Made by a program: the position numbers and the translations under genes
Source of the DNA: an uncultured Gammaproteobacteria bacterium
GTDB taxonomy: Bacteria; Patescibacteriota; Patescibacteriia; Magasanikbacterales; UBA922
Assembly (NCBI GenBank): GCA_964345045.1
Contig: CAYFPM010000001.1
Location: 108,215-172,214 of the forward strand
Length of the DNA stretch: 64,000 nucleotides
Direction: 5' to 3'
In this document: positions 1 to 64,000 of the stretch, in pieces
How the letters are laid out: every line of letters starts with the position of its first letter
How positions within the stretch are numbered: position 1 is the stretch's first letter
Notes under the pieces: model-generated
Databases searched by the model: none
What the model saw: only the letters and a program-made list of their open reading frames with translations
What the model was told of the DNA's origin: nothing

Positions 1-885
1 TCGGAAAACGAAGTTAATATCCACAAAGAAGTTTGCAAGGCTCTTGGTCTAAAGGGAAGAATTTTGATGAATGAAGATGGAATAAACGGAACCGTTGGTG
101 GTAGAAAAGAAGCTATAGAAATGTATAAAAGCTACATGGACAATCATAAGATTTTTAAAAATATTGATTGGAAAGAAAGTACTAGTGAAATTGAGCCATT
201 TCCAAAATTGAGAGTACGCTATAGAAAAGAAATTATTACCACAGACGCCAAAGAAGATATAGATATTTGTGCCAGAGGCAACCATGTAGATAGAGACACT
301 TTTCATGGGTGGTTGAAAAATAACGAAGACATGGTGATACTCGATATGCGCAATGATTATGAATGGGAAATTGGCAGATTTGTAAATTCAGTTCGTCCAC
401 CAATGAAATATTTTCGTGATCTAAAGGACAACATGGATTTTTATGATCAATTCAAAGATAAAAAAATTGTAATGTTTTGTACAGGAGGAATTCGTTGTGA
501 ACCGGCTAGTGCTTATTTTATTGCCAAAGGTTTTGATCCCAAAAATCTTTATCAACTAGAAGGTGGAATTGTAAAGTACGCCGAGAAGTATGGTAACGAA
601 GGTTATTACGAAGGTAAATGTTTTGTGTTTGACGAACGTTTGGCTGTGCCGGTAGACACTAGTGAAAACGCCAAGATTATTGGGAACTGTTTACACTGCA
701 ATAATTCTTGCGATGTGTATCGCAATTGTGCCAACCGTAATTGCAACCAGCTTTTTATTGGTTGCAACGAGTGTACAATTGAATTTGAAAATACTTGTTC
801 GGCAGAATGCCAAGCTGTAATAAAAAATCCAGCCGAGATAAGACCTCCTAGAGTTGGGGCAAAAGTGTTGCATAGGAATAAATAA
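1..885 (+). CDS. trhO: tRNA uridine(34) hydroxylase TrhO (rhodanese domain; 5' end truncated by window edge)
   Basis: Frame 1 reads through from base 1 (..KEVCKALGLKGRILMNEDGINGTV..). Rhodanese active-site loop CTGGIRCE and a C-terminal Cys-rich tail typical of YceA/TrhO are present. Confidence 0.7.
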   Translation, partial: SENEVNIHKEVCKALGLKGRILMNEDGINGTVGGRKEAIEMYKSYMDNHKIFKNIDWKESTSEIEPFPKLRVRYRKEIITTDAKEDIDICARGNHVDRDTFHGWLKNNEDMVILDMRNDYEWEIGRFVNSVRPPMKYFRDLKDNMDFYDQFKDKKIVMFCTGGIRCEPASAYFIAKGFDPKNLYQLEGGIVKYAEKYGNEGYYEGKCFVFDERLAVPVDTSENAKIIGNCLHCNNSCDVYRNCANRNCNQLFIGCNECTIEFENTCSAECQAVIKNPAEIRPPRVGAKVLHRNK

Positions 886-890
886 TATTT

Positions 891-989
891 CTCCCCCTAT
901 TAGGGGGAGCTCGCCTGCCCCGATCGAAGCATCGGGGAGGGGGTCTGGAATAAGATTTGACCCCACCTAACCTCCCCTGATAGGGGAGG
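891..989. repeat. Composite GC-rich hairpin repeat (CTCCCCCTATTAGGGGGAG ... CCTCCCCTGATAGGGGAGG); 77-nt core has an inverted copy at 50324-50400
   Basis: Reverse complement of 50324-50400 aligns to 891-967 with few mismatches. The small palindromes are visible directly. Confidence 0.8.
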
Positions 990-1018
990 AAAAAAAAATC
1001 CGCTTTACGGATTTTTTT
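990..1018. terminator. Bidirectional intrinsic terminator between trhO (+) and rpmB (-)
   Basis: AAAAATCCG-CTTTAC-GGATTTTTTT hairpin flanked by A-run and T-run. Confidence 0.6.
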
Positions 1019-1049
1019 GTTACATGCTGCGTGTTACAGGCTACATGCT

Positions 1050-1214
1050 TTAGGCGGCTTGTTTGGCCAAGGTGCGGATGCATTTGGTGCATACAAGCAT
1101 ATTGCCCATTTTTTGTACGTTTACATTTTGGCGACGTAAGGTTTTGTTTTTGGCGTGGCTGCGGTTGGCAGCTTTTTGAGAACCTTTGTCGCATCTTTCA
1201 CATTTTTTGGCCAT
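1050..1214 (-). CDS. rpmB: 50S ribosomal protein L28
   Basis: Internal start MAKKCERCDKGSQKAANRSHAKNKTLRRQNVNVQK matches the L28 family. The longer 69-aa ORF has a non-conserved N-terminus. TATAAT lies 3 nt upstream of the ATG on the minus strand. Confidence 0.75.
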   Translation of the reverse strand: MAKKCERCDKGSQKAANRSHAKNKTLRRQNVNVQKMGNMLVCTKCIRTLAKQAA

Positions 1215-1405
1215 AGGATTATAGAGGCTAGAAAGGCTGGAGAGGCTATATATGCCCAAACAGCTTATTTACACTTTGATATAAATTATGAATGCATATA
1301 TAATATGCAAATACAGTGAAGCGATTATATATTGTAAACGCTGACTTGTCAAGTGTAAGCCTCTCAAGCCTCTTTGGCTGCTTTAGCTTCTTAAGCCTTT
1401 TTCTC

Positions 1406-2026
1406 ATGTCTTTCTTACCCCTTATATTCTTCTTTATTGTTATTATCCCCTCGGCGATCCTGCACGAGTATATGCATGGTTGGGTAGCCGACCAGCTAGG
1501 AGACCCTACGGCTAGGTATGCTGGCCGCCTTACTCTAGATCCTAGATCTCATATAGATCCTATGGGTACTTTTATTATGCCAATTGCTTTGTTTTTGCTT
1601 AGTGGTGGTAGTTTTATGTTTGCCTATGCCAAGCCGGTTCCCTACAATCCATTCAATTTGCGTGCTGGCAGATGGGGGCCACTATACGTGGCTGTTGCCG
1701 GTCCATTATCCAATTTTTTATTAGCTTTTGTATTTGGGCTTATTATTCAATTTGTACCGGTTTCTGCCAGTTTGGCTTCTGTACTTTCTATTATTGTGTA
1801 TGCCAATGTTTTGCTCGGCGTGTTTAACTTGGTTCCAATTCCACCGCTCGACGGCTCCAAAGTTTTATTTGCCTTACTCCCAGACTCAGCTTATCGTATC
1901 AAAGCTGGGCTAGAGCGTTATGGTTTTGTAATTCTTATTTTCTTTGTTTTCTTTTTCTTTCGTATTATTAGTCCAATTATAAATTATCTTTTTTATCTTT
2001 TTACCGGTGGAGTAGGAGGATTCTGA
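1406..2026 (+). CDS. Zinc metalloprotease, peptidase M50 (site-2 protease) family; possible longer form from GTG 1316
   Basis: HEYMHGW (HExxH) lies in the first TM segment and an LDG motif (PPLDGSKV) is present downstream. The protein is polytopic and hydrophobic. Confidence 0.6.
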   Translation: MSFLPLIFFFIVIIPSAILHEYMHGWVADQLGDPTARYAGRLTLDPRSHIDPMGTFIMPIALFLLSGGSFMFAYAKPVPYNPFNLRAGRWGPLYVAVAGPLSNFLLAFVFGLIIQFVPVSASLASVLSIIVYANVLLGVFNLVPIPPLDGSKVLFALLPDSAYRIKAGLERYGFVILIFFVFFFFRIISPIINYLFYLFTGGVGGF

Positions 2027-2065
2027 TTTTGACGCATGACACTTGAAACTTGACACAATTTTGTC

Positions 2066-2110
2066 TAATCAAAAAAAGCCTACTTATGTAAGCTTTTTTT
2101 GATTGATTTC
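2066..2110. repeat. AT-rich hairpin repeat/terminator copy 1 (AATCAAAAAAAGCCTACTTATGTAAGCTTTTTTTGATTG)
   Basis: Near-identical copies at 2494-2540 and 3089-3135. Stem is AAAAAAAGC/GCTTTTTTT. Confidence 0.8.
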
Positions 2111-2132
2111 GATGGGGCATGCTTGCTTATCT

Positions 2133-2441
2133 CTAGAGCTCTGTGAGGCGCCTTTGGATCTCTTCTAGTAGCAAGCGTGCTTTGCTGAAGTTGTAGCCGT
2201 GTGTTCTGGCAGCCTTTCGCGCCTTGTCGCTATTTGGATCACCTGCTATTGCGGCTTCGTAGCTAACTCCGGCAACCAGCGATGTTGTAGCTAGCTCACT
2301 AACCATGGCAGACAAGCTCATGGTTGAAAGTTGCCCTGGCACTTCTTGCTGGGCAGCTGCTGTGCCTGTGGTGTAGAAGTCACCTCTTAGGTATTCCAGA
2401 TCAGTTGAGTCTTGTTCAAAATCATCGGGCAATAGTCCCAT
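2133..2441 (-). CDS. Hypothetical protein (about 50% GC, strong AAGGAG RBS); island gene
   Basis: ORF with AAGGAG 7 nt upstream of the ATG. GC is far above the native background. No recognisable domain. Confidence 0.45.
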   Translation of the reverse strand: MGLLPDDFEQDSTDLEYLRGDFYTTGTAAAQQEVPGQLSTMSLSAMVSELATTSLVAGVSYEAAIAGDPNSDKARKAARTHGYNFSKARLLLEEIQRRLTEL

Positions 2442-2493
2442 CGAAAGATCTCCTTGTTTTTAAACTAGTTTTTTTGTACTTTTTTGTCAAATA

Positions 2494-2540
2494 TCAAAAA
2501 ACAAAAAAAGCCTACTTATGTAAGCTTTTTTTGATTGGGG
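2494..2540. repeat. AT-rich hairpin repeat/terminator copy 2
   Basis: Same 36-nt core as 2070-2105. Confidence 0.8.
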
Positions 2541-2569
2541 TCGATTGTCGAGTTTGTTATTCAGGCGAG

Positions 2570-3046
2570 TCATCGACCATCTCCTTCTACTCCTTTATCT
2601 GTTTCAAACAGATTCCAGTACCTATCAATAAGAGCGGTTCTGTCGGCTACCCCCAATTCACGGCAAAGTTTTCTGACATGATACTTGATAGTTCTAGTTT
2701 TCACGTTAGGGACAAGTTGCTCAGCTATCTCTCTGTTTGAGAGTCCTTCTGCTAGTAGAGTCCAGACTTCCATCTGTCTTTTTGATATGGATTCTGGTTT
2801 GGGGTTTTTTGGTTTTTGATCCGAGCATCTTTTGTGTCTGGCAATCAAATCGTAGGATGTAGAGCAGCCCTTCACTTTTTTTAGGATATTTTGGATATGA
2901 AATTTGACTGTTCTTGGGTTGAGACCCAGTTGATCAGCTATTTCTTGGTTGGTGGGCTTTTTGCTTGGAGAAGTGAGTAGGTCGTAGACCTGCCTCTGCA
3001 TACGAGTGAGACCAAGAGGGTCTTTTTTTGTATGTATGTTTGCCAT
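2570..3046 (-). CDS. Transcriptional regulator with two tandem LuxR/GerE-type HTH domains
   Basis: Two repeats of the L(T/S)xRExEVxxLLAxGxSNxEIAxQLxxSxxTVKxHxxNIxxKL pattern (residues about 15-65 and 90-145). Confidence 0.6.
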   Translation of the reverse strand: MANIHTKKDPLGLTRMQRQVYDLLTSPSKKPTNQEIADQLGLNPRTVKFHIQNILKKVKGCSTSYDLIARHKRCSDQKPKNPKPESISKRQMEVWTLLAEGLSNREIAEQLVPNVKTRTIKYHVRKLCRELGVADRTALIDRYWNLFETDKGVEGDGR

Positions 3047-3088
3047 TACACAAATATAAAAGCATATTTTTTTATTTAAATCAAGCTT

Positions 3089-3135
3089 TGAGAATCAAAA
3101 AAAGCCTACGTATGTAAGCTTTTTTTGATTGGGGC
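3089..3135. repeat. AT-rich hairpin repeat/terminator copy 3
   Basis: Same core with one substitution (CTACGTATG). Confidence 0.8.
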
Positions 3136-3214
3136 CGAGTTGTGTGTTCTGTCACTTCTCGGCAGAGGTTCTCCTTTCTTTGCGTCGGTTCTGAGCGGGG
3201 GCGTCAGCTTCCGA

Positions 3215-3934
3215 TCAGCCCTCGACGTCGAGGTAGCTGGGTTCGTCCTGCCCGGGGCGCGAGCGCGAGAAGAGCCAATCGATGCAGGGCTTGATGGCGC
3301 CCACCATCTTGGCTTCATCGAGCTGTCCCATGAAGCTGGGAATGCGGAACGAATACCCCGGCATAGGCAGACGAGAATCCGTAGTATTGTAGTTCCGTTC
3401 TTGCGTGGTGTTCAAGAGACCTGCCGTCCGAAATGAGTTCGCTCCTGGAGCAGACGCGAGCCCAATACGACCAAGGGGGCTACGGTGGGCCGTCTTTTTG
3501 ATCGCTTTGTGCTCCCATTTGAATTTGGCGACGAAGCGAATGTCTCGTTCGTCAATGGCGGAGTGTTGGATCGAGAGATCCACATTGTCCCAGTCGATGA
3601 GATCTCCAGCCGACTGGAGAGAGTCTGCTCCTTGATCGGCGGGGGTGCTTTCGGTTCCCACGGTGTAGAGGACTTTTCGACCATCCTCCATGAGCGAGAC
3701 CCTCACCCCCTTCTTGAGGGGGATCTGGGTTGTTGCCGAGAGGTGGTATTTCGGAGTCTCCTTGGTCGCGGTGACCAAGATCGCGCGGCCGTTATCGGCC
3801 GGGGACACCTGGATGTTTCCTTCCGGGATGTCCGCGAAGACGGTGATTTTCTCTCGGCACTGGTCGGCCGCCATCGAGGTGGTCGGGCTGAAGATGAATA
3901 GGCTCAAAAGAGCCAAAATCAGGCTACGATACAT
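3215..3934 (-). CDS. Secreted hypothetical protein (signal peptide; about 60% GC; AAGGAG RBS)
   Basis: N-terminal MYRSLILALLSLFIFSPTTSMA signal peptide. Strong SD is present. GC is far above the flanking DNA. Confidence 0.55.
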   Translation of the reverse strand: MYRSLILALLSLFIFSPTTSMAADQCREKITVFADIPEGNIQVSPADNGRAILVTATKETPKYHLSATTQIPLKKGVRVSLMEDGRKVLYTVGTESTPADQGADSLQSAGDLIDWDNVDLSIQHSAIDERDIRFVAKFKWEHKAIKKTAHRSPLGRIGLASAPGANSFRTAGLLNTTQERNYNTTDSRLPMPGYSFRIPSFMGQLDEAKMVGAIKPCIDWLFSRSRPGQDEPSYLDVEG

Positions 3935-4032
3935 CGTGTACTCCTTGCGGCCAAAGCCGCTTTGTTGCTTGCTTACTCCCCATCAAATAATGGCAGCTCG
4001 CAGCTAAAAAATATATCAGTAAAATAAGTTTT

Positions 4033-4077
4033 TGTCAACCTCTATTGACAAAAAAAAGTATATATAGTAGAGTGTAG
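4033..4077. promoter_or_regulatory. Divergent sigma70-like promoters with back-to-back -35 boxes (TTGTCAACCTCTATTGACAA); plus-strand TTGACA-N18-TAGAGT
   Basis: Palindromic paired TTGACA hexamers. A TATATT -10 lies on the minus strand about 17 nt from its -35. Confidence 0.45.
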
Positions 4078-4215
4078 CCAATCTATTGGGGTTGCTTTGC
4101 AAGCCCTAGAACGGAGTATCCAATCTGTATCATTAAAAAATGCTATAGAATTGGAGAAGTGCCTCGGGTCAGTCCTGGGAGACACGTTCGAGAATTCTTC
4201 TACAAAAAAGATTTT

Positions 4216-4245
4216 CGAGCCTCCGTACCAACGGAGATTTTTATT
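4216..4245 (+). terminator. Intrinsic terminator/attenuator hairpin (CTCCGTACCAACGGAG + ATTTTTATTT) in the rpsL upstream region
   Basis: 6-bp GC stem with a 4-nt loop followed by a T-rich tract. Confidence 0.45.
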
Positions 4246-4249
4246 TATT

Positions 4250-4337
4250 AAAGAAGCTGTAGAAGCCAGAAAGGCCAGAGAGGCTAGAATGCCTCTTAAG
4301 CCTCTTAAGCTTCTTAAGCCTCCCAAGCTTTTAATAT
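4250..4337 (+). promoter_or_regulatory. 95-bp periodic (9-nt) leader element abutting the rpsL start codon; copy 1
   Basis: AAGAAGCTGTAGAAGCCAGAAAG GCCAGAGAG GCTAGAATG CCTCTTAAG CCTCTTAAG CTTCTTAAG CCTCCCAAG CTTTTAATAT-ATG. About 90% identical to 4748-4843. Confidence 0.7.
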
Positions 4338-4757
4338 ATGCCAACAATGAATCAGGTGTTGCGCAAGGGCAGAAAGAAAAAGACTACCAAGTCAAAATCT
4401 CCTGCCATGCAATTCACCTACGACAGTTTGCACCGCAAGAAAACAGACTTGCGTAGAGGTGCTCCATTCAAAAGAGGTGTTTGTATCAAGGTAACAACCA
4501 AAACACCAAAAAAACCTAACTCTGCGTTGCGTAAGGTAGCTCGTGTCAGACTATCTAACGGAACCGAAGTTTGGGCTTATATCCCAGGTGAAGGACATGG
4601 ATTGCAAGAACACTCTGTAGTTCTAATCCGTGGAGGAAAAGTAAAAGACCTTCCAGGTGTAAAATATCATGTGGTTCGCGGTGTGTACGACACAACCGGA
4701 GTCGAGAATCGCAAACGTAGCCGTTCACTATACGGAACTAAGAAACCTAAATCATAA
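4338..4757 (+). CDS. rpsL: 30S ribosomal protein S12
   Basis: [14 protein letters not shown]...[11 protein letters not shown]...[25 protein letters not shown]. Canonical S12. Confidence 0.95.
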
Positions 4758-4843
4758 AGAAGCTGTAGAAGCCAGAAAGGCTAGAGAGGCTAAAAAGCCT
4801 CCTAAGCTTCTCAGGCCTCTTAAGCCTCTCAAGCTTTTAAAGT
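4748..4843 (+). promoter_or_regulatory. 95-bp periodic leader element abutting the rpsG start codon; copy 2
   Basis: Direct repeat of 4250-4337, ending AAGCTTTTAAAGT-ATGCCAAG. Confidence 0.7.
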
Positions 4844-5329
4844 ATGCCAAGAGGAAAAAGAATTCCGAAACGTGTAGTTTCTCCAGATTCAAGATACAAC
4901 AGTGTGCTTGTTTCCAAGTTCATTAATTTTGTAATGGAAAGAGGTAAAAAAACTGTAGCCGAAAAAATAGTGTACGGTGCTTTTGAAAAACTTGCCGAAA
5001 AGAAAAAAGGCGACGCTATTAAACTATTTGAACAAGTATTAGACATAATTAGACCACAAGTAGAGGTACGCTCTCGTAGAGTTGGTGGTGCCAACTACCA
5101 AGTACCTATGCCAGTAGCCAGTCATCGCCAAAACGCTTTGGCTTTTCGTTGGCTAGTAGGTGCTGCCAAAGCCAGAAGTGGCAAAACCATGCAAGACAAA
5201 CTAGCTATGGAAATGATGGATGTACTAGAAGGAACCGGTGGAGCTGTAAAGAAAAAAGAAGACGTCATTCGTATGGCCGAGGCCAACAAAGCCTTTGCCC
5301 ACTTCGCCAGATTTGGTGGCAGAAGATAA
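4844..5329 (+). CDS. rpsG: 30S ribosomal protein S7
   Basis: MPRGKRIPKRVV...VEVRSRRVGGANYQVP...AFAHF. Canonical S7. Confidence 0.95.
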   Translation: MPRGKRIPKRVVSPDSRYNSVLVSKFINFVMERGKKTVAEKIVYGAFEKLAEKKKGDAIKLFEQVLDIIRPQVEVRSRRVGGANYQVPMPVASHRQNALAFRWLVGAAKARSGKTMQDKLAMEMMDVLEGTGGAVKKKEDVIRMAEANKAFAHFARFGGRR

Positions 5330-5335
5330 TTAATA

Positions 5336-5427
5336 ATTAGTTCATCGCCAATAGCCAATAGTTAATAGTTATTAGATATAACTAAAACAAACGATTGGCT
5401 ATGAACGATGAACGATGAACTATTTAT
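5336..5427. repeat. Palindromic 90-nt intergenic element (AGTTCATCGCCAATAGCCAATAG ... ATTGGCTATGAACGATGAACT), family copy 1 of 4
   Basis: Long imperfect inverted repeat. Related copies at 24352-24458, 27318-27415 and 28912-28984. Confidence 0.75.
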
Positions 5428-7503
5428 ATGGCTAGAGAATATACCCTAGAAAAAACCCGCAACATCGGGATCATGGCGCATATCGACGCCGGAAAAACTA
5501 CTACCACCGAACGTGTCTTGTTTTATACTGGTAAAAAACACAAAATCGGTGAAACTCATGACGGTGAATCCGACATGGACTGGATGGAACAAGAAAAAGA
5601 GCGTGGTATTACTATTACTTCTGCTGCTACCACTTGTTTCTGGCAAAATAATCGTATCAACATTATCGATACTCCAGGTCACGTAGACTTTACTGTAGAA
5701 GTAGAGCGTTCACTACGTGTACTAGATGGTGCTTGTGCTGTTTTTGATGGTTCACAAGGTGTAGAACCACAAAGTGAAACCGTATGGCGCCAAGCCGACA
5801 AATACAAAGTACCTCGTATTTGTTTTGTAAACAAAATGGACAAAATGGGTGCAGATTTTTATATGAGTCTTAACTCAATTTTGGAACGTTTATCAGACAA
5901 AGCTGTTGCTATCCAACTTCCAATCGGAGCGGAAGGCGAATTTAGCGGTGTAATCGATCTTATCGAAAGAAAAGCTTCTAAATTTGAAGGCAACATGGGG
6001 ATCAATGTAGTAGAAATGGAAATCCCTGCCGACATGAAAGACCAAGTAGAAGAGTACCGTGCCAAAATGCTGGAAAAAGTAGCCGAAGCCGATGAAGAAA
6101 CCATGAATGCTTACCTAGAAAACGGTGACCTAACTACAGAACAAATCAAAGCTGCTATTAGAAAAATGGTAATTGCCGATGAACTTTATCCAGTATTATC
6201 TGGTTCTGCACTTGCCAACATTGGTGTACAAAAGATGCTAGATGCTGTTATCGATTACTTGCCATCTCCATTGGAAGTACCACCGCTAGAAGCAACTGAT
6301 GTAAATGACGAAAACAAAAAAGTAGAAATCAAACCAAGTGATGATGAAGCTTTTACTGCCTTGGCTTTCAAAATTGCTACTGATCCATACGTAGGAAAAT
6401 TGGCTTTTTTCCGTGTTTATTCTGGTTCTGTAAAAGCTGGTACCTATGTAGTAAACACTTCAACCGGTGCCAAAGAACGTATTGGTCGTATTGTTCGTCT
6501 ACATGCCAACAGCCGCGAAGAAGTAGACGAAGTATATGCTGGTGAGATTGCTGCTGCTATTGGTTTGAAATCTACCACTACCGGTAACACTCTTTGTGCC
6601 GAAAATCGTCAAGTAGTTTTGGAAAATATTAGTTTTCCAGAACCGGTTATCCATATTGCTATTGAACCAAACACCAAGCAAGATGCCGAAAAAATGAGTT
6701 TGGCTCTACAAAAATTGGCAGAAGAAGACCCAACCTTCAAGGTTCATACCGACGAAGAAACCATGCAAACTATTATTTCTGGAATGGGGGAACTTCACCT
6801 AGACATTATTGTAGATCGCATGAAACGTGAGTTTGGTGTAGAGGCCAATGTTGGTGCTCCGCAAGTAGCTTACAAAGAAACTATCCGTTCCGGTGCAGAA
6901 GGAGAAGGTAAATATGTAAAACAATCTGGTGGTCGTGGTCAATACGGTCACTGTTGGATCAAATTGGAACCAATGGAAGAAGGTGCAGACTTTGAATTCA
7001 TTGACGAAATCAAAGGTGGTACAATTCCAAAAGAATTTATTGGTCCTATCCAAAAAGGTATTAAAGAAGCTATGAGCAAAGGTATTGTAGCTGGTTACCA
7101 AATGGTAGATATCAAAGCTACAGTATACGATGGTAGTTACCATGATGTAGACTCTAGTGAAGTTGCCTTTAAAATGGCCGGATCTATGGCTTTTCAAGCT
7201 GCTGCCAAAAAAGCAGAACCTGTACTACTAGAACCGATCATGAAAGTAGAAGTAACTACTCCAGAAGAAAACATGGGAGACGTAATTGGAGACTTGTCTT
7301 CCAAACGTGGTCAAGTTCAAGAAATGACAGACCGTGGACAAAGCAAGGTAGTTCGTGCCGAAGTACCTTTGTCAGAAATGTTTGGTTATGTAACCAACCT
7401 ACGTAGTATGACCCAAGGTCGTGCCAGCTCCAACATGGAATTTTCTCACTACGCCGAATGTCCTAAAAACGTTGAGGCGCAGGTAGTAGAAGGTAAAAAG
7501 TAG
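5428..7503 (+). CDS. fusA: Elongation factor G
   Basis: [28 protein letters not shown]-motifs and a full-length EF-G architecture. Confidence 0.95.
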
Positions 7504-7535
7504 AATAAGCAGAGTAAGTAGTAAGCAGAGTAAGT

Positions 7536-7567
7536 AAACCCAGCTCAGAGAGGAGCTGGGTTTTTGG
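7536..7567 (+). terminator. Intrinsic terminator after fusA
   Basis: ACCCAGCTC-AGAGAGG-AGCTGGGT followed by TTTTT. Confidence 0.7.
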
Positions 7568-7674
7568 TTATGTAGTTTGTAAGATTGTGTTTTATTGAAT
7601 TAACTGATATATTGCTTAAGCTGCAATTTTATGTTATGATTTTTTAAATATATAAATTTTAATTATAAACATCT

Positions 7675-10600
7675 ATGTTTTCCAAACGTCTGGCTATCTT
7701 GGCCATTATAGGGGGTTTGGGGGGAGCGTTGCTAGGTTTTCAAGAATTAGCAAATGGTTTCACATTGGATTCTGGCAATACAGATCAAGTGAATCTTAAT
7801 ACCTTAAAATTTGATTCTGGCAAAAGTTCGGATATAACTGTTAACAGTCTTTTTTTGTTGGATAATTCGGAAAATGAAAAAGAAGATGAAAAATCTACTT
7901 TTGATACCAAAACAGAAGAAAAAGATGTAAGTAATTTTAGTATATTAAATTTTAATCAAAAATCTACAGAAACAGTTACTGCCACAGTAGATGTAAGTGA
8001 AAATTTTGCAAAAACAGAAGTGACAGATATTAATATTTTGGAACAAAAAAAAGAAGATGAAAAACAAGATCAAGATGAGGGTAGAGAGGATAGTTTGCTT
8101 ATAAAAACTACTCCAATTACTATTACCCCAATAAAGGTGGAGCCGGTGGAGCCTATAAAAAATATTGATGAGGATACCAAACAAAATGAACTACCAAAAA
8201 AAGAAGATCCAAAGGTAATTTCTGAACAGATTGAGACTAAGATTTCTGAGGAGGAAAAACCTGCCGATGCCACAGGCTCTGGCGCTGTGAAAGAAGAGAA
8301 AAAAAGTATTTTTAATATTTTTTCTCCAAAGGTAGACAAGGTTGATATTGAAGTAGAGTCCAAAAAAGATGCTAAAAAAGTAGAAGTAAAAACTTTGCCA
8401 GAAATAAAAGATACTCGTTTGCAAGTTGATTTTGAAATAGAAAAAAAAGAAGATGGATCTGTAAAAGTGGAAGGCTCTAAAGTAAGAACAAATTTGGAAA
8501 TTGCTATTGATAGTAAAGTAAAAGAATCTAACAAAGAAGATGCCCCAAAAGAAGAACAAGTTAAACCAAAAATACTTTCTCCAATCAAACCAACTCTTAT
8601 CAAAACCAAACAAGATCTTGGAACATATGCTGGAGATATTGCTGCTCGTGACACAGATGTAGAATCTGTAGAAATTGAAGAAGACACAGTAGAAGTGTCT
8701 TACAAAAAACCGGCCCGACTCTTTGGTATTTTCCCAACCAAAATAAAGGAAGACGTGGTTGTAAAAACAGATTCATTGGGTCGACCTGATGTAGAAGTAA
8801 AACGTCCTTGGTGGGCTATTTTCACTAGTGAAAAAGATAGTAAAGAAGAAGTAGCCGAAGATATAGAAAAGAGAGTTGGTTACACAGGTACAGGTGCTAG
8901 CAGCCAAGAATCTTCTGTAAGACTAGCTGGAATTCTTGGAGCCATTGATCGTACTATGAAGATTGGTAGTGACAAAGCTACTGGAATTGATGTGGTCTCT
9001 AGTGTAGAAGAAGGTTTGCCAGATAGAGATGACGTGCCAGAAGAAGGTGTACTTGTAAGTGATTTAGATGTCATGATGCGTCAAGCTTTCTTGGGGGACT
9101 TGTTTAATCGTCCTGGTTCTGGAAGCTCGGCTCATATTTTTATCGATCTGGCTATAGAAGGAACTTTTGGTAATTTTGCTTCGCAACAATTAAGTATTGC
9201 CAGCCGCACAGCCGGGGACAGTGGCGAATTTATTGTCGCTGGTATTGGCAGAGTATTGACCATGTTCAACGAAAGAGGACTTAGCCACCAGCATGATGCC
9301 TTCTTGCGTTCAGCTCTAGTACTAGAAGTCGCTAGAGCTATGAATGGAGACGCAGCTGCCGCAGCCTTTGTAAATCAGTATGCTAGTCAAATGAATAATT
9401 TATTGGCAAACAGTGGTGTGCCACTGACAACTTCTGCCAATGGAAATAGAACTTTGGTAAATTTTGCTGTTTGTTCTGGTGCCAATAGAGCTGGTTGTGT
9501 CGATGTCGCTACTCTACTTAGTTCACTTGGTGATCCTCGCTCACTTTCCAATTTGTGTGATCCAGGTAACATGGTGTTGAACGGAATTATGAATTTGGCT
9601 GGAGACGAAAGATATGGATGTGCTCCACCAACCGGAATGTGTGCTACTACCTTGGAAGGTGGTATTAACAATGGAGAAAACGTAGCTCCAGGATTACCAG
9701 GAATACAGCAACCAGAAAATGCCTTGGGACAATCGGATGTTCCAAATGGGGCACAAGGATTTTTGGAAGACCAAGGTATTACCGGTCAAGATTTGGAAAC
9801 CATCTGTGGAGCTCATGCTGCCGGAGCGCTGGGACTAGGCGGTGGAACACAAGAGTGTATAGAAAATGCAATTTCACAAATGGCCAGACAAGATCTGCTT
9901 GGTGCTGCTGGTATGGCTGGTTGTATGGCCGGAGCCCTAGGTCTAGAGCTAGGAGATGACCCAGCCATCGATAGAGTGATTGATGATGCCCTTAACAGTC
10001 GTGGTTGTGGAGACCTAGCCGCCGATGGAGAAAAGAAAGAAACTCCTCCAAAGGAAGAGAAAAAACCAGATCCTTCGAAAGAAACTGAGGAAAAAACTCC
10101 ACCACCAAAAGATAAAGAAGAACCAAAGAAAGAAGAAAAAGGATTTTTTGGTAAATTGTGGGATGCTGTTTTTGGTGGAGGTAATGATAAAAAACCAGGA
10201 GTAGAATTCCAATATGACAAAGAAGGAAAGTTAATTGGTGCAGAATCTGGAAATACAATAGTAAGACTTAATGAAGACGGTGAAGCAATAGTGGAAATAG
10301 GTGGTCAAAATGTAACTGTCGAAGGAAGCCAAAATGAATTGGAAGCTATATTAGACGCCATCGGAGGTGTTTATGATGGAGAAGGTGTAGGAAACATTGT
10401 AGATTATGATTCTACTGGAGAAATATACATTGGAGCACAAAGAGCCCTATTGAAGTTTAAAAATATTAGAGGTTCTTCGTTAGAGCCAAGCTCTGGTTGT
10501 AGCGAAGCTTTGCAAGCTCTAGAAGCAGCCTACACCCAATGTTCTGGCGACATTATAAACAATGCTGCTGCCGGAGCTGGTGTCCCAGGAGGTTCTCCTG

Positions 10601-11133
10601 CCGAAAGAATCGGACGAACTGCTCCAGGATCTAATCCTTTTGGTGGTAGACCAGGCGAGTATGGTGGCACTGCCGGAGCTACAGATCCAATCACTGCGTG
10701 TATGGAAGCCAATAGTTCTAGAACTCATGGTTCTGGTAACTGGGCCTCCAATGGAGGAGCTTGTGGCTTTATGGTTTGTGCCGATGGTACAGATAGTTGT
10801 TGTCAGGGAGCTGGTTTTGGCAATCAAGCAGCCGGAGAATTGCTTCGTGATTTACGAGATTGTACCGAAGTAATGTGTGTCCCAGGTGAGCCATGTCTTT
10901 GTGCTGGTGAACAAAGTACCGGAGAGTTACCAGAGATACCTATTTTTGGAGATGACGGTGGAGTAAATCCTGTAGCCAACGACAGTATTGCCCCAAACGA
11001 AGGTAGTTCGGCCAGAGGATTTTCTGAAACAGTTGGTAACACCAACTTTACAGGTTCTGTAGGAACTGGCTTTGGTGTGGGTTCTGGATCAAATCCAAGC
11101 CAGGAGCTAGACGGTGATGTAAATAGTAGATAA
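7675..11133 (+). CDS. Very large (1152 aa) predicted surface protein: N-terminal TM/signal, long K/E-rich low-complexity region, Gly/Cys-rich C-terminal region
   Basis: MFSKRLAILAIIGGLGGALLGF hydrophobic N-terminus. About 300 aa of KE-rich repeats. C-terminal half is rich in G, C, A and N with many CxxG/C patterns. Confidence 0.6.
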   Translation: MFSKRLAILAIIGGLGGALLGFQELANGFTLDSGNTDQVNLNTLKFDSGKSSDITVNSLFLLDNSENEKEDEKSTFDTKTEEKDVSNFSILNFNQKSTETVTATVDVSENFAKTEVTDINILEQKKEDEKQDQDEGREDSLLIKTTPITITPIKVEPVEPIKNIDEDTKQNELPKKEDPKVISEQIETKISEEEKPADATGSGAVKEEKKSIFNIFSPKVDKVDIEVESKKDAKKVEVKTLPEIKDTRLQVDFEIEKKEDGSVKVEGSKVRTNLEIAIDSKVKESNKEDAPKEEQVKPKILSPIKPTLIKTKQDLGTYAGDIAARDTDVESVEIEEDTVEVSYKKPARLFGIFPTKIKEDVVVKTDSLGRPDVEVKRPWWAIFTSEKDSKEEVAEDIEKRVGYTGTGASSQESSVRLAGILGAIDRTMKIGSDKATGIDVVSSVEEGLPDRDDVPEEGVLVSDLDVMMRQAFLGDLFNRPGSGSSAHIFIDLAIEGTFGNFASQQLSIASRTAGDSGEFIVAGIGRVLTMFNERGLSHQHDAFLRSALVLEVARAMNGDAAAAAFVNQYASQMNNLLANSGVPLTTSANGNRTLVNFAVCSGANRAGCVDVATLLSSLGDPRSLSNLCDPGNMVLNGIMNLAGDERYGCAPPTGMCATTLEGGINNGENVAPGLPGIQQPENALGQSDVPNGAQGFLEDQGITGQDLETICGAHAAGALGLGGGTQECIENAISQMARQDLLGAAGMAGCMAGALGLELGDDPAIDRVIDDALNSRGCGDLAADGEKKETPPKEEKKPDPSKETEEKTPPPKDKEEPKKEEKGFFGKLWDAVFGGGNDKKPGVEFQYDKEGKLIGAESGNTIVRLNEDGEAIVEIGGQNVTVEGSQNELEAILDAIGGVYDGEGVGNIVDYDSTGEIYIGAQRALLKFKNIRGSSLEPSSGCSEALQALEAAYTQCSGDIINNAAAGAGVPGGSPAERIGRTAPGSNPFGGRPGEYGGTAGATDPITACMEANSSRTHGSGNWASNGGACGFMVCADGTDSCCQGAGFGNQAAGELLRDLRDCTEVMCVPGEPCLCAGEQSTGELPEIPIFGDDGGVNPVANDSIAPNEGSSARGFSETVGNTNFTGSVGTGFGVGSGSNPSQELDGDVNSR

Positions 11134-11155
11134 TTAAATATTAAAGTTTAAGTAT

Positions 11156-11710
11156 ATGGAACATCCAAAAATTATACAGAAAATAAGTAAGCGCAATCTT
11201 TCACTAGCTGGTATTATTGCTGTAGTTGGTTTAGCCTCCCTTATTTTTGGTTTGCAATCCAGCATTGAATTGACCTTTGCCAGGTTCACTGTACCTCCAA
11301 TTTTGTTTGTGATTTTAGGTCTTGTTATTATCTTGGTAGCTATTGTTTGGGGTTTAATTGGTTTGAAATCAGAACATTGCGCAGAATGTAAATCAGAATT
11401 AACCTCTGAACAAGCTAGATTTGAATTTGAGGCTCAAAAAACTGTATTGGAAGCGATAAGTAAAAAGGAAGTCACTCTTCTTACCAGTTTGTCAATGGCC
11501 GAAGACCCGGGGAATGAAATTGAAATTGATTTTAACTATTGTAAAAAGTGTCATAACATTGGACAGGTAGAAGTAAATCGTCGCGAAGAATGGAATCCAG
11601 ACAATTTATTGCCAGAAGAAAATGTAGATAACAAAGATTTTATAAAATCTTTGGGAAAAATTACAGAAGAACAAGAAAAATTAAGAGAAGAAATGGAAGA
11701 TGATGAATAG
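11156..11710 (+). CDS. Membrane protein with two TM helices and a CxxC...CxxC zinc-ribbon-like segment
   Basis: Hydrophobic helices at about 15-70. Motifs CAECK and CKKCH. Acidic C-terminus. Confidence 0.45.
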   Translation: MEHPKIIQKISKRNLSLAGIIAVVGLASLIFGLQSSIELTFARFTVPPILFVILGLVIILVAIVWGLIGLKSEHCAECKSELTSEQARFEFEAQKTVLEAISKKEVTLLTSLSMAEDPGNEIEIDFNYCKKCHNIGQVEVNRREEWNPDNLLPEENVDNKDFIKSLGKITEEQEKLREEMEDDE

Positions 11711-11752
11711 AAAAAATATTAATTTATTTATTTACTTTAATTAATGTAATTT

Positions 11753-12223
11753 ATGAAGAAAATAATTGGAGTTGCTTTGGTAACACTTAGTATGGTTCTT
11801 TTTTTGAGTGGCTGTGCTGTAGGAGAAACAGGTAAACATAATACTTTGGTGGACAAATTAGATGCTGTAGTATCTGCAGACCAGGTATTTTATGGAGAAT
11901 TAGAAAATTATGAACTAGGAGGAGACACTAGTGCTTTAAGAACATCTTTTGATTCTTTCAAAGTTGCTACTGTTGAGTTGGATACTTTTTTTTCAGAGAC
12001 AAAACTTGATAAAGCCCAAGAATCTTTTCAGATAGAGTATGACGTTATTTACAAAAAAGCAGTGGATAGTTATCTATCCAAAGCAGAAGAAGTTGTAGAG
12101 GCTATAGAATCTGGAGTAAATGAGGAAGAGCTTAATGTTTTGTTTGAAGAGATTGTAGAACCAGCTAATGATTTTATAGAAGCAGATAATTCTATGACAG
12201 AGGCTATAAATAAGCAGGCTTAA
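11753..12223 (+). CDS. Putative lipoprotein
   Basis: Signal peptide with lipobox LFLSGC. Confidence 0.5.
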   Translation: MKKIIGVALVTLSMVLFLSGCAVGETGKHNTLVDKLDAVVSADQVFYGELENYELGGDTSALRTSFDSFKVATVELDTFFSETKLDKAQESFQIEYDVIYKKAVDSYLSKAEEVVEAIESGVNEEELNVLFEEIVEPANDFIEADNSMTEAINKQA

Positions 12224-12233
12224 TATACTAAGT

Positions 12234-12266
12234 TAAAAAAAGAACCTTCAAAAGGTTCTTTTTTGT
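12234..12266 (+). terminator. Intrinsic terminator
   Basis: AAAAAAAGAACCTTC-AAAA-GGTTCTTTTTTG. Confidence 0.7.
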
Positions 12267-12330
12267 TTTTTTACAGTTTTTTGTATAAATGCTATTATTA
12301 TACTAATAATTTTTTAAACATCATGAATAT

Positions 12331-15048
12331 ATGATTCAGCTTTTGCGTAAATATACGATTGGTTTTTTGGTTATGGGGGGATTATTTGCTTCATTGTATT
12401 TTTCAACTCAGGTGCAAACAGCATCTTGTTTTGGATTAGAATCTGGCAAACCTTATAAACATCCATTCCATAGTGGTGTTTATTATATTTCAGAAGACTG
12501 TACCAAACGTCCAATAAAAAATTCTAACATATACTTTTCCTATTTCAACAGTTGGAACGATGTGGACACGGTTAGTCAATCATTATTAGATAGTATCCCA
12601 GACAATGAGTTAGGATTTTTACCATGGGGACCAAAAAGAGATTTCAAAAATGGATCACTCTTAAAAACTGTAACTGATCCAAAAGTATATTTGATTCTAA
12701 ATGATAAACGTTATCCAATCGGTAGTGAAACAGCTTTTAGAAATTTGGGTTATTCATTTGCTTGGATAGAAGATGTTGATCAAAGAGTATTAAATAAATA
12801 TTTGGTTGGCCGAGATATTTCGTCGACAAGTGATTATCCAAAAACTTTGGTATTTAAATATGAGGGTAGTCCAAAGGTCTATATATTGGACGATCATAAT
12901 GATAAAGACTTGGGCAAACGTCATGTTATTTCTTATAAAGATTTGTCTCGTGATTACCGGGTAGATAGAATTGCAGTATTACCATCATCTGTAGTTATAA
13001 ATGATTCCCCAGATGGAGAAATTTTAGAAGGAACCAGTTTGAAAGATACAAATAAACAGGTAGAAGAATGTGAAAACTATGCACATGATGGCAGTTGTGA
13101 AAAGGATGAAAAAGAAAGTGAAAATAAAAGTAAAGCGATTTGTGGAAATGGTATAAAAGAAACAGGAGAGTACTGTGATGACGGTAGACTTAATGGTCAA
13201 GCAGGTGAGTGTAATGCACAGTGTAGTGCGTATTTGCCACTTTCTTCAGAACCAAGCGAAGATAGTGATAGTGGATCTATTTGTGGTAACAATATACGAG
13301 AATCAGGAGAAGTATGTGATAGTGGAAGCAACAATGGTAAAGTTGGGTATTGTAATAAAAGTTGTTCAGGCACTATTCCTTCTTCTTCAGTTGTTCTTCC
13401 AACTTTACCACCAGTAGGAACGCCAACCGTCCAATGGACCAAGTTTACCCCGGCGGCCAACACCAATATCATTTATGTAAGTAGCAATGGAAATGACAAG
13501 ACGGGGAAAGTATACTCAGCCGCTGAGGTAGGCAATGACCCATTTAATCCATCTGTTTCTATCCAATCGTTTGCTACTTTGGCAGCTGCCATGAATCAAG
13601 CGCGCAATGATATGCCAGACTGGGTGCTCTTGAAACGTGGTGATACTTTTTATACAGACACTTTGGTTCGTCCACGTAGTGGTCAATCAGCATCGGCAAT
13701 GTCACTCATCGGGAGTTATGGTAGTGGACCGCGTCCTGTTATTATCCCCACTGTAACAGATGTTTCAGTTATCACTGCGCCACCTGGCTTATCCCATGCA
13801 GCCATTACAGACCTCGACATCTATGGTGAACAACACGACCCAACCTCACCAAGCTTTGCTGGTTATGGCACAATGGCTGGAGGCATGCTCATGTTGGCTA
13901 GTACAGGTAATACCAACACAAATATTTTGATTGAAAACAACCGTTTTAGATATCTCGGTGGGGCATTCAATTTTCAAGCCTTTGGTGGCACTTTTACCAA
14001 TGTCACGATCCGTGGCAATGCTATATTGCATTCTTATGGACATACTGGTCATTCGGGGGGTGCATACTTTCAAGAAATCAATGGACTTCTTTTTGAAGGG
14101 AATATTTTTGATCATAATGGTTGGCTTAAGCAAAGCATTCAAGGGAATAATGCGAAGGAAGAGGGACAAGCAACCATTTTTAATCACAATTTATATTTGA
14201 ACGCAGTTCATAATACTACATTGCGTAATAACGCTTTCTTACGGGCTTCGTCAATTGGAGCAAAAGTCCTTTCTGAAAGTGCTACCCAATCAAGTAATGT
14301 TGTGTTTGAAGATAATCTATTTGTAGAAGGAGAAGTGGGGATTAGTTTTGGTGGAAACGACAAAACTGCGCTTCAAAAATATGACACTGTTTCTGTACGG
14401 GATAATGTTTTTATGCATATTGGACGTGCTCGTCCGACCAATCGACATTTGTCTTGGGCGATTACATTAGAGGCTCTCTTTGGTGGGCCAAATGTGATTG
14501 ACGGGAATATTTTTATGCTCCAAGAGGAGTCAAACCTTAGTGGTAATGCCTTTGCCATTCAAGCAACGTTGGCCAATGAACAAACAAGCATAACTAATAA
14601 TATCGTCTACGATTACTATTCAGACAGTGGAACGATGACATTGTACAACAATGCCGGGAACTCTCAGATTACGTTTGCAAATAATGAAGTTCAATCTCCT
14701 GGATATAGCTCTGTACTAATGAACTACGAAGCCGGGCCATATACATACTCTGGCAATAAATACTACTCTACAGCACCAACTAGCGGATGGTTTGTTGATA
14801 AAAGCAAGGGGAATGGGGTGGATCAATCGATGTGGTCTACTCTCTCAGGGGAGTCTAATCCACAGTTCTCGCAAGCATCCTACCCAAATCCAAATGTCCG
14901 TTTAGAATCGTATGTTAGTAGTCAAGGCAAGGGCAGCACATATTCCGATTTTATTAATGTTATGCGTGCTCAAGAACGTGCTAGCTGGAATGCCAATTTT
15001 GAACCATCAGTAATTAATGATTACATTCGAGCTGGATTTGGAAGATAA
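12331..15048 (+). CDS. Secreted 905-aa protein with Cys-rich CGNGI..GExCDDG repeats and a C-terminal parallel beta-helix (pectate-lyase-like) region
   Basis: Signal peptide. CGNGIKETGEYCDDGRLNGQAGECNAQCS and CGNNIRESGEVCDSGSNNGKVGYCNKSCS repeats. Repetitive N-rich I/V-x-N motifs typical of right-handed beta-helix. The 3' half is about 45% GC versus about 35% in the 5' half. Confidence 0.6.
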   Translation: MIQLLRKYTIGFLVMGGLFASLYFSTQVQTASCFGLESGKPYKHPFHSGVYYISEDCTKRPIKNSNIYFSYFNSWNDVDTVSQSLLDSIPDNELGFLPWGPKRDFKNGSLLKTVTDPKVYLILNDKRYPIGSETAFRNLGYSFAWIEDVDQRVLNKYLVGRDISSTSDYPKTLVFKYEGSPKVYILDDHNDKDLGKRHVISYKDLSRDYRVDRIAVLPSSVVINDSPDGEILEGTSLKDTNKQVEECENYAHDGSCEKDEKESENKSKAICGNGIKETGEYCDDGRLNGQAGECNAQCSAYLPLSSEPSEDSDSGSICGNNIRESGEVCDSGSNNGKVGYCNKSCSGTIPSSSVVLPTLPPVGTPTVQWTKFTPAANTNIIYVSSNGNDKTGKVYSAAEVGNDPFNPSVSIQSFATLAAAMNQARNDMPDWVLLKRGDTFYTDTLVRPRSGQSASAMSLIGSYGSGPRPVIIPTVTDVSVITAPPGLSHAAITDLDIYGEQHDPTSPSFAGYGTMAGGMLMLASTGNTNTNILIENNRFRYLGGAFNFQAFGGTFTNVTIRGNAILHSYGHTGHSGGAYFQEINGLLFEGNIFDHNGWLKQSIQGNNAKEEGQATIFNHNLYLNAVHNTTLRNNAFLRASSIGAKVLSESATQSSNVVFEDNLFVEGEVGISFGGNDKTALQKYDTVSVRDNVFMHIGRARPTNRHLSWAITLEALFGGPNVIDGNIFMLQEESNLSGNAFAIQATLANEQTSITNNIVYDYYSDSGTMTLYNNAGNSQITFANNEVQSPGYSSVLMNYEAGPYTYSGNKYYSTAPTSGWFVDKSKGNGVDQSMWSTLSGESNPQFSQASYPNPNVRLESYVSSQGKGSTYSDFINVMRAQERASWNANFEPSVINDYIRAGFGR

Positions 15049-15105
15049 TAGATTTAGCTAGGTTCTAGGTGGTTAGGTAATTAGGGAGGTAAGATAGTTT
15101 AGTCC

Positions 15106-15137
15106 AAAAACATCCGGTAGTTTATCGGATGTTTTTT
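15106..15137 (+). terminator. Intrinsic terminator
   Basis: AAAAACATCCGGTAG-TTTA-TCGGATGTTTTTT. Confidence 0.65.
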
Positions 15138-15188
15138 ATTGACAAAATACATTTTTTGCTATTTACTATTCACTATCTTAACAAGATT

Positions 15189-15935
15189 ATGAAATTCAAT
15201 ATCATCACAATTTTTCCAGATATAATTTCCAATTACGCCGGTGAAACTATTCTTGGTCGTGCTCAAAAAAATAATTTGATAAAAGTAAATCCAATTAACT
15301 TGCGTGACTTTACAGAAGACGCTAGGAAGACAGTTGACGATACTCCCTATGGTGGGGGAGCCGGCATGGTAATGAAATCAGAACCTATTTATAAGGCACT
15401 CAAATCAATCGATGCCATTCCCTTTGCCAAAGTAGATGGACTTTCCAAAGTCAAAAAAGTTTTTGATGGTAGTTTAAAAAAGAAAAAAAAGACTGTCTTA
15501 CTTTCTCCACGTGGCAAACAATTTGACCAACGTATGGCCGAGAAATTTAGTCAGTTAGACGAGTTAACTTTTGTTTGTGGTAGATACGAAGGGGTAGATG
15601 CTCGAGTTTCTCATTATATGGTAGACGAAGAAGTGTCTATAGGGCCATATGTATTGGCTGGTGGAGAACTGGGTGCTTTGGTAATGATAGAGGCTGTGTC
15701 TAGATTAGTTCCAGGAGTTTTGGGTAATAAAGAATCTTTGGCTGAAGAAACATTCATTGCCAATGGTTCATCGCCAATGGTATCCGATGAACCATTGGCT
15801 ACTGGCCATGAACTATTTGTAGAGTACGATCAGTATACAAAACCAGTCGATTTCAAGGGGTGGAAAGTGCCAGATGTACTCCTTTCTGGAGATCACAAAA
15901 AGATAGAAGAATGGAGGAAGGGCAAGGACATATAG
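15189..15935 (+). CDS. trmD: tRNA (guanine37-N1)-methyltransferase
   Basis: MKFNIITIFPD...LGRAQ...DDTPYGGGAGMVMK..., the TrmD SPOUT signature. The start was chosen at the conserved MKF rather than the upstream ORF start. Confidence 0.85.
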   Translation: MKFNIITIFPDIISNYAGETILGRAQKNNLIKVNPINLRDFTEDARKTVDDTPYGGGAGMVMKSEPIYKALKSIDAIPFAKVDGLSKVKKVFDGSLKKKKKTVLLSPRGKQFDQRMAEKFSQLDELTFVCGRYEGVDARVSHYMVDEEVSIGPYVLAGGELGALVMIEAVSRLVPGVLGNKESLAEETFIANGSSPMVSDEPLATGHELFVEYDQYTKPVDFKGWKVPDVLLSGDHKKIEEWRKGKDI

Positions 15936-15966
15936 TTTATCCCCATATCTGTGCAAAACTAGGCAC

Positions 15967-15995
15967 TTGACAACCTTTTGGGGTTCATATATAAT
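15967..15995 (+). promoter_or_regulatory. Consensus sigma70 promoter (TTGACA-N17-TATAAT) driving the 16S rRNA gene
   Basis: TTGACAACCTTTTGGGGTTCATATATAAT. Confidence 0.65.
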
Positions 15996-16328
15996 GGCCA
16001 AGCGTTAAAGAAACATTCCACAATTAAATATTCTGCTAGGCTCTTACAAGAGAGAACCGGTTGAAGAAAGAGTAACCTTGCTTTTTTTGAAAAGTTTCAA
16101 AGAAAGTGTATAAGGTTCCTCTTTTTTCTTTAGAAAAAAGTGGTAGCTCATGACAATCAAATACAAACAACATTCATACTAAGAATGTGACAAAGACAAC
16201 TAGGTGCCAATTTGGCACCAGGTGATAAAAGTCTATTTCTACAAAAAAGAATAAAAATCCTTTTACATTGAGTAAACGGAATAAATTCTCATCGTCGTTG
16301 AGACGATACTAATGTACTTCGGTACATT

Positions 16329-17822
16329 TTCATTGAGAGTTTGATCCTGGCTCAGGATGAACGTTGGCGGCGTGTCTAAGGCATGCAAGTCGAGCGACGG
16401 ACCCACTTCGGTGGGGGACCGAGCGGCAAACGGGTGAGTAACACATTGGTAACCTACCTCCGAGACGAGAATAGCTCATCGAAAGATGAATTAATACTCG
16501 ATAGTCATGAGGGGACGAAAGTCATTCTCATGTAAACCTCCGGGGCTCGGAGAGGGGCCTATGTCTGATTAGCTTGTTGGTAGGGTAAAAGCCTACCAAG
16601 GCGATGATCAGTAGCAGGCGTGAGAGCGTGACCTGCCTCACTGGGACTGAGACACTGCCCAGACTCCTACGGGAGGCTGCAGTCAAGAATATTCCGCAAT
16701 GGACGAAAGTCTGACGGAGCGACGCCGCGTGCAGGAAGACGCCCTTCGGGGTGTAAACTGCTTTTATTAGGGAAGAATTTGTGACGGTACCTAATGAATA
16801 AGAGGTTGCTAACTCTGTGCCAGCAGCAGCGGTAATACAGAGACCTCAAACGTTATCCGGATTTATTGGGCGTAAAGCGTCCGCAGGTTGTTTGGGAAGT
16901 CAGCGGTCAAATCTTCGGGCTTAACTCGAAGACTGCTACTGATACTCCCAGACTAGAGGCTGGAAGAGGCAAGCGGAATTTTCGGTGTAGTCGTAATAAG
17001 CGCTGATATCGAAAAGAACACCAAAGGCGAAGGCAGCTTGCTGGTACATGCCTGACACTCATGGACGAAAGCGTGGGTAGCGAATGGGATTAGATACCCC
17101 AGTAGTCCACGCCCTAAACGATGTCTACTAGGTATTGGAAGTATCGACCCTTTCAGTGCCGTTTAAAAAAGCTAACGCGTTAAGTAGACCGCCTGTGTAG
17201 TACGGCCGCAAGGCTAAAACATAAAGGAATAGACGGGGACCCGCACAAGCGGTGGATCATGCGGTTTAATTCGATGATACGCGGCGAACCTCACCCAGAC
17301 TTGACATGTAACTGCAAGCTCCTAGAAATAGGAGCCGCCTTCGAGGGTGTTACACAGGTGCTGCATGGTTGCCGTCAGCTCGTGCCGTGAGGTGTACCCT
17401 TAAGTGGGGTAACGAGCGCAACCCTCGTCTTGTGTTACATTGTACACAAGAGACTGCCCGGGCAACCGGGAGGAAGGTGAGGACGACGTCAAATCAGCAT
17501 GGCTCTTACGCCTTGGGCGACACACATGATACAATGGCCAGTACAACAGGTTGCCAACCCGCGAGGGGGAGCTAATCCTATAAAGCTGGTCTCAGTTCGG
17601 ATTGCAGGCTGCAACTCGCCTGCATGAAGTTGGAATCGCTAGTAAACGCGCATCAGCCACGGCGCGTTGAATACGTTCTCGGGTCTTGTACTCACCGCCC
17701 GTCACACCACGAAAGCTGGGGGCACCCGAAGGCTCTTTACGGGGACGAAGGTGAAACCAGTGATCAGGGTGAAGTCGTAACAAGGCATCCGTAGCGGAAG
17801 CTGTGGATGGATCACCTCCTTT
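16329..17822 (+). rRNA. rrs: 16S ribosomal RNA (complete, solitary)
   Basis: 5' AGAGTTTGATCCTGGCTCAG. Internal universal blocks GTGCCAGCAGCAGCGGTAATAC and GGATTAGATACCC. 3' end GGATCACCTCCTTT. No 23S follows. Confidence 0.95.
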
Positions 17823-17936
17823 CTGGAGTATATTTGCCGGAAGGCAAATCACAGATTTCGAACTTATGGTTCGGGATTAAATTATCAGAGTAGACCTAAA
17901 TCATCAGTTTCTTTGTCACATTTGTGGTATGAATAA

Positions 17937-17969
17937 AAAACACCAAGCTAAGGTGTTTTTTTGTTATTG
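17937..17969 (+). terminator. Intrinsic terminator about 115 nt after the 16S 3' end
   Basis: AAAAAACACC-AAGCTA-AGGTGTTTTTTTG. Confidence 0.6.
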
Positions 17970-18053
17970 GATTTTATTTAACATCTAACGTTTTCAAGCT
18001 TTTTTGCAGATGTACAATTTGTTTTTGTTATAAAATAGAATAATAACCAGTTG

Positions 18054-18566
18054 TTAATGTGTGATAGTAGTTTTACTTTTTTTTATCGTAGGATTGTCTA
18101 GTACATCGTGGATATAATTAACCAAGCAAACAGTTGTATACAATATAAAAATAATTAGAAGAACAAAAATCAAAGAGAGTGAAAAACCTGCAATGTTTTC
18201 TGTAGAAAAATTGGCAAGACGCTCTGTTGAGAAGAATAACTGAAGAACCTGAAAAAATATTTTAGGAATACTCTGTGCCAAGGATGTCCCCAAAAAAACA
18301 ATCAAAGGGGATATAACTATTATTTTAAATTTATAAGAAGAGAAATGATTTTTTCTAAGATAAAAACTTAAAATGAGAGCAACTGCAATGTAGAATGCAA
18401 TATTTACAGACCATCCCACGAGTCTAAACCAAGATGCTGGTTGAGTGTTGTAACGAAAATAGTTTGTAACTAATGTTATAAGTAAAAAAGATTTACTTAG
18501 ATAAATTAATATATATAATGCGGTTGCTACTAGTTTCTTTTTTGTTATTTTAAAAAAGGATGACAT
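18054..18566 (-). CDS. Hypothetical polytopic membrane protein
   Basis: 170-aa ORF with 4-5 hydrophobic helices. No known motif. Confidence 0.45.
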   Translation of the reverse strand: MSSFFKITKKKLVATALYILIYLSKSFLLITLVTNYFRYNTQPASWFRLVGWSVNIAFYIAVALILSFYLRKNHFSSYKFKIIVISPLIVFLGTSLAQSIPKIFFQVLQLFFSTERLANFSTENIAGFSLSLIFVLLIIFILYTTVCLVNYIHDVLDNPTIKKSKTTITH

Positions 18567-18744
18567 ATATAACGAAACTATGTCGAAAAATACAATAACG
18601 GATGTGTAAAAGTATAATGAAGGGGGTAATTTACGTCAAAAAGGCAGCTGTTTTATAGAGTTTATTAAAGAAATGTTTAAATTATAGCCTATAAAAAAGG
18701 GCATTAGCCCTAGATAAGAAGAAAAAATTTAAATAAAAAAACTC

Positions 18745-18772
18745 TTGACTATTTTTAACCTTCATTTATAAT
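18745..18772 (+). promoter_or_regulatory. sigma70-like promoter (TTGACT-N16-TATAAT)
   Basis: CTTGACTATTTTTAACCTTCATTTATAAT. Same CTTGACTATTT -35 context as the tuf promoter. Confidence 0.5.
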
Positions 18773-18804
18773 TCCTAATCATAAATATTTAATTATTTTT
18801 TGTT

Positions 18805-19335
18805 ATGTCATTAGATCGACTTATCAGATTGTCACAAAAGACAGGGGACAAATTAATCGTACACGATCCAATAGAGGGGAATGACGTAGTTATAATGTCT
18901 GTAGATGCTTACGAATATCTGCTAGATATAGATACCTATGGCGAATTAGATGACAATTTTTCCCCTTGGGACGAAGATTTTATAGAAGATATTAATTTTT
19001 ACGATGGCAAAGAGGCTCGTTCTGATTGGCATAGTACTGCCGATGTTTTAGAAGAAAAAGCCTCTGATTTTAAAGAAGATTCAGATTGGATGGATCTTGC
19101 CGATGATCTGCCAGAAGAAGATTTTTTTGCAAAAGAAGATAACCTTGCCCCTGGTAGTTTGAACTGGGATATAGATACTTGGCAAGAAGATTCTCCAAAT
19201 GAAATGGAAATAAATACAGAAGGCCTGTCCATGGAAAAAGTATCAGAAGATGAAATTGATATAACTAGTTTGGAAAATACTTGGGAAGAGCAAAAACTTT
19301 CTGATGAACCAGTATTTTACGAGGAACCAGTTTAA
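18805..19335 (+). CDS. Highly acidic protein with a Phd/YefM-like N-terminal fold and a 130-aa D/E/W-rich tail
   Basis: N-terminal LIVHDPIEGNDVVIMSVDAYEYLLD resembles antitoxin Phd/YefM. The remainder is D/E-rich with repeated W/F. Confidence 0.45.
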   Translation: MSLDRLIRLSQKTGDKLIVHDPIEGNDVVIMSVDAYEYLLDIDTYGELDDNFSPWDEDFIEDINFYDGKEARSDWHSTADVLEEKASDFKEDSDWMDLADDLPEEDFFAKEDNLAPGSLNWDIDTWQEDSPNEMEINTEGLSMEKVSEDEIDITSLENTWEEQKLSDEPVFYEEPV

Positions 19336-19361
19336 AGTCTTAGATGCTTAATTTATCAAAT

Positions 19362-19390
19362 AAAAAATCTCGACAAAGTCGAGATTTTTT
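19362..19390 (+). terminator. Intrinsic terminator
   Basis: AAAAAATCTCGAC-AAA-GTCGAGATTTTTT. Confidence 0.7.
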
Positions 19391-19461
19391 GTATTTTTAG
19401 CTTAAAAAAGATGTTTTTTAGCTAACCACATTCTATCCCCAATTTATTAATTATGTAGCAC

Positions 19462-19490
19462 TTGACTATTTCCTGTGGATAAGATATAAT
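19462..19490 (+). promoter_or_regulatory. sigma70 promoter for tuf (TTGACT-N17-TATAAT) with a 125-nt structured leader
   Basis: CTTGACTATTTCCTGTGGATAAGATATAAT. The leader contains CCCGC...GCGGG and CCGACCACTCGGGG stems. Confidence 0.55.
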
Positions 19491-19617
19491 CGTGACCACG
19501 TAATAGGTAATAGTTTTTTACCTTAAATTAGTTATTTTATAAATATATTATATTCCCGCTGGATACAAATCTATTCCGACCACTCGGGGTAGTGCGGGCA
19601 ACATTATTCTAAGCCGT

Positions 19618-20808
19618 ATGGCCGATTTTGATCGTTCCAAGGCTCACGTTAATGTGGGTACTATTGGTCACGTAGACCATGGAAAAACAACTACAACAGC
19701 TGCTATCTTGAAGGTAGCTGCCGCTGCTGGTTTGACTGCTCAAACCAAAGACGTAGACGCTATCGACTCTGCTCCAGAAGAGAAGCAACGTGGTATTACC
19801 ATTGCTACTGCTCATGTAGAGTACGAAACTGCCAACAGACACTACGCTCACGTAGACTGTCCTGGTCACGCCGATTATGTAAAAAACATGATCACTGGTG
19901 CTGCCCAAATGGATGGTTCTATCCTTGTAGTATCTGCTGCTGATGGTCCTATGCCTCAGACTCGTGAGCACATTTTGCTTGCTCGTCAAGTAGGTGTACC
20001 TTACATCATCGTATTTTTGAACAAAGTTGATCAAGTATCTGATCCAGAACTTATCGACCTAGTAGAAGAAGAAATTCGTGATCTATTGAAGAAATACGAA
20101 TTCCCAGGAGACGAAACTCCAATTATCCGTGGTTCAGCTCTAAAAGCCTTGGAAAACCCAAGTGACGAAGCTGCTGCTAAACCAATTTTGGACCTATTGA
20201 ACACTTTGGATGAATACATCCCAACCCCAGAACGTGATCTAGACAAAGACTTCCTAATGCCTATCGAAGACGTATTTTCTATCGAAGGTCGTGGTACTGT
20301 AGTAACCGGTCGTGTAGAACGTGGTTCTGTAAAAGTTGGTGAAGAAATCGAAATGGTAGGTATGCAAACCGAAACCATGAAAACCACTGTTACAGGTGTA
20401 GAGATGTTTAACAAATCTCTAGATCAAGCTCAAGCTGGTGACAATGCTGGTGTTCTTCTTCGTGGTACTAAGAAAGAAGAAGTACAACGTGGTATGGTGC
20501 TTTCCAAACCAGGTACTATTACTCCACATACCGAATTCGAAGCTGAAATTTACGCTCTTACCAAAGAAGAAGGTGGACGTCACAAACCATTCTTTACTGG
20601 TTACAAACCTCAGTTTTACATCCGTACAACTGACGTAACTGGTGATGTGACTTTGCCAGAAGGTACAGAGATGGTAATGCCAGGAGACACTGTAAACGGT
20701 AAAGTTAAACTTATCGTTCCAGTAGCTATGGAAGAAAAAATGCGTTTCGCTATCCGTGAAGGTGGACGTACAGTAGGAGCTGGTGTTGTAACTAAAATTA
20801 TAAACTAA
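19618..20808 (+). CDS. tuf: Elongation factor Tu
   Basis: [37 protein letters not shown]. Full length, 396 aa. Confidence 0.95.
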
Positions 20809-20817
20809 ATATTGTGA

Positions 20818-20858
20818 TCCTGCCCCGACCTAGTGTTGGGGCAGGGTTGTTCTTTTTT
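20818..20858 (+). terminator. Intrinsic terminator after tuf
   Basis: CCTGCCCCGACC-TAGTG-TTGGGGCAGG followed by a T-run. Confidence 0.7.
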
Positions 20859-20865
20859 CCAAGTT

Positions 20866-21210
20866 ATGGCTACAAAAACAGATGAAAAAACCAAACAAGA
20901 AGTAGGTCAAAAGATTAGAATCAAAATCTCTGCTTACGATAACAAGATTATCGATAGTGCTACCAAGACCATTATAGAAACCGCAGAGCGTAATAACGCC
21001 AAGGTTGTTGGTCCTGTGCCACTTCCAACCGCTAAGAACAAATTTAGTATCAACCGTTCTACTTTTGTTAGTAAAACTTCTCAAGAACAATACGAGATGC
21101 GTACTCACAAAAGATTGGTGGACATTCTAAATCCATCACCAAGAGCCATTGATGCTCTTATGAACCTAAATTTGCCTAGTGGGGTAGACGTAGAGATCAA
21201 GATGCAATAA
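20866..21210 (+). CDS. rpsJ: 30S ribosomal protein S10
   Basis: [41 protein letters not shown]. The start was set at MATKTD downstream of the terminator hairpin. Confidence 0.9.
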
Positions 21211-21270
21211 GCATTATTGTGGATCAACTCCACGTCCGGTTTCTAAAAATTTTAGTAACAGGATGTGGGG

Positions 21271-21299
21271 TTGACAGGGGATAAGTAATAGGCTATAAT
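21271..21299 (+). promoter_or_regulatory. Consensus sigma70 promoter (TTGACA-N17-TATAAT) internal to the S10 operon, upstream of rplC
   Basis: TTGACAGGGGATAAGTAATAGGCTATAAT. Confidence 0.6.
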
Positions 21300-21557
21300 T
21301 GTGCCACCCTATATTAAATAAAAAAGCCAATAGAGAAATCTATTGCAAAGATCATTGTTTTGCAAGCTAAAAAAGATTCTCCTTTTAGAGAAAAACCTTT
21401 AGTGAGTAAAAAATGAGACGAGGTATTTAAATTGAATATATTAACCGCCATACAAACCATAAAGGTTTTTGGCTAGAAGTTTGGACATTTGCACTTTAGA
21501 ATACGAAATTGCAGGTGTTTGGACTTCTAGTTTTTGTTATGATCCGGATCGGATCCA
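21300..21557 (+). promoter_or_regulatory. About 260-nt untranslated leader with an attenuator-like hairpin + T-run (21474-21540) preceding rplC
   Basis: No ORF. CTAGAAGT...ACTTCTAG stem followed by TTTTTGTT. Additional small hairpins. Confidence 0.4.
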
Positions 21558-22394
21558 ATGCGTGATACTATGAAATACATATTAGGAAAAAAATTAGGCA
21601 TGACTCAAGTTTTTAAGGACGACGGTACTGTTGTTCCTGTAACCAGAGTTCAAGCCGGACCATGTGTTGTAACACAGGTAAAAACAAAAGAAAAAGACGG
21701 AGTAAATTCTGTACAGTTAGGTTTTGGTGTACAAAAATCTTTTAGATTGAACAAGCCACAACAAGGACATTTGAAAGGTCTTACTTCTGTAAAAATCATG
21801 AGAGAAGTTCGTATGAATGATGATCATGGTTTGAAAAGAGGCGATACTTTTACTGCCGAAACTTTTAAAGCCGGTGAAAAAGTTCAAGTTGTTGGTTGGT
21901 CAAAAGGTAGAGGATTCCAAGGTGTAGTAAAACGTCATGGCTTTGGTGGTTCTCCTGCCAGTCATGGTCACAAAGACCAATTGCGTATGCCTGGTTCTAT
22001 TGGTGCTACCGACGCAGCCAGAGTTTTCAAAGGTACTCGCATGGGTGGTCACATGGGTGACAACAGAGTAACTGTAAAGAATTTGGAAATTGTAGAAATA
22101 AATCCAGCAGAAAACGAAATTCTTATCAAAGGTGCTGTTCCTGGAGCTAGAGGTGGTTTCCTTATTGTAGCTAATTCCGAAGGTAATATTGAAATCGTAG
22201 AAGATAAGAAAACAGAAGAAAAAGTAGAAGAGGTTAAAAATGAAGAAGTTGTAGAAACTAAAACAGAAAATACAGAAGAAAAAAAACCCGTCGACGCCGA
22301 AGGCTCTGACGTGGTGAAAGAAGAGGCTCCTGCAGAAACCAAAGAAGAATCTGTAGAAGCAGCTGAAGATAAAAAAGATGAAGAATCTAAATAA
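21558..22394 (+). CDS. rplC: 50S ribosomal protein L3 with about 70-aa K/E-rich C-terminal extension (alternative start 21570)
   Basis: KYILGKKLGMTQVF...VVGWSKGRGFQGVVKRHGF. The extension ends ...KKPVDAEGSDVVKEEAPAETKEE... Confidence 0.9.
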   Translation: MRDTMKYILGKKLGMTQVFKDDGTVVPVTRVQAGPCVVTQVKTKEKDGVNSVQLGFGVQKSFRLNKPQQGHLKGLTSVKIMREVRMNDDHGLKRGDTFTAETFKAGEKVQVVGWSKGRGFQGVVKRHGFGGSPASHGHKDQLRMPGSIGATDAARVFKGTRMGGHMGDNRVTVKNLEIVEINPAENEILIKGAVPGARGGFLIVANSEGNIEIVEDKKTEEKVEEVKNEEVVETKTENTEEKKPVDAEGSDVVKEEAPAETKEESVEAAEDKKDEESK

Positions 22395-22396
22395 AT

Positions 22397-23026
22397 ATGG
22401 CCAAAGTTGATTTGTACAATTTGGAAGGTAAAGTAAGTGGTAGCATTGATTTGAATGATGCAATATTTGCTGTACCTGTAAAAGAAGATGTAGTACACCA
22501 AGTATACTTGGCTCAAATGGCTAATGCCAGACAACCATGGGCTCACAGCAAAGACAAAAGTGAAGTTCGTGGTGGTGGTAAAAAACCATGGAGACAAAAA
22601 GGTACTGGTCGTGCTCGTCATGGTTCTATCCGCTCTCCACTTTGGAAAGGCGGTGGTGTGACTTTTGGTCCTTTGAATACCAGAAATTACAAACAAAAAA
22701 TTAACAAAAAAGCTAATAAAAACGCTGTACGCATGTGTTTGTCAGCCAAAGCTGCCGATGGTAAATTGATTATTTTAGATAGTTTGACTACCGATGGTAA
22801 AACAAAAGGAATGGCCAAATTGCGTGCTATGTTGCCAGGTTTTGGTAAAACAACCATTATGCTTTCTGGCAAAGCAGACGAATCATTGAACAGAGCTACC
22901 AGAAATATACCAAGATTAGATTTGCAAAGAGCTCTAGATGTAAACGTGGTAGACTTACTTCATCACCAATACATAATTATTTCCAAAGAAGGGATAGAAG
23001 TATTGGAAAAAAGATTGAATAAATAA
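22397..23026 (+). CDS. rplD: 50S ribosomal protein L4
   Basis: SKDKSEVRGGGKKPWRQKGTGRARHGSIRSPLWKGGGVTFGP. Confidence 0.9.
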   Translation: MAKVDLYNLEGKVSGSIDLNDAIFAVPVKEDVVHQVYLAQMANARQPWAHSKDKSEVRGGGKKPWRQKGTGRARHGSIRSPLWKGGGVTFGPLNTRNYKQKINKKANKNAVRMCLSAKAADGKLIILDSLTTDGKTKGMAKLRAMLPGFGKTTIMLSGKADESLNRATRNIPRLDLQRALDVNVVDLLHHQYIIISKEGIEVLEKRLNK

Positions 23027-23027
23027 T

Positions 23028-23489
23028 ATGGGAATATTGGATAAACTAAAAAAGAAAGATGAAGAAAATGTAGAAGAAGCAAAAACTGCTACTGTTAAGG
23101 CTGCTCCAAAAAAGAACGCTACATCCTCCGACGCAAAAAGCTCTGGCGTGACAAAAGAAAAGAAAGTAGAAGAGAGTAAAGAAGTTAAATCTGTAGCGAC
23201 AAAAGTAATAACTGATACTGTTTTGGTTAAACCATTCATTAGTGAAAAAGCTGTAATGCAAGAAGCCAAAGGAATTTATACTTTTGTAGTAAAAAATAAG
23301 GCAACAAAAGTAGATGTAAAAAAGGCAGTAAAAGCAGTTTATGGAGTAATCCCAGCTAAAGTAAGAATGTTGAACATGGAAGGTAAAAGAACCTCTTTTG
23401 GTATCCGCAGAGGCAAGAGATCTGATTGGAAAAAAGCAGTTGTAACTTTGCCAAAAGGTAAGACTATAAGTATTCACGAAGGCGTATAA
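23028..23489 (+). CDS. rplW: 50S ribosomal protein L23 with about 55-aa K/E-rich N-terminal extension
   Basis: The core [11 protein letters not shown]...[14 protein letters not shown] matches L23. The N-terminal extension contains ...[16 protein letters not shown]... Confidence 0.9.
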
Positions 23490-23499
23490 TTATAAAGGT

Positions 23500-24348
23500 A
23501 TGGCAGTAAAAGTATACAAACCAACCACACCAGGAAGACGCAAAGCTAGTGTCCAAGATTTTTCTAATATCACAAAAACCAAACCAGAAAAATCTTTGAC
23601 AAAAAGACTAAACAGAAAATCTGGTAGAAATAACCAAGGTAAAATTACTGTTCGTCACAGAGGTGGTGGAGCCAAAAAATTATACAGAATGGTTGATTTC
23701 AAAAGAACTGTAAACAAAGATGTTGTTGCCGAAGTTTTGGCTATTGAATACGATCCAAATCGTGGTCCTAGGGTGGCTCTTATCAAATACGAAAATGGTA
23801 CCAAGTCTTATGTCTTGGCTCCAGAAGGTTTGAAAGTAGGAGACAAAGTAATGTCTTCTAGCAAAAAGGTAGAAGCCAAGATAGGAAACCGCATGCCACT
23901 ACAACATATCCCAGTAGGTTTGTTTGTATATAATATCGAACTAAATCCTGGAGACGGTGGTAAAATGGCCAGAGGTGCTGGTAATGGGGCTCAGCTTCAA
24001 GTAATTGAAGGTGGTATCGCTCAATTAAAATTACCTTCTGGTGAAGTAAGACAAGTAAAAAAAGAATGTGCTGCTACTGTTGGTAAGGTAGGTAATGCTG
24101 ATTATCAATTGGTAAGACTTGGTAAGGCTGGTAGAAAAAGACATATGGGATGGAAGCCAACTGTAAAAGGTAAGAACATGAACCCAGTTGATCACCCTCA
24201 TGGGGGTGGTGAAGGTCACTCTCCAATTGGTTTGAAGAAAGGACCTAAGACCAAATGGGGTAAATTGGCTATGGGTGTTAAAACTCGTGAAAAAGGTAAA
24301 TGGAGTGATAAATTTATAGTTCAAAGAAGAAAAAAGAAAAAAAGATAA
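23500..24348 (+). CDS. rplB: 50S ribosomal protein L2
   Basis: ...[22 protein letters not shown]...[24 protein letters not shown]. Confidence 0.95.
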
Positions 24349-24351
24349 ATT

Positions 24352-24458
24352 ACTAGTTCATAGCCAATAGTTCTTAGTTCATAAGTTGTAAGTATCTAGA
24401 AGATAAACAAATATGAAATAAAGACTATTGGCCGTGAACCAAGAACGATTAACTAAAA
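24352..24458. repeat. Palindromic intergenic element, family copy 2 (AGTTCATAGCCAATAGTTCTTAGTTCAT ... ATTGGCCGTGAACCAAGAACGATTAACT)
   Basis: Inverted-repeat arms. Same family as 5336-5427. Confidence 0.75.
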
Positions 24459-24460
24459 TT

Positions 24461-24748
24461 ATGTCAAGAAGTCTTAAAAAAGGGCCTTATATAGACCCAA
24501 AACTAGCCAAGAAAGTACAAAAGGCTAAAGATGCCAACGACAAGAAGCCTATTAAAACTTGGGCTCGTGCATCTACTATTACACCGGAAATGGTGGGAAT
24601 GACTTTTTTGGTACACAATGGTAGAGATTTCTTGAGTGTGTTTGTAGATGAGAACATGGTTGGCCACAAGCTGGGAGAATTTTCTCCAACTAGAAAATTT
24701 GTTCGCCATGGTGGTAAGATGCAAAAAGAACAAGAAAAAGGTAAATAA
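24461..24748 (+). CDS. rpsS: 30S ribosomal protein S19
   Basis: [15 protein letters not shown]...[11 protein letters not shown]...[13 protein letters not shown]. The start was chosen after the palindromic element. Confidence 0.9.
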
Positions 24749-24750
24749 AT

Positions 24751-25296
24751 ATGAATAAAACATTAGATACAACTGCACACCTAAGAAAACTAAGAATGAG
24801 CCCAAGAAAGGTACGCTTGATTGTTGATCTTGTTCGTGGTATGAATGCCAAAGAAGCTGTATTGCAACTTCAGTTTTCTAAAAAACATGCGGCTAGACCA
24901 GTAAAAAAATTGATCGAATCTGCTATTGCCAATGCTAAACACAATCATAATGTTTTGGAAAATACCTTGGTAGTAAAAACAGCTTTTGTAAATGAAGGAC
25001 AAACTTTAAAACGTTGGATGCCAAGAGCTATGGGTAGAGCCACTCCACTTCGCAAAAGAATGTCTCATGTAACTATAGTATTGTCTGGAGAAGTAGATGA
25101 AAAAGCAGCCAAGCAAGAAAATAATGAACCAAAAAAGCAAGAAAGTAAAACAGAAAAAGTAGAAACTAAAGATTCTGAAAAAAAAGAAACTAAAAAAACA
25201 ACAGCAAAAAAAACAACTAAAAAAGTAGAGAAATCAAAGAAACCCGCCTCCGCTAAAAGCTCCGGCGTGGTGAAAGAAAGTAAGAAAAAAGCATAG
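24751..25296 (+). CDS. rplV: 50S ribosomal protein L22 with about 65-aa K/E-rich C-terminal extension
   Basis: The AHLRKLRMSPRKVRLIVDLVRGM core matches L22. The tail ends ...KPASAKSSGVVKESKKKA. Confidence 0.9.
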   Translation: MNKTLDTTAHLRKLRMSPRKVRLIVDLVRGMNAKEAVLQLQFSKKHAARPVKKLIESAIANAKHNHNVLENTLVVKTAFVNEGQTLKRWMPRAMGRATPLRKRMSHVTIVLSGEVDEKAAKQENNEPKKQESKTEKVETKDSEKKETKKTTAKKTTKKVEKSKKPASAKSSGVVKESKKKA

Positions 25297-25329
25297 AAAT
25301 TATTTATTAGAAATTAGGAATTAATATAT

Positions 25330-26025
25330 ATGGGTCATAAAGTCCATCCAAAAATTCATCGCACTCAGGTAATTTATACTTGGGATTCTCGCTGGTTCAA
25401 AAAAAGAAACTACGCCGAGTATGCTGAACAGGATATCAAAATCCGTGAATTTTTGATGAAAAAATTTAAAGACGCCCATATTGATGCTATTGGTATAGAA
25501 CGTGGTCCAAAAAATATGACCATTACTATAATGGCTGCCAAACCAGGATTTATCATTGGTCGTGGCGGTGAAGGACTAGATTCTTTGAGAAAACACGTTG
25601 AAAGAAAATTTTTGAAAATGAAACTAAAAGTAAAATTAAATATCAAAGAGGTTCGTTCTCCTGCTTTGTCTGCTGCTGTTGTAGCTCAAACTATGGCCTC
25701 TGATATTGAAAGACGTATCCCGTTTAGAAGAGTAATGAAACAATCTATTGAACGTGTAAGGAAAGCTGGGGCTCAAGGTGTAAAAGTATCTATGGCAGGA
25801 CGCCTAAACGGAGTTGATATTGCTAGAACCGAAACTTTGTCAGCTGGAAAAGTTCCATTGATTACTTTGAGAAGTGATGTAGATTTTTACAAACATTACG
25901 CTATCACTACTTATGGTAAGATAGGTATTAAAGTTTGGATTTACAAAGGTGAAGTATTTGGTAGAAAAGAAACTGTCTCCGAAATTGCTGATGCTGAACC
26001 AAAATCTAAACAAAAAAGAAAATAA
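25330..26025 (+). CDS. rpsC: 30S ribosomal protein S3
   Basis: MGHKVHPKIHRTQVIY... with KH and S3-C domains. Confidence 0.95.
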   Translation: MGHKVHPKIHRTQVIYTWDSRWFKKRNYAEYAEQDIKIREFLMKKFKDAHIDAIGIERGPKNMTITIMAAKPGFIIGRGGEGLDSLRKHVERKFLKMKLKVKLNIKEVRSPALSAAVVAQTMASDIERRIPFRRVMKQSIERVRKAGAQGVKVSMAGRLNGVDIARTETLSAGKVPLITLRSDVDFYKHYAITTYGKIGIKVWIYKGEVFGRKETVSEIADAEPKSKQKRK

Positions 26026-26031
26026 CTTTGT

Positions 26032-26445
26032 ATGTTGTTGCCAAAAAAAGTAAAACACAGAAAGTGGCATAAGCCACGTAGAGCCAACAAAGGTGTAGCT
26101 ACCCGCATAAACACTGTAGCTTTTGGTACTTATGGTCTAAAATCTACTACTCATGCTTGGGTTAGCTCTCGTCAAATTGAAGCTGCTCGTCGTGTGCTTA
26201 CCAGATATGTAAAACGTGGTGGTAAAATTTGGATTAGACTTTTCCCAGATAGACCTGTAACTAAAAAAGGTAATGAATTGCCTATGGGGGGAGGAAAAGG
26301 TTCTCCAGAATTCTACGTATGTACTGTAAAACCAGGAACTGTAATGTTTGAGATGGAAGGTATTCCAGAAGAAAAAGCTATGGAAGCTTTGAAATTGGCT
26401 AGCTACAAATTGCCACTTAAGACAAAGATTGTTACCAAAAAATAA
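26032..26445 (+). CDS. rplP: 50S ribosomal protein L16
   Basis: [16 protein letters not shown]...[11 protein letters not shown]. Confidence 0.95.
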
Positions 26446-26448
26446 TAT

Positions 26449-26649
26449 ATGGATTTTACTGAAATTAAAAACAAATCAGAAAAAGAACTTCATGACTTGC
26501 TAAATGAAAAACGATCAGAGTTGAGAGAACTTGAATTTAAAGTTAGTGAAAGACAGCTAAAAAATGTCCGTTCTATAAGAGACACCAAAAAGGTGATAGC
26601 ACGTATTTTGACTGCTATTAAAGCAATAACCAATAAACAAAACCAATAA
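26449..26649 (+). CDS. rpmC: 50S ribosomal protein L29
   Basis: 66-aa helical protein in the conserved position. KSEKELHDLLNEKRSELRELEFK. Confidence 0.85.
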   Translation: MDFTEIKNKSEKELHDLLNEKRSELRELEFKVSERQLKNVRSIRDTKKVIARILTAIKAITNKQNQ

Positions 26650-26654
26650 TTAGT

Positions 26655-26933
26655 ATGGCAGAAAAAACTGTAGAAAATTCAAAAAAAGTTATTAACCGTG
26701 AATTTGATGGTGTGGTTGTTGGTGCCAAAGCAGACAAAACTATTAGTGTTTTGGTAAAAACTGTAAAAGTGCATTCTAAATACAAAAAACAATATACTGT
26801 TAGTAAAAAGTACGCTGTACACGATGAAAAAGGACAAGCCAAAGTAGGAGATATTGTAAAGTTTGCAGAATGTCGTCCAATTAGCAAAACCAAAAAATGG
26901 AGATTGGTTAGTGTAGTAAAAACTAGCGCTTAA
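26655..26933 (+). CDS. rpsQ: 30S ribosomal protein S17
   Basis: GVVVGAKADKTISVLV...YKKQYTVSKKYAVHDE...GDIVKFAECRPISKTKKW. Confidence 0.9.
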   Translation: MAEKTVENSKKVINREFDGVVVGAKADKTISVLVKTVKVHSKYKKQYTVSKKYAVHDEKGQAKVGDIVKFAECRPISKTKKWRLVSVVKTSA

Positions 26934-26945
26934 TTATCGTTTTGT

Positions 26946-27317
26946 ATGATTCAACATAGAACAATCTTGAAAGTAGCAGACAATACAGGTGCCAAGAAGC
27001 TTATGTGTATTCGTGTTCTTGGTGGTTACAAAAAACGATATGCTCAAATTGGAGATGTTATTACTTGTACTGTAAAAGAAGCTGCTCCTCGTGGTATGGT
27101 AAAAAAGAGTGAGATCGTACACGCTGTGATTGTAAGACAACGTAAGGAAAAACGTCGTAAAGATGGAACTTATATCCGTTTTGATGAGAATTCTGCTGTA
27201 GTAATTGATAAAAAAACCAAAGAACCAAAAGGTACTCGTATCTTTGGCCCCATTGCCAGAGAACTACGTGGTAAAGGTTATCAAAAAATTGTATCATTAG
27301 CCCCAGAAGTTCTGTAG
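26946..27317 (+). CDS. rplN: 50S ribosomal protein L14
   Basis: [27 protein letters not shown]. Confidence 0.95.
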
Positions 27318-27415
27318 TAGTTCATAGCCAATAGTTCTTAGTTCATAGTGTGTAAGTAAAATATCTATGAAACAAAGACTATTGGCTACGAACCAAGAAC
27401 GATGAACTAATTATA
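27318..27415. repeat. Palindromic intergenic element, family copy 3
   Basis: TAGTTCATAGCCAATAGTTCTTAGTTCATAG...GACTATTGGCTACGAACCAAGAACGATGAACT. Confidence 0.75.
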
Positions 27416-27417
27416 TT

Positions 27418-27738
27418 ATGAAAATTAAAACTGGTGACAATGTAAAAGTTATATCTGGAAAAGACCGTGGTAAAACTGGTAAAGTTATTCAGGTATTAAC
27501 AGATAAAAAAACAAAACAAACTTTTGTGGTAGTTGAAGGTGTAAATATGAGAAAAAAACACCTAAGAACTAATCAAGCAGATCAAAAAGGTCAAATTATA
27601 GAATTGTCTGCTCCGATGAACGCCAGTAATGTAATGCTAATTGATCCAAAATCAAAAAAGTCTACTAGAGTTGGTTTTAAAATAGAAGGTAAGGATAAAA
27701 AAAGAGTCGCCAAAAAAAGTGGTGAATACATAGAATAA
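27418..27738 (+). CDS. rplX: 50S ribosomal protein L24
   Basis: MKIKTGDNVKVISGKDRGKTGKV (KOW motif). Confidence 0.9.
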   Translation: MKIKTGDNVKVISGKDRGKTGKVIQVLTDKKTKQTFVVVEGVNMRKKHLRTNQADQKGQIIELSAPMNASNVMLIDPKSKKSTRVGFKIEGKDKKRVAKKSGEYIE

Positions 27739-27740
27739 TT

Positions 27741-28286
27741 ATGGAACCTGTACTATACACACAATATAAAAAAGAAGTTGTTCCTGCTCTAAAGGAAGAG
27801 TTTGGATACAAAAACATAATGCAAGTCCCTAAAATCAAAAAGGTGATTGTTAATGTTGGTTATGGAAGACATGTAAAAGATAAATCTTATATAGATAAAG
27901 TAGAAAATACTTTGGCTACTATTACTGGGCAAAAACCTGTTCATAACAAAGCTCGTAAATCTATCTCTAACTTTAAGATTAGAGCCGGTATGCCAATTGG
28001 AGCCTCTGTTACCTTGCGTGGTAAGTCAATGTATGATTTCCTATATAGATTAAATCACTTGGCATTGCCTCGTGTAAGAGATTTTCGTGGTATTAGTAAA
28101 AAAGGTTTTGATAAACAAGGTAACTATACTTTGGGTCTAAAAGAACAAATTGCTTTCCCAGAGTTGGGTGCAGAAACGGCTGACTTTGTACATGGTATGG
28201 AAATTACTGTAGTAACTAGCGCAAATAGCAAAAAAGAAGGTGAATCTTTATTGAGTAAGTTAGGTTTTCCGTTTAAAGCAAAATAA
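27741..28286 (+). CDS. rplE: 50S ribosomal protein L5
   Basis: ...VPKIKKVIVNVG...RGMPIGASVTLRG...YDFLYRL. Confidence 0.95.
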   Translation: MEPVLYTQYKKEVVPALKEEFGYKNIMQVPKIKKVIVNVGYGRHVKDKSYIDKVENTLATITGQKPVHNKARKSISNFKIRAGMPIGASVTLRGKSMYDFLYRLNHLALPRVRDFRGISKKGFDKQGNYTLGLKEQIAFPELGAETADFVHGMEITVVTSANSKKEGESLLSKLGFPFKAK

Positions 28287-28292
28287 GTATAT

Positions 28293-28478
28293 ATGGCAAC
28301 AAAAGCACAAATAGCAAAATCAAATAAAAAACCAAAGTTTAGCACTAGAACTGTTAGACGTTGTTGGAAGTGTGGTCGTAAACGTGGTTTTATGAGAAAA
28401 TTTGGTTTGTGCAGAATTTGTTTTAGAGAATTGGCAAACGATGGAAAATTGCCAGGTGTACGTAAATCAAGTTGGTAA
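28293..28478 (+). CDS. rpsZ: 30S ribosomal protein S14 type Z (zinc-binding)
   Basis: 61 aa with [20 protein letters not shown]. Confidence 0.9.
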
Positions 28479-28521
28479 ATTTATAAAATAAATATAAGAA
28501 TATTTTCATCAAGTTAAGATT

Positions 28522-28911
28522 ATGATGACAGATCCAATAGCAGACATGTTAACTCGCATCAGAAATGCCCAGCAAATAAGAAAAGCTGAGGTTGATGTAC
28601 CATACTCAAAACTAAAACTAAAATTATTAGAAATTCTTAGTGCTGAAAGTTATATTTCTGGTTTTGAAAAAGTTGGTGACAATCACCCATTATTGCGTGT
28701 TAAACTAAAATACGAAGGCAAAGAATCTGCCATTCGCTCTATTAAACGTGAAAGTAAACCAGGTCATAGAGTGTATTGTAAAGCAGGTGAGATGCCAAGA
28801 ATTTTGAATGATTACGGTATTGCTGTTGTTTCTACTTCTAAAGGTCTTATGACTAATAAAGAAGCTAGAAAGCAAGGCATAGGTGGAGAAATTATTTGTT
28901 CAATATATTAA
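28522..28911 (+). CDS. rpsH: 30S ribosomal protein S8
   Basis: TDPIADMLTRIRNA... Confidence 0.95.
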   Translation: MMTDPIADMLTRIRNAQQIRKAEVDVPYSKLKLKLLEILSAESYISGFEKVGDNHPLLRVKLKYEGKESAIRSIKRESKPGHRVYCKAGEMPRILNDYGIAVVSTSKGLMTNKEARKQGIGGEIICSIY

Positions 28912-28984
28912 TGGTTCATGGCCAATCGTCCATTGCCATTAATATTTGACGATTGGCGATTGGCTATGAACTAAGAACTACTTT
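28912..28984. repeat. Palindromic intergenic element, family copy 4 (shorter variant)
   Basis: GGTTCATGGCCAATCGTCCATTGCC...ACGATTGGCGATTGGCTATGAACTAAGAACT. Confidence 0.65.
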
Positions 28985-28986
28985 TT

Positions 28987-29532
28987 ATGTCAAGAATAGG
29001 TAAACAAATTATAGAAATCCCAAATGGAGTCACTGTAACAGTAGCAGATGGCAAAGTTGTGGTACGCGGATCAAAGGGAGAATTATCTAGACCAATACAC
29101 AGTTTAGTATCTGTAACTGTAGCCGACAATCAAGTTACTGTAGATGTAAAGAATAAAGAAGTAAAAGAAGAAAGATCTTTGTGGGGAACTTTTTCATCTC
29201 ACATAAAGAATATGGTAGTAGGTGTAACTGAAGGATTCAAAAAACAATTAGAAGTAAACGGAGTAGGTTACCGTGTAAGCATGCAAGGTACTGACCTTAA
29301 ATTAGAAGTAGGATATTCTCATCCGGTAATTTACAAAGTAGCTCCAGAAGTAAAAGCTTCTGTAGAAAAAAATGTAATTACTTTGGAAAGTGCTGACAAA
29401 GAACTTTTGGGTAGAGTAGCTTCTGAAGTAAGAGCTGTACGTAAACCAGAACCGTATAAAGGTAAAGGTATCAAGTATATGGACGAAGTAATTCGTCGCA
29501 AGGCTGGTAAATCTGCCAAAGCCGCTGCTTAA
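28987..29532 (+). CDS. rplF: 50S ribosomal protein L6
   Basis: MSRIGKQIIEIPNGVTV... two-domain L6. Confidence 0.95.
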   Translation: MSRIGKQIIEIPNGVTVTVADGKVVVRGSKGELSRPIHSLVSVTVADNQVTVDVKNKEVKEERSLWGTFSSHIKNMVVGVTEGFKKQLEVNGVGYRVSMQGTDLKLEVGYSHPVIYKVAPEVKASVEKNVITLESADKELLGRVASEVRAVRKPEPYKGKGIKYMDEVIRRKAGKSAKAAA

Positions 29533-29541
29533 TAAAAAAAT

Positions 29542-29910
29542 ATGAAGAAATTAAGTAAATTACAACAAAGACAACGAAGACACAATAGAGTTCGTGCTGT
29601 TGTTTCTGGTACAGCGGATCGCCCTAGATTGCACGTACACCGTAGTTTGACTGGTATGTATGTACAGCTTATTGACGATGCTTCTAGCAAAACTTTGCTT
29701 AGTGTAAATAGCAAAAAAGATGCCACCAAAGGTGATGCGGGAGAAAGAAAAGGTAAAGTTGCTGTAGCTTATATATTAGGAAAAATTTTGGCAGAAAAGG
29801 CTAAAGAACAAAATATTACCAAAGTAGTTTTTGATAGATCTGGACACAGATACATGGGACGTGTACAAGCTGTAGCCGATGGTGCTCGTGATGGTGGTTT
29901 GCAGTTTTAA
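29542..29910 (+). CDS. rplR: 50S ribosomal protein L18
   Basis: ...RPRLHVHRSLTGMYVQLIDD... Confidence 0.9.
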   Translation: MKKLSKLQQRQRRHNRVRAVVSGTADRPRLHVHRSLTGMYVQLIDDASSKTLLSVNSKKDATKGDAGERKGKVAVAYILGKILAEKAKEQNITKVVFDRSGHRYMGRVQAVADGARDGGLQF

Positions 29911-29950
29911 TTAAATAATATATAGTTTAGAATCAAACGTATAAATACAT

Positions 29951-30547
29951 ATGGCACAAAAACCCGGTAGAGGCAGAGGCAAGCCTAGACAAAAAAGAGA
30001 AAAACCAGAATTTGACCAACAAATTATTGATTTGGCTCGTGTAACTCGTGTTACCAAAGGTGGTAAACAAATGAGTTTTAGAGCTACTGTTGTAATTGGT
30101 GATAGAAAAGGTAGAGTTGGTCATGGTACAGAAAAAGGAAAAGATGTACAGATCGCTGTAGAAAAAGCCGTAAACCAAGCCAAGAAAAATCTTATCAGAG
30201 TGCCAATTGTAAAAGAAACTATTCCACATAGAATTGAGAAAAAATACAAAGCTGGTAGAGTAATGATTAAACCAGCTCCAAAAGGTTCTGGTATTATTGC
30301 TGGTAGTGCTTTGCGTGTAGTTCTAGAATTAGCAGGTGTCCCAAATGCTTCTGGAAAAGTTATGGGCAAGACCAATAACAAAGTAACTAACGTAAAAGCA
30401 GCAGTAGAAGCTTTGAAAACTTTTAAATCTGTAAAGAAAACAGATAAAAATAAACCGGTTCCTACCAAAAAGAAAGTAGCTACCAAAGCTAAAGCAAAAA
30501 CCGCCTCTGTCAAAAAAGACTCCGGCGTAGTGAAAGAAGAAAAATAA
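29951..30547 (+). CDS. rpsE: 30S ribosomal protein S5 with K-rich C-terminal extension
   Basis: ...RVTRVTKGGKQMSFRATVVIGD.... The tail ends ...KTASVKKDSGVVKEEK. Confidence 0.95.
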   Translation: MAQKPGRGRGKPRQKREKPEFDQQIIDLARVTRVTKGGKQMSFRATVVIGDRKGRVGHGTEKGKDVQIAVEKAVNQAKKNLIRVPIVKETIPHRIEKKYKAGRVMIKPAPKGSGIIAGSALRVVLELAGVPNASGKVMGKTNNKVTNVKAAVEALKTFKSVKKTDKNKPVPTKKKVATKAKAKTASVKKDSGVVKEEK

Positions 30548-30548
30548 T

Positions 30549-30992
30549 ATGTCTTTAAACGCTAGCACAATTAAACCAAACAAAGGTGCCAAGAAAACTT
30601 CTAAAAGAGTTGGTCGTGGTAACGCTTCTGGAAAAGGAACAACTGCTGCCAGAGGTATGAAAGGACAAAAAGCTCGTTCTGGTGGTAAAAGTGGTACAGC
30701 TAGAAGAGGTTTTAAACAATCTTTGCAAAAGGTACCAAAACTTCGTGGTTTTAAAAGTCATGTTCCAAAAAAAGAAACAGTGACACTTAGACTTTTGGAA
30801 AAAATTACCAAAGATGGTGACACCGTAACACCGTACTTCCTAAAAGAAAAAGGGGCTATCTCTAGACCAAAAAATGGAGTAAAGATTGTAGCCACTGGAG
30901 AATTAAAAAAGAAATTAAAAGTAGAGGGTTGCTTGGCTTCTAAAAAAGCGGTAGAAGCAATAGAAAAAGCCGGAGGCAACTTAACTTTTTAA
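30549..30992 (+). CDS. rplO: 50S ribosomal protein L15 (follows rpsE directly; no rpmD/L30 gene)
   Basis: MSLNASTIKPNKGAKK...GRGNASGKGTTAARGMKGQKARSGG. Confidence 0.9.
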   Translation: MSLNASTIKPNKGAKKTSKRVGRGNASGKGTTAARGMKGQKARSGGKSGTARRGFKQSLQKVPKLRGFKSHVPKKETVTLRLLEKITKDGDTVTPYFLKEKGAISRPKNGVKIVATGELKKKLKVEGCLASKKAVEAIEKAGGNLTF

Positions 30993-31049
30993 GCAAAAAG
31001 ATATAAGATACAAGCAACAATTTGTATCTTATTATTTATATCTTGTATT

Positions 31050-32330
31050 TTGTTTAGTATGTTGGAAAAATTAAAAAGAATTTGGAAAATAAAAGAATTA
31101 CGAGGCAGCATCTTGTTTGTTCTTGGAATGCTTGTTATCTTCCGTTTGGTAGCTCATATCCCTGTGCCGGGGGTAGATGTAGACAATCTAAGAGCTTTTT
31201 TGGCAGGCAACCAAGTGCTTGGATTACTTAATGTATTTTCTGGTGGGACTATAGAAAATTTTTCTGTAGTCATGCTTGGGATTGCTCCGTATATTACTTC
31301 TTCTATTATTTTTCAGTTGCTTACCATGGTTGTCCCACAGTTAGAAGAGCTAAGTAAAGAAGGTGAGTCTGGTCAGCAAAAAATAAATATGTATACCAGA
31401 TTGGCTACCGTGCCATTGGCTTTGTTACAAGCTTATGCATTTTTGCAACTGTTAAATAATTCTAACGCAGCTATCTTTGGCGGAGTTTCTACTTGGCAGT
31501 TTATTTCCATGGTATTGGTTGTCACTGCCGGTACTGTCTTCCTAATGTGGATTGGAGAGCTTATCACCGAAAGAAAAATTGGTAATGGTATTTCATTGCT
31601 TATCTTTGCTGGTATTATTTCTGCTTTGCCAAGCGCACTTCGTAATGCCATTGTAAACTATAATCCATCGGATCTTTATACTTATATTTTGTTTTTGGTG
31701 ATTGCAATTGCCACTGTAGTAGGTGTTGTAATTATTAGTGAAGGACAAAGAAATATTCCAGTTAGTTATGCCAAACAAGTTCGTGGTGGTAGAGTGCTTG
31801 GTGGCGCTACTACTCATTTGCCACTTCGTGTAAACATGGCTGGAGTTATCCCGATTATCTTTGCGATTTCAATTGTGCTTTTCCCATCTATGGTAGCTCA
31901 ATTTTTTGTAAATGGAACTGGATTTTTGGCTAGGGCTTCTGAGGCGACTATTAATTTGTTTAACAATCAATTGTTTTACGGAGCTACTTATTTTTTGTTA
32001 GTATTTGGTTTTACATATTTCTACACAGCTGTAATTTTCAAACCGGAAAAAATGGCTGAAAATTTGCAACGACAGGGTGGTTTTATTCCAGGTATTAGAC
32101 CAGGCAAAGAAACCGAAGAATACTTGTCTAGAACTATGACCAGATTGGTTTTTGTTGGAGCTTTGTTTTTGGCTATTATTGCTATTTTGCCTCTCTTAAT
32201 GCAGCTTATTACCAATTCTCAAACTTTGGTAGTTGGTGGTACTGGTCTGCTTATCGTGGTGTCTGTGGCTATAGAAACTGCCAAGCAAATTCAAGCACAG
32301 TTGACTGTGCACGAGTACGATAAGATCTAG
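31050..32330 (+). CDS. secY: Preprotein translocase subunit SecY
   Basis: 10-TM topology and conserved ...LGIAPYITSSIIFQLL... block. Confidence 0.95.
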   Translation: MFSMLEKLKRIWKIKELRGSILFVLGMLVIFRLVAHIPVPGVDVDNLRAFLAGNQVLGLLNVFSGGTIENFSVVMLGIAPYITSSIIFQLLTMVVPQLEELSKEGESGQQKINMYTRLATVPLALLQAYAFLQLLNNSNAAIFGGVSTWQFISMVLVVTAGTVFLMWIGELITERKIGNGISLLIFAGIISALPSALRNAIVNYNPSDLYTYILFLVIAIATVVGVVIISEGQRNIPVSYAKQVRGGRVLGGATTHLPLRVNMAGVIPIIFAISIVLFPSMVAQFFVNGTGFLARASEATINLFNNQLFYGATYFLLVFGFTYFYTAVIFKPEKMAENLQRQGGFIPGIRPGKETEEYLSRTMTRLVFVGALFLAIIAILPLLMQLITNSQTLVVGGTGLLIVVSVAIETAKQIQAQLTVHEYDKI

Positions 32331-32364
32331 TCATGAAAACAAAAAAGCAATAAGGTATAAAAAA

Positions 32365-32399
32365 TACCCCGCACCATTTTGGTGCGGGGTTCTTTTTTG
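32365..32399 (+). terminator. Intrinsic terminator after secY
   Basis: ACCCCGCACC-ATTTT-GGTGCGGGGT followed by TCTTTTTTG. Confidence 0.7.
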
Positions 32400-32484
32400 T
32401 CTTCATTTTTATAAAAACAAAAGAGATGGGGGAGTAGGTGAAATACACTTGGGTAAGGCTCTCAGCTACTCAGGTGTGGGCATT

Positions 32485-33456
32485 CTAAGCGCCACGGAAA
32501 GGACATTCTTCCAAACGTAGTTCCTTGATCACAGACTCTGGGGGGCAATATCGAAGTGGCTGGTTGAACCAGCGCTTCTCTTGGCTTCCTTCTTCTAGAC
32601 AGAAACCGCCGCATTCAGAGGTTTCCTCCTCGAAGTATTCAATGGCTCGTTCCACTACGCTACCTTTGTCACCAATAATCTGCTTGAGATCTTCAGCGAG
32701 GCCGACAGCGGCCTTGGTTCGCTTCTCTTGGTTTTGGGCTAGGCGCCGGTTGGCTTCTTCCACGTCCAGGCTTTCCGGAACCTCTAGCTGCTCAACTTGG
32801 CTTAGCCTGAGCGAAAACCACATTCGACCTAGCTGGACGATATCCAGTTGATCATTACTCTGACGTAGTGCATCTTCGATAACCGGGATCGCTCCGCGGA
32901 TACCCAGGATCATCAGAGCAATTCGTGCTTGGTTCTTTGTGGCTAGATCGATTCGGTTGTTGATGAGAGCGTCGTGGACGACGCGGCGAGCCACAACTTG
33001 CCAGGCAAGTCCGCAAAATACGGCGTCATACTCCTTGAATTCATCGAATCCATGCAGGTTGAGCGCTTCCGATGCCTCTACAAGCATGGAGTAAGCATGC
33101 TGTCGCTGTCCGATCTGGTTGGCGGCGAGCAGGTTGGCCGCGGCGCAGGCCAGCGAGGCTCCCTGCCCGGTTGCGAAGCCGGTCCAGGTGCTGGGCCACT
33201 TGGTGCAGACACGGGGTTCAACCTGGAGACCCCTGATCTTGTTGTCGGTGTTGATGGGGTCGTCTTTGGCTAGAAGAGACGGGGTGATGTGTAGTGCACA
33301 TCTGTTTTCGTGTCGTGGGGTCATCGTGTCCGCGATGGGATTCTGCAGAAGAGGTTCCTTTTGGACGGGGGTGTTGGTAGATGTTTCGTGACACCCACTA
33401 GTTATGGTAGCGAACAGGACGAGGATGTTGACGATTGCCGAGTTGCTTTTCAGCAT
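32485..33456 (-). CDS. GC-rich (about 58%) putative lipoprotein inserted between secY and adk
   Basis: Signal peptide with lipobox (ITSGC). GAAAGGA RBS. Codon usage and GC clearly differ from neighbours. C-terminal Cys-containing tail. Confidence 0.55.
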   Translation of the reverse strand: MLKSNSAIVNILVLFATITSGCHETSTNTPVQKEPLLQNPIADTMTPRHENRCALHITPSLLAKDDPINTDNKIRGLQVEPRVCTKWPSTWTGFATGQGASLACAAANLLAANQIGQRQHAYSMLVEASEALNLHGFDEFKEYDAVFCGLAWQVVARRVVHDALINNRIDLATKNQARIALMILGIRGAIPVIEDALRQSNDQLDIVQLGRMWFSLRLSQVEQLEVPESLDVEEANRRLAQNQEKRTKAAVGLAEDLKQIIGDKGSVVERAIEYFEEETSECGGFCLEEGSQEKRWFNQPLRYCPPESVIKELRLEECPFRGA

Positions 33457-33586
33457 GGATCGTTCCTTTCTTGCTTGTTGGTGTGCCTAGCCAAGTATAT
33501 ACAGCTTGGGCACAGTTGTAAAAAGAGCAATATGTAAATCTATCAAAAATTTGTATATTTGTCAATATTTAAATAATTAATTATTC

Positions 33587-33615
33587 TTGTCAACCTAGCA
33601 AAATTTTGTTATAGT
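33587..33615 (+). promoter_or_regulatory. sigma70-like promoter (TTGTCA-N17-TATAGT)
   Basis: CTTGTCAACCTAGCAAAATTTTGTTATAGT. Confidence 0.45.
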
Positions 33616-33640
33616 AGGCTGGCTTAAATTTGCTAAAAAT

Positions 33641-33937
33641 ATGGGAATTTTAGGGGACATTTTTGGTTTTTCTGCTAGCAATCTTTCTACAGAGGAAAAA
33701 TCCGTTAGCCGAGCAGTTATAGATAATTTGGTCTCTTCTAGCCGGGTGCAAAGTTTGTCACAAAAAGAAGCTATAGAAATAAGACAAGAACTAGACAAGC
33801 GTCGTCGGGGAGATGGAAAAATATCTTTGGCTCAAGTACACGAAGTTTTACTAAGATTGAGAAACCAAAATAAAATAAGTGAAGTAGATAAAAAAGGTGT
33901 AGAAAGACAGTTTAAAAATTATTTTGAAAATAGCTAA
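33641..33937 (+). CDS. Hypothetical 98-aa protein translationally coupled to adk
   Basis: Its stop codon lies 1 nt before the adk ATG. Native-like composition. Confidence 0.45.
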   Translation: MGILGDIFGFSASNLSTEEKSVSRAVIDNLVSSSRVQSLSQKEAIEIRQELDKRRRGDGKISLAQVHEVLLRLRNQNKISEVDKKGVERQFKNYFENS

Positions 33938-33938
33938 C

Positions 33939-34532
33939 ATGAAAAAAGTTATTATACTTATGGGGGTTCCTGGTAGTGGCAAGGGAACCCAAGCCAAAAA
34001 AATTGTTGAAAAATATAATTATGGTCATATTTCGACCGGAGATTTATTGCGTGCTTTGGAAAGTGATGCGAATGCCGACCCAGAAGATTTGCAAAAATTG
34101 GCCGACATGAAGGCCGGCAAATTAGTCTCTGATGATTTGATTTACAAACTAGCTTTTCGAGAAATTGAAAAATATCTAGACAATGGTCAAGGAGTGGTTC
34201 TTGATGGAGCTATAAGAAATGCAGACCAAGCCAAAAAGTATCAACAATTTTTTGAAGAAAAAAACCTGGGAGACGATATGGTAGTAATAGAAGTGCATAT
34301 TTCCGACGAGACAATTATGAGAAGATTAGAAATAAGATTGGAAACATTTGGTAAAACCAGATCGGACGATGACCCGGAAATAATGAAAAAAAGAATTAAA
34401 GAACAAGGTAACGAAGCTATTAAACCAATTCTAGATTATTATAAAGAATTAAATATTTTAGAAGTAATAGATGGGGAACCTCCAATTGATGAAGTTGAAA
34501 AAAGTGTGGAGGAAGTTTTATCAAAAAATTAA
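33939..34532 (+). CDS. adk: Adenylate kinase
   Basis: MKKVIILMGVPGSGKGTQAKKIVEKYNYGHISTGDLLR. Confidence 0.9.
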   Translation: MKKVIILMGVPGSGKGTQAKKIVEKYNYGHISTGDLLRALESDANADPEDLQKLADMKAGKLVSDDLIYKLAFREIEKYLDNGQGVVLDGAIRNADQAKKYQQFFEEKNLGDDMVVIEVHISDETIMRRLEIRLETFGKTRSDDDPEIMKKRIKEQGNEAIKPILDYYKELNILEVIDGEPPIDEVEKSVEEVLSKN

Positions 34533-34539
34533 CTTTGAG

Positions 34540-34720
34540 CTGTCATTACGAGGAGTATGAAATAACGACGTAGTAATCTCTGGATAGAAAGTATTAGAGA
34601 TTGCTACGTCGCTGCGCTCTACGACGCAAGGTACGGTCCGATGTTTCAATACGGACTCCGTACCTTGCGTCGGAGAGTCCTTATCGCAAGCATCGGACCT
34701 TGCAATGACAGATATTGTAT
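34540..34720. repeat. MITE-like structured element with TGTCATTRCGAGG terminal inverted repeats and nested hairpins
   Basis: Ends are GCTGTCATTACGAGG ... CCTTGCAATGACAG. Internal inverted repeats CGACGTAGTAATCTCT/AGAGATTGCTACGTCG and GACGCAAGGTACGG/CCGTACCTTGCGTC. A related element with the same termini is at 45545-45700. Confidence 0.65.
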
Positions 34721-35521
34721 ATGTCTTACGTAAAAAAATTAGAAGAAACAAAAAAAATTGAAGAGGGAGGAAAATTGATAGGAGAAATACTGGAAAAAAT
34801 ATCAAAAATGGTAAAGCCAGGTATTTCTACTTGGGAAATTGATCAAGAAGCAGAAAGATTGATAAAAGAAATTGGCGGTAGACCGGCTTTTAAAAATTAT
34901 AAACCAAGGATAACAGATACTCCATTTCCTGGAACTATTTGTGCCTCTATCAATAATGAATTGGTGCATGGTATCCCCAGTAAAGAAAGAATTCTTAAAG
35001 AGGGGGATATCTTTAGTATGGATATTGGAATGGAATATCCTTTGGGTAAAGAACAAGGATATTATACAGATACAGCTTTGACAGTGCCGGTTGGTAAACT
35101 TAATAAAAAAACTTACGAACTTTTGAATGTAACTTCGGAGGCTCTGGAAGAGGGGATTGTCATGTGTAAACCGGGCAATACTATAGCCGATATTGGTAGA
35201 GCTATAGAGGATTATGTAAAATCTCAAGGTAAATATGGTATTGTTCGTGATTTGGTAGGACATGGAGTGGGTCACAAACCTCATGAAGAACCGGCTGTCC
35301 CAAATTTTTATGCCAAAGAATTAGAATCTTGGGTTTTGGAGCCGGGAGTCGTTATTGCAATTGAACCGATGATAACGCTAGGAACGCACGAGGTAGAAAC
35401 AGCCGAAGATAGATGGACTATTCTTACCGCCGACAATAGCTTGAATGCTCACTTTGAGCATACCGTTATAATTACCGAAGATGAGCCAATTGTGGCTACC
35501 AGAAGACCAAGTGAAAAATAA
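34715..35521 (+). CDS. map: Methionine aminopeptidase type I
   Basis: ...HGIP...DIGMEY...GHGVGHKPHEEP...EHTVIIT metal-binding residues. Confidence 0.9.
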   Translation: MYMSYVKKLEETKKIEEGGKLIGEILEKISKMVKPGISTWEIDQEAERLIKEIGGRPAFKNYKPRITDTPFPGTICASINNELVHGIPSKERILKEGDIFSMDIGMEYPLGKEQGYYTDTALTVPVGKLNKKTYELLNVTSEALEEGIVMCKPGNTIADIGRAIEDYVKSQGKYGIVRDLVGHGVGHKPHEEPAVPNFYAKELESWVLEPGVVIAIEPMITLGTHEVETAEDRWTILTADNSLNAHFEHTVIITEDEPIVATRRPSEK

Positions 35522-35522
35522 T

Positions 35523-35903
35523 ATGAACATACTAGCCATAGACTATGGTGAAAAAAAAATTGGTTTGGCTTGGATGCAAACTGGCATTGATGTGGTTTTG
35601 CCATACGGAAAAATAGAGAATATTGATTTGGCATTGGCTATAGGTCAAGTGGTAGAATTGATAGAAGATGAAAATGTAGACAAAGTGGTAGTAGGCTTAC
35701 CCATTGGTCTAGATGGAGAAGAAAATGAAAATACCAAAAGAGTGAGAGATTTTGCTAGAGAATTAAAAAGTAAAATTGATATTAAGATAGATTTTGTAGA
35801 CGAGCGTTTTAGTTCTCGCCAAGCAGACAGCACTCCGGGAGACGTAAGCCGAGATGAAAAAGCGGCTATGATTATTTTGCAAAGTTATATTGATAGTAAT
35901 TGA
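35523..35903 (+). CDS. ruvX: Holliday-junction resolvase-like YqgF/RuvX
   Basis: MNILAIDYGEKKIGLA...VVVGLPIGLDG. Confidence 0.8.
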   Translation: MNILAIDYGEKKIGLAWMQTGIDVVLPYGKIENIDLALAIGQVVELIEDENVDKVVVGLPIGLDGEENENTKRVRDFARELKSKIDIKIDFVDERFSSRQADSTPGDVSRDEKAAMIILQSYIDSN

Positions 35904-35904
35904 T

Positions 35905-35985
35905 GTGCGAATTACGAATATTGCGAATTTACGAATTATGTTGTTTTTAAATTCGTATATTCGTACAATTCGTAATTCGTACATA
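35905..35985. repeat. Palindromic CGAATTACGAAT-type intergenic element
   Basis: GCGAATTACGAATATTGCGAATTTACGAATT...AATTCGTATATTCGTACAATTCGTAATTCGTAC. A related fragment is at 56785-56815. Confidence 0.6.
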
Positions 35986-35988
35986 TTT

Positions 35989-36774
35989 ATGCAAGCAATT
36001 GTTTTATCCCGTCGAGATTTTCGAGAGAACGACCAGATTGTAAGTTTTTATACCAAGGAAAAAGGAAAGATTGAACTCTTGGCTCGAGGAGTAAAAAAAA
36101 TTACTAGTAAAAATGCGGCTCATCTGGAGCCGTTTTCTTTGGTTTGGATAGAGATGGTTTCTGGCAAAGAGTTAAATCATCTAACCAAAGTTGTACCTGT
36201 TAATTTTTTTACAAATATTAGACAAAATTTTTTAGGGAGTAGGAGGGCAGGTTTTGTAGTTTCTTTTTTGGATAAGATGTTGGAAGTAGGAGAGCCAGAC
36301 AAAAAAATTTGGGATATCTCTTTGTCGTATCTTAAGTTTATTGATCAAAATTTGAATAATCAATCTAATTCAATAAATCTGCTAACTTTGGTAGATGCTT
36401 ATATTGTTAAGTTATTAAATTATTTGGGTTTGTCACCCATTTTGGATAGGTGTGTGGTTTGTGAAAAAAGTTTTCAAGAAATTGCCAAAGAGCAAATTGT
36501 TACCAATAAAAAAGCCGGTATGTATTTTGCCGGTGGAGGTTTGATCTGTCCAACCTGTTTACCAGAAAAGCAAAAAATTGGAGAAGAAATTTCGATTTGT
36601 GGTTTGAAAGAGATTGGAGACATGGAAATTTTGAGCAAAGGAGAGTGGTTGGCAATTAATAAATTTGAGATGACTAGTACAGAGAGACCCAGGTTACACA
36701 AGCTTATTTATGATTATTTGACTTTTCATAGTGAGAAAAAAATAGTTGATTGGAACAAAGTTTTGCAAATATAA
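35989..36774 (+). CDS. recO: DNA repair protein RecO
   Basis: MQAIVLSRRDFRENDQIVSFYTKEKGKIELLARGVKK... plus a C-terminal Cys cluster (CVVCEK...CPTC). Confidence 0.75.
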   Translation: MQAIVLSRRDFRENDQIVSFYTKEKGKIELLARGVKKITSKNAAHLEPFSLVWIEMVSGKELNHLTKVVPVNFFTNIRQNFLGSRRAGFVVSFLDKMLEVGEPDKKIWDISLSYLKFIDQNLNNQSNSINLLTLVDAYIVKLLNYLGLSPILDRCVVCEKSFQEIAKEQIVTNKKAGMYFAGGGLICPTCLPEKQKIGEEISICGLKEIGDMEILSKGEWLAINKFEMTSTERPRLHKLIYDYLTFHSEKKIVDWNKVLQI

Positions 36775-36799
36775 AAAATCCTGTTCAACAGGATTTTTT
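36775..36799 (+). terminator. Intrinsic terminator after recO
   Basis: AAAAATCCTGTTCAACAGGATTTTT. Confidence 0.7.
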
Positions 36800-36891
36800 A
36801 CTTCTCAATAGTCTCGATGATTCAAGATGATTGGGAATTGGGGGAAGGCGGGGGCTGTAGTCTGAATTAACTCAGCGCGTTCCCGAAGGAG

Positions 36892-37911
36892 CTATTTGTG
36901 GAATACCACACCCTCTGAGCCGAGGGAGAAGACGATTCCTCGTCCACTCTCTACCATGGCCATATAGCATCTCTGATTGGCCTTGAGCTTGTCGCTGCAA
37001 TAACTCGCGGTCACTTGACCTAGGTGGTAGAGCTGCTCCTCGCCAAAGGCGCGCAGAGGCTGGTGGTTGTAGGTCGCGTAGGCCAGGTTCCGGCGCTCGC
37101 CGTTGACCGGACGGATGTAGAACCCAAGCTGTACGGTAGGGTCTGCCATCATTTGACCCAAGAGCTTGCGTTCACTACGGTTCAGCCTAGCGGCTCGAGA
37201 CCTCAGGACTAGTTCTGTTGCGATCTTTTCCAGCAGATCCCAGCGAGCGTGGGCCATCTTCTCGAGTGCCTCCAAGGCCTTTTGTGATCCATCCTTGTAG
37301 GGGGTCTCTACCTTGAAGGTGATGACTCGGAGATCTCCGTTGAACATCCTGTTGAAGTAGGCCAATAGGACCTCGACCTGGGGCTCGGTGCGAGTCGCCC
37401 TGTACACTGGAGCCAGGAGACCTGTTCTCTCCATGGGGCCAGCGATAGTGACTTCGAATTGGTTTAACCCGACATGCCGGATGCCCTGAACGTGCCACTG
37501 GTGCAGCTTGGGTTTGCCTGCATCTCGTGCAGCTGCCAGGCGTTGCATCTCAGCTTGGGCGTGCTGAAAGTGGTGGCGCCAGGCCTGCTCAGCATCCTCC
37601 ATCTTTGCAAAGGGTGCCTTGAAGGTGATGCCCTGGAGATCTTCGAACCTATCGACACCGTGAAACGGCATGATCGTGAGGTTGAAGTAGCTCCTACAGA
37701 TCAGAGCAGGCGCTCTTGGGTCGGTGACTGGCTTGATCAAGAGACATTGGCTAAGCCGTGCCCCTCTGTAGTTCGGGGTGTAGCTGGTGGTGTGGATCAC
37801 CTTCCAGGTGTGAAGCTTGGGCGGCTTTTTGGCCTCGGCTTCTGGGGTGGTCAGCAGGTTGAAGACAGCCGCCACAACCAGAATCAAAAGAGCGGTTAGA
37901 GTTCGACGCAT
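36892..37911 (-). CDS. GC-rich secreted hypothetical protein with internal tandem duplication
   Basis: The start was chosen at MRRTL.. (signal peptide) with GGGAGG RBS. Two homologous halves (KPPKLHTWKV...FKAPFAKMEDAEQAWRHHFQ and KPKLHQWHVQ...FKVETPYKDGSQKALEALEK). About 58% GC. Confidence 0.6.
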   Translation of the reverse strand: MRRTLTALLILVVAAVFNLLTTPEAEAKKPPKLHTWKVIHTTSYTPNYRGARLSQCLLIKPVTDPRAPALICRSYFNLTIMPFHGVDRFEDLQGITFKAPFAKMEDAEQAWRHHFQHAQAEMQRLAAARDAGKPKLHQWHVQGIRHVGLNQFEVTIAGPMERTGLLAPVYRATRTEPQVEVLLAYFNRMFNGDLRVITFKVETPYKDGSQKALEALEKMAHARWDLLEKIATELVLRSRAARLNRSERKLLGQMMADPTVQLGFYIRPVNGERRNLAYATYNHQPLRAFGEEQLYHLGQVTASYCSDKLKANQRCYMAMVESGRGIVFSLGSEGVVFHK

Positions 37912-38261
37912 GATTGATTCCTCCCTCATGCTGGATATGCATCTTGGCGATAAAACCTTGACGCGTTTTGGCGTGACTAGAAGACCCTCGTATAGTCCGA
38001 AGACAGAGGGGAAACAGCAGACCAAGATTGACCCACTATTTTCCAGCTGTTTTGGCTAAAAATAGGCAGATATTTGACTTGGCAGAATACCACATTGTTA
38101 CTAGCTTGTCAATATGACGTTCTCTCTCATTTCAAAGCACTTGACATAGTTTTTTGAGTCTGATAACTTAAAATTAATATGATTAAATTTGTTCAAACAA
38201 TTCAAAATCGTCGTAACAACTTCCTCTTTCGAGAGTAGGTTGTGTTGATATTTAAAATAAA

Positions 38262-38298
38262 TATAACCCCCTCTCGAAAGAGAGGGGGTTTTGTTTTG
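38262..38298. terminator. Strong GC hairpin (AACCCCCTCTCGAAAGAGAGGGGGTT) flanked by T-runs
   Basis: 11-bp perfect stem; possibly a bidirectional terminator. Confidence 0.5.
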
Positions 38299-38348
38299 CT
38301 GTGGGAGCAAAATTTGTACCTAACAAGATTAAAAAGGAGAATCGAAGG

Positions 38349-38705
38349 ATGAATGGAAACAAGTACGGATTTACCGTAGCTCTTGGCCGTTGCTGGAGCA
38401 ATCGTTTACCGGTAAAAGGTTGGAACCTAAGGTGCTCTGACTATGGAGAAATAGTTCATCATCATCTAAAAGTAAGGCGTGGTGAAGATGAAAGGCTGTT
38501 TGGTTTCTCCATAGAATCACAAGAATTCTTGATGGCTGTGCTACAAAAACTTCTCGAAAGGGATATTGCTGACGAGCAAGATGTGGCTCGGTTTGAAAAA
38601 AACGGTCTCGATTTGAAAAATCTTACAGAGAGGGAGAGAGTTCTTCTAAAAAACAGAAAGGAATTCGAGGCGTTGATTGAATTTATTGTTGGCATTAGCA
38701 AATAG
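38349..38705 (+). CDS. Hypothetical protein (AAAGGAG RBS; intermediate GC), adjacent to a GC-rich island
   Basis: Start at MNGNKYG with a strong SD. No known domain. Confidence 0.45.
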   Translation: MNGNKYGFTVALGRCWSNRLPVKGWNLRCSDYGEIVHHHLKVRRGEDERLFGFSIESQEFLMAVLQKLLERDIADEQDVARFEKNGLDLKNLTERERVLLKNRKEFEALIEFIVGISK

Positions 38706-38836
38706 TTGTTTTTCCCCCTTCACAAGTTAAGATCGGTCAGATTGTATTTGATATCTGACCGATCTCGCCTTCAATCTACTAGGCTTGCACAAGAGGCAAA
38801 AATTCTATAGTATAAAGACTAATCTTAGCTAAAAAT

Positions 38837-40135
38837 ATGACAAAAATACACATAAAGGATATAGCAAAATTTGTAGATGAGGAGGTTATCATTTCGGCTT
38901 GGCTCCATAATCATCGTTCTAGCGGTTCGATTGCTTTTTTGGAATTACGTGATGGATCTGGTTTTGTACAGGCGGTTGTGGCCAAGGATTCTGTTGGTGC
39001 AGAAGTTTGGGCTAATATAGAAAAATTAACCCAAGAAAGTTCTGTCAAAGTAACCGGAAAAGTTTCCAAACATCCCAAAAAAGAAGGAGTTTATGAATTG
39101 CAAGTTAGTGATTTGAACATAATTCATATAGCCGCCGAATATCCAATTGGGAACAAAGAGCATGGACCAGAATTTTTGCTAGACCAAAGACACTTGTGGC
39201 TTCGTGGCAAAAAGCAGTGGGCCATACTCCGTATTCGCGATACAGTTGAAACCGCTATCCATGATTACCTGCACCAAGAAGGCTTTATCCGTACCGATTC
39301 GCCAATTTTTACCCCAAATGCTTGCGAGGGGACTACCACACTTTTTCCTGTAGAATATTTTGACGAAGGTACAGCTTACTTGGCTCAAACTGGACAGCTT
39401 TATTTAGAAGCTGCTATCGCCAGCGTAGGACGTTGCTACGATTTTGGTCCGGTTTTCCGAAACGAAAAATCCAAAACCAAAAGACACTTGGCCGAGTTTT
39501 GGATGATGGATGCCGAAGCTGCTTTTGTAGAGCACAAAGAAAATTTAGATATTCAAGAAGGTTTAGTTAAATTTATTGTCAAAAGATGTTTGGAAAGATG
39601 CGAAGAAGAATTTAAGCTTTTGGGAAGAGACTTGGAAAAATTAAAACCAATTGTAGACGAGCCTTTTACTCGCTACAGCTACGAAGAGGCTATAAAAAAA
39701 TTAAAGGAACTTGGTTCAGATATTAAACATGGTGAAGATCTGGGGAATGATGACGAAGGCATGCTAACCAAAGATTCCAAAGTACCTATCTTTATCGATC
39801 GTTGGCCAAAAGAAATCAAACCTTTTTATATGAAACGTGATTCGGAAAATGAAAGTTTGGTATTAAACGCAGACCTAATTGCTACCGAAGGAGCTGGGGA
39901 AATTATTGGTGGCAGCCAGCGCGAAGAAGATTTGCAAATTTTGCAAGCAAGAATAAAAGAAGAAGGTTTACCAGAAGAAGATTATAATTGGTATTTGGAC
40001 ACTAGACGTTTTGGTACTGTCCCTCATTCTGGTTTTGGGATTGGTCTAGAGCGTATGGTGCGTTGGATGGCGGGTGTAGAACACATTCGCGAAACTATTC
40101 CATTTCCAAGACTTATCAACCGCATGAGACCATAG
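38837..40135 (+). CDS. asnS: Asparaginyl-tRNA synthetase
   Basis: Class II aaRS. FRNEKSKTKRHLAEFWMMDAEAAF motif 2 of AsnRS, GGSQRE, GFGIGLERMV. Confidence 0.85.
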   Translation: MTKIHIKDIAKFVDEEVIISAWLHNHRSSGSIAFLELRDGSGFVQAVVAKDSVGAEVWANIEKLTQESSVKVTGKVSKHPKKEGVYELQVSDLNIIHIAAEYPIGNKEHGPEFLLDQRHLWLRGKKQWAILRIRDTVETAIHDYLHQEGFIRTDSPIFTPNACEGTTTLFPVEYFDEGTAYLAQTGQLYLEAAIASVGRCYDFGPVFRNEKSKTKRHLAEFWMMDAEAAFVEHKENLDIQEGLVKFIVKRCLERCEEEFKLLGRDLEKLKPIVDEPFTRYSYEEAIKKLKELGSDIKHGEDLGNDDEGMLTKDSKVPIFIDRWPKEIKPFYMKRDSENESLVLNADLIATEGAGEIIGGSQREEDLQILQARIKEEGLPEEDYNWYLDTRRFGTVPHSGFGIGLERMVRWMAGVEHIRETIPFPRLINRMRP

Positions 40136-40136
40136 A

Positions 40137-41213
40137 ATGAAAAAAAAGAAAAAACAAATAAGAGAATTACCAGAAATGTTTTTAGAAAGACTCACAGATA
40201 TGGTGGGTCCTTCTTTGTTTCGACAAGTAAAAGAAACTTTTGTAGAACGGCCAACTACTTTTCGAGTTAATACATTGAAACATTCAAACATACAAACATT
40301 AAAACATGGCTTAGAAAGTCAAGGTTTTAAAATTAGACAAATACCTTGGTACAAGTCAGCGTTTGTTTTATTGAACAAAAGTAAACGAGATCTAACCAAA
40401 ACAGAAGAATACAAAGAAGGTAAGATTTATATTCAGAGTCTGGCGAGTATGGTGCCGCCTATAATTCTTGATCCAAAACCAGGAGATACTGTTTTAGATT
40501 TGACGGCGGCTCCTGGTAGCAAAACTAGCCAGATAGCCGCTCTTATGAATAAAGAAGGTGAATTGGTGGCCAATGATATTAACAAAGTACGTTTTTTTAA
40601 GCTAAAGGCGAATATGGAGAATTTGGGTGTGTCTGACAACTTCTCACCCTATCAGGGGGAGTTAGAGGGGGTCGATCAAAAAAATGAAAGTATTTCTGGG
40701 GATGGACCCCACCCGGCCTCCCCTAATAGGGGAGGAGATTGGGAGTTTACCCTGCGGATGGAGGATGGGGTGAAGCTGTGCAAAGAATATAGTGAGCCTT
40801 ATTTTGATAAAATTTTGTTAGATGCGGTGTGTAGTTCGGAAGCCAGATTTGTAGAGGGTAATCCAAAAACATATGGTTATTGGAAACCGCAAAAAGTAAA
40901 ACAAATGGCTTACATGCAACAAAAATTGTTACTAGCTGCTTGGAATGTGCTAAAGCCTGATGGAGAATTAGTTTATTCTACCTGTACCTGGGCACCAGAA
41001 GAAAATGAATCTAGGATTTCCAAACTTTTGGAAATTCATAGTGATGCCAAAGTAGAAAAAGTTGAAATTAAAGAATTAAAAAAATTACCAGCTGTAATGA
41101 AATGGAAAGATAGAAAGTTTGATAAGTCTGTAAAAGATACTTTAAGAATAATGCCAACCAAAGAAATAGAAGGATTTTTTGTAGCAAAAATTAAAAAGAA
41201 ACGTCTTGATTAA
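40137..41213 (+). CDS. RsmB/RsmF-family (NOL1/NOP2/Sun) RNA m5C methyltransferase carrying an in-frame CCCCT-hairpin repeat insertion (40688-40745)
   Basis: DLTAAPGSKTSQIA (SAM-binding), FDKILLDAVCSSEARF and STCTW catalytic Cys motifs. The inserted segment GDGPHPASPNRGGDWEF is encoded by CCTCCCCTAATAGGGGAGG. Confidence 0.75.
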   Translation: MKKKKKQIRELPEMFLERLTDMVGPSLFRQVKETFVERPTTFRVNTLKHSNIQTLKHGLESQGFKIRQIPWYKSAFVLLNKSKRDLTKTEEYKEGKIYIQSLASMVPPIILDPKPGDTVLDLTAAPGSKTSQIAALMNKEGELVANDINKVRFFKLKANMENLGVSDNFSPYQGELEGVDQKNESISGDGPHPASPNRGGDWEFTLRMEDGVKLCKEYSEPYFDKILLDAVCSSEARFVEGNPKTYGYWKPQKVKQMAYMQQKLLLAAWNVLKPDGELVYSTCTWAPEENESRISKLLEIHSDAKVEKVEIKELKKLPAVMKWKDRKFDKSVKDTLRIMPTKEIEGFFVAKIKKKRLD

Positions 41214-41237
41214 TAGAAGACTATTGTTATACTATAG

Positions 41238-41756
41238 TTGCCAAAAGAAAATACTATGAAACAAGCAGATTTTAAAAGAGCCGAAAAAATGGCCGAAGAA
41301 CTTTTGAAAAAGTACAGTATAGAAGATCCTGTTACTCCTGTTTTTGATATAGCCGAAAGTGAAGGACTGAAAGTAAAGGTAATAAAAATGCCAGAAAATC
41401 TTAAAGATTTGTCTGGATTTATAGATCCAGACAAAGGAGTGATATATGTAAACGCCGATGACTCTTCTAAAAGACAATTGTTTACAGTAGCACACGAGCT
41501 AGGCCACTACGCCCTAAAGCACGAACCAAACGACTACGGAGTTTTGCCAAGAAATACTACCGAACCTACTACTCCAGCCGAAAAAGAAGCCAATTGTTTT
41601 GCTGCCAATATTTTGGTTCCGTCAGTTCAGTTAAAAAGGTTTATGAAACAATACCGAGTTAGGAAAGGGGCTTTGTCTTCTTTGGATGTAGAGCTTTTGG
41701 CAGATATTTTTGGAGTATCCAATCAAATGATGCGTCATCGTTTAAATAAAATCTAA
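41238..41756 (+). CDS. ImmA/IrrE-family zinc metallopeptidase (COG2856-like)
   Basis: HELGHYALKHE (HExxH) with a conserved upstream block VTPVFDIAESEGLKV...YVNADDS. Confidence 0.65.
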   Translation: MPKENTMKQADFKRAEKMAEELLKKYSIEDPVTPVFDIAESEGLKVKVIKMPENLKDLSGFIDPDKGVIYVNADDSSKRQLFTVAHELGHYALKHEPNDYGVLPRNTTEPTTPAEKEANCFAANILVPSVQLKRFMKQYRVRKGALSSLDVELLADIFGVSNQMMRHRLNKI

Positions 41757-41761
41757 GGCTT

Positions 41762-42124
41762 ATGGAAAATAATCGTGTAAAGAGAGAAGCCTTGGAAACT
41801 GTAAGAAATTATAATTTTGAAGATGAGATTGAACAAAAAAAGGCTTATCAAGAATTAAAAAACAATAGTATAGAATCGCAAATAAAAGCGGATGAAAAAG
41901 TTGATCTTATTTTTATGCGTCGGATTTGGTCGAAGTATATTCTTATTTCGATTGTGGGTTTGATTATTTTTGATGTTTTTGTGGTTTTGGCGCTGGGGCT
42001 GCATTGGATATCTTTTGAGGCCAATTATTTGGTACCAGTTTTTATTGGGGAGAGTATGTTCAAAATGTTTGGTTTGGCGTGGATAGTGGTAAAGTTTTTA
42101 TTTCACAAAGATTCTTTGGTTTAG
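41762..42124 (+). CDS. Small membrane protein (2-3 TM), gene immediately 3' of the ImmA-like peptidase
   Basis: Soluble N-terminal about 60 aa, then hydrophobic helices. 6-nt intergenic gap. Confidence 0.45.
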   Translation: MENNRVKREALETVRNYNFEDEIEQKKAYQELKNNSIESQIKADEKVDLIFMRRIWSKYILISIVGLIIFDVFVVLALGLHWISFEANYLVPVFIGESMFKMFGLAWIVVKFLFHKDSLV

Positions 42125-42228
42125 TTTAAGTATTTTTTCAAAAGTTATTTTCTATCAAGTTTAATACTTGATTTTTTTTTAATCTTGTGCTTATATAGGT
42201 GGGCTTAGCTGTAAAAAGGAGGAAGCAG

Positions 42229-42690
42229 ATGAGCCAGCCGAGTATCAATCTTGGAGCTTTTGGAGGAGGAAGAGAGCAAGATCTAGCCAGGATATTGGTA
42301 AAGATGGAGCCCAGCTATGATTTGTTGATGGCCTTGGCACACGAATTGGATGTGACCAGGCCGGAGGCTACTCGTAGGTGGCAGCAGCTCTTGTACTATC
42401 TGGTGACTTTGTTTTACATGCGGTATGTAATCGATCGTATCGACTATACCGAAAAGTTCACGCAGCTGCCCAGCACTTTCGCGCCCATGTGGAAACTTTT
42501 TTGTGATGCGAGTAGTGAAGGGGTTCGCCTTTTCGAGGGCAATTATTTCCCCGGCTGGAACTGGCAGTGGCGTGAGTCGGGAGAGTACGAACCTTGTGAG
42601 AGGATCGATGCTGAGTTCGTAGCCATAGTTGTAGATGTGGCAGAGGATTTACTAGGTATCCCCGTCGACAGAGAGCTCTGGCAGCTATAG
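42229..42690 (+). CDS. Hypothetical protein (about 50% GC, AAAGGAGGAAG RBS); island gene
   Basis: The start was chosen at MSQPS with a strong SD. W-rich, no known domain. Confidence 0.45.
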   Translation: MSQPSINLGAFGGGREQDLARILVKMEPSYDLLMALAHELDVTRPEATRRWQQLLYYLVTLFYMRYVIDRIDYTEKFTQLPSTFAPMWKLFCDASSEGVRLFEGNYFPGWNWQWRESGEYEPCERIDAEFVAIVVDVAEDLLGIPVDRELWQL

Positions 42691-42794
42691 CCAGCCCAAC
42701 AACCGATCTCGACTGAGAAGCGAAAGTACTAGCATTTCGCGATCGGACAATTCAAATTTTAGAGGCACCTGTTGGTTTTGGATTATAAACATAC

Positions 42795-42875
42795 CAGGTA
42801 GTCCTACTTTATTGCTGTGGAATGAAGCTCTCTTCGCTCTCGCAAACGTCCTCGCGGCGAAAGTAGGACTACCTG
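42795..42875. repeat. Long hairpin: perfect 16-bp stem (CAGGTAGTCCTACTTT/AAAGTAGGACTACCTG) enclosing a 50-nt GC-rich loop
   Basis: The inverted repeat is read directly from the sequence. Confidence 0.7.
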
Positions 42876-42996
42876 TGTTATAACTTACTTAATCCAAAGT
42901 CTGTTAGCAGGTGTTTTTTATTTTACTAATCCTTAGAAATTATGCTATAATTTACAAACTTCAATAATCAAAAAAATAGCTAAAATTAGCCAAAAT

Positions 42997-44763
42997 ATGT
43001 ACAGAACACATACCTGTGGACAACTAACCGAAAAAGAAGAAGGGAAAGAAGTAACCCTGTCTGGCTGGGTACACAAACGCCGTGATTTGGGTGGTCTTAT
43101 TTTTGCCGATTTGCGCGATAGATATGGCATAACCCAAGTCGTATTCCACCCAGATACTACCAGCAATTTTGCTATAGCAGAAAGTTTAAAATACGAACAC
43201 ATAATCAGAGTCACTGGCGAAGTAGTAAAAAGAGATGAAAAGTCTGTAAACAAAGATTTAAAAACAGGGCAGATAGAATTGAAAGTGAAAGAAGTAGAGA
43301 TCCTCAGTGAAACCAAACCCATGCCGTTTGAAATTTTTGATGCTAGAAAAGAGGAAGAAGACGAGGAGCTTAGATTAAAATATAGATTTTTGGAATTACG
43401 CCGTGAGAAATTGAAAAATAATATTTTGTTTCGCGCCAAAGTAGTCAAATATATTCGAGAGTACATGGACAGTCGCGATTTTGTTCATATTGATACGCCA
43501 ATTTTAACAGTATCTTCGCCAGAAGGAGCTCGCGATTTTTTAGTGCCAAGTCGGCTTCATCCTGGCAAGTTTTACGCTCTGCCCCAAGCCCCACAACAGT
43601 ACAAACAACTTCTTATGGTTGCCGGTTTTGACCGCTACTACCAAATTGCTCCGTGCAATCGCGACGAAGACCCCAGAGCCGACCGCGCCCCGGGTGAGTT
43701 TTACCAACTAGATTGCGAAACTAGTTTTATGACCTCGGCAGAATTTTTTGATCTCATGGAACCGCTTTTTGTAGAACTAACCGAAAAAGTAGCTAATAAA
43801 AAAGTAAAACAAAAACCATTTCCAAGAATTCCTTTTCGAGAATGTATGGAAACCTATGGTAGCGACAGACCAGACTTACGTTTTGAATTACCAATAAAAG
43901 AAATTACAAACTGGGCCAAGACCACAGATTTTAAAGTATTTGCCGAAGCCGAGTATGTACGAGCTTTGGTAGTACCTGGTGGATCTGAGTTTAGCCGCAA
44001 AGATATAGACGGAGAATTTACCGATGCAGCCAAACGAGCTCATGCCAAAGGATTAGCTTGGATGAAATACGTAGATGGCGCTTACGAAGGTGGTGTGAGT
44101 AAATTTTTTAACGAAGCCCAATTGGAAGAGTTGGGAAAAATTCTCAAACCAAAGTCTGGCAGTATTATATTTTTTGGAGCAGACAACTGGGAAATTTCTG
44201 CCAAAGCTTTGGGAGCCGTGCGTCAATTAGCTGGAGAAAAATTGGATTTAGCTGACCCCAATGAAATCGCTTGGGCTTGGATAGTAGATTTCCCAATGTT
44301 TGAATGGGATGAAAAAAACAACAAAGTAGATTTTGGCCACAATCCTTTTTCTATGCCACAAGGTGGATTGGACGCTTTGGAAAATCAAGATCCATTAGAA
44401 ATTTTGGCAGACCAATACGATATTATTGCCAATGGTTTTGAACTTTCTTCTGGAGCAGTAAGAAACAAAGATCCAAAAGTGATGTACAAGGCTTTTGAAA
44501 TTGCTGGCTACACCAAAGAAGATGTCGACAAAAAGTTTGGCCATATGATAAAGGCGTTTGAATTTGGTGCTCCTCCTCACTGCGGTTTTGCGCCTGGGAT
44601 TGAACGTTTGGTTATGGTACTTTTGGGAGAGAAGAATATTCGTACCGTGGTACCATTTCCAAAAAACCAAAAAGCCGAAGAGCCAATGATGGGTAGCCCA
44701 GCCGAAGTAAGTGCAGAGCAATTGAAAGAATTAGGGATAAAGTTGGATATACAAAAATCATAA
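42997..44763 (+). CDS. aspS: Aspartyl-tRNA synthetase
   Basis: Anticodon-binding OB N-terminus. APCNRDEDPRADRAPGEFYQLDCE motif 2. GAPPHCGFAPGIERLVM motif 3. Confidence 0.9.
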   Translation: MYRTHTCGQLTEKEEGKEVTLSGWVHKRRDLGGLIFADLRDRYGITQVVFHPDTTSNFAIAESLKYEHIIRVTGEVVKRDEKSVNKDLKTGQIELKVKEVEILSETKPMPFEIFDARKEEEDEELRLKYRFLELRREKLKNNILFRAKVVKYIREYMDSRDFVHIDTPILTVSSPEGARDFLVPSRLHPGKFYALPQAPQQYKQLLMVAGFDRYYQIAPCNRDEDPRADRAPGEFYQLDCETSFMTSAEFFDLMEPLFVELTEKVANKKVKQKPFPRIPFRECMETYGSDRPDLRFELPIKEITNWAKTTDFKVFAEAEYVRALVVPGGSEFSRKDIDGEFTDAAKRAHAKGLAWMKYVDGAYEGGVSKFFNEAQLEELGKILKPKSGSIIFFGADNWEISAKALGAVRQLAGEKLDLADPNEIAWAWIVDFPMFEWDEKNNKVDFGHNPFSMPQGGLDALENQDPLEILADQYDIIANGFELSSGAVRNKDPKVMYKAFEIAGYTKEDVDKKFGHMIKAFEFGAPPHCGFAPGIERLVMVLLGEKNIRTVVPFPKNQKAEEPMMGSPAEVSAEQLKELGIKLDIQKS

Positions 44764-44767
44764 AATA

Positions 44768-44822
44768 TATAACACGTAACAAGTAACATTTGTTATATGT
44801 TTTATGTTACAGGTTACATGCT
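44768..44822. repeat. Palindromic GTTACAGGTTACATG-type element (related copy at 1015-1050)
   Basis: ACACGTAACAAGTAACAT...ATGTTACAGGTTACATG. TGTTACAGGCTACATGCT occurs at 1033-1050. Confidence 0.55.
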
Positions 44823-45539
44823 ATGAAATTAGAATTAGAAAAATTTTCCGGGCCTTTGGAGTTATTATTAGAATTACTGCAGGGGCAAAAATTAACGATT
44901 ACAGAATTAAATCTAAGTGAAGTAACTGAGCAATTTTTGAATTTTTTAGATAAATTGGAAGATGATCCCTTAGATCATAGCCAAGATGGTCAAAATAGGG
45001 CAGACAAATTGGCTGATTTTTTGGTAGTTGGTTCTCGATTGCTTCTCTTAAAATCAAAAGCCTTGCTCCCACAGTTTGCACCAGAAGAAGACGAAGGCCC
45101 GAGTTTAGAGGATCAGCTAAGGCTTTATAAAAAATTTGTAGAGGCAAGCAAAGAGCTAAATAAAAAATGGCTAAAAGAGAATAGAAGCTATTTTAGAATA
45201 GAACCTCCGAGAAAAATGACCGAGTTTACTGCTCCGGGTAATTTGAACAAAGACGCAATTTGCACCAGTATGGTACAATTGGTAAACCGCTTGAAACCGG
45301 TAAAAGAATTACCTACCACCAAAATAGACAAAACCATTTCTATAAAACAAAAGATAGATAACATTAGAAATTTTTTGAAGAAAAGAGAAAAAATGAGTTT
45401 TTTGGAAGTGGTAGAAAGTTCTAAAAATAAGACAGATGTGATTACAAGTTTTTTGGCGGTTTTAGAACTTGTAAAACAGAGAACCGTTTATTTACAGCAA
45501 GAAGATAATTTTAGTGATATATTGATTGAGAGAGCATAA
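44823..45539 (+). CDS. scpA: Segregation and condensation protein A
   Basis: LELEKFSGPLELLLELLQGQKLTITELNLSEVTEQFL. Confidence 0.75.
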   Translation: MKLELEKFSGPLELLLELLQGQKLTITELNLSEVTEQFLNFLDKLEDDPLDHSQDGQNRADKLADFLVVGSRLLLLKSKALLPQFAPEEDEGPSLEDQLRLYKKFVEASKELNKKWLKENRSYFRIEPPRKMTEFTAPGNLNKDAICTSMVQLVNRLKPVKELPTTKIDKTISIKQKIDNIRNFLKKREKMSFLEVVESSKNKTDVITSFLAVLELVKQRTVYLQQEDNFSDILIERA

Positions 45540-45544
45540 AATTT

Positions 45545-45700
45545 GGAAAACAGTAATCCATACCTTAAAATCTAATACTGTCATTGCGAATTTGGCGATA
45601 GCCAGATGAAGCAATCTCACACTTAACTTAATTACTGTGGTGTGAGATTGCCACCCTTCGATTTCGCTCAGGGCAAGCTCGGGCACAACGCTCCTCGCAA
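45545..45700. repeat. MITE-like structured element, second copy of the TGTCATTGCGA...TCGCAATGACAG family
   Basis: ACTGTCATTGCGAATTTGG ... CTCCTCGCAATGACAGTTG termini. Internal GTGTGAGATTG/CAATCTCACAC inverted repeat. Confidence 0.65.
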
Positions 45701-45727
45701 TGACAGTTGTGGTTAATTTATTTAAAT

Positions 45728-46270
45728 ATGAGTTTGAATTCTAAAATTGAATCAATTTTATTTGTAGCTTCTAAACCTTTGGCTATTGGAAAAATTGCCA
45801 AAGCACTTGTCAAAAACGAGGCTGAAGTAGAAGAAGCGATTGAAAATTTGATTTTGAAATATAATGGAGACAATTCGGGTATTCATATTTTGAAAGAAGG
45901 CAAAGAAGTGCAAATGACTACAAATGCAAACAATGCCGAAATTGTAGAAGGCTTTGTAAAAAGTGAAGTGTCTGGAGAATTGACCAAAGCACAACTAGAA
46001 ACATTGACTGTGATTGCTTATAGGGCACCTATTACTAGACCAGAATTAGAACAAATTCGTGGAGTAAATTGTTCACTTATAATTAGAAATTTGTTGGTCA
46101 GAGGGTTGATTACCGAGACAGAAGATGCTGATAAATTTGGTATGGTTTATAGTTTGTCTATGAATGCTTTGGCTCATCTAGGCATTACAGACAAAAATGA
46201 ATTACCAAACTTTGAAGAATTAAGTAAACATGAACACATAGAAAATACTATTAACGAAGGAGTGGAGTAA
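45728..46270 (+). CDS. scpB: Segregation and condensation protein B
   Basis: IESILFVASKPL...LTVIAYRAPITRPELEQIRGVNCSLIIRNLLVRGLI (winged helix). Confidence 0.8.
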   Translation: MSLNSKIESILFVASKPLAIGKIAKALVKNEAEVEEAIENLILKYNGDNSGIHILKEGKEVQMTTNANNAEIVEGFVKSEVSGELTKAQLETLTVIAYRAPITRPELEQIRGVNCSLIIRNLLVRGLITETEDADKFGMVYSLSMNALAHLGITDKNELPNFEELSKHEHIENTINEGVE

Positions 46271-46275
46271 AAATT

Positions 46276-47313
46276 ATGAAAAATTATTTTGGTCCACAAA
46301 AACCGGTTGATGATTCTTCCAATCTATGGCGTGCGATTGTTGCAGGAACGAGTATTTTTGTAGGTTTGGTAATTTTGGGAGTACTTTATTACAACAAAAT
46401 TCCAGGCAACCTTAGCACTGTTTCGGTAGCTGTAAAAACCCTTACTTCTGTAGCCAATCCCGAAAAAGCTTCGGCTGGAGGAGACGTAACAGTAGCTCCA
46501 CCAGAAATAGAAAAACCAAAATTACCAGAATTAATGGGAGAAATGATTAATCAAGATGACTTTTCGGCCAAGGCAATAATTGTAAAAGACAAAGAAACCG
46601 GTACAATTTTGTTTGCAAAAAATGAATACCAAAAAAGACCGATTGCTAGTATTACCAAGCTTATGAGCGCTTTGGTAGTATTGGAAAAAAATCCAGATTG
46701 GGATTCAACTTTTGTTGTTATCCCAGACGATATTATAGATACGCATATGTATGCTGGCGATACTTATACTCTAGATGATTTATGGTATTCGGCTTTGATA
46801 GCTTCTTCCAACAAGGCTATTTATACCTTGGCCGATGCCGTGGGTTGGCCTAGAGCTGCTTTTGTAGAACGTATGAATCAAAAAGCTCAAGAACTAGGGA
46901 TGGTGTCTACCAAGTTTGTAGAACCAACCGGCCTGTCGGCCGACAATGTTTCTACTGCTTCGGATCTTTCTATACTTTTGGAAGAAGCCTTGCGTCAAGA
47001 AAAAGTTAAAAAAGCTTTGCTCAAACCAGAATACAATCTTTATTCTGCCGAAAGAAAAAAATCTCACCATATGTGGAATACTAATTGGCTTTTGCTTGGT
47101 TGGATCCCAAATGAGTTTGCAGAAATTGTAGGGGGCAAAACAGGTTATATCCCAGAATCTGGTTATAATTTTTCGGTTCAGTTAAAGAATGAAGCAGAAA
47201 ACGTTTTGAATGTAATTGTACTGGGTGCGGGTGTACACGAAGCCAGATTTACCGAAGCACGGGACATCGCTAATTGGACTTTCGCAAATTATAAATGGCC
47301 AAACAATAATTAG
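46276..47313 (+). CDS. D-alanyl-D-alanine carboxypeptidase (peptidase S11, PBP5/6-like), membrane anchored
   Basis: SITK (SxxK), SSN (SxN) and KTGY motifs in the correct order and spacing. N-terminal TM. Confidence 0.8.
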   Translation: MKNYFGPQKPVDDSSNLWRAIVAGTSIFVGLVILGVLYYNKIPGNLSTVSVAVKTLTSVANPEKASAGGDVTVAPPEIEKPKLPELMGEMINQDDFSAKAIIVKDKETGTILFAKNEYQKRPIASITKLMSALVVLEKNPDWDSTFVVIPDDIIDTHMYAGDTYTLDDLWYSALIASSNKAIYTLADAVGWPRAAFVERMNQKAQELGMVSTKFVEPTGLSADNVSTASDLSILLEEALRQEKVKKALLKPEYNLYSAERKKSHHMWNTNWLLLGWIPNEFAEIVGGKTGYIPESGYNFSVQLKNEAENVLNVIVLGAGVHEARFTEARDIANWTFANYKWPNNN

Positions 47314-47322
47314 TAAAATAAT

Positions 47323-47706
47323 ATGCCAAGGAGATCTACTACAGCTAAAAGAGATAACCCAAAACTTTGGGAAAGATGCAAAAAATTAGCTATAGAAAAA
47401 ATGGGCGGTAAGTTTTCTGCTAGGGCTATGCAGTACGCTGTAAAACTCTACAAAGAAAAAGGCGGACGCTATATTGGCTCAAAAGATAAAAATAATAGTT
47501 TGGTAAAATGGACAAAAGAGGATTGGGGATACGTAGGAGAAGAAAAACATAGTCGTTATTTGCCAAAAAAAGCCAGAGAAAAATTGACTCCGGCAGAAAA
47601 GAGTGCCACCAGTCGCGCCAAAAACAAAGGTACAGCAAAAGGGGAGCAGTGGGTGAAGCAGCCGAAAAAGATTGCCAAAAAGATAGCTAAATATAGAAAA
47701 AAATAA
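47323..47706 (+). CDS. Small basic conserved hypothetical protein
   Basis: K/R-rich 127-aa ORF with KLWERCKKLAIEKMGGKFSARAMQYAVKLYKEKGG block. Followed by a terminator. Confidence 0.5.
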   Translation: MPRRSTTAKRDNPKLWERCKKLAIEKMGGKFSARAMQYAVKLYKEKGGRYIGSKDKNNSLVKWTKEDWGYVGEEKHSRYLPKKAREKLTPAEKSATSRAKNKGTAKGEQWVKQPKKIAKKIAKYRKK

Positions 47707-47709
47707 ACA

Positions 47710-47740
47710 AAAAACCTCTCGGATAATCGGGAGGTTTTTT
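47710..47740 (+). terminator. Intrinsic terminator
   Basis: AAAAACCTCTCGG-ATAA-TCGGGAGGTTTTTT. Confidence 0.65.
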
Positions 47741-47806
47741 AATCTAAAAAATTAGGAATGGTTGAGGTGCGATTGAAATTGTCGTTTCTCTTGCTACGAG
47801 GCAGAG

Positions 47807-48058
47807 TCAGTAGAATGCTATCATGCCGCCACCGTTGCAGATGGCTGTGGCAGAGATACCTTCTGCGCGTAGTGCAGCCGCTTGTGCTTCGAAGTCTTGC
47901 TCTGGCCACTCGCGAGTCTGAGACATCTCCCTCGCTTCTTCGACGCCTCTTTGTCGGCGAGCGTGATCTTTTGCCTCGCTGATTCTCAAGCTGAGTTCTA
48001 ACACTATTGCCAGAATCGAAAGGGCTACATTGAGCCATAGACCAACAATAAGTATCAT
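47807..48058 (-). CDS. GC-rich small membrane protein (83 aa) with GGAGGTG RBS; island gene next to tRNA-Leu
   Basis: N-terminal TM (MILIVGLWLNVALSILAIVL). Strong SD. About 55% GC. Confidence 0.5.
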   Translation of the reverse strand: MILIVGLWLNVALSILAIVLELSLRISEAKDHARRQRGVEEAREMSQTREWPEQDFEAQAAALRAEGISATAICNGGGMIAFY

Positions 48059-48131
48059 CGCACCTCCGTTTAGTTATTTTAGATAATATTTTAGAAAAAG
48101 GCAATTGATAGTATTTAAGAGAGGTTATGTT

Positions 48132-48160
48132 TTTGTAAAATAAAAATCCTACTTAAAAGT
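48132..48160. terminator. Bidirectional terminator hairpin
   Basis: AAAAATCCTACTT-AAAAG-TAGGATTTTT. Confidence 0.6.
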
Positions 48161-48168
48161 AGGATTTT

Positions 48169-48187
48169 TGGTGCCCGAGGAGAGAAT
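48169..48187 (-). repeat. Partial duplicate of the tRNA-Leu 3' end (GATTCTCTCCTCGGGCAC), att-site-like scar
   Basis: 19-nt identity with 48259-48277. Confidence 0.7.
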
Positions 48188-48259
48188 CCCAGCCTGCGGC
48201 TGATGACTCGTAGGGTCAGAACTCTTTAATTATTCTATTTTGGATTACGTTTTTTATAG

Positions 48260-48341
48260 TGCCCGAGGAGAGAATCGAACTCTCACTCCCGAAGGAACAC
48301 GATTTTGAGTCGTGCGCGTCTACCAGTTCCGCCACTCGGGC
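48260..48341 (-). tRNA. tRNA-Leu (anticodon CAA), type II with long variable arm; CCA not encoded
   Basis: Minus-strand GCCCGAGTGGCGGAACTGGTAGACGCGCACGACTCAAAATCGTGTTCCTTCGGGAGTGAGAGTTCGATTCTCTCCTCGGGCACT folds into a cloverleaf with a GTTCGATTC T-loop. Confidence 0.8.
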
Positions 48342-48351
48342 TTTATTGTTT

Positions 48352-48436
48352 ATTAAAGTAATTTTTTTGCTTAAACCCTTGTGGTCTTTGGTACCAGTGG
48401 AGTCTATCCCGACGTATGTCGGGACCACTCGGGCTT
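48352..48436 (-). other. Degenerate tRNA-like segment sharing the tRNA-Leu 5' end (AAAGCCCGAGTGG) but lacking a complete cloverleaf
   Basis: 13-nt identity to the tRNA-Leu 5' terminus. Contains TCCCGACATACGTCGGGA hairpin. No T-arm. Confidence 0.4.
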
Positions 48437-48551
48437 TTTATTAGCTACATAATTATAGCTATACTTGGGGATTTTGTCAATCTCTAGTATAATATAGCCA
48501 GTACAGCCACAGGTTGTTACTAACTTTGTATAGAAATATTTTATAGTAAAC

Positions 48552-49319
48552 ATGAGTAGAATAATCGCCATTGTAAATCAAAAAGGTGGAGTAGGCAAAA
48601 CTACCACAGCCATGAATTTGGCTGCTTTTTTGGCCGAAATGGGCAAATTTGTTTTGCTGGTAGATATGGATCCACAGGGCAATGCTACCAGCGGTTTGGG
48701 ATTGGCAAAAGAAGAATTAAACCATGGGATCTACGAAGCTTTGTCCAAACAAAAGAGATTTCATGATATTGTAAACAACACTCTACACGAAGGTTTGCGA
48801 ATTGCGCCAGCTACAACAAATTTGGCAGGTGCCAATGTAGAATTGGTAGATATGGAAAGAAGAGAACATCAGTTACACGATCTTTTGCAAGAAGCCAAAC
48901 ATGCTTATGATTATATTATTATAGATTGTCCCCCATCTCTTGGGTTGCTTACAATAAATAGTTTGGTTGCAGCAGACGATATCTTGATTCCGGTGCAAGC
49001 AGAATATTATGCTCTAGAAGGGATTAGCCAACTTTTAAATACCATCAACTTGATTCAAGAACATATCAAACCAGATCTAAATGTGATTGGAGCTGTAATT
49101 ACCATGTTTGATAAACGCACCAAGCTTTCGGAAGATATTATGAACGAGCTTTACAAATATTTTCCAGATACAATTTTTCGCAGTGTAATTCCTAGAACTG
49201 TTCGTTTGGCCGAAGCTCCTAGTTTTGGTCAATCAATTTTGCATTATGATCCAAAAGGCAAAGGAGCTAGAGCTTATGAGCGCTTGGCCAAAGAACTTTT
49301 GGAAAAATATGAATATTAA
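48552..49319 (+). CDS. parA: Chromosome partitioning ATPase ParA/Soj
   Basis: MSRIIAIVNQKGGVGKTTTAMNLAAFLA (deviant Walker A). Confidence 0.9.
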   Translation: MSRIIAIVNQKGGVGKTTTAMNLAAFLAEMGKFVLLVDMDPQGNATSGLGLAKEELNHGIYEALSKQKRFHDIVNNTLHEGLRIAPATTNLAGANVELVDMERREHQLHDLLQEAKHAYDYIIIDCPPSLGLLTINSLVAADDILIPVQAEYYALEGISQLLNTINLIQEHIKPDLNVIGAVITMFDKRTKLSEDIMNELYKYFPDTIFRSVIPRTVRLAEAPSFGQSILHYDPKGKGARAYERLAKELLEKYEY

Positions 49320-49378
49320 CCCCGAACATTTGACCATTGACCTCTGACAATTTGTTTTTGTTAAAGGTTAATTGTTAA

Positions 49379-50251
49379 ATGTCAAAAGTTAAAGCTATGG
49401 CACTTGGAAAAGGTTTAAATTCTCTAATACCACAAAACAAACCAAGAAAAAGTATTCGCAAAGAAACAGGCGGAGATTTTTCTAGTCATGACAAAATTTG
49501 GCAAATTCCTATTTCGGAAATAGTTCCAAATCAAGAGCAGCCTAGAAAATATTTTGATCATGCTGAATTAGAAAATTTGGTTAGCTCTATTAAAAAACAC
49601 GGTGTAATGCAACCAATAACCGTGACCGAAAAAACAGATGGTGGTTATGAACTTATTGCCGGAGAAAGACGTTTGCGATCTTCGCAAATTGCCGGGCTTA
49701 CAACTATCCCTGCTATAGTGCGTAGCGCCACCCAACAAGAAAAATTAGAATTAGCTATAATCGAAAATGTCCAAAGACAAAATCTTGATCCAATTGAAGA
49801 AGCTTTTGCTTATGAAAGATTAATGCAAGAATTTGGCCTAACTCAAGAAGAAGTCGCCGAACAAGTTGGTAAAAGTCGTTCTACAGTGGCCAATATGATT
49901 CGTTTGTTGGATCTGCCAGAAAAAATACAAAAAGCCCTGGTCGACAAAAAAATAAGTGTGGGCAAAGCCAAAGCTTTGCTTAGTTTGCGTGATGAAAAAG
50001 AACAAATGAAAGTTTTTTCCAGTATGATAGGGGAGTCGGCCACTGTAAGAGATGTAGAAAAAGTAGTTTCGCAATCTGGTTCTCGCAAAGGTTCTACCAG
50101 ACGAGATCCAAATATAATGGCTCAAGAAGATTTGGTAGAAGATCGGTTGGGAGCCAAGGTGGAGATAAAACAAAAAGGAGAAAAAGGTACGATTACAATT
50201 TATTATAGTTCTCGCGAGGAATTAAAAAGGTTGTTGGAAGAATTGAGTTAG
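49379..50251 (+). CDS. parB: Chromosome partitioning protein ParB/Spo0J
   Basis: ParB N-domain GERRLRS plus an HTH segment. Confidence 0.85.
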   Translation: MSKVKAMALGKGLNSLIPQNKPRKSIRKETGGDFSSHDKIWQIPISEIVPNQEQPRKYFDHAELENLVSSIKKHGVMQPITVTEKTDGGYELIAGERRLRSSQIAGLTTIPAIVRSATQQEKLELAIIENVQRQNLDPIEEAFAYERLMQEFGLTQEEVAEQVGKSRSTVANMIRLLDLPEKIQKALVDKKISVGKAKALLSLRDEKEQMKVFSSMIGESATVRDVEKVVSQSGSRKGSTRRDPNIMAQEDLVEDRLGAKVEIKQKGEKGTITIYYSSREELKRLLEELS

Positions 50252-50261
50252 GTGTTGATAA

Positions 50262-50405
50262 AATTCCTCCCCTATGAAGGGAGGTTAGCCCGCCTGCATT
50301 GCTTTGCGAAGCATTGCGGGCAGGGTGGGGTCAAATTTTATACCAGACCCTCTCCCCGATGCTTCGATCGGGGCAGGCCAGCTCCCCCTGATAGGGGGAG
50401 AGTTT
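50262..50405. repeat. Composite GC-rich hairpin repeat; 50324-50400 is the inverted copy of 891-967
   Basis: TCCTCCCCTATGAAGGGAGG ... CTCCCCCTGATAGGGGGAG. Reverse-complement identity with 891-967. Confidence 0.8.
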
Positions 50406-50437
50406 TTTAATAAAGCGAAGATTGCCTTGGGGAGGGG

Positions 50438-51922
50438 TTACTTCTTTGGCAAAACAGATTGTAACCAACCGGTAATTTTGGTTTTTTGGGTAGCCTTGAT
50501 GTGGTATTTGGCTGTATGAGTTTTTACAAAATTTAGCCAATCTTGATTTGGGCCTTTTCTATTTTTGTCTACAATTATATCCACTACATCACCACTTTTT
50601 AGAGGGCTATCTAGTCTTACCATTTTGTCGTTTACTATAGCGCCGTTACATTTGTTGCCAATATCTGTATGGATATGATAAGCAAAATCAACCGGAGTAG
50701 CATTTTCTGGCAAATCTATCACATCTCCCTTTGGAGTAAAGACAAAAATTCTAGTTTGCAAAAAATCTACTTTTATTTCTTCTAAGTCAGATAATTTTGT
50801 TAGCATGTCTTTTTGGATTTCGGCTAGTTCTTTTACCCACCGAATTTGTCTACCAGGTAATCTGGATCCACTTTCGTCGTAGTGCCAATGAGCCGCCACA
50901 CCGTATTCGGCTTCTTCATGCATTTCTTCGGTTCTAATTTGAAATTCTATTAATTCTCCATGGTCATCAAAAATAGTGGTATGGAGTGATTGATAGCCAT
51001 TTGGTTTGGGTTGAGAAATATAATCTTTTATTCTACCTTTTACTGGGCGCCAAGTTTTGTGAAGTATCCCCAAAGCAGCATAACAGTCGGCTACGTTTGG
51101 GAGAATAACACGAATTGCTACCAAATCATAAATTTTGGCGATATCATTTTCTTTTCGCAAAAGTTTTCTATAAAAACTGTATAATCTTTTGTTTCTACCA
51201 TATACAGACAAAGTTTTTATTCCGGCGGCTTTTAATTCTTTTTTTGCTTTTTCTACTGCTTCTTGAACATAAACTTCTTTGCCTTTTATTTTTTCATCCA
51301 TCAATTTGGTAACTCTTTTGTATTCTTTGGGATAAACGTATTTAAAAGATAAGTCTTCTAATTCTCCTTTCATTTCGGCCATCCCCAATCTATTGGCAAT
51401 AGGAGCATATATTTCCAAGCTCTCTAAAGCAATACGGTATCTTTTGGGGGCTGGCAATGATTCCAGAGTTTGTAAATTGTGGATACGATCGGCAAATTTA
51501 ATAATCATGACACGAATATCTTCGGCCATGGCTACAAACATTTTTCTTAGATTTTCTATGTATCGTTCAACACCTCTATATTTTAACTTACCTAGTTTGG
51601 TAATTCCTTCTACCAAGTTGGCTATTTCACTACCAAAATTTTGTTCTACTTCTTCCAAAGTTACTTCTGTATCTTCGGGTACATCGTGGAGTAGGGTAGC
51701 GGTGACAATAATTGGGTCGATATGCATCTTGGCCAATATGTGGGCAGCAGCCAAAGGATGGATTATATAAGGTTCCCCAGATTTTCTAAATTGCCCTTCG
51801 TGAGCATCTTTGGCAAAATCATAAGCTAGGCGGATAATATCTGTATCTGCTTTTGGGGCATACTCTTTTACAATTTTTATCAGAGTATCTATGGTTTGTT
51901 TTTCTTCTTTTTTGGGGGTCAT
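50438..51922 (-). CDS. rel: Short bifunctional (p)ppGpp synthetase/hydrolase Rel (HD + synthetase + TGS; no ACT domain)
   Basis: HD motif LLHDVPEDT, synthetase RIKDYISQPKPNGYQSLHTTI, TGS FVFTPKGDVIDLPENATPVDFAYHIH. Only 494 aa. Confidence 0.85.
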   Translation of the reverse strand: MTPKKEEKQTIDTLIKIVKEYAPKADTDIIRLAYDFAKDAHEGQFRKSGEPYIIHPLAAAHILAKMHIDPIIVTATLLHDVPEDTEVTLEEVEQNFGSEIANLVEGITKLGKLKYRGVERYIENLRKMFVAMAEDIRVMIIKFADRIHNLQTLESLPAPKRYRIALESLEIYAPIANRLGMAEMKGELEDLSFKYVYPKEYKRVTKLMDEKIKGKEVYVQEAVEKAKKELKAAGIKTLSVYGRNKRLYSFYRKLLRKENDIAKIYDLVAIRVILPNVADCYAALGILHKTWRPVKGRIKDYISQPKPNGYQSLHTTIFDDHGELIEFQIRTEEMHEEAEYGVAAHWHYDESGSRLPGRQIRWVKELAEIQKDMLTKLSDLEEIKVDFLQTRIFVFTPKGDVIDLPENATPVDFAYHIHTDIGNKCNGAIVNDKMVRLDSPLKSGDVVDIIVDKNRKGPNQDWLNFVKTHTAKYHIKATQKTKITGWLQSVLPKK

Positions 51923-51983
51923 AGCTAAGGTTACTTTAACACTTTCGCGCTACCATTGACAAGTAAGAAAAAAGAGCTTTTAT

Positions 51984-54542
51984 TTAGCTCTTTTTCTTTG
52001 ATTTTTTTTCTTTTATTAGCTCCAAGGCTTTTTCTAGAGTTACATCTTCGGGTTTTAGATCTTTTGGTAGGGAGGCAAAAGTTCTTGTGCCGTTCGATAT
52101 ATAGGGGCCATAGCGTCCATCCAAGACTTCTACAGGTTTATCTGTTTTTGGATCTTTGCCAACTGCTTTGAGTACTTTTTTTGTTCTTCTTCCTCGGCCT
52201 TTTTTTTCTTGGGCAAAGAGTTCTTTGGCTTCGTCAATAGTAATTTTTAAGACGTCCATTTCTTTGGGGACTGATCTAAAATCATCTACCCTTTTTACAT
52301 ATGGTCCAAATCTTCCTACACTGGTTACTACTTTTTCTCCATCTATTTCTCCTAGTTCTTTTGGCAGGGCAACTACAGCTTTGGCATCTGTTTTTGATAA
52401 GTTTTCTATATCAATTGATTGGCTAATTGGAGTTCTTTTTGGTCCATAGGTAAGAGCAACTTTTTTGGCTTTTTTGGGTTTACCATTGGCAAAAGTTTCA
52501 TCGCCGTCTTCGCCAACTTGTAGATAAGGACCATAACGACCAGTTCGATAAGTGATAATCTTTCCTTCTTCTGTTTCTCCCAAAACTTCTGGTCCTTTGG
52601 CAGCATCTTCTATCATTTTTAGCGCTTTTTCTATATCTAATTCTGCTGGAGCCAAAGTGTCTGGTATAGAAGCTGTATTGCCTTCGCCTCCTTCACTTCT
52701 TTGGACATAAGGTCCATATTTACCACTTTTTACTATTACTTTATTATCATCTTTATCTTGGCCCAATTCGATAATAGGGTATTCTTCGGATTGGCTGGCT
52801 TTTTCTACTTCGGGGTGAAATCCTTTACCTTTTTCTCCATTATAAAAAGATTTTATATATGGTGACCAGGCTTCTTTGCCTTCGGCAATTAAGTCTAGAT
52901 CATCTTCCATTTTGGAAGTGAATTTTACATCTACTAGTTTGCCAAAATGTTCTTGCAAATAATTGTCTACAATCATGGCAGTATAAGTTGGTACTAAAGC
53001 TTTGCCATCTTTTACAACATAATCGCGAGCTACAATTGTATCCATAATGCTGGCGTACGTAGAAGGTCTCCCTACGCCTTCGGCTTCCATTTTTTTGATT
53101 AAACTGGCTTCGGTATATCTGGCGGGTGGTTGGGTTTCGTGACTTTCGGCAGTTACGGATTTTGGATCTACTTTTTCGCCTTGGTCTAATTCTGGCAAAG
53201 TGATTTCTTGGTCATCTAGTTGGGCTTCTGGATCATCGCTGCCTTCTACATAAGCGCGCAAATAACCGGCAAATTCTATTCTTTTGCCTTTGGCTTCAAA
53301 AATACATTCATCAACTTTTATTTTCAAAGAAACACTAACCATTTGGGCGCTTTTCATTTGGCTGGCCACAGTTCTTTTCCAAATCAATTCGTATAGTTTG
53401 GCTTCGTGTGATTCTACTTCTTTTTTAACTTGGTTTGGATGTTTGAATTCTGCTCCGGATGGACGGATAGCTTCGTGAGCTTCTTGGGCTAGTTTTGATT
53501 TGCCAGAATATTGTTTTGGTTTTTCTGATAAATATTCATCACCAAATTCTTTGGCAGCCGCTCTGGCAGCGTTAATTGCTTGTTTTGACAGGTTTACCGA
53601 ATCGGTACGCATATAGGTAATATAACCTTTTTCGTACAAAGATTGGGCTGTACGCATAGTTTCTTTGGCACTCCAACTTAGTTTGCGGTGTCCTTCTTGT
53701 TGCAGAGTAGAAGTAATAAATGGAGCATAAGGATGAGTTTTGTATGGTTTTTCGGTTACTTCGCTAACTTGCCAATCTTTTGTATCTTTTAGTTGGTCTG
53801 CCAGTTTTTCTGCTTCTGTTTTGCTTAAGAAAGCAAAATTTTCTGGTTTTTTAAGTTTGCCGGTAGTACTATCAAAATCTTTTCCAGTTGGAATTGGTTT
53901 TTCTTTGTAAGAAATTAGAGTGGCTTCGAAATCTTCTTTTTTGGCGTTTAGGACAGCCAATAGATCAAAATAATTTGCTCTTACAAAAACAGCTCTTTCT
54001 TTTTCTCTTTCTACAATCAAATGGACAGCTACAGATTGCACTCTACCGGCAGAAAGTCCATATCTAACTTTTTTCCAAAGTAGGGGAGATAGTTCGTAAC
54101 CAACCAAGCGGTCTAGCACTCTTCTGGCTTGTTGGGCATAAGACAAATTCATGTCTAGAGGTCTAGGATTTTGAGTAGCATTTGTTATGGCATCTTTGGT
54201 GATTTCGTGAAAAACCAAGCGTTTTACAGATTCTGGTTTTATTTTCAAAAGTTCGGCCAAATGCCAAGAGATGGCTTCTCCTTCGCGGTCTTCATCTGTA
54301 GCAAATAGTATTTCGTCGGCAGCCTTGGCTAATTTCCTTAATTCGGCTACTTTTTTCTTCTTTTTGGTTGGTATTTCATAATCCGGTTCAAATGTGCCAC
54401 CTTCTATATCTATACCCATTTTACTCTTTGGCAGATCACGGACATGGCCCATACTGGATTCAACCTTAAAATCACTACCTAGAAATTTGGAGATAGTTTT
54501 GGCTTTGGTGGGACTTTCCACTATTACTAATGTTTTACTCAT
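51984..54542 (-). CDS. topA: DNA topoisomerase I
   Basis: MSKTLVIVESPTKAKTISKFLG (TOPRIM). Active-site Tyr region. K-rich C-terminus. Confidence 0.9.
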   Translation of the reverse strand: MSKTLVIVESPTKAKTISKFLGSDFKVESSMGHVRDLPKSKMGIDIEGGTFEPDYEIPTKKKKKVAELRKLAKAADEILFATDEDREGEAISWHLAELLKIKPESVKRLVFHEITKDAITNATQNPRPLDMNLSYAQQARRVLDRLVGYELSPLLWKKVRYGLSAGRVQSVAVHLIVEREKERAVFVRANYFDLLAVLNAKKEDFEATLISYKEKPIPTGKDFDSTTGKLKKPENFAFLSKTEAEKLADQLKDTKDWQVSEVTEKPYKTHPYAPFITSTLQQEGHRKLSWSAKETMRTAQSLYEKGYITYMRTDSVNLSKQAINAARAAAKEFGDEYLSEKPKQYSGKSKLAQEAHEAIRPSGAEFKHPNQVKKEVESHEAKLYELIWKRTVASQMKSAQMVSVSLKIKVDECIFEAKGKRIEFAGYLRAYVEGSDDPEAQLDDQEITLPELDQGEKVDPKSVTAESHETQPPARYTEASLIKKMEAEGVGRPSTYASIMDTIVARDYVVKDGKALVPTYTAMIVDNYLQEHFGKLVDVKFTSKMEDDLDLIAEGKEAWSPYIKSFYNGEKGKGFHPEVEKASQSEEYPIIELGQDKDDNKVIVKSGKYGPYVQRSEGGEGNTASIPDTLAPAELDIEKALKMIEDAAKGPEVLGETEEGKIITYRTGRYGPYLQVGEDGDETFANGKPKKAKKVALTYGPKRTPISQSIDIENLSKTDAKAVVALPKELGEIDGEKVVTSVGRFGPYVKRVDDFRSVPKEMDVLKITIDEAKELFAQEKKGRGRRTKKVLKAVGKDPKTDKPVEVLDGRYGPYISNGTRTFASLPKDLKPEDVTLEKALELIKEKKSKKKS

Positions 54543-54606
54543 AGTTTCGTGACTCTAGCTCAATGTGGTTTTTTTGTCAACCAGGCTATAAGTTAAGGAC
54601 TATTTT

Positions 54607-55995
54607 CTATAGTTGTTTATTTTTTTTGCTAGATAAAATATACTTGCGAATTTCTCCACTAAAGAAAATTGAACCTGTAACCAAAAGTATATCATTTTTT
54701 TTGATTTTGGTCTTGGCTTCCGCCAAAGCTTCTCTTGGATCCAAAAAAACGCTAGTTTCAACACCTTTTTCTTTGAAAAGTTTGGCTACTTTGGCAGGAT
54801 TGGCTACTTTTCGAAAAATATTCATAGTGTTGCGACTACAAGTTACATGGCTGGGTTTTAACTCTGCTAGAAGATCTACTAAGTTATTTATTTCTTTGTC
54901 GGCAGAAAAGCCTACCAGAAGGTGAATTGACCCCCTCAGCTCGCCGCGGCGAGGCAGCTCCCCCTCGTAGGGGGAGCAATTACTTTCTGTTTTCAAATTT
55001 TTATCCAGTAATGCCTTTACGGTAGTTTTCATTTTTTCTAGATTGTGAGCGCCATCCAATATTATGGTGGGGTCTTTGGAAATTATTTCCAGACGTAGAG
55101 GTTGTTTTACTTTTTTGAGGCCTTTTTTAATAGCTTTATCTTTTATGCCCAAGCTCTTGGCAACTTCTATTACCAAAGCAGAATTTTTGGCTTGGTGTAT
55201 CCCTGGGGTGGGTACGAAATAGACTTTTTCTTTATAAGTGAATTTTGTTCCTTCTAAATTAGATTCTATATTAGATATTGGATATTCAATATTATTGAAA
55301 GTGGCTTTTACTTTTTGACTTTGTTTTTTAATTATCTCAAGTAAAGGTTTACTTTTTTCCATGGTAAAAACTTGGCAGGGGGCAGTAATAATACCGGCTT
55401 TTTCTGTAGTAATATTTTTTTTGGTTGGACCGATCAAATTTTTGTGGTCCCAACCAATGTTGGTAATTATAGCTGCATCTTTTTTTTCTATTACATTGCT
55501 AGAACAAAATCTTCCTCCCATGCCAACTTCCAAAATTCCCCATTTTACTTTTTTTTGAGCGAAATAATAAAAACCAATTATGTCGGTTATCTCATGAAAA
55601 GAGACCATGTCATGTGGACTATTTTTTAAATACTTGTCCATAATTGGTTTGAACTTTTTTACAATCTCTACAAATTCTTTTTGGCTCATTTGTTTACCAT
55701 TTACTTGCCAACGCTCTATAATGGAGGAAGCATGAGGAGAAGTAAGCAAACCTGTCGTGTGGCCAGCTTGTCTAAAAATAGATTCTAATAAAGTGGCTAC
55801 AGAACCTTTGCCACTGGTGCCGGTAATATGAATATAATGTGGTACCTTTTTTTCTGGACTGCCAAGAAGCTTGAGAAAAAATTTGGTACGTTCAAGATAA
55901 ACCCCACATTTTCTAGGATCTTTCATGTATTCTTGTCTGGGTAAATTAGACAAAGAAAGTAAATAATTTTCTGCTTCGTTAAAAGTCATAGTCAA
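54607..55995 (-). CDS. folC: Folylpolyglutamate synthase/dihydrofolate synthase-like Mur-ligase family protein with an in-frame hairpin-repeat insertion (54928-54990)
   Basis: N-terminal EAENYLLSL...LERTKFFLKLLGSPEKKVPHYIHITGTSGKGS (FolC P-loop context). Mur ligase middle and C domains. Confidence 0.7.
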   Translation of the reverse strand: MTMTFNEAENYLLSLSNLPRQEYMKDPRKCGVYLERTKFFLKLLGSPEKKVPHYIHITGTSGKGSVATLLESIFRQAGHTTGLLTSPHASSIIERWQVNGKQMSQKEFVEIVKKFKPIMDKYLKNSPHDMVSFHEITDIIGFYYFAQKKVKWGILEVGMGGRFCSSNVIEKKDAAIITNIGWDHKNLIGPTKKNITTEKAGIITAPCQVFTMEKSKPLLEIIKKQSQKVKATFNNIEYPISNIESNLEGTKFTYKEKVYFVPTPGIHQAKNSALVIEVAKSLGIKDKAIKKGLKKVKQPLRLEIISKDPTIILDGAHNLEKMKTTVKALLDKNLKTESNCSPYEGELPRRGELRGSIHLLVGFSADKEINNLVDLLAELKPSHVTCSRNTMNIFRKVANPAKVAKLFKEKGVETSVFLDPREALAEAKTKIKKNDILLVTGSIFFSGEIRKYILSSKKNKQL

Positions 55996-55997
55996 AT

Positions 55998-56045
55998 TTA
56001 GAAGATCGAGAATAAATAAAATTTCCTCCCCGAGTAGAAGATGGG
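55998..56045. repeat. CCCCT-hairpin family member acting as terminator for the downstream minus-strand gene
   Basis: TTCCTCCCCGAGTAGAAGATGGGGAGGAAAAA. Confidence 0.6.
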
Positions 56046-56075
56046 GAGGAAAAATTATTTAGTCGAGAGCCCCTA

Positions 56076-56753
56076 CTAAGCACTGTGCTTAATAGTGTAT
56101 TTTGGATTTAACTTTACAAAAGGAATTTCTACTTTGTTTTTTAAGGCGCTCATTAGGTAGTTAAAGAGAATATATGTAAGTGAAATTCCAATAGCCATTA
56201 GCATTCTTTCTTTCCAAACAATTGGAATTAAACTAATCCATAGTTCTGCTTTCATCCCAAAAGCCCAGATCCAGAGTGCTCCGCCAACGCTATGAGCAGT
56301 AAATGTACTACCCAAAGCTCTTGCAAACAAAAATTTGTTGTGGAAGAAATAAGCTAATATAGGAACAGTCCAATAAAGGGCGTAGTACCAAGCGGCTCTT
56401 CCTTCTGGGTGAGCCCAAAAAGCTAGCATAGCTGCAATTGGTACAAGCAAAGTCCATTTGCTTTGTTTGGCAAAATAAAGAACTGCAAAAAGCATTGGTA
56501 GTAATCTAATTAATTGAGCAGTTTCTGTAGAAAAACCACCGATGGCCCAACCAAAAACTTGCATAACAGCTACAGTGATTAGACCCAAACCAGAACCAAC
56601 AAAAGCTCCGGCAATAGGACCATAGAAATCGAATAAGCTAAAGCGAACGTTTTCTGCTCCAACTAATTGACTAAAAGGAACTTGCATAGCTAGTAGCCCC
56701 AACAAGGCGAATACAGCTACAAATAAGGTTTTCTTTTGAGTTTGTTTCTTCAT
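56076..56753 (-). CDS. Polytopic membrane protein (possible vitamin/precursor uptake S-component-like transporter)
   Basis: 6 predicted TM helices, about 225 aa. No definitive motif. Confidence 0.4.
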   Translation of the reverse strand: MKKQTQKKTLFVAVFALLGLLAMQVPFSQLVGAENVRFSLFDFYGPIAGAFVGSGLGLITVAVMQVFGWAIGGFSTETAQLIRLLPMLFAVLYFAKQSKWTLLVPIAAMLAFWAHPEGRAAWYYALYWTVPILAYFFHNKFLFARALGSTFTAHSVGGALWIWAFGMKAELWISLIPIVWKERMLMAIGISLTYILFNYLMSALKNKVEIPFVKLNPKYTIKHSA

Positions 56754-56852
56754 AAATGATAGTAAATAGTAATTAGTAAACGGTAAATTGAGTTATGTAC
56801 GAATTACGAATTGACGAATGATTTTTTTGTTACAACATAGCTTTTAATTTAT

Positions 56853-57932
56853 TTATCTGGCTAGTACATACATCATATTGCCTAGGTTTCTGACTTTGCC
56901 TTTCATTTCCATTATAGTCAGCGTACTGTTTACTATTGCCCCAGGCAAGGAACTTTTTTTGCTAATTTCGTCTACATGTTTTGGTTCTCTAGAAAGATGC
57001 TCTATGAGCAAATTTTCTTCCTTTGTATCGCCGACAATGGCTCTATTTGTAACATATTGAGTAGCGTCCTGCAAGTTTAGAGCGTCCAAAATATCTTCTG
57101 GATCAGTAACTACTTTGGCTCCCATTTTTAGCAGATTATTCGAACCGGCAGCCGTAGGAGAGGTAATATTTTGGGGTACTGTGAATACATCTCTACCACC
57201 TTCCAACGCGCATTCGGCTGTAATCAACGAGCCAGAACCTTGGCTAGCTTCTATTACAAGTGTCCCCAGACTCATACCGGCAATAATTCTGTTTCTCCTG
57301 GGGAAGGTATATTTGTTTGGGACGGTTCCAGGAGGGTATTCTGTAATTACGGCTCCACCGGTTTCAATTATCTTGTTTGCCATGCGGCGATGGATCCCTG
57401 GTTGTACATGAGCTTCGTTGTTGCCAGAGCCTAGGACGGCAATAGTCTTGCCGCCTTGGTCTAGTGTAGATTGATGAGCTATGCCATCTATTCCCAGTGC
57501 CAAACCACTAACTATGGTTATATTCTTTCTAGCTAGTTCAGATATTAATTCTTGGGTGACTTGTTCTCCGTATTGACTGAATTTTCTTGGGCCTACTACT
57601 GCCAGAGGAAAATGTAAATTTTTCAAAGATCCTCGTACAAACAAGCAAATTGGAGGATCATAAATTTGTTGCAAAAGTTCTGGATAATCTGGGTCTTCTT
57701 TTGTAATACAATTTATTTTTTCTTTTTCTAATATTTTTGTTATTTTTTCTACATCTAAATTATCTCGCCAATTTACAAATTCATCTACAAATTCTTCTTT
57801 CCATCCCAGATTTTTCAATTCTTTTTTCCCAGACACCCAAGCTTTGTCCAAGTTGCCAAAATATTTAATTAAATCTTGATAACGTTTGTGAGTTAGCTTT
57901 GGGAAATGAGCTAATAGTACCTCCTTTTTCAT
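56853..57932 (-). CDS. dprA: DNA processing protein DprA
   Basis: Rossmann-like block IVSGLALGIDGIAHQSTLDQGGKTIAVLGSG. Confidence 0.85.
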   Translation of the reverse strand: MKKEVLLAHFPKLTHKRYQDLIKYFGNLDKAWVSGKKELKNLGWKEEFVDEFVNWRDNLDVEKITKILEKEKINCITKEDPDYPELLQQIYDPPICLFVRGSLKNLHFPLAVVGPRKFSQYGEQVTQELISELARKNITIVSGLALGIDGIAHQSTLDQGGKTIAVLGSGNNEAHVQPGIHRRMANKIIETGGAVITEYPPGTVPNKYTFPRRNRIIAGMSLGTLVIEASQGSGSLITAECALEGGRDVFTVPQNITSPTAAGSNNLLKMGAKVVTDPEDILDALNLQDATQYVTNRAIVGDTKEENLLIEHLSREPKHVDEISKKSSLPGAIVNSTLTIMEMKGKVRNLGNMMYVLAR

Positions 57933-57935
57933 ATT

Positions 57936-58484
57936 TTATATTTCTATTATCTTGTTAATTTCTGTTACAGATCTTTGGATTGCTTTGTCTAATTTCTTTT
58001 TTTCAAGAATACCAAACTTGTTCAAAACAAATTTTGGAATGTCTTGCATTTTTTTTTCATTTTCACTGGCAATTCCAATTCTTACCCGATCAAATTTTTG
58101 GGTGCCGATATGCTCTATGGCAGAGCGTACCCCGTTGTGCCCGGCGTGGCCTCGGTCAGATTGTACCTTTACATTGCCAAGCAATATATCTTTGTCGTCG
58201 TGAACCAAGATAATATCCCTTGGAGCGATTTTGTAATAATGGGCGATTAGACCAATTGATTCCCCAGAGTTATTCATAAAGGTCATTGGTTTGGCCAAAA
58301 TTATTTTGTCACCACCAATCTGACAACCACTAATCTCGGCGTTGAATTTTTTACTTAATTGCCAATCTCCAATATCGTTATTTAGCAAATTTTTGTGCAA
58401 AGCATCTAATACCATAAAACCAACGTTGTGTCTGGTACGTTCATATTTTTTGCCTGGATTGCCTAGACCAATGATTAGTTTCAT
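57936..58484 (-). CDS. pth: Peptidyl-tRNA hydrolase
   Basis: MKLIIGLGNPGKKYERTRHNVGF. Confidence 0.9.
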   Translation of the reverse strand: MKLIIGLGNPGKKYERTRHNVGFMVLDALHKNLLNNDIGDWQLSKKFNAEISGCQIGGDKIILAKPMTFMNNSGESIGLIAHYYKIAPRDIILVHDDKDILLGNVKVQSDRGHAGHNGVRSAIEHIGTQKFDRVRIGIASENEKKMQDIPKFVLNKFGILEKKKLDKAIQRSVTEINKIIEI

Positions 58485-58591
58485 ATTTCTTAAAAAGCTT
58501 ACAATGCCTACAAAGCTCGCAAGGCTATTTTGGGCGGTTATGTATGATTATCATTTAGCTTAGTAAGCCTTGCAGGCCTGGTAAGCTTTTT

Positions 58592-59974
58592 TTATCTTTT
58601 AATTTTGCTCATTCTTATAATAATAGGACTGGCAAAAAAATCAAATCTTTCTCTTAGTCTTCTTTCTACAAAGTTTACATAAGAGCTGTGCAAAGAAGTT
58701 TTGCTTTTGATAAGAAGTTCAAAAACCGGTGGATTACTATCTAATTGACGCATACCCAAAATTTTTGGTCTTCGAGTACCTTTGCCTTTGCCTGGTTTGT
58801 GTTCGGCAATACAATCTTCCAAAAATTTTTCCAAAACTTCACCAGGGATAAGGGTTTTTCTAGATTCGGCGGCTCTAATTAGAAGAGGAAATATTTTGTG
58901 AATGCCGTAACTTGTTTTGCCACTTACAAATTCAATTGGGGCAAATTTGACATGAGGAAAATGAGCATAGATCATTTTTTTGACTTCTTGACGGTTGGCA
59001 TCACTATTGTCTTCGGCCAAGTCCCATTTGTTCAAGATTATCACTACGCTTTTGCCACGTCTTTCTACTAGTCCGCCTAGTTGCATGTCTTGTTGAGAAA
59101 TAGGCTCAGAACCGTCTAGTACAAATAATACCAGATCTGACTCTTCGATAGAATTGATACTTTTTTGGATTCCAGCTCTTTCTAATTCTCCTTTTACTTT
59201 GGTTTTGCGACGAATCCCAGCCGTATCTACAAAAGTAATTTGATGTTTTCTTTTGCCCTCTGTATATTCTATTTCTGTGTCATGAGGTTCACGAGTAGTA
59301 TGTGGTTTGTCACTAACAATTACTTTTTCTTCACCGATTAGTTTGTTGAATATAGAAGATTTACCCGCGTTTGGTTTGCCGATTAGGCTAACTCTTAGAG
59401 TATTACTTTTTTCAGTGTATTTTTTTGGTCTTTTGCTACCTTTTTGCAAGGTTGTATAAATATGATCTAGCAAATCTCCAACCCTGCGGCCGCTGGCAGC
59501 CGAGATAGGATACACATCACCCAAGCCAAGTTTATAAAATTCGCTATTGGTGATATTTTCTTCAATACTTTTTTTATCGGCTTTGTTGGCCACTACTAAG
59601 ACAGGCTTGGTTATTATTCTTCTCATGCGTTTGGCCAATTCTTTTTCTTGGGGCATTAGGCCTTCGGCTGCATCTACCACAAACAATATTAAATCGGCTA
59701 CTTTCATAGCAGCTTCACTTTGTTTCAAAATATCGTGTTCAAAATCAATCTCATCTTCAAAAGTAAGGCCTCCTGTGTCTATTACTTTTATTTCTTTTCC
59801 TTTCCAAAGGATAAGACCTTCGTTACTGGTTCTGGTAGTGCCTGGTGTATCGGAGACTATAGCTTTTCTATCTTCGATTAGTTTGTTAAACAAGGTTGAT
59901 TTGCCAACATTAACTCTACCAACCAAAGCAATGGTGGGTAGTTTGTTTTCTGTTTGGATAACTTTTTTACTCAT
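58592..59974 (-). CDS. der: GTPase Der (EngA), tandem GTPase domains + KH-like
   Basis: Two G1 boxes: GRVNVGKSTLFN and GKPNAGKSSIFN. Confidence 0.9.
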   Translation of the reverse strand: MSKKVIQTENKLPTIALVGRVNVGKSTLFNKLIEDRKAIVSDTPGTTRTSNEGLILWKGKEIKVIDTGGLTFEDEIDFEHDILKQSEAAMKVADLILFVVDAAEGLMPQEKELAKRMRRIITKPVLVVANKADKKSIEENITNSEFYKLGLGDVYPISAASGRRVGDLLDHIYTTLQKGSKRPKKYTEKSNTLRVSLIGKPNAGKSSIFNKLIGEEKVIVSDKPHTTREPHDTEIEYTEGKRKHQITFVDTAGIRRKTKVKGELERAGIQKSINSIEESDLVLFVLDGSEPISQQDMQLGGLVERRGKSVVIILNKWDLAEDNSDANRQEVKKMIYAHFPHVKFAPIEFVSGKTSYGIHKIFPLLIRAAESRKTLIPGEVLEKFLEDCIAEHKPGKGKGTRRPKILGMRQLDSNPPVFELLIKSKTSLHSSYVNFVERRLRERFDFFASPIIIRMSKIKR

Positions 59975-59977
59975 AAA

Positions 59978-61486
59978 TTATTCTTCAAAATTTTCTCCCA
60001 ATATTATTAATATATCGGTTGTGCTGGTGGCAGCTTCTCCCTCTGGGATAGTTTGTTTTACAGGTATGCCCAAAGAATTTTTTAAAATTTCTAATACATC
60101 TGGAGCAGAAATATCCGACACTACATAGATTCCACTTTGGGAGATGGGTCTTTCATTTGTATTCCCAATGTTAGAAACAGTTACTTCTTTGTTGATTAAT
60201 CTTTGTCTAATTCTAGCGGCCATACCAGCTTGCCAGGTTCCATTTAAAACTTCAACTTTGGCCGGAGTTAGAGCTGGGATATCTTGATTTGGGGTAGTGT
60301 CTGGAGTTTCTTCTACAATTACAAAAACTTCGTCAATCATTTTGTTTATGTCGTCAAAGTTACCGGTTTTTGGTTTTAGGATAAAGGCACCTTCTTTGGT
60401 AAAACCGCTATTCAAAAATCCATCTTGGCTACTGTCTATAACTGTACTTGAAAGTTTTATCATTTCCATGTCTTTGGCCAATCGGATAAAAGATATAATA
60501 TCGGAAAAAGATAAATTGGTTTGCATGTGACTACCTAAGGATTTTATAATGCCACTAAGCTTGATGGGATTGGCCAAAGTTTGAAAAGAAGTTAATTTTT
60601 CTTTTAGGGCCAAGATTACTTTTTGTTGTCTTTTGGCACGGGCAAAATCCGAACCTTCGTGGTTGTTGCCATGACGTGAACGAGCATATTGCAAAGCTCT
60701 GTCTCCATCCATAGTCTCGATCCCTTTTTGGAATCGAACAGTTTGGTAAGTGTCGTTTATGTCTGGATATTCTATATCTGTAAAAGATCTTTCTACATCT
60801 ATTTTTACGCCACCTACCACATCTACTATTTCGGCAAAAGCTTTGAAGTCGACTCGGATATAATAGGGAATTTCTACATCAAAAGTATCTTCTACTACTG
60901 TTACAGCTAGCTTAGCTCCATCTCCTGGGTTGTCGGCCTCGCCAAAGGCATTGGCATGATTAATTTTGTTCCAACCGTGACCAGGTATTTTTACTCCCAA
61001 GTCTCGGGGTATAGAAACCATGGCTACTTGGCTAGTAGAAGGTTTTATACTAGCGAGGATCATAGTATCTGTAAGAAATGGTCCATCGTGGCCTAGTCCG
61101 CCCATGCCTAAGAGAAGTATATTGATACGATCATCTTTTTGGCCATCTAACTTTGGTTCTGGTTTGAAAATGTGGGTAATTTTTTGGAAAAATCCTTCTG
61201 GTTTTTTGGTTTCCAAAGTAGTGGGATCGTAAATATTTGGGTCGTTTACATTTTGGTTGCCAAAAGCTCCTTTTAGTTGACCAAAGGCGACAAAGACAAA
61301 AAATAATAGGGCAAAAATAAAGACAACCCGGCTAATTTTTTTGCGGGTATTTTTTTGTTGCTTATCTTTTTCTAGAAAATTTACCGATTGCCTCTCGGCT
61401 ATAGTACCGAATTGTCTGGTTTTTCTTGGAGAGTTTGTATCGGGAATATTTCTATTTTGCGAATTGTTGGGAGTGTTTGGCTCCAT
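59978..61486 (-). CDS. LytR-CpsA-Psr (LCP) family cell-envelope phosphotransferase
   Basis: N-terminal TM. LCP core INILLLGMGG...TDTMILASI...VSIPRD. C-terminal LytR_C-like region. Confidence 0.8.
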   Translation of the reverse strand: MEPNTPNNSQNRNIPDTNSPRKTRQFGTIAERQSVNFLEKDKQQKNTRKKISRVVFIFALLFFVFVAFGQLKGAFGNQNVNDPNIYDPTTLETKKPEGFFQKITHIFKPEPKLDGQKDDRINILLLGMGGLGHDGPFLTDTMILASIKPSTSQVAMVSIPRDLGVKIPGHGWNKINHANAFGEADNPGDGAKLAVTVVEDTFDVEIPYYIRVDFKAFAEIVDVVGGVKIDVERSFTDIEYPDINDTYQTVRFQKGIETMDGDRALQYARSRHGNNHEGSDFARAKRQQKVILALKEKLTSFQTLANPIKLSGIIKSLGSHMQTNLSFSDIISFIRLAKDMEMIKLSSTVIDSSQDGFLNSGFTKEGAFILKPKTGNFDDINKMIDEVFVIVEETPDTTPNQDIPALTPAKVEVLNGTWQAGMAARIRQRLINKEVTVSNIGNTNERPISQSGIYVVSDISAPDVLEILKNSLGIPVKQTIPEGEAATSTTDILIILGENFEE

Positions 61487-61578
61487 ACTGGCCTTAGTAT
61501 AGCCAAAAATTGGCTTTTTGGCAATGGTTGTTGCTATGCAATTTTTTTGGTATAATTAGGTCGAATCATATTTTTGCT

Positions 61579-62082
61579 ATGCCAAAAAATATCGACAATC
61601 AAACTTTGATCGGGAGCCACTTGCATGAGTGGACTATTCCAGAGTACGAACAGCACAATAGAGGCATCTTGTGGTATGTACTTACCATAAGTGTTGGTAT
61701 TATTTTTGTACTATATGGACTTTTTAGTGATAATTTTATTTTTTCACTAATTATAATTTTGGCAGCTATTATTGTGTTTTTGCAATCTCATCAAGATCCT
61801 TTGCAAGTTAGTTTTAAGATTACGGAGCTTGGTTTGGTAGTGGGCAATAGATTTTATGATTATTCCGAGTTGGATGATTTTTATATTATTTACAATCCAC
61901 CAGAAGTAAAGACTTTGTTTTTTTCTACCAAAAGTATTGCCAGACCTACTATTAGAATTCCGCTTTTGGATCAAAATCCTCTGCAAGTTAGAGAGTCTTT
62001 GCAAAATTTTTTGGACGAAGATTTGGAAAAAGAAGAAGAACCAAAGAGTGATTTGCTAGCTAGAAGATGGAAAATTCACTAA
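61579..62082 (+). CDS. Hypothetical membrane protein (2 TM + C-terminal soluble domain)
   Basis: The start was moved to MPKNIDNQ because the longer ORF would abut the divergent LCP gene start. Confidence 0.4.
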   Translation: MPKNIDNQTLIGSHLHEWTIPEYEQHNRGILWYVLTISVGIIFVLYGLFSDNFIFSLIIILAAIIVFLQSHQDPLQVSFKITELGLVVGNRFYDYSELDDFYIIYNPPEVKTLFFSTKSIARPTIRIPLLDQNPLQVRESLQNFLDEDLEKEEEPKSDLLARRWKIH

Positions 62083-62188
62083 GTTTTGGATTTTATAATT
62101 ATAAATTAGCGCGCAGCGCTTTTTTGGTTGCATTGACATTTTTTTAATTTTGAGGTATATTCTCTTCACTTAATTGCAAATTTTATTT

Positions 62189-62260
62189 GCCCCTGTAGTT
62201 TAATGGATAAAACAACGGCTTGCGGAGCCGTCGATCTAGGTTCGATTCCTGGTGGGGGCA
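62189..62260 (+). tRNA. tRNA-Arg (anticodon reads GCG); CCA not encoded
   Basis: GCCCCTGTAGTTTAATGGATAAAACAACGGCTTGCGGAGCCGTCGATCTAGGTTCGATTCCTGGTGGGGGCA. Cloverleaf with a GTTCGATTC T-loop and a 5-bp anticodon stem ACGGC/GCCGT. Confidence 0.7.
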
Positions 62261-62269
62261 CAATGTAAA

Positions 62270-62451
62270 AATTATTTATCTAGGTTCTGCCCCTTTGGGG
62301 CATCCGCCTGAGGCGGAGATTCCTAGCGAGAGCACAGAAAAACGCCCATTGTGGCGTTTTTTGTTTTGTTAGAGATTCTCACCCTTCGGGTGATCCGCCG
62401 AAGGCGGGTTGGTGGGGGCACAAATTTAACCAGCCAATTTGGCTGGTTTTT
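62270..62451 (+). repeat. Degenerate tRNA-Arg-derived segment: CTAGGTTC and TGGTGGGGGCACA (62410-62422) repeats, two CCGCC...GGCGG hairpins and two terminator-like hairpins
   Basis: 13-nt identity with the tRNA-Arg 3' end. AAAAACGCCCATTGTGGCGTTTTTT and AACCAGCCAATTTGGCTGGTTTTT. Confidence 0.6.
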
Positions 62452-62561
62452 GGTAGCTAAAATTTATATATAATACTTGACCCTTAATAACAAAAATGAT
62501 ATACAAAATTTGTAGATAGTCTGTCTACAAATTTGTTCATTCTTACCCTAGGAGGGGAAAG

Positions 62562-63140
62562 ATGTTAGTCGTAGAAAAAAAATTTCCAGTGGTGTACAGT
62601 CTTCTCGATGGTAAAGTCACTGAGATTCACTCGGAATGGGTGCGGCTGGAAGAGCTGGCTGCCATGGTGGGTATGCCTCCTCGGAAGGTTTTCAAGGCCT
62701 TCCGTCTGCTTGCACATATCAGCCAAATAGCCGGTAAGGTCCCGGTTCTACACTGGGCGACAGAAGATGGATTTTGTTGCGACCTCGGTATGCAAGACGG
62801 TCACCCAGATCCGGAAGCACATCAGTTCAATGGGCTATACGTGCCCAGCAGCTGGGTTCACAAGGTGCTCGAGGCCGTGAAATACGAAGTCACCAAACTC
62901 AAAATAGTCGAAATGAAAGTAGATGGAGAACATGAAAATACCGGTGTAGGGTATCAAAGGTGGATTCCGCCTGGGGTTGCACGAGTGTTGGATTCTACCG
63001 TTGACTCGGGTAGTACCAATTGCCGGTTCGTCATGGCCTATACAGGCTCTAGAGGGCAAACACCATTGTCTCCGGATCGCTCTCATTTCATGAGAAAGGG
63101 GACTAGTTATCAGGTTCTACGAAACAACAAAGAGGTTTAG
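62562..63140 (+). CDS. GC-rich hypothetical protein (GGAGGGG RBS) downstream of the tRNA-Arg scar; island gene
   Basis: 192-aa ORF, about 53% GC, strong SD. No known domain. Confidence 0.5.
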   Translation: MLVVEKKFPVVYSLLDGKVTEIHSEWVRLEELAAMVGMPPRKVFKAFRLLAHISQIAGKVPVLHWATEDGFCCDLGMQDGHPDPEAHQFNGLYVPSSWVHKVLEAVKYEVTKLKIVEMKVDGEHENTGVGYQRWIPPGVARVLDSTVDSGSTNCRFVMAYTGSRGQTPLSPDRSHFMRKGTSYQVLRNNKEV

Positions 63141-63224
63141 TCTGGTTTTTTACTTTTTTGATTTGAAGGGGAGAATCCCATGTAGATCAATTTGTTCTAG
63201 TACAATCCAGACAATCACAAAAGT

Positions 63225-63250
63225 CCATCATTTAAAATGGTGGTTTTTTG
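63225..63250 (+). terminator. Intrinsic terminator
   Basis: CCATCATTTAAAATGGTGG followed by TTTTTTG. Confidence 0.55.
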
Positions 63251-63265
63251 TTTGTATTTTTTTAT

Positions 63266-63793
63266 TTATGCTTTGAGGTAGTTAAGCATAGTATCGACAT
63301 CGGAAATTTCGAATGGATCGGTTGGGCAGTTGTCTCCAAAACCTGGTTCAATAAAGGCTTGTTTGATTTGACCATCTTCTATATACAAACTATATCTCCA
63401 AGATCTTTTGCCAAAGCCTAGATTTTCTTTTTTTACCATCATGCCAAGAGCTTCGGTAAATTCACACGAACCATCTGGAATTAATTTTACTTTTTTTACA
63501 CCTTGGTCTTTGCCCCAAGCATTCATTACAAAAGCGTCGTTTACAGAGATACAATAAACTTCGTCAACACCAGCTTCTTTTAGTTCTTCGTATTTGGTTT
63601 CGTAGCCTGGCAAATGAGTAGAAGAACAAGTAGGAGTAAAGGCTCCTGGCAATCCAAATAGGACTACTTTTTTGCCAGCAAATAATTCGTCGGAAGTAGT
63701 ATCTTTCCAATCTATTGTGCCAGATTCGTCTTTGGTTCTCATTTTAAAAGTTACAGATGGGATTTGTTTCCCAACTAGATTTTTGCTTTCCAT
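63266..63793 (-). CDS. Peroxiredoxin, Prx5-like (AhpC/TSA family)
   Basis: Peroxidatic Cys context GLPGAFTPTCSSTHLPGY. Confidence 0.8.
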   Translation of the reverse strand: MESKNLVGKQIPSVTFKMRTKDESGTIDWKDTTSDELFAGKKVVLFGLPGAFTPTCSSTHLPGYETKYEELKEAGVDEVYCISVNDAFVMNAWGKDQGVKKVKLIPDGSCEFTEALGMMVKKENLGFGKRSWRYSLYIEDGQIKQAFIEPGFGDNCPTDPFEISDVDTMLNYLKA

Positions 63794-63929
63794 ATATTAT
63801 TTAGTTAATTACATTTAGTTGTGAGAGAGTGAATTATACCCTAAAAAATAAAAGAGACAAAACTGCTGGAATTTTCATATAAAATGTTATAAAATTAGTA
63901 CAACCAGTTGGCAGTATCCCTGTAGCAAC

Positions 63930-64000
63930 TGGAGGATCTTACGTTGGTTTCGACGTAGAAAGGCGAGCCATAATGTCTGAAATTCCTGAAGACCAAGATC
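63930..64000 (+). ncRNA. ssrA: Possible 5' end of tmRNA (ssrA), truncated by the window edge
   Basis: GGAGGATCTTACGTTGGTTTCGACGTAG resembles the tmRNA 5' acceptor/P2 region (GGGG..CGUUACGGAUUCGAC). Weak, partial. Confidence 0.25.

Follow-up and report, generated by a model that had tools for sequence, protein, structure and literature searches.

Four intercistronic spacers of the 64,000-nt window, the whole stretch of DNA analyzed here, are filled by copies of a repeat that is probably a non-autonomous selfish palindromic element of the MITE, REPIN, or Rickettsia palindromic element (RPE) kind, endemic to “Candidatus Magasanikbacteria” (CPR/Patescibacteria). The window itself is part of a Magasanikbacteria genome. 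Each copy comprises two inverted arrays of two to five heptamers around a loop of 10 to 50 nt, and this heptamer-modular build is new for a MITE/REP-like repeat. There are two unit types, AGTTCAT and AGCCAAT, which frequently alternate to give a 14-mer and are accompanied by one-base variants; the arm period of 7 was confirmed, every array is paired with an inverted one, and elements of the family measure 54 to 107 nt. A fifth copy in the window lies within a coding sequence:

5339..5421, + strand: copy 1, spacer between rpsG and fusA (S7 and EF-G, identified from Pfam)
15752..15815, + strand: copy 5, in frame within trmD (15189-15935)
24355..24454, + strand: copy 2, spacer between rplB and rpsS (L2 and S19, identified from Pfam)
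27319..27408, + strand: copy 3, spacer between rplN and rplX (L14 and L24)
28913..28979, + strand: copy 4, spacer between rpsH and rplF (S8 and L6), a short variant

The four intergenic copies lie at all of the junctions for which a first-pass annotation of this DNA had reported hairpin elements, far above chance, with zero matches to its arm motifs expected in shuffled sequence. The uniform 90 nt given there is inaccurate, as these copies measure 67 to 100 nt, and the arms described as common to all are not: the exact 28-nt left arm is found only in copies 2 and 3, where it is identical, and the right-arm motif recurs with one or two mismatches in three copies but has no match within three mismatches in the rpsH-rplF copy. 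The true common feature of all window copies is a 13-nt core, GTTCATNGCCAAT (GTTCAT-N-GCCAAT), together with its complement. Exact cores are confined to the elements, with no isolated single sites in the 64-kb window. In copy 1, the left arm reads AGTTCAT CGCCAAT AGCCAAT AGTTAAT and the right arm ATTGGCT ATGAACG ATGAACG ATGAACT; in copy 4, the units are GGTTCAT GGCCAAT CGTCCAT ... ATTGGCG ATTGGCT ATGAACT AAGAACT, and the left arm is free of TAG. The loops of copies 2 and 3 are homologous (repeat families D6 and D8, 82 to 91% identity). Neither the heptamer makeup of the arms nor the fifth copy figured in the first-pass description.

The mRNA hairpins proposed there are supported by stable predicted folds of the intergenic copies (z from -6.0 to -8.6). 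Copies 1 to 4 fold at -29.2 (z = -8.6), -31.5 (z = -8.0), -29.8 (z = -6.0), and -33.6 kcal/mol (z = -7.8), respectively, and 0 of 200 shuffles fold as well as the native RNA (-29 to -34 kcal/mol). The copy in trmD folds at -25.2 kcal/mol (z = -4.6), and folds across the family range from -15 to -47 kcal/mol. The elements also mislead gene callers: the start of rpsS is called within copy 2, while the true start is the ATG at 24461, 6 nt past its end.

The outer two heptamers are mirrored between the arms (in-register identity of 5.7/7 and 4.9/7) and form terminal inverted repeats, with outer 14-mers AGTTCATAGCCAAT / ATTGGCTATGAACT. Third heptamer units are systematically unmirrored. Unit type is kept better than exact arm complementarity (identity of 4.8/7 in register versus 4.4/7 off), and an asymmetric subfamily of ~66 nt has a constant unit order across five to six species. 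RNA folds a little more stably in the antisense than in the sense direction (22 versus 15 elements; Wilcoxon P = 0.04), and the sense strand showed no G·U bias. The family is small, noncoding, multicopy, and dispersed in the manner of a MITE, with 5 copies in the window and ~44 unique copies elsewhere.

The family is present in at least 15 related genomes with GC contents of 32 to 54%. Thirty of the 37 loci from the genome scan belong to the family; they come from 10 or more Magasanikbacteria species and from other Patescibacteria MAGs, and a metagenome scan added 11 to 12 unique members; matches in Pelosinus (5 loci), Zobellia, and Kaistella, along with five GC-rich metagenome matches, were left out as chance matches lacking heptamer arrays. 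Seven loci labeled “uncultured Gammaproteobacteria” were not counted as evidence of cross-phylum transfer, the gene content of these loci resembling that of Magasanikbacteria loci. ThyA from a MAG so labeled is 71% identical to a Magasanikbacteria ThyA, the same junction being occupied in both, and L011 encodes a homologue of the window's orphan 905-amino-acid protein.

Codirectional genes flank the element, with gaps of ≤30 nt on either side, at 30 of 41 sites. It typically fills the whole of a short AT-rich spacer, beginning 1 to 10 nt after the upstream stop and ending 0 to 12 nt before the next ATG. We compared orthologous spacers with those of relatives, as the first-pass annotation had proposed, and the occupied junctions differ between species. 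In an occupancy matrix of the S10/spc/str cluster, where default spacers are 0 to 30 nt, the rplN-rplX spacer carries an element in the window and at loci L043 and L058 and is empty in L009 and L034; an element is found between rplX and rplE only in L008 and between rplF and rplR only in L009. At least 10 different junctions are occupied by this one family. Most copies lie in other housekeeping operons (ybaB-recR, pyrC-pyrB, dut-thyA, ftsE-ftsX, secE-nusG, and trx-gdh).

Homologous loops recur at non-orthologous sites, in one set at rplV-rpsC (L023), rpsH-rplF (L034), and trx-gdh (L017) and in a second at rplX-rplE (L008) and ybaB-recR (L013). Two copies in opposite orientations flank pyrB in L036. 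The loops are conserved across species and across non-orthologous sites, which indicates that elements spread as wholes; copying to new locations, loop included, has taken place both inside genomes and from one genome to another.

Among the copies outside the window, 10 of 44 flank ribosomal protein genes versus ~6% expected (P about 2e-4; ~4-fold), where the baseline is taken from general CPR gene counts rather than from a census of these genomes and the counts are not fully independent, since five of the ribosomal protein copies come from one MAG (RIFCSPHIGHO2_01_FULL_33_34). In 80.6 kb of the source contig, four of five copies are at such junctions. Ribosomal protein junctions are therefore enriched, not exclusive. 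Three roles had been offered at first pass, and that of a MITE landing preferentially between ribosomal protein genes is the best supported, with qualifications: the elements are dispersed and ~4-fold enriched there, but most copies are nonribosomal and target-site duplications are lacking. Unrelated repeats also occupy ribosomal protein junctions in relatives; for example, four such junctions in L008 hold a GC-rich family of ~100 nt, and L030 has an octamer palindrome. This is in line with such junctions generally acting as a sink for repeats or tolerating them. Alternatively, the enrichment and the arrival of unrelated hairpins could mean that an intercistronic hairpin is positively selected.

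The copy in trmD encodes approximately IANGSSPMVSDEPLATGHELF in the interdomain linker of TrmD. The inter-unit A is replaced by G or C, so that no TAG stop is left. The linker insert of ~20 amino acids (query residues 191 to 210) is unmatched in PDB 8byh and missing from the shortest TrmD orthologues, and the same site in other species holds heptamer palindromes of AGTTCAA (five units; L044) and CAGCCTT (four units; L045). In its behavior, this copy is an in-frame insertion that leaves the host protein preserved.

The window contains six further palindromes built from short units:

4251..4334, + strand: nonamer palindrome (GAAGCCAGA... / CCTCTTAAG...) directly upstream of rpsL, repeat family D1
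4762..4840, + strand: another copy of that nonamer palindrome, occupying the whole rpsL-rpsG spacer, D1, 89% identical to 4249-4344
30998..31044, + strand: heptamer palindrome AAGATAT AAGATAC ... ATCTTAT in the rplO-secY spacer
35903..35984, + strand: CGAAT-type 7- to 8-mer palindrome between ruvX and recO
44770..44826, + strand: heptamer palindrome (TAACAnG three times / TGTTAnA four times) between two codirectional genes
58492..58591, - strand: nonamer palindrome (AAGCTTACA...) between pth and der

Judged by their sequence, these six belong to the same architectural class as the five-copy heptamer family and are built on different units.

No terminator or promoter was flagged at the elements in a scan of 19300-32400, and none of the elements has a T-tract or combines a GC-rich stem with a T-run; past the right arm, the sequence continues with ATTTAT, AAAATT, AATTAT, or ACTTTTT before the ATG. 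The suggestion that the hairpins act as operon-internal attenuators finds no support in these results. Two candidate transcription signals were found elsewhere in the cluster:

21271..21299, + strand: promoter-like TTGACA-17-TATAAT (12/12 match) in the rpsJ-rplC spacer
32366..32390, + strand: intrinsic-terminator-like hairpin and T-run after secY

By their sequence features, the former likely starts an rplC-secY transcription unit containing copies 2 to 4, and the latter likely ends it. No element matched an Rfam family at the gathering threshold, the only window matches at threshold being 16S rRNA and two tRNAs; below threshold, the elements gave generic miRNA-hairpin matches of 24 to 34 bits versus thresholds of 74 to 97. 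Mimicry of a ribosomal protein autoregulatory site (S7 at rpsL-rpsG, S8 at rplE, or L20 at rpmI) was rejected because the same element occurs at at least 10 different junctions.

As a selfish repeat, the element would be cotranscribed with its host operon, and folding of the hairpin would return the stop and start codons to ~15 to 28 nt from each other. Translational coupling and operon integrity would survive because this distance is closed, which may be why such insertions persist in essential ribosomal protein operons. The ~4-fold excess at ribosomal protein genes may arise from preferential insertion into DNA that is heavily transcribed and single stranded or from preferential retention, since between essential genes only precise deletions would be tolerated. 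After insertion, replication slippage and correction of one arm by the other may alter the heptamer arrays in situ. In-frame residence in a tolerant protein loop, as in the TrmD linker, is occasional, and effects on mRNA cleavage or stability would be secondary rather than the cause of the family's existence.

The hallmarks of movement sought gave negative results within the material covered. No direct repeat of 2 to 10 nt was found in the flanks of 33 elements, the ends of which are fuzzy because the outer units are degenerate and could hide a duplication of 1 to 2 nt. No transposase, RAYT, or other mobilizing gene was seen in 80.6 kb of the source contig (Pfam) or in the related loci, and the genes flanked by paired copies are ordinary rather than RAYT genes (pyrB in L036, a HIT gene in L024, rpsH in L034, and rplB in L023). 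Four samples with this strain showed no presence/absence or unit-number polymorphism indicative of recent movement; same-project contigs from other samples were identical over 7.3 kb and so are uninformative on polymorphism. Viral contigs gave 0 matches that would point to phage carriage.

REP elements of Escherichia coli and Correia elements of Neisseria act as mRNA processing sites or 3'-exonuclease barriers. The hairpins described here could likewise be selected cis-acting mRNA elements, either RNase III sites or exonuclease barriers, with repeated recruitment producing a spread that merely looks mobile, but we regard this as unlikely. The RNA hairpins are very stable (z from -4.6 to -8.6), their stems are long enough for RNase III, which cleaves Correia inverted repeats (PMC10969869), and the elements sit within one transcription unit free of terminator or promoter features; the ~4-fold enrichment and the unrelated hairpin repeats at like junctions in relatives also agree with such a role. 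However, sense folds are not favored over antisense folds, copies of one subfamily point either with or against transcription, the third heptamer units do not mirror each other, one copy is translated in trmD, and most copies lie in nonribosomal operons. Furthermore, the variation in junction occupancy among species means that no junction requires the element. This DNA-level behavior, in particular antisense folds at least as stable as sense folds, the use of both orientations, and the translated copy, argues against selection at the mRNA level as the cause of the family's existence.

The constancy of the heptamers over 22 points of GC could equally be due to a host protein reading the units. 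It is quite unlikely, by our assessment, that the heptamers are modules read by a putative Magasanikbacteria protein and that the hairpins, once domesticated, serve as intercistronic devices in a system of almost Shine-Dalgarno-free translation. The reader would be a nuclease, transposase, or RNA-binding factor; stop and start codons would be held together for reinitiation, a TAG every 7 nt would give stops in all three frames, and points of cleavage or stability would be set in the 25-gene ribosomal operon. If this were true, domesticated hairpins would form a CPR-specific layer of control over ribosomal protein expression.

We consider it very unlikely that no transposition is involved and that the palindromes originate in place by heptamer slippage and intrastrand template switching, with shared units due to mutational convergence. 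Among long simple repeats, those of heptanucleotides are the most common in many bacteria, and polymerase slippage has been given as their source (Mrazek 2007, cited in PMC4679880). The TrmD linker site carries heptamer palindromes of different units in three species, and many palindromes of 7- to 9-nt tandem units, with genome-specific units, occur in the window and loci. Origin in place does not account for non-orthologous sites that share identical 14-mers and have homologous loops, in genomes whose ribosomal proteins are 60 to 75% identical and whose GC contents span 32 to 54%, and it leaves the constant asymmetric unit order of the 66-nt subfamily unexplained. Slippage and template switching probably contribute to turnover after insertion.

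Most improbable is that the arrays are double-stranded DNA sites for a lineage-specific protein (nucleoid-associated protein, regulator, or DNA-uptake receptor) with the palindrome accommodating a multimeric binder: the unit sequence is strongly kept whatever the genome GC, unit type is better conserved than arm complementarity, and copies lie by DNA metabolism genes (ybaB-recR three times, HU, dprA, and thyA three times), but the restriction of exact 13-nt cores to the elements in the 64 kb is unlike uptake sequences or operators, positions are intercistronic within operons rather than at promoters, and there is no candidate binder. A DNA-uptake sequence was rejected on the lack of scattered single cores in the 64 kb.

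A selfish palindromic repeat remains our preferred reading. Among the most similar known systems, RPEs are also short palindromic selfish repeats of a reduced genome, found between genes and in frame in housekeeping proteins, where in-frame insertions add a peptide segment without destroying the protein (PMC10969869). However, RPEs are about 100 to 150 bp long, do not consist of tandem heptamers, and are frequent in open reading frames (44 insertions in R. conorii), versus one in-frame site for the Magasanikbacteria family. The two share no sequence similarity; the definition of RPE families is confined to Rickettsia, whereas the host here is a member of the CPR and not of the Rickettsiales. 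REPs and REPINs are likewise extragenic hairpins with two inverted arms and a spacer, often within operons, cotranscribed, and long kept (PMC3116915, PMC3337134). REPs carry a 5' GTAG or CGTC tag on an imperfect palindrome of 20 to 40 nt (PMC3733652); each REP is itself palindromic, whereas the Magasanikbacteria arms are direct heptamer arrays, and typical REP-rich genomes are denser in repeats (here, 5 copies in 80.6 kb). REP membership was rejected, as the arms start with (T)AGTTCAT and have no conserved GTAG or CGTC.

Correia (CREE), ERIC, and Chunjie MITEs are similarly small noncoding inverted repeats that are tolerated in operons and form RNA hairpins, which in the Correia case are cut by RNase III (PMC10969869). 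Unlike the Magasanikbacteria family, for which neither target-site duplications nor promoter-like sites were found, they have defined terminal inverted repeats and target-site duplications (TA for Correia), and many carry promoters or IHF sites. Cyanobacterial STRRs and the TAACTGA repeats of Beggiatoaceae (PMC4679880) share stop-containing 7-nt units in short intergenic tandem arrays just upstream of starts, arrays within ribosomal protein operons, few Shine-Dalgarno sites, and a patchy lineage distribution; those repeats are direct arrays of a single unit, with only one inverted set reported among 170 in “Maribeggiatoa.” In contrast, the Magasanikbacteria family has two alternating units, paired inverted arrays, and a conserved loop and is dispersed as one unit.

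CPR/Patescibacteria genomes are usually called streamlined and repeat-poor, and the searchable literature gave no account of palindromic repeats interspersed in them. The family indicates that hairpin DNA of a selfish kind can be maintained throughout an entire CPR class, within a few nucleotides between essential, tightly coupled genes and even in a protein linker. Its architecture joins heptanucleotide simple repeats (STRR and TAACTGA) and MITE/REP-like palindromes, which are normally treated apart, and suggests that one could generate the other. The elements are also a lineage marker for Magasanikbacteria and provide natural settings in which to test how translation is coupled over a structured spacer when an organism has no Shine-Dalgarno sites.

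Reading the sequences at four junctions of the ribosomal-protein (r-protein) gene cluster bears out the palindromic elements that the first-pass annotation had placed there, with flanking proteins taken from Pfam listings of identical contigs:

Copy 1, 5339-5421, between S7 and EF-G
Copy 2, 24355-24454, between L2 and S19
Copy 3, 27319-27408, between L14 and L24
Copy 4, 28913-28979, between S8 and L6

The arms that had been quoted as common to all four are less uniform: the 28-nt left arm is exact in copies 2 and 3 only, and the right arm is found in three copies with 1 to 2 mismatches but, within 3 mismatches, not in the remaining one. All four have in common a left-hand GTTCAT-N-GCCAAT and a right-hand ATTGGC-N-ATGAAC; in the window, this core is matched exactly only at these elements and at one more site, 15766. 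RNA folding of the four elements gives −29 to −34 kcal/mol (z, −6 to −8.6), and none of 200 shuffles was as stable. The arms are short tandem arrays of period 7 (TRF), built on the left from AGTTCAT, AGCCAAT, AGTTCTT, AGTTAAT, and similar units and on the right from their complements (ATTGGCT, ATGAACT, AAGAACT, and similar), around a variable loop of 10 to 50 nt. Units join as T followed by AG, so TAG recurs at 7-nt intervals along the left arm, placing a stop in each of the three frames. Between the arms, the two outermost heptamers are well mirrored (5.7 and 4.9 of 7 positions), but the third often is not (3.7 of 7), and the mismatch pattern is conserved across species. In public annotations, rpsS is given a start at GTG 24434, within the right arm of copy 2; the canonical S19 N terminus, MSRSLKKGP, begins at ATG 24461, not at the called GTG.

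A two-arm pattern scan of species-representative genomes, for which about 2 chance matches were expected by hand estimate rather than by a computed value, returned 37 loci (numbered here with an L prefix, as are those from metagenomes), of which 30 are true members. The other seven, in Pelosinus, Zobellia, and Kaistella, have no arrays of heptamers and count as chance matches. The members come from at least 10 species of Magasanikbacteria, from other Patescibacteria MAGs, and from some MAGs labeled Gammaproteobacteria, whose loci resemble those of Magasanikbacteria in gene content. Across the 30 loci, GC content ranges from 32 to 54%. A metagenome scan added 11 to 12 new members, along with 26 duplicates of genome loci and 5 chance matches, and the same pattern had no match in the viral contigs scanned. 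No copy beyond the five known ones lies in the 80.6 kb of source contig, and four of the five are at r-protein junctions.

At 30 of 41 sites, codirectional genes are separated by a spacer that the element fills, leaving ≤30 nt on either side, and the last GAACT lies 0 to 12 nt from the next ATG. The occupied sites outside the window include the following:

rpsL-rpsG, L012
rplW-rplB, rplB-rpsS, and rplV-rpsC, L023
rplN-rplX, L043 and L058
rplX-rplE, L008
rpsN-rpsH and rpsH-rplF, L034
rplF-rplR, L009 (identical to L026)
rpmI-rplT, L019
secE-nusG; 5' of tuf; 5' of infB
ybaB-recR (three times); pyrC-pyrB; both sides of pyrB
dut-thyA and thyA (three in all)
trx-gdh, HIT-NUDIX, ftsE-ftsX, macB-macB, and der-dprA
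HU, atpF, and a TraG-like gene

The proposed preferential landing between r-protein genes holds as a real but moderate preference: an r-protein gene adjoins 10 of 44 unique nonwindow copies, an approximately 4-fold enrichment over a 6% baseline (binomial P = 2e-4; at an 8% baseline, P = 2e-3), the 6% being an estimate from about 53 r-protein genes in about 1,000 to 1,300 genes rather than a computed value. These counts are not fully independent, since one MAG supplies five of the copies, and the preference is not exclusive, with other junctions also occupied.

Comparison with the orthologous spacers of relatives, as the first-pass annotation had suggested, shows that the occupied r-protein junctions change between species. 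Spacers in the S10/spc region are 0 to 30 nt by default, each spacer of 85 to 120 nt contains a repeat, and which junction is occupied varies by species. Loops, whose sequence the hairpin does not need, are likewise shared across sites, further evidence that entire elements move. Such homology links copies 2 and 3 in the window, rplV-rpsC of L023 and rpsH-rplF of L034 within one genome, and nonorthologous sites of different species (trx-gdh of L017 with L023 and L034; rplX-rplE of L008 with ybaB-recR of L013); such homology is also recorded as repeat families D6 and D8. In several species, an asymmetric subfamily of about 66 nt has the same order of units and related sequence in the loop (AGTTACAGGCCT); it flanks pyrB in L036 in both orientations.

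The fifth copy (15752-15815) lies within trmD, the true start of which is at 15189. It reads in frame (TTCATT GCCAATG GTTCATC GCCAATG ... GATGAAC CATTGGC ... CATGAAC) and is free of TAG because the inter-unit A is replaced. Residues 191 to 210 of the window TrmD are unmatched in the solved TrmD structure 8byh, which bridges the gap with 3 residues. The insertion site is, going by what is established for TrmD, the interdomain linker; among 22 Magasanikbacteria TrmD sequences, its length lies anywhere between about 3 and about 35 residues. The linker DNA of two other species is also a heptamer palindrome with different units, AGTTCAA x5/nAGAACT x5 in one and CAGCCTT x4/GAAAGCC x4 in the second.

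Of 37 elements folded both ways, 22 were more stable as the antisense strand and 15 as the sense strand (Wilcoxon P = 0.04), which is the opposite of the expectation under G·U-tolerant selection on the transcript. This bias, the occurrence in both orientations, and the translated trmD copy together point to a DNA-level element, of which the transcript hairpin would be a by-product. The elements have no T-tail, and a terminator and promoter scan of 19300-32400 placed no promoter-like or terminator-like site on any of them. Copies 2 to 4 lie within one unit, from a perfect sigma-70-like site (21271-21299) to a terminator (32366-32390). A role in RNase III processing, as had been proposed, is possible but not required by the evidence.

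The sigma-70-like site (TTGACA-17-TATAAT) lies, with stable structure, in the 347-nt rpsJ-rplC spacer (21211-21557). That spacer is 347 to 466 nt in all Magasanikbacteria loci examined, a finding that suggests a conserved rplC-secY operon leader. A strong terminator-like hairpin (20814-20850) lies between tuf and rpsJ. Three near-identical terminator-like hairpins (AAAAAAAGCCTAC..GTAAGCTTTTTTT; 2067-2113, 2499-2545, and 3093-3139; mutual identity, 87 to 91%) come after three consecutive minus-strand genes, one of which encodes a GerE-type HTH protein. The adk-map spacer (34533-34714; 182 nt; −85.7 kcal/mol) and intergenic region 42691-42996 (306 nt; −82 kcal/mol) are exceptionally stable, and neither matched Rfam at the gathering threshold.

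Relatives hold arrays with other units, so short-period spacer arrays seem to characterize the lineage as a whole. Examples are octamer (AGCACTTG; rplW-rplB, L030) and heptamer (AAATCCG; rplO-secY, L043) palindromes and an ATAACAC x6 array (L037, approximately 1077-1105). The window rplO-secY spacer holds another heptamer palindrome, and nonamer palindromes (GAAGCCAGA../CCTCTTAAG..; 89% identity) lie on both sides of rpsL (4249-4344 and 4755-4850), with looser relatives at 1220-1250/1358-1398 and between pth and der (58492-58591). L008 (MFQY01000042), a related Magasanikbacteria MAG, has at four more r-protein junctions (rplD-rplW, rpmC-rpsQ, rpsQ-rplN, and rplE-rpsN) a second repeat that is GC rich, about 100 nt long, and unrelated to the first (..AGACCAACGGGATCCCTCGCTCGGTC..CTCGGGATGACA..), and the rpsG-fusA spacer of L045 has a motif resembling it. 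Two inverted copies of a GC-rich repeat of 78 nt (CCCCTATTAGGGGGAG...CCCCGATCGAAGCATCGGGG...) lie 49 kb apart at 890-967 and 50324-50401 and are 94% complementary, with a partial relative at 40642-40680. A 43-nt repeat (22280-22322, 23117-23159, 25236-25278, 30496-30538, and 8253-8295) encodes the peptide motif ..PVDAEGSDVVKEE/..SAKSSGVVKES/..KKDSGVVKEE/..ATGSGAVKEE in Lys/Glu-rich extensions of L3, L23, L22, and S5 and in an orphan 1152-aa protein; it may represent a tail module that these proteins share or a further in-frame repeat.

That orphan protein is one of four (1152, 184, 156, and 905 aa), none with a Pfam or NCBIfam family, in a 12-kb block between fusA and tuf (7675-19335), genes that are neighbors in most bacteria. 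A lone, complete 16S rRNA gene (16329-17822) is located between trmD and tuf; no gene for a 23S or 5S rRNA or a tRNA adjoins it. The window has a GC content of 38.9%, an S14 of 61 aa, and no L30 gene. Contigs identical to it occur in metagenome project PRJEB17505, and the TrmD sequences closest to its own carry the name Candidatus Magasanikbacteria at their sources. Shine-Dalgarno sequences are nearly absent despite CCUCC at the 16S rRNA 3' end: of 44 genes, only about 8 have GGAG, GAGG, AGGA, or AAGG before the start, which typically lies in an AT-rich context (TAAATAAAT-ATG).

The heptamer-modular palindromic repeats of Magasanikbacteria are thus a real and previously undescribed family, with literature searches turning up no account of such repeats in CPR bacteria and no Rfam family matched. 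In behavior they match MITEs, REPINs, and above all Rickettsia palindromic elements (PMC10969869, PMC3116915). In unit structure they resemble cyanobacterial STRR and Beggiatoaceae TAACTGA repeats, which lie just 5' of start codons, also within r-protein operons, in genomes with few ribosome-binding sites; however, those are direct repeats, whereas the arrays here form an inverted pair (PMC4679880). No target-site duplication was found at the flanks of 33 elements, no GTAG/CGTC tag (the REP criterion) in the elements, and no transposase in the sequence examined. The family is of a known kind, a small selfish palindromic repeat, in a new heptamer-modular form, and cannot be formally placed in any of the families compared.

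Insertion into a spacer of about 10 to 25 nt would normally part the stop and start codons by 70 to 100 nt, and the hairpin would bring them together again. In the predicted folds, the unpaired nucleotides (stop to stem plus stem to ATG) of copies 1 to 4 number 24, 28, 26, and 15, within the range of ordinary spacers of the same gene cluster. Without Shine-Dalgarno pairing, a closed hairpin would keep the coupling intact and the start region free of structure. The arrays would then evolve in place after insertion, the clearest sign being the different homogenized units at the trmD site in three species. The r-protein excess may arise either because highly transcribed DNA is targeted or because copies between essential genes are lost more slowly. 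The presence of unrelated repeats at r-protein junctions fits a general sink effect.

Follow-up and report, generated by a model that had tools for sequence, protein, structure and literature searches.

The interval between fusA and tuf in a Candidatus Magasanikbacteria relative: a probable layered region with an unlinked 16S rRNA gene and a variable slot for envelope-protein genes

Results and Discussion

In the 64-kb window (the whole stretch of DNA analysed), 12.1 kb separate fusA from tuf (Table 1). This interval is probably best explained as a layered region, a reading that includes probable roles for two large proteins encoded in it, g1152 and g905. The first layer, Patescibacteria-wide, consists of a176 and a structured leader RNA directly before tuf. 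The second, belonging to this Magasanikbacteria subclade, is made up of trmD and a self-contained, unlinked 16S unit fixed between fusA and a176. The third lies at the level of species groups, where the junction directly after fusA acts as a plastic slot with fast gene turnover. In the present genome the slot appears to hold a 7.5-kb cassette of two envelope-protein transcription units, g1152-g184-g156 and g905.

Table 1 Features of the fusA-tuf interval and its borders (positions in the window).
Feature	Position	Strand	Description
fusA (EF-G)	5428..7503	+	691-aa ORF, Pfam EF-G domains; closes the rpsL-rpsG-fusA unit
Terminator-like hairpin 3′ of fusA	7536..7563	+	11-bp stem, 6 GC pairs, then T run
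g1152	7675..11133	+	1152 aa, secreted, disulfide-rich, rare family
g184	11156..11710	+	184-aa membrane protein, two TM segments (hydropathy), CxxC...CxxC tail
g156	11753..12223	+	156-aa predicted lipoprotein, signal ending in lipobox LSGC (translation, hydropathy)
Terminator-like hairpin 3′ of g156	12236..12264	+	
Promoter-like site ahead of g905	12270..12298	+	
g905	12331..15048	+	905 aa, secreted, modular
Terminator-like hairpin 3′ of g905	15107..15138		Read by eye
trmD (tRNA m1G37 methyltransferase)	15189..15935	+	NCBIfam NF000648, 263.7 bits (cut-off 220, equivalog); Pfam PF01746
16S promoter region	15937..15995	+	DnaA-box-like TTATCCCCA (15937-15945); perfect TTGACA-17-TATAAT (15967-15995)
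16S precursor	16172..17934	+	25-nt inverted repeat arms 16172-16196 / 17910-17934 around mature 16S
Terminator-like hairpin 3′ of 16S	17935..17961	+	
m170	18054..18566	-	170-aa multi-pass membrane ORF, 4-5 hydrophobic segments
a176	18805..19335	+	176-aa acidic Phd/YefM-like protein
Terminator-like hairpin 3′ of a176	19360..19392		
tuf promoter-like site	19462..19490	+	TTGACT-17-TATAAT, 11/12 matches
Structured RNA element, tuf 5′ leader	19553..19600	+	Model R2 match, 64.6 bits
tuf (EF-Tu)	19618..20808	+	396-aa ORF, Pfam EF-Tu domains; terminator-like hairpin 20814-20850 downstream

Gene order and assembly of the interval

The organism is a relative of Candidatus Magasanikbacteria. The top matches of its EF-G were Magasanikbacteria and Patescibacteria MAGs, and identity to the EF-G of Patescibacteria relatives was 65-81%. 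It is a reduced-genome Patescibacterium; an earlier note on this DNA had supposed a reduced genome. The flanks run rpsL (4338-4757), rpsG (4844-5329) and fusA on one side, and tuf followed by rpsJ/rplC on the other. The split of the str cluster described in that note is real, and each element of its inventory (ORFs, trmD and 16S) was found in its place. Its statement that fusA and tuf each possess a terminator and a promoter was right for the hairpins, which follow both genes, and for the tuf promoter-like site. It did not hold for a fusA promoter: fusA lacks such a site of its own and follows rpsL and rpsG, which have a promoter-like site at 4045-4073. All these signals, including the 16S site with 12/12 matches, are consensus matches only, and promoter-like sites do not exceed their frequency in shuffled sequence.

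An assembly error that formed a chimeric contig at the 16S gene or at low-complexity sequence could give such an arrangement, as misassembly is frequent at rRNA genes and in low-complexity K/E-rich sequence. However, the same gene order was recovered independently from three sequencing runs, in the ENA and Logan assemblies of ERR2281802, ERR2281803 and ERR2281800 (one contig being 117 kb long), and a 621-kb NCBI contig likewise carries a protein from the locus. The backbone is common to relatives and the g1152-g905-trmD junctions are also present in the relative L086, which makes an assembly artefact extremely improbable.

Synteny in relatives and the variable slot

A synteny comparison of about 45 related genomes gave a divided answer to whether relatives have the same gene order: it is kept for the backbone but not for the cassette. 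At least six close relatives have trmD and the 16S unit between fusA and tuf, some of them without giant genes. The order is fusA-trmD-16S-a176-tuf in L010, where the fusA-trmD gap is 130 bp, and fusA-trmD-16S in L014. In L088 a 196-aa gene stands between fusA and trmD-16S, in L011 trmD follows fusA and 8.5 kb separate it from 16S, and in L008 a 1616-aa gene lies between fusA and trmD, the contig stopping before any 16S. In L086 a g1152 homolog (66% identity), a g905 ortholog (63%) and trmD (75%) follow each other in the order of the window; the g1152/g905 pair upstream of trmD recurs in this one other species. In more distant Patescibacteria fusA is followed by 0.5-5.5 kb and then a176-tuf, trmD and 16S being missing there.

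The earlier note took the entire 12 kb for an insertion. A recent genomic island splitting a contiguous str operon would be in keeping with the adjacency of fusA and tuf in most bacteria, with the terminator-like hairpins that bound the gap and with the much shorter gaps of the distant Patescibacteria. Yet in 14 other loci tuf is likewise preceded by a176, and trmD and 16S occupy the interval in relatives with and without a giant gene. Moreover, the GC3 of the cassette (0.20-0.29) is native in comparison with fusA (0.30) and tuf (0.29), and no flanking repeats, integrase or adjacent tRNA were found at the cassette. A single insertion is therefore very improbable. What remains of that claim is the variability of the 7.5-kb cassette (7675-15048), the a176, trmD and 16S backbone being shared with relatives.

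In relatives the slot is either empty or contains large surface proteins, none of which is homologous to g1152 or g905. These carry Ig-like, CarboxypepD_reg, TIG, CARDB or T4SS-pilin domains or type-IV-pilin-like N-termini, and those of L008 (1616 aa) and L006 (1581 aa) are unrelated to each other. Even sister genomes on the EF-G tree differ, L013 having a giant gene and L010 an empty slot. The slot is only partly sampled because many related contigs stop soon after fusA. Comparison of the cassette with L086 gave a pN/pS of about 0.3 with synonymous sites saturated, a ratio that marks the g1152/g905 pair as being under purifying selection. By count, envelope genes are weakly enriched in the slot (31/75, against 42/134 in upstream flanks; Fisher p = 0.17). 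They account for 61% of encoded residues in the slot and 31% in the upstream flanks, a difference that rests on few giant genes.

Chromosomal hot spots or plasticity zones are sites, flanked by conserved core genes, at which accessory genes turn over. The slot resembles these in its conserved flanks (fusA on one side; trmD, 16S, a176 and tuf on the other), in content that varies among close relatives, and in the presence of unrelated surface proteins and pilin-like and T4SS-like genes. Unlike typical hot spots, it sits within the genome's most conserved cluster of translation genes, has native composition with neither integrase nor tRNA, and shows statistically weak enrichment of envelope genes.

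trmD and the solitary 16S rRNA gene

The start of trmD is most likely at 15189, because its relatives align from the Met at this position. The 16S unit that follows has its own promoter-like site, processing stem and terminator-like hairpin. L010, L014 and L088 conserve its promoter block, the precursor arms are 88% complementary, and the mature 16S (16329-17822) is full length (Rfam RF00177, 1427.7 bits, model positions 1-1533). An Rfam search detected no 23S or 5S within the 64-kb window. Unlinked rRNA genes are known in reduced genomes, and Patescibacteria are among the listed clades (Brewer et al., bioRxiv 10.1101/705046). The present 16S gene, likewise without nearby 23S/5S, differs from that description in being embedded between fusA and tuf and adjoining trmD. 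This position is conserved within one Magasanikbacteria subclade, and a non-exhaustive literature search found no published description of this placement.

g1152 and the small envelope genes

g1152 begins with a signal/anchor (aa 5-26) and an acidic N-terminal third that is probably disordered, followed by a small 'PWW' domain at about aa 300-400. Cys-rich helical regions span about aa 400-780 and aa 940-1100. Its AF2 model was unusable (pLDDT 32.5), and no sequence match was found in Pfam, NCBIfam, PHROG or PDB. The family has about six members, three full-length and two partial homologs having been found among 1.84 billion representatives, and 20/20 Cys are invariant among the homologs. Against the L086 homolog, pN was 0.205 and pS 0.646. 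Because L088 encodes a homolog upstream of rpsL, outside the slot, the family is tied to the neighbourhood and not to a single position. Neither g184 nor g156 had a family match (for g184, none above cut-off in Pfam and NCBIfam profile searches), and both are missing from L086.

g905, a modular beta-helix protein

g905 opens with a signal peptide. Its N-domain of three repeats spans aa 30-240 (nt 12418-13050) and precedes two Cys-rich acidic repeats at aa ~265-350, while aa 369-905 (nt 13435-15045) form a right-handed beta-helix with an asparagine ladder. The mean pLDDT of the AF2 model was 80.5, and each of the two folded domains scored close to 90. With their N-terminal signal-like segments, the invariant Cys of g1152 and the beta-helix, g1152 and g905 both have extracytoplasmic features, in agreement with the earlier view of two secreted giants. 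The N-domain is an undescribed Patescibacteria domain, common to many surface proteins of these bacteria, where it occurs at either terminus with varied partner domains.

Foldseek matched the beta-helix best to GH136 lacto-N-biosidases (E 6.6e-10, probability 1.0), and further to the PfbA adhesin (ranks 7-8), AlgE4, tailspikes and PL6 lyases. Like these proteins (LnbX, 5gqc; tailspikes HK620 and CBA120 TSP3), g905 is secreted and has a row of conserved polar residues, E535, R561, D594, H619 and Y622, on successive coils (22 homologs, 25-33% identical). It differs from them in sharing only 9-15% identity, with no sequence-level family match, and in its fusion to the Patescibacteria-specific N-domain and Cys-rich repeats. 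By sequence, TIGR02232 matched weakly (E 0.028), there was no match to Pfam Beta_helix or to a catalytic Pfam/CAZy family, no enzymatic motif of a CAZy family was demonstrated, and no residue could be designated as catalytic. The lack of a catalytic family match and the presence of PfbA among the structural matches would suit a non-catalytic adhesin like that of pneumococcus. Against this stand the conserved charged/aromatic row, the glycosidases as top structural matches, and the beta-helix being the part best conserved against L086 (76%, the N-domain reaching 59%; pN 0.22 and pS 0.75 for the whole protein). We therefore consider a purely adhesive g905 unlikely. On its fold, the exported protein would probably bind or cleave polysaccharide in the beta-helix groove, and the N-domain probably serves as its envelope tether.

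The beta-helix half had been thought to have a higher GC. Its GC3 (0.35) is in fact inside the normal range of the window (0.19-0.38), and the low value is that of the N-terminal half (0.20). A separate origin of this half thus receives no support from base composition. It is weakly favoured by domain shuffling, as the closest non-orthologous beta-helix homologs are without the N-terminal domain.

Possible roles of the cassette proteins

Host attachment by the cassette proteins is plausible from the fold of g905 and the presumed lifestyle of the organism, and g1152 may be the exported, disulfide-stabilised partner protein. A service to the cell's own envelope (surface layer, wall remodelling or turnover) with no host link is a doubtful but serious alternative. 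The broad occurrence of the N-domain, as for a generic anchor, the co-located lipoprotein and membrane protein genes, and the polysaccharide-biosynthesis neighbourhoods of the closest beta-helix homologs are all compatible with it. However, a housekeeping role would be expected clade-wide. The rarity of the g1152 family and slot content that differs even between sister genomes run counter to this and fit interaction or antigenic proteins better. A role of the cassette in host-cell contact may be compared with the attachment factors of cultivated Saccharibacteria episymbionts (bioRxiv 10.1101/2024.11.25.624915). Those are likewise exported Patescibacterium proteins, including surface and type IV pilus factors, and pilin-like genes are found in the slot of some relatives. 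In contrast, the cassette proteins have no homology to pilins or any tested attachment factor, and the host link is presumed.

m170, a176 and the tuf leader RNA

m170 had no homolog in related loci and was found only in this genome. a176 homologs lie immediately upstream of tuf in the 14 other Patescibacteria loci, and 10/15 family members match PF02604 (best E 9e-6), while the copy in the window has no Pfam match itself. The N-terminal ~50 residues resemble the fold of Phd/YefM type II antitoxins, and the family alignment profile matched YefM antitoxins in PDB weakly (E 0.12-0.4). Unlike these antitoxins, a176 has no adjoining toxin gene, has a long acidic tail with a conserved terminal EDxxYLEP motif, and keeps its place before tuf across orders. 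The structured RNA in the tuf leader had no Rfam match. In the covariation analysis (A11), 98% of cells were paired and 5/13 pairs were altered on both sides, and a sister form is present in 14 other tuf leaders.

Organization of the str region

In the window, rpsL, rpsG, fusA and tuf follow the canonical str order on a single strand (+). The earlier note described this cluster as split between fusA and tuf and listed the elements lying between them; mapping of ORFs and scans for protein families and RNAs found every one of these elements and a 12.1-kb gap. Eight genes lie in the gap, seven on the plus strand and one on the minus strand, together with five or more terminator-like hairpins. The ORFs of 1152, 184, 156 and 905 amino acids (g1152, g184, g156 and g905) are together called the cassette, the acidic 176-aa gene a176 and the minus-strand membrane ORF m170. 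Pattern matching placed terminator-like hairpins 3′ of fusA, g156, g905, the 16S rRNA gene, a176 and tuf. Promoter-like sites were found before the 16S rRNA gene (perfect consensus) and tuf (11/12), such sites being no more frequent in the window than in shuffled sequence. Hence fusA and tuf are not adjacent and, by these predicted signals, would not form one co-transcribed unit. Misassembly is unlikely, because three sequencing runs of one project independently assembled the identical gene order, including a 117-kb contig.

Two further observations concern the flanks of the gap. Between the fusA stop codon, which it directly follows, and the terminator hairpin, a 16-nt sequence (TAAGCAGAGTAAGTAG) is repeated in tandem (1.9 copies; 7506-7536, +). 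A strong hairpin between tuf and rpsJ (20814-20850) and a perfect TTGACA-17-TATAAT in the rpsJ-rplC gap (21271-21299, +) suggest that the S10 cluster may also be divided into separate units.

Features of the str region, tuf leader elements and GC-rich ORFs (window coordinates unless a related locus, L, is named)
Feature	Position	Strand	Basis or remark
rpsL	4338	+	ORF map
rpsG	4844	+	ORF map
fusA	5428-7503	+	ORF map
g1152, 1152 aa	7675-11133		ORF map
g184, 184 aa	between g1152 and g156		two TM
g156, 156 aa	between g184 and g905		lipoprotein-like
g905, 905 aa	12331-15048		ORF map
trmD	between g905 and 16S		NCBIfam equivalog above cut-off
16S rRNA, full-length bacterial	16329-17822		RNA scan
m170, 170-aa membrane ORF	between 16S and a176	-	
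a176, acidic, 176 aa	18805-19335	+	
tuf leader structure	19553-19600	+	window form
tuf	19618-20808	+	followed by rpsJ, rplC
Leader element, L010	16073-16122		
Leader element, L019	15481-15530		
Leader element, L021	14294-14346		
Leader element, L047	12698-12741		
Leader element, L028	13164-13216		two-hairpin form
Leader element, L034	13798-13845		two-hairpin form
GC-rich ORF	3215-3934	-	
GC-rich ORF	32485-33456	-	
GC-rich ORF	36892-38025	-	
GC-rich ORF	42199-42690	+	
GC-rich ORF	62562-63140	+	

Conserved backbone of the fusA-tuf interval

Scans of all seven non-rRNA ORFs of the gap against Pfam, NCBIfam and PHROG gave a match for trmD only (NF000648, 263.7 bits with a cut-off of 220; TIGR00088, 245 with a cut-off of 195; PF01746, 181.9 bits). 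The 16S rRNA gene matched RF00177 with 1427.7 bits over model positions 1-1533, and the RNA scan detected no LSU (23S) or 5S rRNA in the whole 64-kb window. Unlinked rRNA genes have already been documented for Patescibacteria (bioRxiv 10.1101/705046). The gene is bracketed by a 25-nt inverted repeat resembling a processing stem, and its promoter block is kept in four genomes. Four genomes (window, 15937-15945, +; L010; L014; L088) conserve a DnaA-box-like TTATCC[C/A]CA some 22 nt 5′ of the −35 hexamer of the 16S promoter. The window has a single perfect TTATCCACA (19474-19482, −), situated within the spacer of the promoter-like site of tuf, and the number of DnaA-box-like sequences in the window is at chance level.

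MAGs whose labels read Candidatus Magasanikbacteria or Patescibacteria have EF-Gs 74-81% identical to that of the window; for other Patescibacteria the identity is 65-73%. Many related MAG records (L006, L007, L015, L016, L020 and others) are titled "uncultured Gammaproteobacteria bacterium", yet have Patescibacteria-type EF-G and synteny; their labels appear to be wrong.

We compared the synteny 3′ of fusA in about 45 Patescibacteria loci. The gene order is fusA, a 130-bp gap, trmD, 16S, a176 and tuf in L010; fusA-trmD-16S in L014; fusA-trmD, 8.5 kb and 16S in L011; fusA, a 1616-aa gene and trmD in L008; and fusA, a 196-aa gene, trmD and 16S in L088. More distant relatives (L015-L048) have neither trmD nor 16S at the fusA-tuf site. 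Since both genes are present in L010, L014, L011, L088 and others and absent from L015-L048, trmD and the unlinked 16S were fixed between fusA and tuf in the ancestor of one subclade. The 12 kb had previously been read as a single insertion. This reading does not hold: a176 is an old companion of tuf, trmD and 16S are common to the subclade, and only the stretch directly 3′ of fusA (hereafter the slot) varies. The backbone order, then, recurs in relatives and speaks against an insertion, and the cassette alone is restricted, to the window and one relative (L086). The comparison shows that the str operon was split here by a rearrangement that is old and conserved, and not by a recent island. 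The region consists of independent units with their own predicted signals; its backbone is conserved, and the slot after fusA is plastic. The observation of the earlier note is thus confirmed and its interpretation supported in part: the str region has undergone a layered rearrangement that is specific to the lineage and includes a variable slot for envelope genes.

Content of the slot and origin of the cassette

The slot is empty in L010, L014 and L011, and its content differs between sister genomes in the EF-G tree. In the window, L006, L008, L013 and L007 it carries giant proteins with an N-terminal anchor. The giants of these four relatives are unrelated to g1152 and g905 and mostly unrelated to one another, and contain Ig-like, CarboxypepD_reg, TIG, CARDB or T4SS-pilin domains. 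Type-IV-pilin-like genes occupy the slot in L020, L034 and L035. By a crude test, envelope genes were not significantly enriched in the slot (31/75 vs 42/134 upstream-flank genes, p = 0.17); their share of encoded residues was 61% vs 31%, a difference due to the giant genes alone. Two other contents were noted: slot ORFs in L006 (20191-21450) have PrgI-like and VirB4-like N-termini when judged by eye (conjugation or T4SS components), and the first gene 3′ of fusA in L007 (12100-12705) resembles ribosomal protein S16. S16 normally shares an operon with trmD.

In other relatives the slot is empty or differently filled, and such patchy presence among close relatives of a cassette found only in the window and L086 is what a genomic island would show. 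A mobile element or island was nevertheless rejected. The GC3 of the cassette genes (0.20-0.29) is within the window norm of 0.19-0.38 (fusA, 0.30; tuf, 0.29; ribosomal protein genes alike). Repeat searches found no flanking direct repeats around the cassette and turned up the 16S processing stem instead; no ORF matched an integrase or transposase in Pfam, NCBIfam or PHROG; and no tRNA lies next to the cassette, the nearest in the window being at 48259.

A 5.3-kb contig from another study, L086, shows that the cassette is no isolated oddity: a g1152 homolog, represented by its C-terminus (66% identity), is directly followed there by an ortholog of g905 (63%) and by trmD (75%), and the two small genes g184 and g156 are missing. 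Between the window and L086, g1152 and g905 show 0.20-0.22 non-synonymous and 0.65-0.75 synonymous (saturated) differences per site, and trmD 0.15 and 0.79. Because the non-synonymous values are far below the saturated synonymous ones and the figures are similar to those of trmD, g1152 and g905 are under purifying selection. In L088, the g1152 homolog is located 1.7 kb upstream of rpsL instead of in the slot. The cassette would be expressed as two transcription units, g1152-g184-g156 and g905, and its products would be exported to the envelope. The rapid turnover of the slot between sisters and the rarity of the g1152 family fit an interaction role better than a housekeeping one.

The beta-helix protein g905

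Homologs of g905 fall into separate groups for each part of the protein. Its N-domain (aa 30-240) is 40-50% identical to a domain in at least 33 other Patescibacteria proteins, where it is N- or C-terminal and is combined with Ig-like, fn3, BNR or PG-binding domains. The N-domain had no sequence match in Pfam or, searched as a profile, in PDB, and a Pfam scan of 20 of its homologs gave nothing consistent. Its AlphaFold model (pLDDT >90) shows three beta-beta-beta-alpha repeats. We infer that the N-domain is an envelope-tethering module. A related metagenome contig, L087, has a paralog array of surface proteins (7018-15109): three genes in tandem, of 973, 888 and 812 aa, each of which starts with this N-domain.

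The N-domain is followed by two Cys-rich acidic repeats (CGNG...C..G...G.C...C; aa 265-350), which scored 14.2 bits against TIGR02232 (myxo_disulf_rpt), below the cut-off of 20.8 (E = 0.028); homologs aligned over this part carry PF13948 (DUF4215). The remainder (aa 369-905) is modelled by AF2 as a right-handed beta-helix (pLDDT about 90). Foldseek matches of g905 were dominated by this part, not the N-domain, and reached probability 1.0 to many beta-helix structures; the best were GH136 lacto-N-biosidases (E = 6.6e-10), followed by PfbA, AlgE4, PL6 lyases and many phage tailspike depolymerases. At the sequence level, g905 matched no Pfam family at E ≤ 0.1, PF13229 (Beta_helix) included, and a PDB search gave no meaningful match; several homologs at 25-30% identity carry PF13229.

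Assignment of g905 to GH136 was considered and rejected, as the likeness is structural only (13-15% identity) and there was no PDB sequence match. Moreover, GH136 lacto-N-biosidases possess a catalytic Asp pair and a dedicated chaperone gene, whereas g905 has no mappable pair and no chaperone-like neighbour. A row of residues on successive coils (E535, R561, D594, H619 and Y622), together with an asparagine ladder, is conserved in 22 homologs that are 25-33% identical, and the beta-helix is the best-conserved part of g905 relative to L086 (76%). This conservation favours a putative glycan-binding groove with catalytic potential, to which no known catalytic motif is assignable. g905 would be kept at the surface by its N-domain, and the beta-helix would bind or cut a polysaccharide, which may belong to a host cell, in line with the host-attachment idea of the earlier note, or to the bacterium's own envelope.

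The nearest homologs of the beta-helix lack the N-domain, which makes g905 a domain mosaic; one of them lies in a polysaccharide-synthesis neighbourhood and others have T9SS tails. The suggestion that the beta-helix half might be foreign, made from its higher GC, was not borne out: its GC3 of 0.35 is within the genome range, and base composition gave no sign of a recent foreign origin of g905.

The 20-cysteine protein g1152

g1152 matched no family in Pfam or NCBIfam and no PHROG, and a PDB sequence search with its profile gave no meaningful match. Low-complexity words crowded the candidates for the full-length query, which recovered nothing but itself; homologs were obtained by searching again with aa 395-1152. 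Among 1.84 billion representatives, searched exhaustively with a profile, there were four full-length members and two partial relatives (E < 1e-30), and scanning metagenomes for more g1152 loci added none to the one known contig. The clear signal peptides of the homologs and the 20 of 20 cysteines that are invariant at 41-45% identity argue for a g1152 that is exported and disulfide-stabilised. The AF2 model, built from a 4-sequence alignment, had a pLDDT of 32.5 and was left out of the fold search.

A module at aa ~300-400 (nt 8560-8874; ...VxVxYxxPAKLFGFIPVxxxExxxV...PWWAF) has roughly 1100 further matches, most of the best ones being proteins of 200-290 aa. It corresponds to no Pfam family, and each of four checked proteins sharing it has an N-terminal signal-like segment. 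Two proteins, P0067 (638 aa) and P0068 (720 aa), are distantly related to part of the C-terminal two-thirds of g1152, which are Cys-rich. The N-terminus of P0068 is a lipoprotein-like signal, and its amino-acid composition is that of a protein from a GC-rich organism, so that the Cys-rich module may exist outside Patescibacteria.

a176 and the tuf leader RNA

Homologs of a176 lie directly 5′ of tuf in 14 loci of several orders (L010, L015, L017, L019, L020, L021, L028, L033, L034, L035, L040, L041, L043 and L045), a distribution that identifies a176 as an old companion of tuf rather than an insert. The family shares an N-terminal KTGDRxIV...VMxLDxYExL and a C-terminal EDxxYLEP motif. PF02604 (Phd/YefM) was matched by 10 of 15 members (best E = 9e-6), the window copy giving no match, and the alignment profile had weak matches in PDB (E = 0.12-0.4). 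Doc, the classical partner of Phd, targets EF-Tu, which makes the position of a176 before tuf curious. No toxin gene lies beside a176, which is flanked downstream by a terminator and tuf and upstream by 16S or a membrane ORF.

The tuf leader of the window folds into a P1 helix (CCCGC/GCGGG), a UGGAU motif and an extended hairpin, ending 19 nt 5′ of the start codon (13-23 nt across Patescibacteria). The consensus of the element is a P1 helix, a YUGG(A/U)U motif and a GC-rich hairpin. Pairing reached 98% in four sequences of the window form, and in five of the pairs both partners had changed. The case for the structure rests on this covariation; the folding-energy z-score of the window copy (−0.76) is unremarkable and lends no support. 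Patescibacteria loci totalling 863 kb gave 14 matches (E < 0.01) to a model of a two-hairpin sister form, built from eight sequences, and each match lay directly 5′ of tuf; fusA loci totalling 596 kb, most of them non-Patescibacteria, gave none. The element had no match in Rfam 15 at gathering score, nor at E ≤ 10 for the window and L034. It may be an autoregulatory element for EF-Tu or the tuf-S10 genes.

Implications for Patescibacteria

Patescibacteria make up a large part of bacterial diversity and are mostly not cultivable. To our knowledge, how they recognise and attach to cells is largely unexplained beyond a few Saccharibacteria. The locus combines known kinds of feature (unlinked rRNA, a gene-turnover hot spot and beta-helix surface proteins) with two uncharacterised protein families. 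It offers candidates with clear domain boundaries, namely a tailspike-like beta-helix protein, an undescribed but widely shared 200-aa surface-protein domain and a rare 20-cysteine protein, and the fixed address directly after fusA is a place to seek comparable genes in other genomes.

It seems rather improbable that a post-fusA swap site for cell-contact genes, a host-glycan module formed by g1152 and g905, and an EF-Tu control unit formed by a176 and the leader all exist together. If they did, each Patescibacteria lineage would install its current cell-contact genes (giant adhesin- or depolymerase-like proteins, pilins) before a176-tuf, beside the genes whose neighbourhood is the most stable in the genome and the most highly expressed. 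Host-glycan targeting by g1152-g905 would then be limited to one Magasanikbacteria species group, and the Phd/YefM-like protein with the tuf leader would represent a previously undescribed control of EF-Tu synthesis in the phylum. A conserved gene and a covarying RNA before tuf across the phylum may interest researchers on RNA and translation more than the cassette. In addition, judgement of MAG quality by synteny or rRNA linkage should allow for the old split of the str operon.

GC-rich ORFs elsewhere in the window

Five GC-rich ORFs are scattered among ribosomal and housekeeping genes. They have a GC content of 49-58% and a GC3 of 0.50-0.71, against about 38% GC for the genome and a remaining GC3 of about 0.28. 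None had a Pfam, PHROG or Rfam match, they show no mutual similarity, and no homolog of the first (3215-3934) was found in the related loci. Three of the five have a signal-peptide- or lipoprotein-like N-terminus, and the GC-rich ORFs may be recently acquired secreted proteins.

Follow-up and report, generated by a model that had tools for sequence, protein, structure and literature searches.

A short GC-rich palindromic repeat, probably translated in frame, in the ribosomal protein tails of a candidate-phyla-radiation bacterium

Within a 64,000-nt stretch of DNA (hereafter the window, with positions counted from its first letter), ribosomal proteins L3, L23, L22 and S5 carry lysine- and glutamate-rich terminal extensions in which an earlier note had noticed a shared peptide motif and a conserved 30-nt DNA patch, raising the question of whether this resemblance marks a docking or modification site on the ribosome surface or derives from a short repeat inserted in frame. 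The host is a candidate-phyla-radiation (CPR) bacterium with a genome GC content of about 37-39%, and both L22 and the N-terminal region of L23 are known to be enlarged in CPR bacteria (Tsurumaki et al., bioRxiv 10.1101/2022.01.07.475337). The extensions fall outside the Pfam domains (L23 65-148, L22 9-112 and S5 21-165), and that of L23 is probably translated, as judged from its MG(I/L)LDK start, which is conserved in relatives. The extensions are located as follows:

22197..22391 (+), K/E-rich C-terminal extension of L3, about residues 214-278 (gene 21558-22394)
23028..23219 (+), K/E-rich N-terminal extension of L23, residues 1-64 (gene 23028-23489)
25087..25293 (+), K/E-rich C-terminal extension of L22, residues 113-181 (gene 24751-25296)
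30446..30544 (+), K-rich C-terminal extension of S5, residues 166-198 (gene 29951-30547)

All four peptides were found where they had been described (L3 ...AEGSDVVKEE, L22 ...AKSSGVVKESKK, S5 ...KKDSGVVKEEK and an 11-residue string in L23), and a search of all six reading frames of the window for S[GD]V[VT]KE returned only these four sites. The shared GC-rich patch proved equally real, with a length of about 43 nt (43-45 nt) instead of 30, and the four ribosomal carriers were confirmed but turned out not to be the only ones: a fifth copy lies in a non-ribosomal ORF, where the peptide reads EKPADATGSGAVKEEK and in which a Pfam scan detected no family or domain. Each large K/E-rich region in the window, ribosomal or not, has exactly one copy:

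22280..22322 (+), copy in the L3 C-terminal tail, hairpin 22286-22315, peptide KKPVDAEGSDVVKE
23117..23159 (+), copy in the L23 N-terminal extension, hairpin 23123-23152, 14-residue peptide, the most degenerate of the five
25236..25278 (+), copy in the L22 C-terminal tail, hairpin 25242-25271, peptide KKPASAKSSGVVKE
30494..30538 (+), copy in the S5 C-terminal tail, hairpin 30499-30531, peptide KTASVKKDSGVVKE
8253..8295 (+), fifth copy, in a K/E-rich low-complexity region of a 1152-aa ORF, hairpin 8259-8288, peptide EKPADATGSGAVKE
7675..11133 (+), 1152-aa ORF in which the fifth copy lies, with an N-terminal hydrophobic segment and two K/E-rich regions

Several searches converged on this set. 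With up to three mismatches allowed, the 20-mer GCTCYGRCGTGGTGAAAGAA matched the window five times against 0.00 matches expected from shuffles, and an independent repeat search recovered a family (D3) of five copies of 43 nt. An nhmmer profile gave five matches with E-values of 1e-9 to 5e-12 (next match E>2), and a covariance model retrieved the identical five at 58-65 bits, the next match in the window scoring 18 bits. The patches are identical across independent assemblies from four sequencing runs and are therefore not assembly artefacts. All five copies in the ~81 kb examined are intragenic, in five different genes, and in frame; the similarity between them ends at the patch edges, and the low-complexity flanks are alike by composition, this tail-to-tail similarity being recovered as a repeat family of its own (D4).

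The codon usage of the patches departs from that of their surroundings. GC3 reaches 34/65 (52%) in the patches versus about 12 (about 19%) expected from their amino acids, and within the tails GC richness is confined to the patch, GC3 elsewhere in them being 8-19%. The rare codons CCC (1%), GGC (8%), GTG (8%) and TCC (5%) recur in the patches. A TGA stops frame 2 in every one of the five copies, and two copies have frame 3 closed as well, so the reading frame that the copies have in common is a forced one.

The window copies define a two-stem hairpin of 7+3 pairs, in which a CGCC/GGCG outer stem, 3-nt internal loops and an inner 3-bp stem enclose an A-rich loop that is one AAA codon longer in S5 than in the other copies, with a conserved unpaired tail, GTGAAAGAA, on the 3' side of the stem-loop. 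Tested on the same sequences from which the structure was derived, 88% of the cells are paired among the five copies, a value reached by none of 500 shuffles (0/500) and compared with 26-44% in slid registers. The copies diverge from one another by 22-43% and pairing is nonetheless kept, with compensatory (double) changes at four pairs; they are homologous at the DNA level, and their stem has been maintained by compensatory changes. These paired changes are non-synonymous, joining A (GCU) with S (AGC), A (GCC) with G (GGC) and V (GUC) with D (GAC). The hairpins of L3 (MFE -13.2 kcal/mol) and L22 are stronger than expected from synonymous resampling (p=0.0005 and p=0.009, respectively); that of L23 is weak, and folding was no better than in synonymous controls in two of the five copies (L23; weakly, the 1152-aa ORF and S5). 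No Rfam match was obtained at the window patches (at the gathering score or at E<=10) or at the canonical copies described below, and no terminator-like U-run follows the hairpins.

The tails of L3, L22 and S5 in four other Magasanikbacteria-like genomes (L006, L064, L065 and L070) contain 14 copies of a generic element, TCCGCC-(T/C)NCGCT(A/G)AAGCTNN(N)-GGCGGA-CAAG, read there as the peptide "SASAKATADK". The window copies are homologous to this element as DNA, and differ from it by a 1-nt insertion in the loop and a new 3' tail; at the sequence level, they appear to be a lineage-specific variant of a more widespread element. The window L22 copy comes closest to the generic TCCGCC..GGCGGA and is matched by the nhmmer profile of the generic family (E=7e-4), and the next-best matches of the window covariance model are generic copies. 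Moreover, window L22 GCCTCCGCTAAAAGCTCCGGCG aligns to L006 L3 GCCTCCGCTGAA-GCTCCGGCA with a single indel, which shifts the reading frame of the 3' half (SSGV versus APAD). The outer stem of the generic copies shows 87% pairing, with a covariation score of 0.315 versus 0.18 (0/500), synonymous paired changes are present (TCA..GCT), and eight G.U cells indicate the sense strand. Because rare codons are used, pairing is compensatory and homologous DNA is read in another frame, the conserved entity is the nucleic acid, as a sense-strand stem-loop, and not the peptide.

The comparison of orthologues that the earlier note had proposed found the K/E-rich extensions to be general in this clade, but not the motif, which is absent from the L007-L013 orthologues and has a related form in only 6 of 120 L22 tails. 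The genomes bearing it are not monophyletic. The sister genomes L065 and L009 (84% amino acid identity) differ by clean indels of 33 nt in L22, of 30 nt at the S5 C-terminus and of a ~66-nt hairpin cluster inside S5; gain and loss of the element between sister genomes proceed in discrete units of ~30 nt. Tails in relatives have one to three spaced copies that vary in number and position, and L3 copies occupy different tail positions in different genomes; in the outgroup L006, copies are found at the same C-terminal positions as in L065. The same three proteins, L3, L22 and S5, bear copies in five deeply separated lineages, within a sample that is biased toward this recurrence by having all relatives' loci fetched around L22. 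All of the copies examined in CPR genomes (19/19) are sense-oriented and in frame, and copies within one genome share derived features.

The same ~30-nt hairpin (TCCGCC-N14-GGCGGA) is also present in unrelated contigs whose GC content runs from 34 to 71% and whose flanks are unrelated, some copies being in frame in real genes (a Lipase_3 ORF and a 3061-aa ORF) and some containing stops, and one contig has an inverted pair. The element is hence found in unrelated genes and taxa, and the loop sequence of its canonical form, TCCGCC-(T)TCGCT(A/G)AAGCT(A/T)(C/T)-GGCGGA(CAAG), is conserved across contigs covering this range of GC content.

Taken together, these data make it probable that the shared motif results from in-frame translation of an imperfect palindromic repeat, ~30-43 nt long and GC-rich, that is akin to REPs, GC clusters or RPEs and lies within the purine-rich DNA coding for the disordered K/E-rich tails; this agrees with the second reading of the earlier note, a short repeat inserted in frame. 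Copies would have spread or been homogenised among K/E-coding tracts, whether by a putative trans-acting enzyme or by microhomology-mediated template switching or gene conversion between AAAGAA-rich flanks, and would persist only within disordered tails, in which the hydrophilic peptide given by the sole universally stop-free sense frame does no harm. This peptide, KP-A-[DS]-A-K-[GS]-S-G-V-V-K-E, would then be a by-product, and any host-level role would fall to a candidate transcribed hairpin, which might for instance act in the long ribosomal-protein mRNA as a barrier or as a mark for processing. Against the repeat reading count the low copy number, the lack of a transposase or RAYT-like gene among the 34 window ORFs scanned with Pfam (the larger ones), the lack of a recognisable target-site duplication in the low-complexity flanks, and the uniform sense, in-frame orientation together with the recurrence in L3, L22 and S5. 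This recurrence could reflect a function tied to those genes, and the pairing kept among diverged copies could reflect selection in place and not descent from active master copies.

The element is apparently an undescribed small relative of intragenic palindromic repeats. REP/stem-loop sequences in the sense of Di Nocera et al. (2013, PMC3733652) bear an unpaired GTAG or CGTC tag at one end of an imperfect palindrome of 20-40 nt, whose GC stem includes G.T(U) pairs; they are dispersed in many copies, for the most part outside genes, and are associated with a RAYT (Y1) transposase. They have lineage-specific variants, are likely transcribed, and in some cases lie wholly inside ORFs, at termini or flexible linkers, adding a few amino acids (PMC3733652). 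The window repeat is likewise an imperfect palindrome folding into a paired stem-loop, but it has no consistent tag (GTAG occurs only in S5 and CGTC only in L3, within the stem), its unpaired tail is GTGAAAGAA in the window and CAAG in canonical copies, its five window copies are all intragenic and few for the DNA examined, and its canonical sequence and loop are conserved across very different GC contents, while most REP families are specific to one species. Rickettsia palindromic elements are also found in frame in unrelated genes, adding a conserved peptide that does not destroy the protein (PMC10969869), and the presence of the window repeat in five different genes and the clean indels between sister genomes follow the same pattern; in contrast, those elements span ~100-150 bp and are restricted to Rickettsia, whereas the present ones span 30-45 nt (~13 aa) in disordered tails of a CPR bacterium and would not be expected to resemble them in sequence. 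As an analogy only, the GC-rich patches lying in frame in the ribosomal-protein tails of an AT-rich genome recall the GC clusters of yeast mitochondria, short GC-rich palindromes of an AT-rich genome that alter product size in VAR1/rps3 (PMC4464245), but these are mitochondrial, far more abundant per genome and unrelated in sequence to the bacterial L3, L23, L22 and S5 repeats. PARCELs resemble the window element as coding repeats that have dyad symmetry, are scattered unevenly over the phylogeny and are shuffled within genomes; they are, however, tandem arrays of 25-residue amphipathic units in membrane or surface proteins, whereas the window units are single, hydrophilic, ~13 residues long and mostly in ribosomal proteins. 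Finally, the K/E-rich tails correspond to the CPR extensions of Tsurumaki et al., whose report describes no shared motif or embedded hairpin repeat.

The same evidence bears on other readings. Exaptation of the hairpins as cis-acting RNA signals in the polycistronic S10-spc mRNA, with the tails as mere hosts, would make them RNase processing sites, 3'-exonuclease barriers or binding sites of a regulatory protein, as REPs are thought to work (PMC3733652). It is favoured by covarying stems with G.U pairs on the sense strand, by the sense orientation of every copy, by pairing that persists despite divergence, by a single highly expressed operon housing four of the five copies, three of which lie close to the 3' end of a gene, and by AT-rich hairpins in four spacers of that operon. 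We nonetheless consider it rather unlikely, given that the element is missing in most relatives, a sister genome with 84% identity among them, varies in copies per tail and in position, occurs in an unrelated gene and in unrelated taxa, lacks an Rfam match and a downstream U-run, and lies at inconsistent distances (11, 52 and 75 nt) from the next start codon. A broader proposal, that the canonical hairpin is an undescribed cross-phylum nucleic-acid element that a conserved trans-acting factor recognises, be it an enzyme that mobilises it or a protein that binds RNA, and that was exapted as a cis-acting signal in Magasanikbacteria-like CPR ribosomal-protein mRNAs, is unlikely; if true, it would explain both the L3/L22/S5 recurrence in five deep lineages and the maintained pairing.

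Concerted evolution of an old, vertically inherited tail module, homogenised by gene conversion and lost by slippage with no mobility, would fit the recurrent carriers, the matching positions in L006 and L065, the derived features common to copies of one genome and the D4 similarity of the tails. It is distinctly unlikely in view of the copy in a non-homologous gene 14 kb away, the canonical copies with unrelated flanks in contigs of 34-71% GC, the end of similarity at the patch edges and the differing positions of L3 copies between genomes. The ribosome-surface reading of the earlier note, a short linear peptide motif for docking or serine modification under protein-level selection, would account for the similar peptides in one frame and orientation and for related peptides that other genomes have in L3, L22 and S5. 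It found no support and is very improbable: the motif is absent from most orthologues, including one side of the clean L065/L009 indels, and also occurs in a non-ribosomal protein with an N-terminal hydrophobic segment, its codons are rare and GC-rich, its amino acids covary like base pairs while some paired changes are synonymous, its frame changes between genomes, and the common frame in the window is forced by stops. The occurrence of a repeat in frame, in turn, is supported by all of these observations and by the ~30-nt hairpin in unrelated contigs. Compositional coincidence, which the earlier note had named as the outcome that would undo its observation and for which the similar low-complexity flanks (D4) might speak, has a practically negligible probability and was rejected on the five matches against none in shuffles, the GC-rich patch amid tails of 8-19% GC3, and profile scores at least 30 bits above background.

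Several further families of hairpin repeats are present in the genome, including in the spacers of the same ribosomal-protein operon. In addition, a pair of minimal hairpins was observed between genes:

62304..62407 (+), two intergenic minimal hairpins 3' of tRNA-Arg, CCGCC-TGA-GGCGG (62304-62316) and CCGCC-GAA-GGCGG (62395-62407)

Their stem is of the same type as that of the generic element, and the inner hairpin GCC-GAA-GGC is as in the L3 copy.

The metagenome-assembled genome to which the window belongs (ENA PRJEB17505, contig k127_103776, 116.9 kb) is of CPR/Patescibacteria affiliation, with an overall GC content of ~37-39%, and the closest relatives of its ribosomal proteins belong to Candidatus Magasanikbacteria / Parcubacteria MAGs (L22 core identity 55-74%). 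Its S10-spc operon spans 20.8-32.3 kb on the plus strand and lacks an L30 gene between S5 and L15, as is characteristic of CPR. The genes concerned and the fifth copy of the repeat analyzed here are:

21558-22394, plus strand: L3
between L3 and L23, plus strand: L4
23028-23489, plus strand: L23
between L23 and L22, plus strand: L2, then S19
24751-25296, plus strand: L22
3' of L22, plus strand: S3 and subsequent genes as far as S5
29951-30547, plus strand: S5
3' of S5, plus strand: L15, then SecY
8253-8295: fifth copy, in orf7675 (7675-11133, 1152 aa), encoding EKPADATGSGAVKEEK

The peptides quoted in the earlier note from L3, L23, L22 and S5 were located where it had placed them, and six-frame translation of the whole window yields S[GD]V[VT]KE at these four sites only. 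At the DNA level, allowing the 20-mer GCTCYGRCGTGGTGAAAGAA up to 3 mismatches yields 5 matches in the window against 0.00 expected from 100 shuffles, which excludes chance. Five copies were likewise recovered by an independent repeat search (family D3, 43 nt), by an nhmmer profile (E-values of 1e-9 to 5e-12, with nothing further below E=2 in the window) and by a covariance model (58-65 bits, the next-best window match scoring 18 bits). The host of the fifth copy, orf7675, has a hydrophobic N-terminal segment and two K/E-rich regions and matches no Pfam family; all patches lie outside Pfam domains. The copies diverge from one another by 22-43% and align codon for codon once a 3-nt loop gap is introduced in S5, with the consensus AAA CCC GCC GAC GCC AAA GGC TCT GGC GTG GTG AAA GAA (K-P-A-D-A-K-G-S-G-V-V-K-E). 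The window and ~17 kb of further contig hold exactly five copies, the extension adding none, and each substantial K/E-rich low-complexity region of the window (orf7675, L3, L23, L22 and S5) contains one, so that the association is with K/E-coding DNA or disordered tails and not demonstrably with ribosomal proteins as such. The patches are identical among contigs from four separate sequencing-run assemblies.

Codon choice in the patches is abnormal. Background GC3 is 25.6% (5,474 codons), and CCC, GGC, GTG and TCC make up 1%, 8%, 8% and 5% of the codons for their respective amino acids; it is precisely these codons that the patches employ, reaching a GC3 of 34/65, compared with ~12 expected from their peptides (per-copy p 0.0004 to 0.1) and with 8-19% elsewhere in patch-bearing tails. 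The common fold of the copies is a two-stem hairpin with 3-nt internal loops, an inner 3-bp stem and an A-rich loop, in which the outer stem, CGCC/GGCG, can be extended by ACC/GGU across a bulge. Pairing is present in 88% of cells of the five-copy alignment and falls to 26-44% when the 3' partner is slid by 1-3 columns; four pairs have changed on both sides, and 0/500 shuffles match the observed pairing or covariation score. Compensation in the inner stem joins Ala(GCU) to Ser(AGC) in L22, Ala(GCC) to Gly(GGC) in L3 and orf7675, and Val(GUC) to Asp(GAC) in S5, and the outer-stem pair Ala(GCC)..Gly(GGC) is Val(GUC)..Asp(GAC) in L3. Such correlated amino-acid changes follow from stem compensation and are senseless for a peptide motif. 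Against controls with synonymous codons drawn at the genome's codon frequencies, the native sequence folded better in L3 (p=0.0005) and in L22 (p=0.009), and no better in orf7675, S5 (p about 0.16) and L23. Furthermore, one of the other sense frames is closed by TGA in 5/5 copies, and another is closed in two and Arg/Cys/Trp-rich in the rest; the common frame is therefore uninformative on peptide function.

An L22-based scan of genome contigs provided nine relatives for comparison. The K/E-rich extensions of L3 (C-terminal), L23 (N-terminal), L22 (C-terminal) and S5 (C-terminal) that the earlier note had suggested aligning across orthologs are clade-wide, and the best 120 L22 homologues all measure 127-223 aa against a Pfam domain of 104 positions, in agreement with the enlarged L22 and L23 already published for CPR (bioRxiv 10.1101/2022.01.07.475337). 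The motif did not prove general: it is absent from the compared genomes L007-L013, and a related peptide occurs in 6/120 L22 tails. A related, generic form of the element is carried by:

L006: GCA_018646705.1
L064: JGI Ga0136261_1000164, 49.5% GC
L065: GCA_002322575.1, 34% GC
L070: GCA_002869205.1

The 14 generic copies over four genomes lie in L3, L22 and S5 tails, with 1-3 per tail where present, an apparent restriction that is sampling-biased because the relatives' loci were all fetched around L22. Their consensus, AAAGAA TCC GCC TCC GCT AAA GCT TCN GCG GAC AAG GAA GAA, encodes KE-SASAKASADKEE and retains the codons GCG and AAG, both rare for AT-rich genomes. A profile of the generic copies matches the window L22 patch (E=7e-4), and the window covariance model ranks them directly behind its own five. 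The window L22 sequence GCCTCCGCTAAAAGCTCCGGCG and the L3 sequence GCCTCCGCTGAA-GCTCCGGCA of L006 differ by one indel and three substitutions, and owing to the indel the 3' arm is read in different frames (SSGV vs APAD), a change that points directly to the DNA/RNA hairpin as the homologous entity. Within the generic family, the first TCCGC(C) unit pairs with the GCGGA arm in 87% of cells, against 21-48% in slid registers, and the covariation score of 0.315, compared with 0.18 in shuffles, is reached in 0/500. Seven cells carry double changes (9/500 shuffles), including the synonymous pairs TCA..GCT (L065 L22), TCA..GTT (L065 S5) and CUGCC..GGCAG (L006 L3), and eight G.U cells favor the sense strand; covariation is confined to the outer register, with none in the alternative inner register.

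Genomes with the motif do not form a single clade in a tree of concatenated ribosomal proteins, and copies differ even between the sister genomes L065 and L009 (84% aa identity), the latter being without any copy. The two are separated by clean indels of 33 nt at the L22 C-terminus and, between conserved AAAAAAGAA and GAA(T/A)AATAA flanks, of 30 nt at that of S5, by a ~66-nt block within the S5 tail, part of which is a perfect TCCGCC-CAA-GGCGGA hairpin, and by 40 nt in the length of the L3 end. Clean 30-66-nt indels between sister genomes indicate that tail length variation stems partly from hairpin repeats. Other GC hairpins were seen in the S5 tail of L065 (15670-15760; TCCGCCCAAGGCGGA, then a longer hairpin; peptide SAQGGSALLGTPGAVDG), and different tandem GC hairpins (CAGCC-AGA-GGCTG / CCAGCC-TGC-GGCTGG) in the L3 tail of the compared genome L010 (7655-7699).

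Outside the CPR, the canonical hairpin TCCGCC-(T/G)NCGCT(A/G)AAGCT(A/T)(C/T)-GGCGGA, often followed by CAAG, was found by two scans in ~20 viral contigs of 34-71% GC with unrelated flanks. Examples of this ~30-nt hairpin in IMG/VR contigs (L071-L100) are:

L076: 198-223
L095: 6501-6564, an inverted pair
L079: 8811-8836, in frame 3' of the Lipase_3 domain in a 287-aa ORF
L099: 4150-4175, in frame at ~residue 515 of a 3061-aa ORF

The loop is conserved in sequence among unrelated contigs, and such conservation of the core, loop included, over very different genomes is unusual for REP-like repeats. Some copies in viral contigs have stops in the SAFAK frame, and the other frames of the hairpin read PPSLKLRRT / SYGGQ. 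The window-type 19-mer CTCYGRCGTRGTGAAAGAA had 48 single matches in JGI metagenome contigs, which we attribute to chance because each lacks the upstream half and is surrounded by unrelated sequence, for the most part rich in GC; the window variant thus emerges as lineage-specific. A 64-aa concatenated motif query retrieved no protein at E<=10, and Rfam contained no family for the patches at gathering score or E<=10 and none for the canonical copies. Literature searches for the DNA strings and encoded peptides of the element returned no description, and the family appears undescribed in the literature searched.

Taken together, these data best support a stem-loop repeat of REP-, GC-cluster- or RPE-like character, carried in frame in disordered tails, of which the "SGVVKEE" peptide is a by-product. 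The earlier note had weighed a short repeat inserted in-frame against a docking or modification site on the ribosome surface. The former is upheld by homology of the copies at the DNA level, odd codon choice, a conserved and covarying stem, the frame change between genomes, discrete sister-genome indels and presence in unrelated genes and taxa. The latter lost ground with the constraint on nucleotides, the uninformative common frame and the lack of the motif in most L22 tails, and a pure peptide-motif function is very unlikely. That the transcribed hairpin does something for its host would accord with the sustained pairing of diverged copies, the G.U pairs and the exclusively sense orientation of the copies; we consider this doubtful, and if the hairpins did act on polycistronic mRNA, they would constitute a new type of signal within coding sequence. 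As a translated repeat, the element would spread via some enzyme or by microhomology-mediated copying among AAAGAA-rich tracts, and a filter would remove all copies but those that are sense-oriented, in frame and hydrophilic. None of the window ORFs scanned matched a transposase-like Pfam family, and the AAAGAA-rich flanks preclude judging target-site duplications.

The element works like intragenic REPs (PMC3733652), RPEs (PMC10969869) and the GC clusters by which VAR1, a ribosomal-protein gene of yeast mitochondria, is enlarged (PMC4464245). It falls outside the tagged REP families, since a GTAG or CGTC tag is lacking and the window ORFs scanned revealed no RAYT; its size separates it from RPEs, and the lack of a tandem amphipathic array sets it apart from PARCEL. 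DNA-uptake sequences, Chi and KOPS-like polar motifs were rejected, the unit being too long, too rare and endowed with structure covariation. An odd motif common to four essential ribosomal proteins is thereby explained as translated repeat DNA, which counsels caution against over-reading such motifs in CPR proteomes as ribosome-surface features; in genomes with almost no intergenic space, the disordered K/E-rich tails that typify CPR ribosomal proteins are safe harbors for hairpin repeats.

No Shine-Dalgarno sequence is recognizable 5' of the ribosomal-protein genes (window 20800-31050), which are preceded by A/T-rich sequence (...aataaat ATG), even though CACCUCCUU is retained at the 3' end of the 16S. 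An internal SD-like role of GGTGA / AAGGA was dropped, given these SD-less genes and the purine richness of K/E coding regardless. The 16S rRNA gene (16329-17822) is isolated, without an adjacent 23S, and the ENA contig differs from the window at 28 positions only, all within that gene (16696-17649), which suggests strain mixing or chimeric rRNA assembly.

The window also contains other repeats. Long AT-rich hairpins (GTTCATAGCCAATAGT...ACTATTGGCTATGAAC) at 5335-5427, 24351-24456, 27315-27417 and 28913-28991 occupy the ribosomal-operon spacers S7|EF-G, L2|S19, L14|L24 and S8|L6, which measure merely 6-12 nt in L006; they gave only sub-threshold microRNA-like matches in Rfam. Directly upstream of the S12 and S7 genes lie two 96-nt repeats, 89% identical (4249-4344 and 4755-4850; also 1359-1398), composed of periodic 9-nt GCCTCTTAA-type units folding into a long hairpin. 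Another, separate family of GC-rich hairpins (CTCCCCCT-NNN-AGGGGGAG plus GCCCCG..CGGGGC) occurs at 887-967, 40642-40735, 50306-50401 and 54926-54980; its 40.6-40.7 kb copy is probably another in-frame insertion, since it sits within the RsmB-like gene (40137-41213) between RsmF_N (residues 11-101) and the RsmB-F methyltransferase match (from residue 208). The terminator-like palindrome AATCAAAAAAAGCCTACTTATGTAAGCTTTTTTTGATT has three copies in 1.1 kb (2067-2113, 2499-2545 and 3093-3139). Three minus-strand ORFs without a Pfam family (3215-3934, which adjoins a GerE/HTH gene in the contig's gene calls, 32485-33456 and 36892-38025) lie in 2-kb stretches of 45-48% GC and may be foreign islands. 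About 160 nt downstream of the 3' end of tRNA-Arg(GCG), GGTGGGGGCACAA (62251-62264), stands a second copy of that end (62409-62422), an arrangement resembling an integration scar at this tRNA. The interval between the duplicates contains GC hairpins and a terminator-like hairpin, and the canonical stem recurs downstream of the tRNA in two minimal hairpins in intergenic DNA (62304 and 62395). Finally, the ParA/ParB genes (48552-50251) adjoin a joint flip of gene orientation and GC skew, with a cumulative skew peak at ~50-52 kb, where the skew may simply track the purine-rich coding strand.
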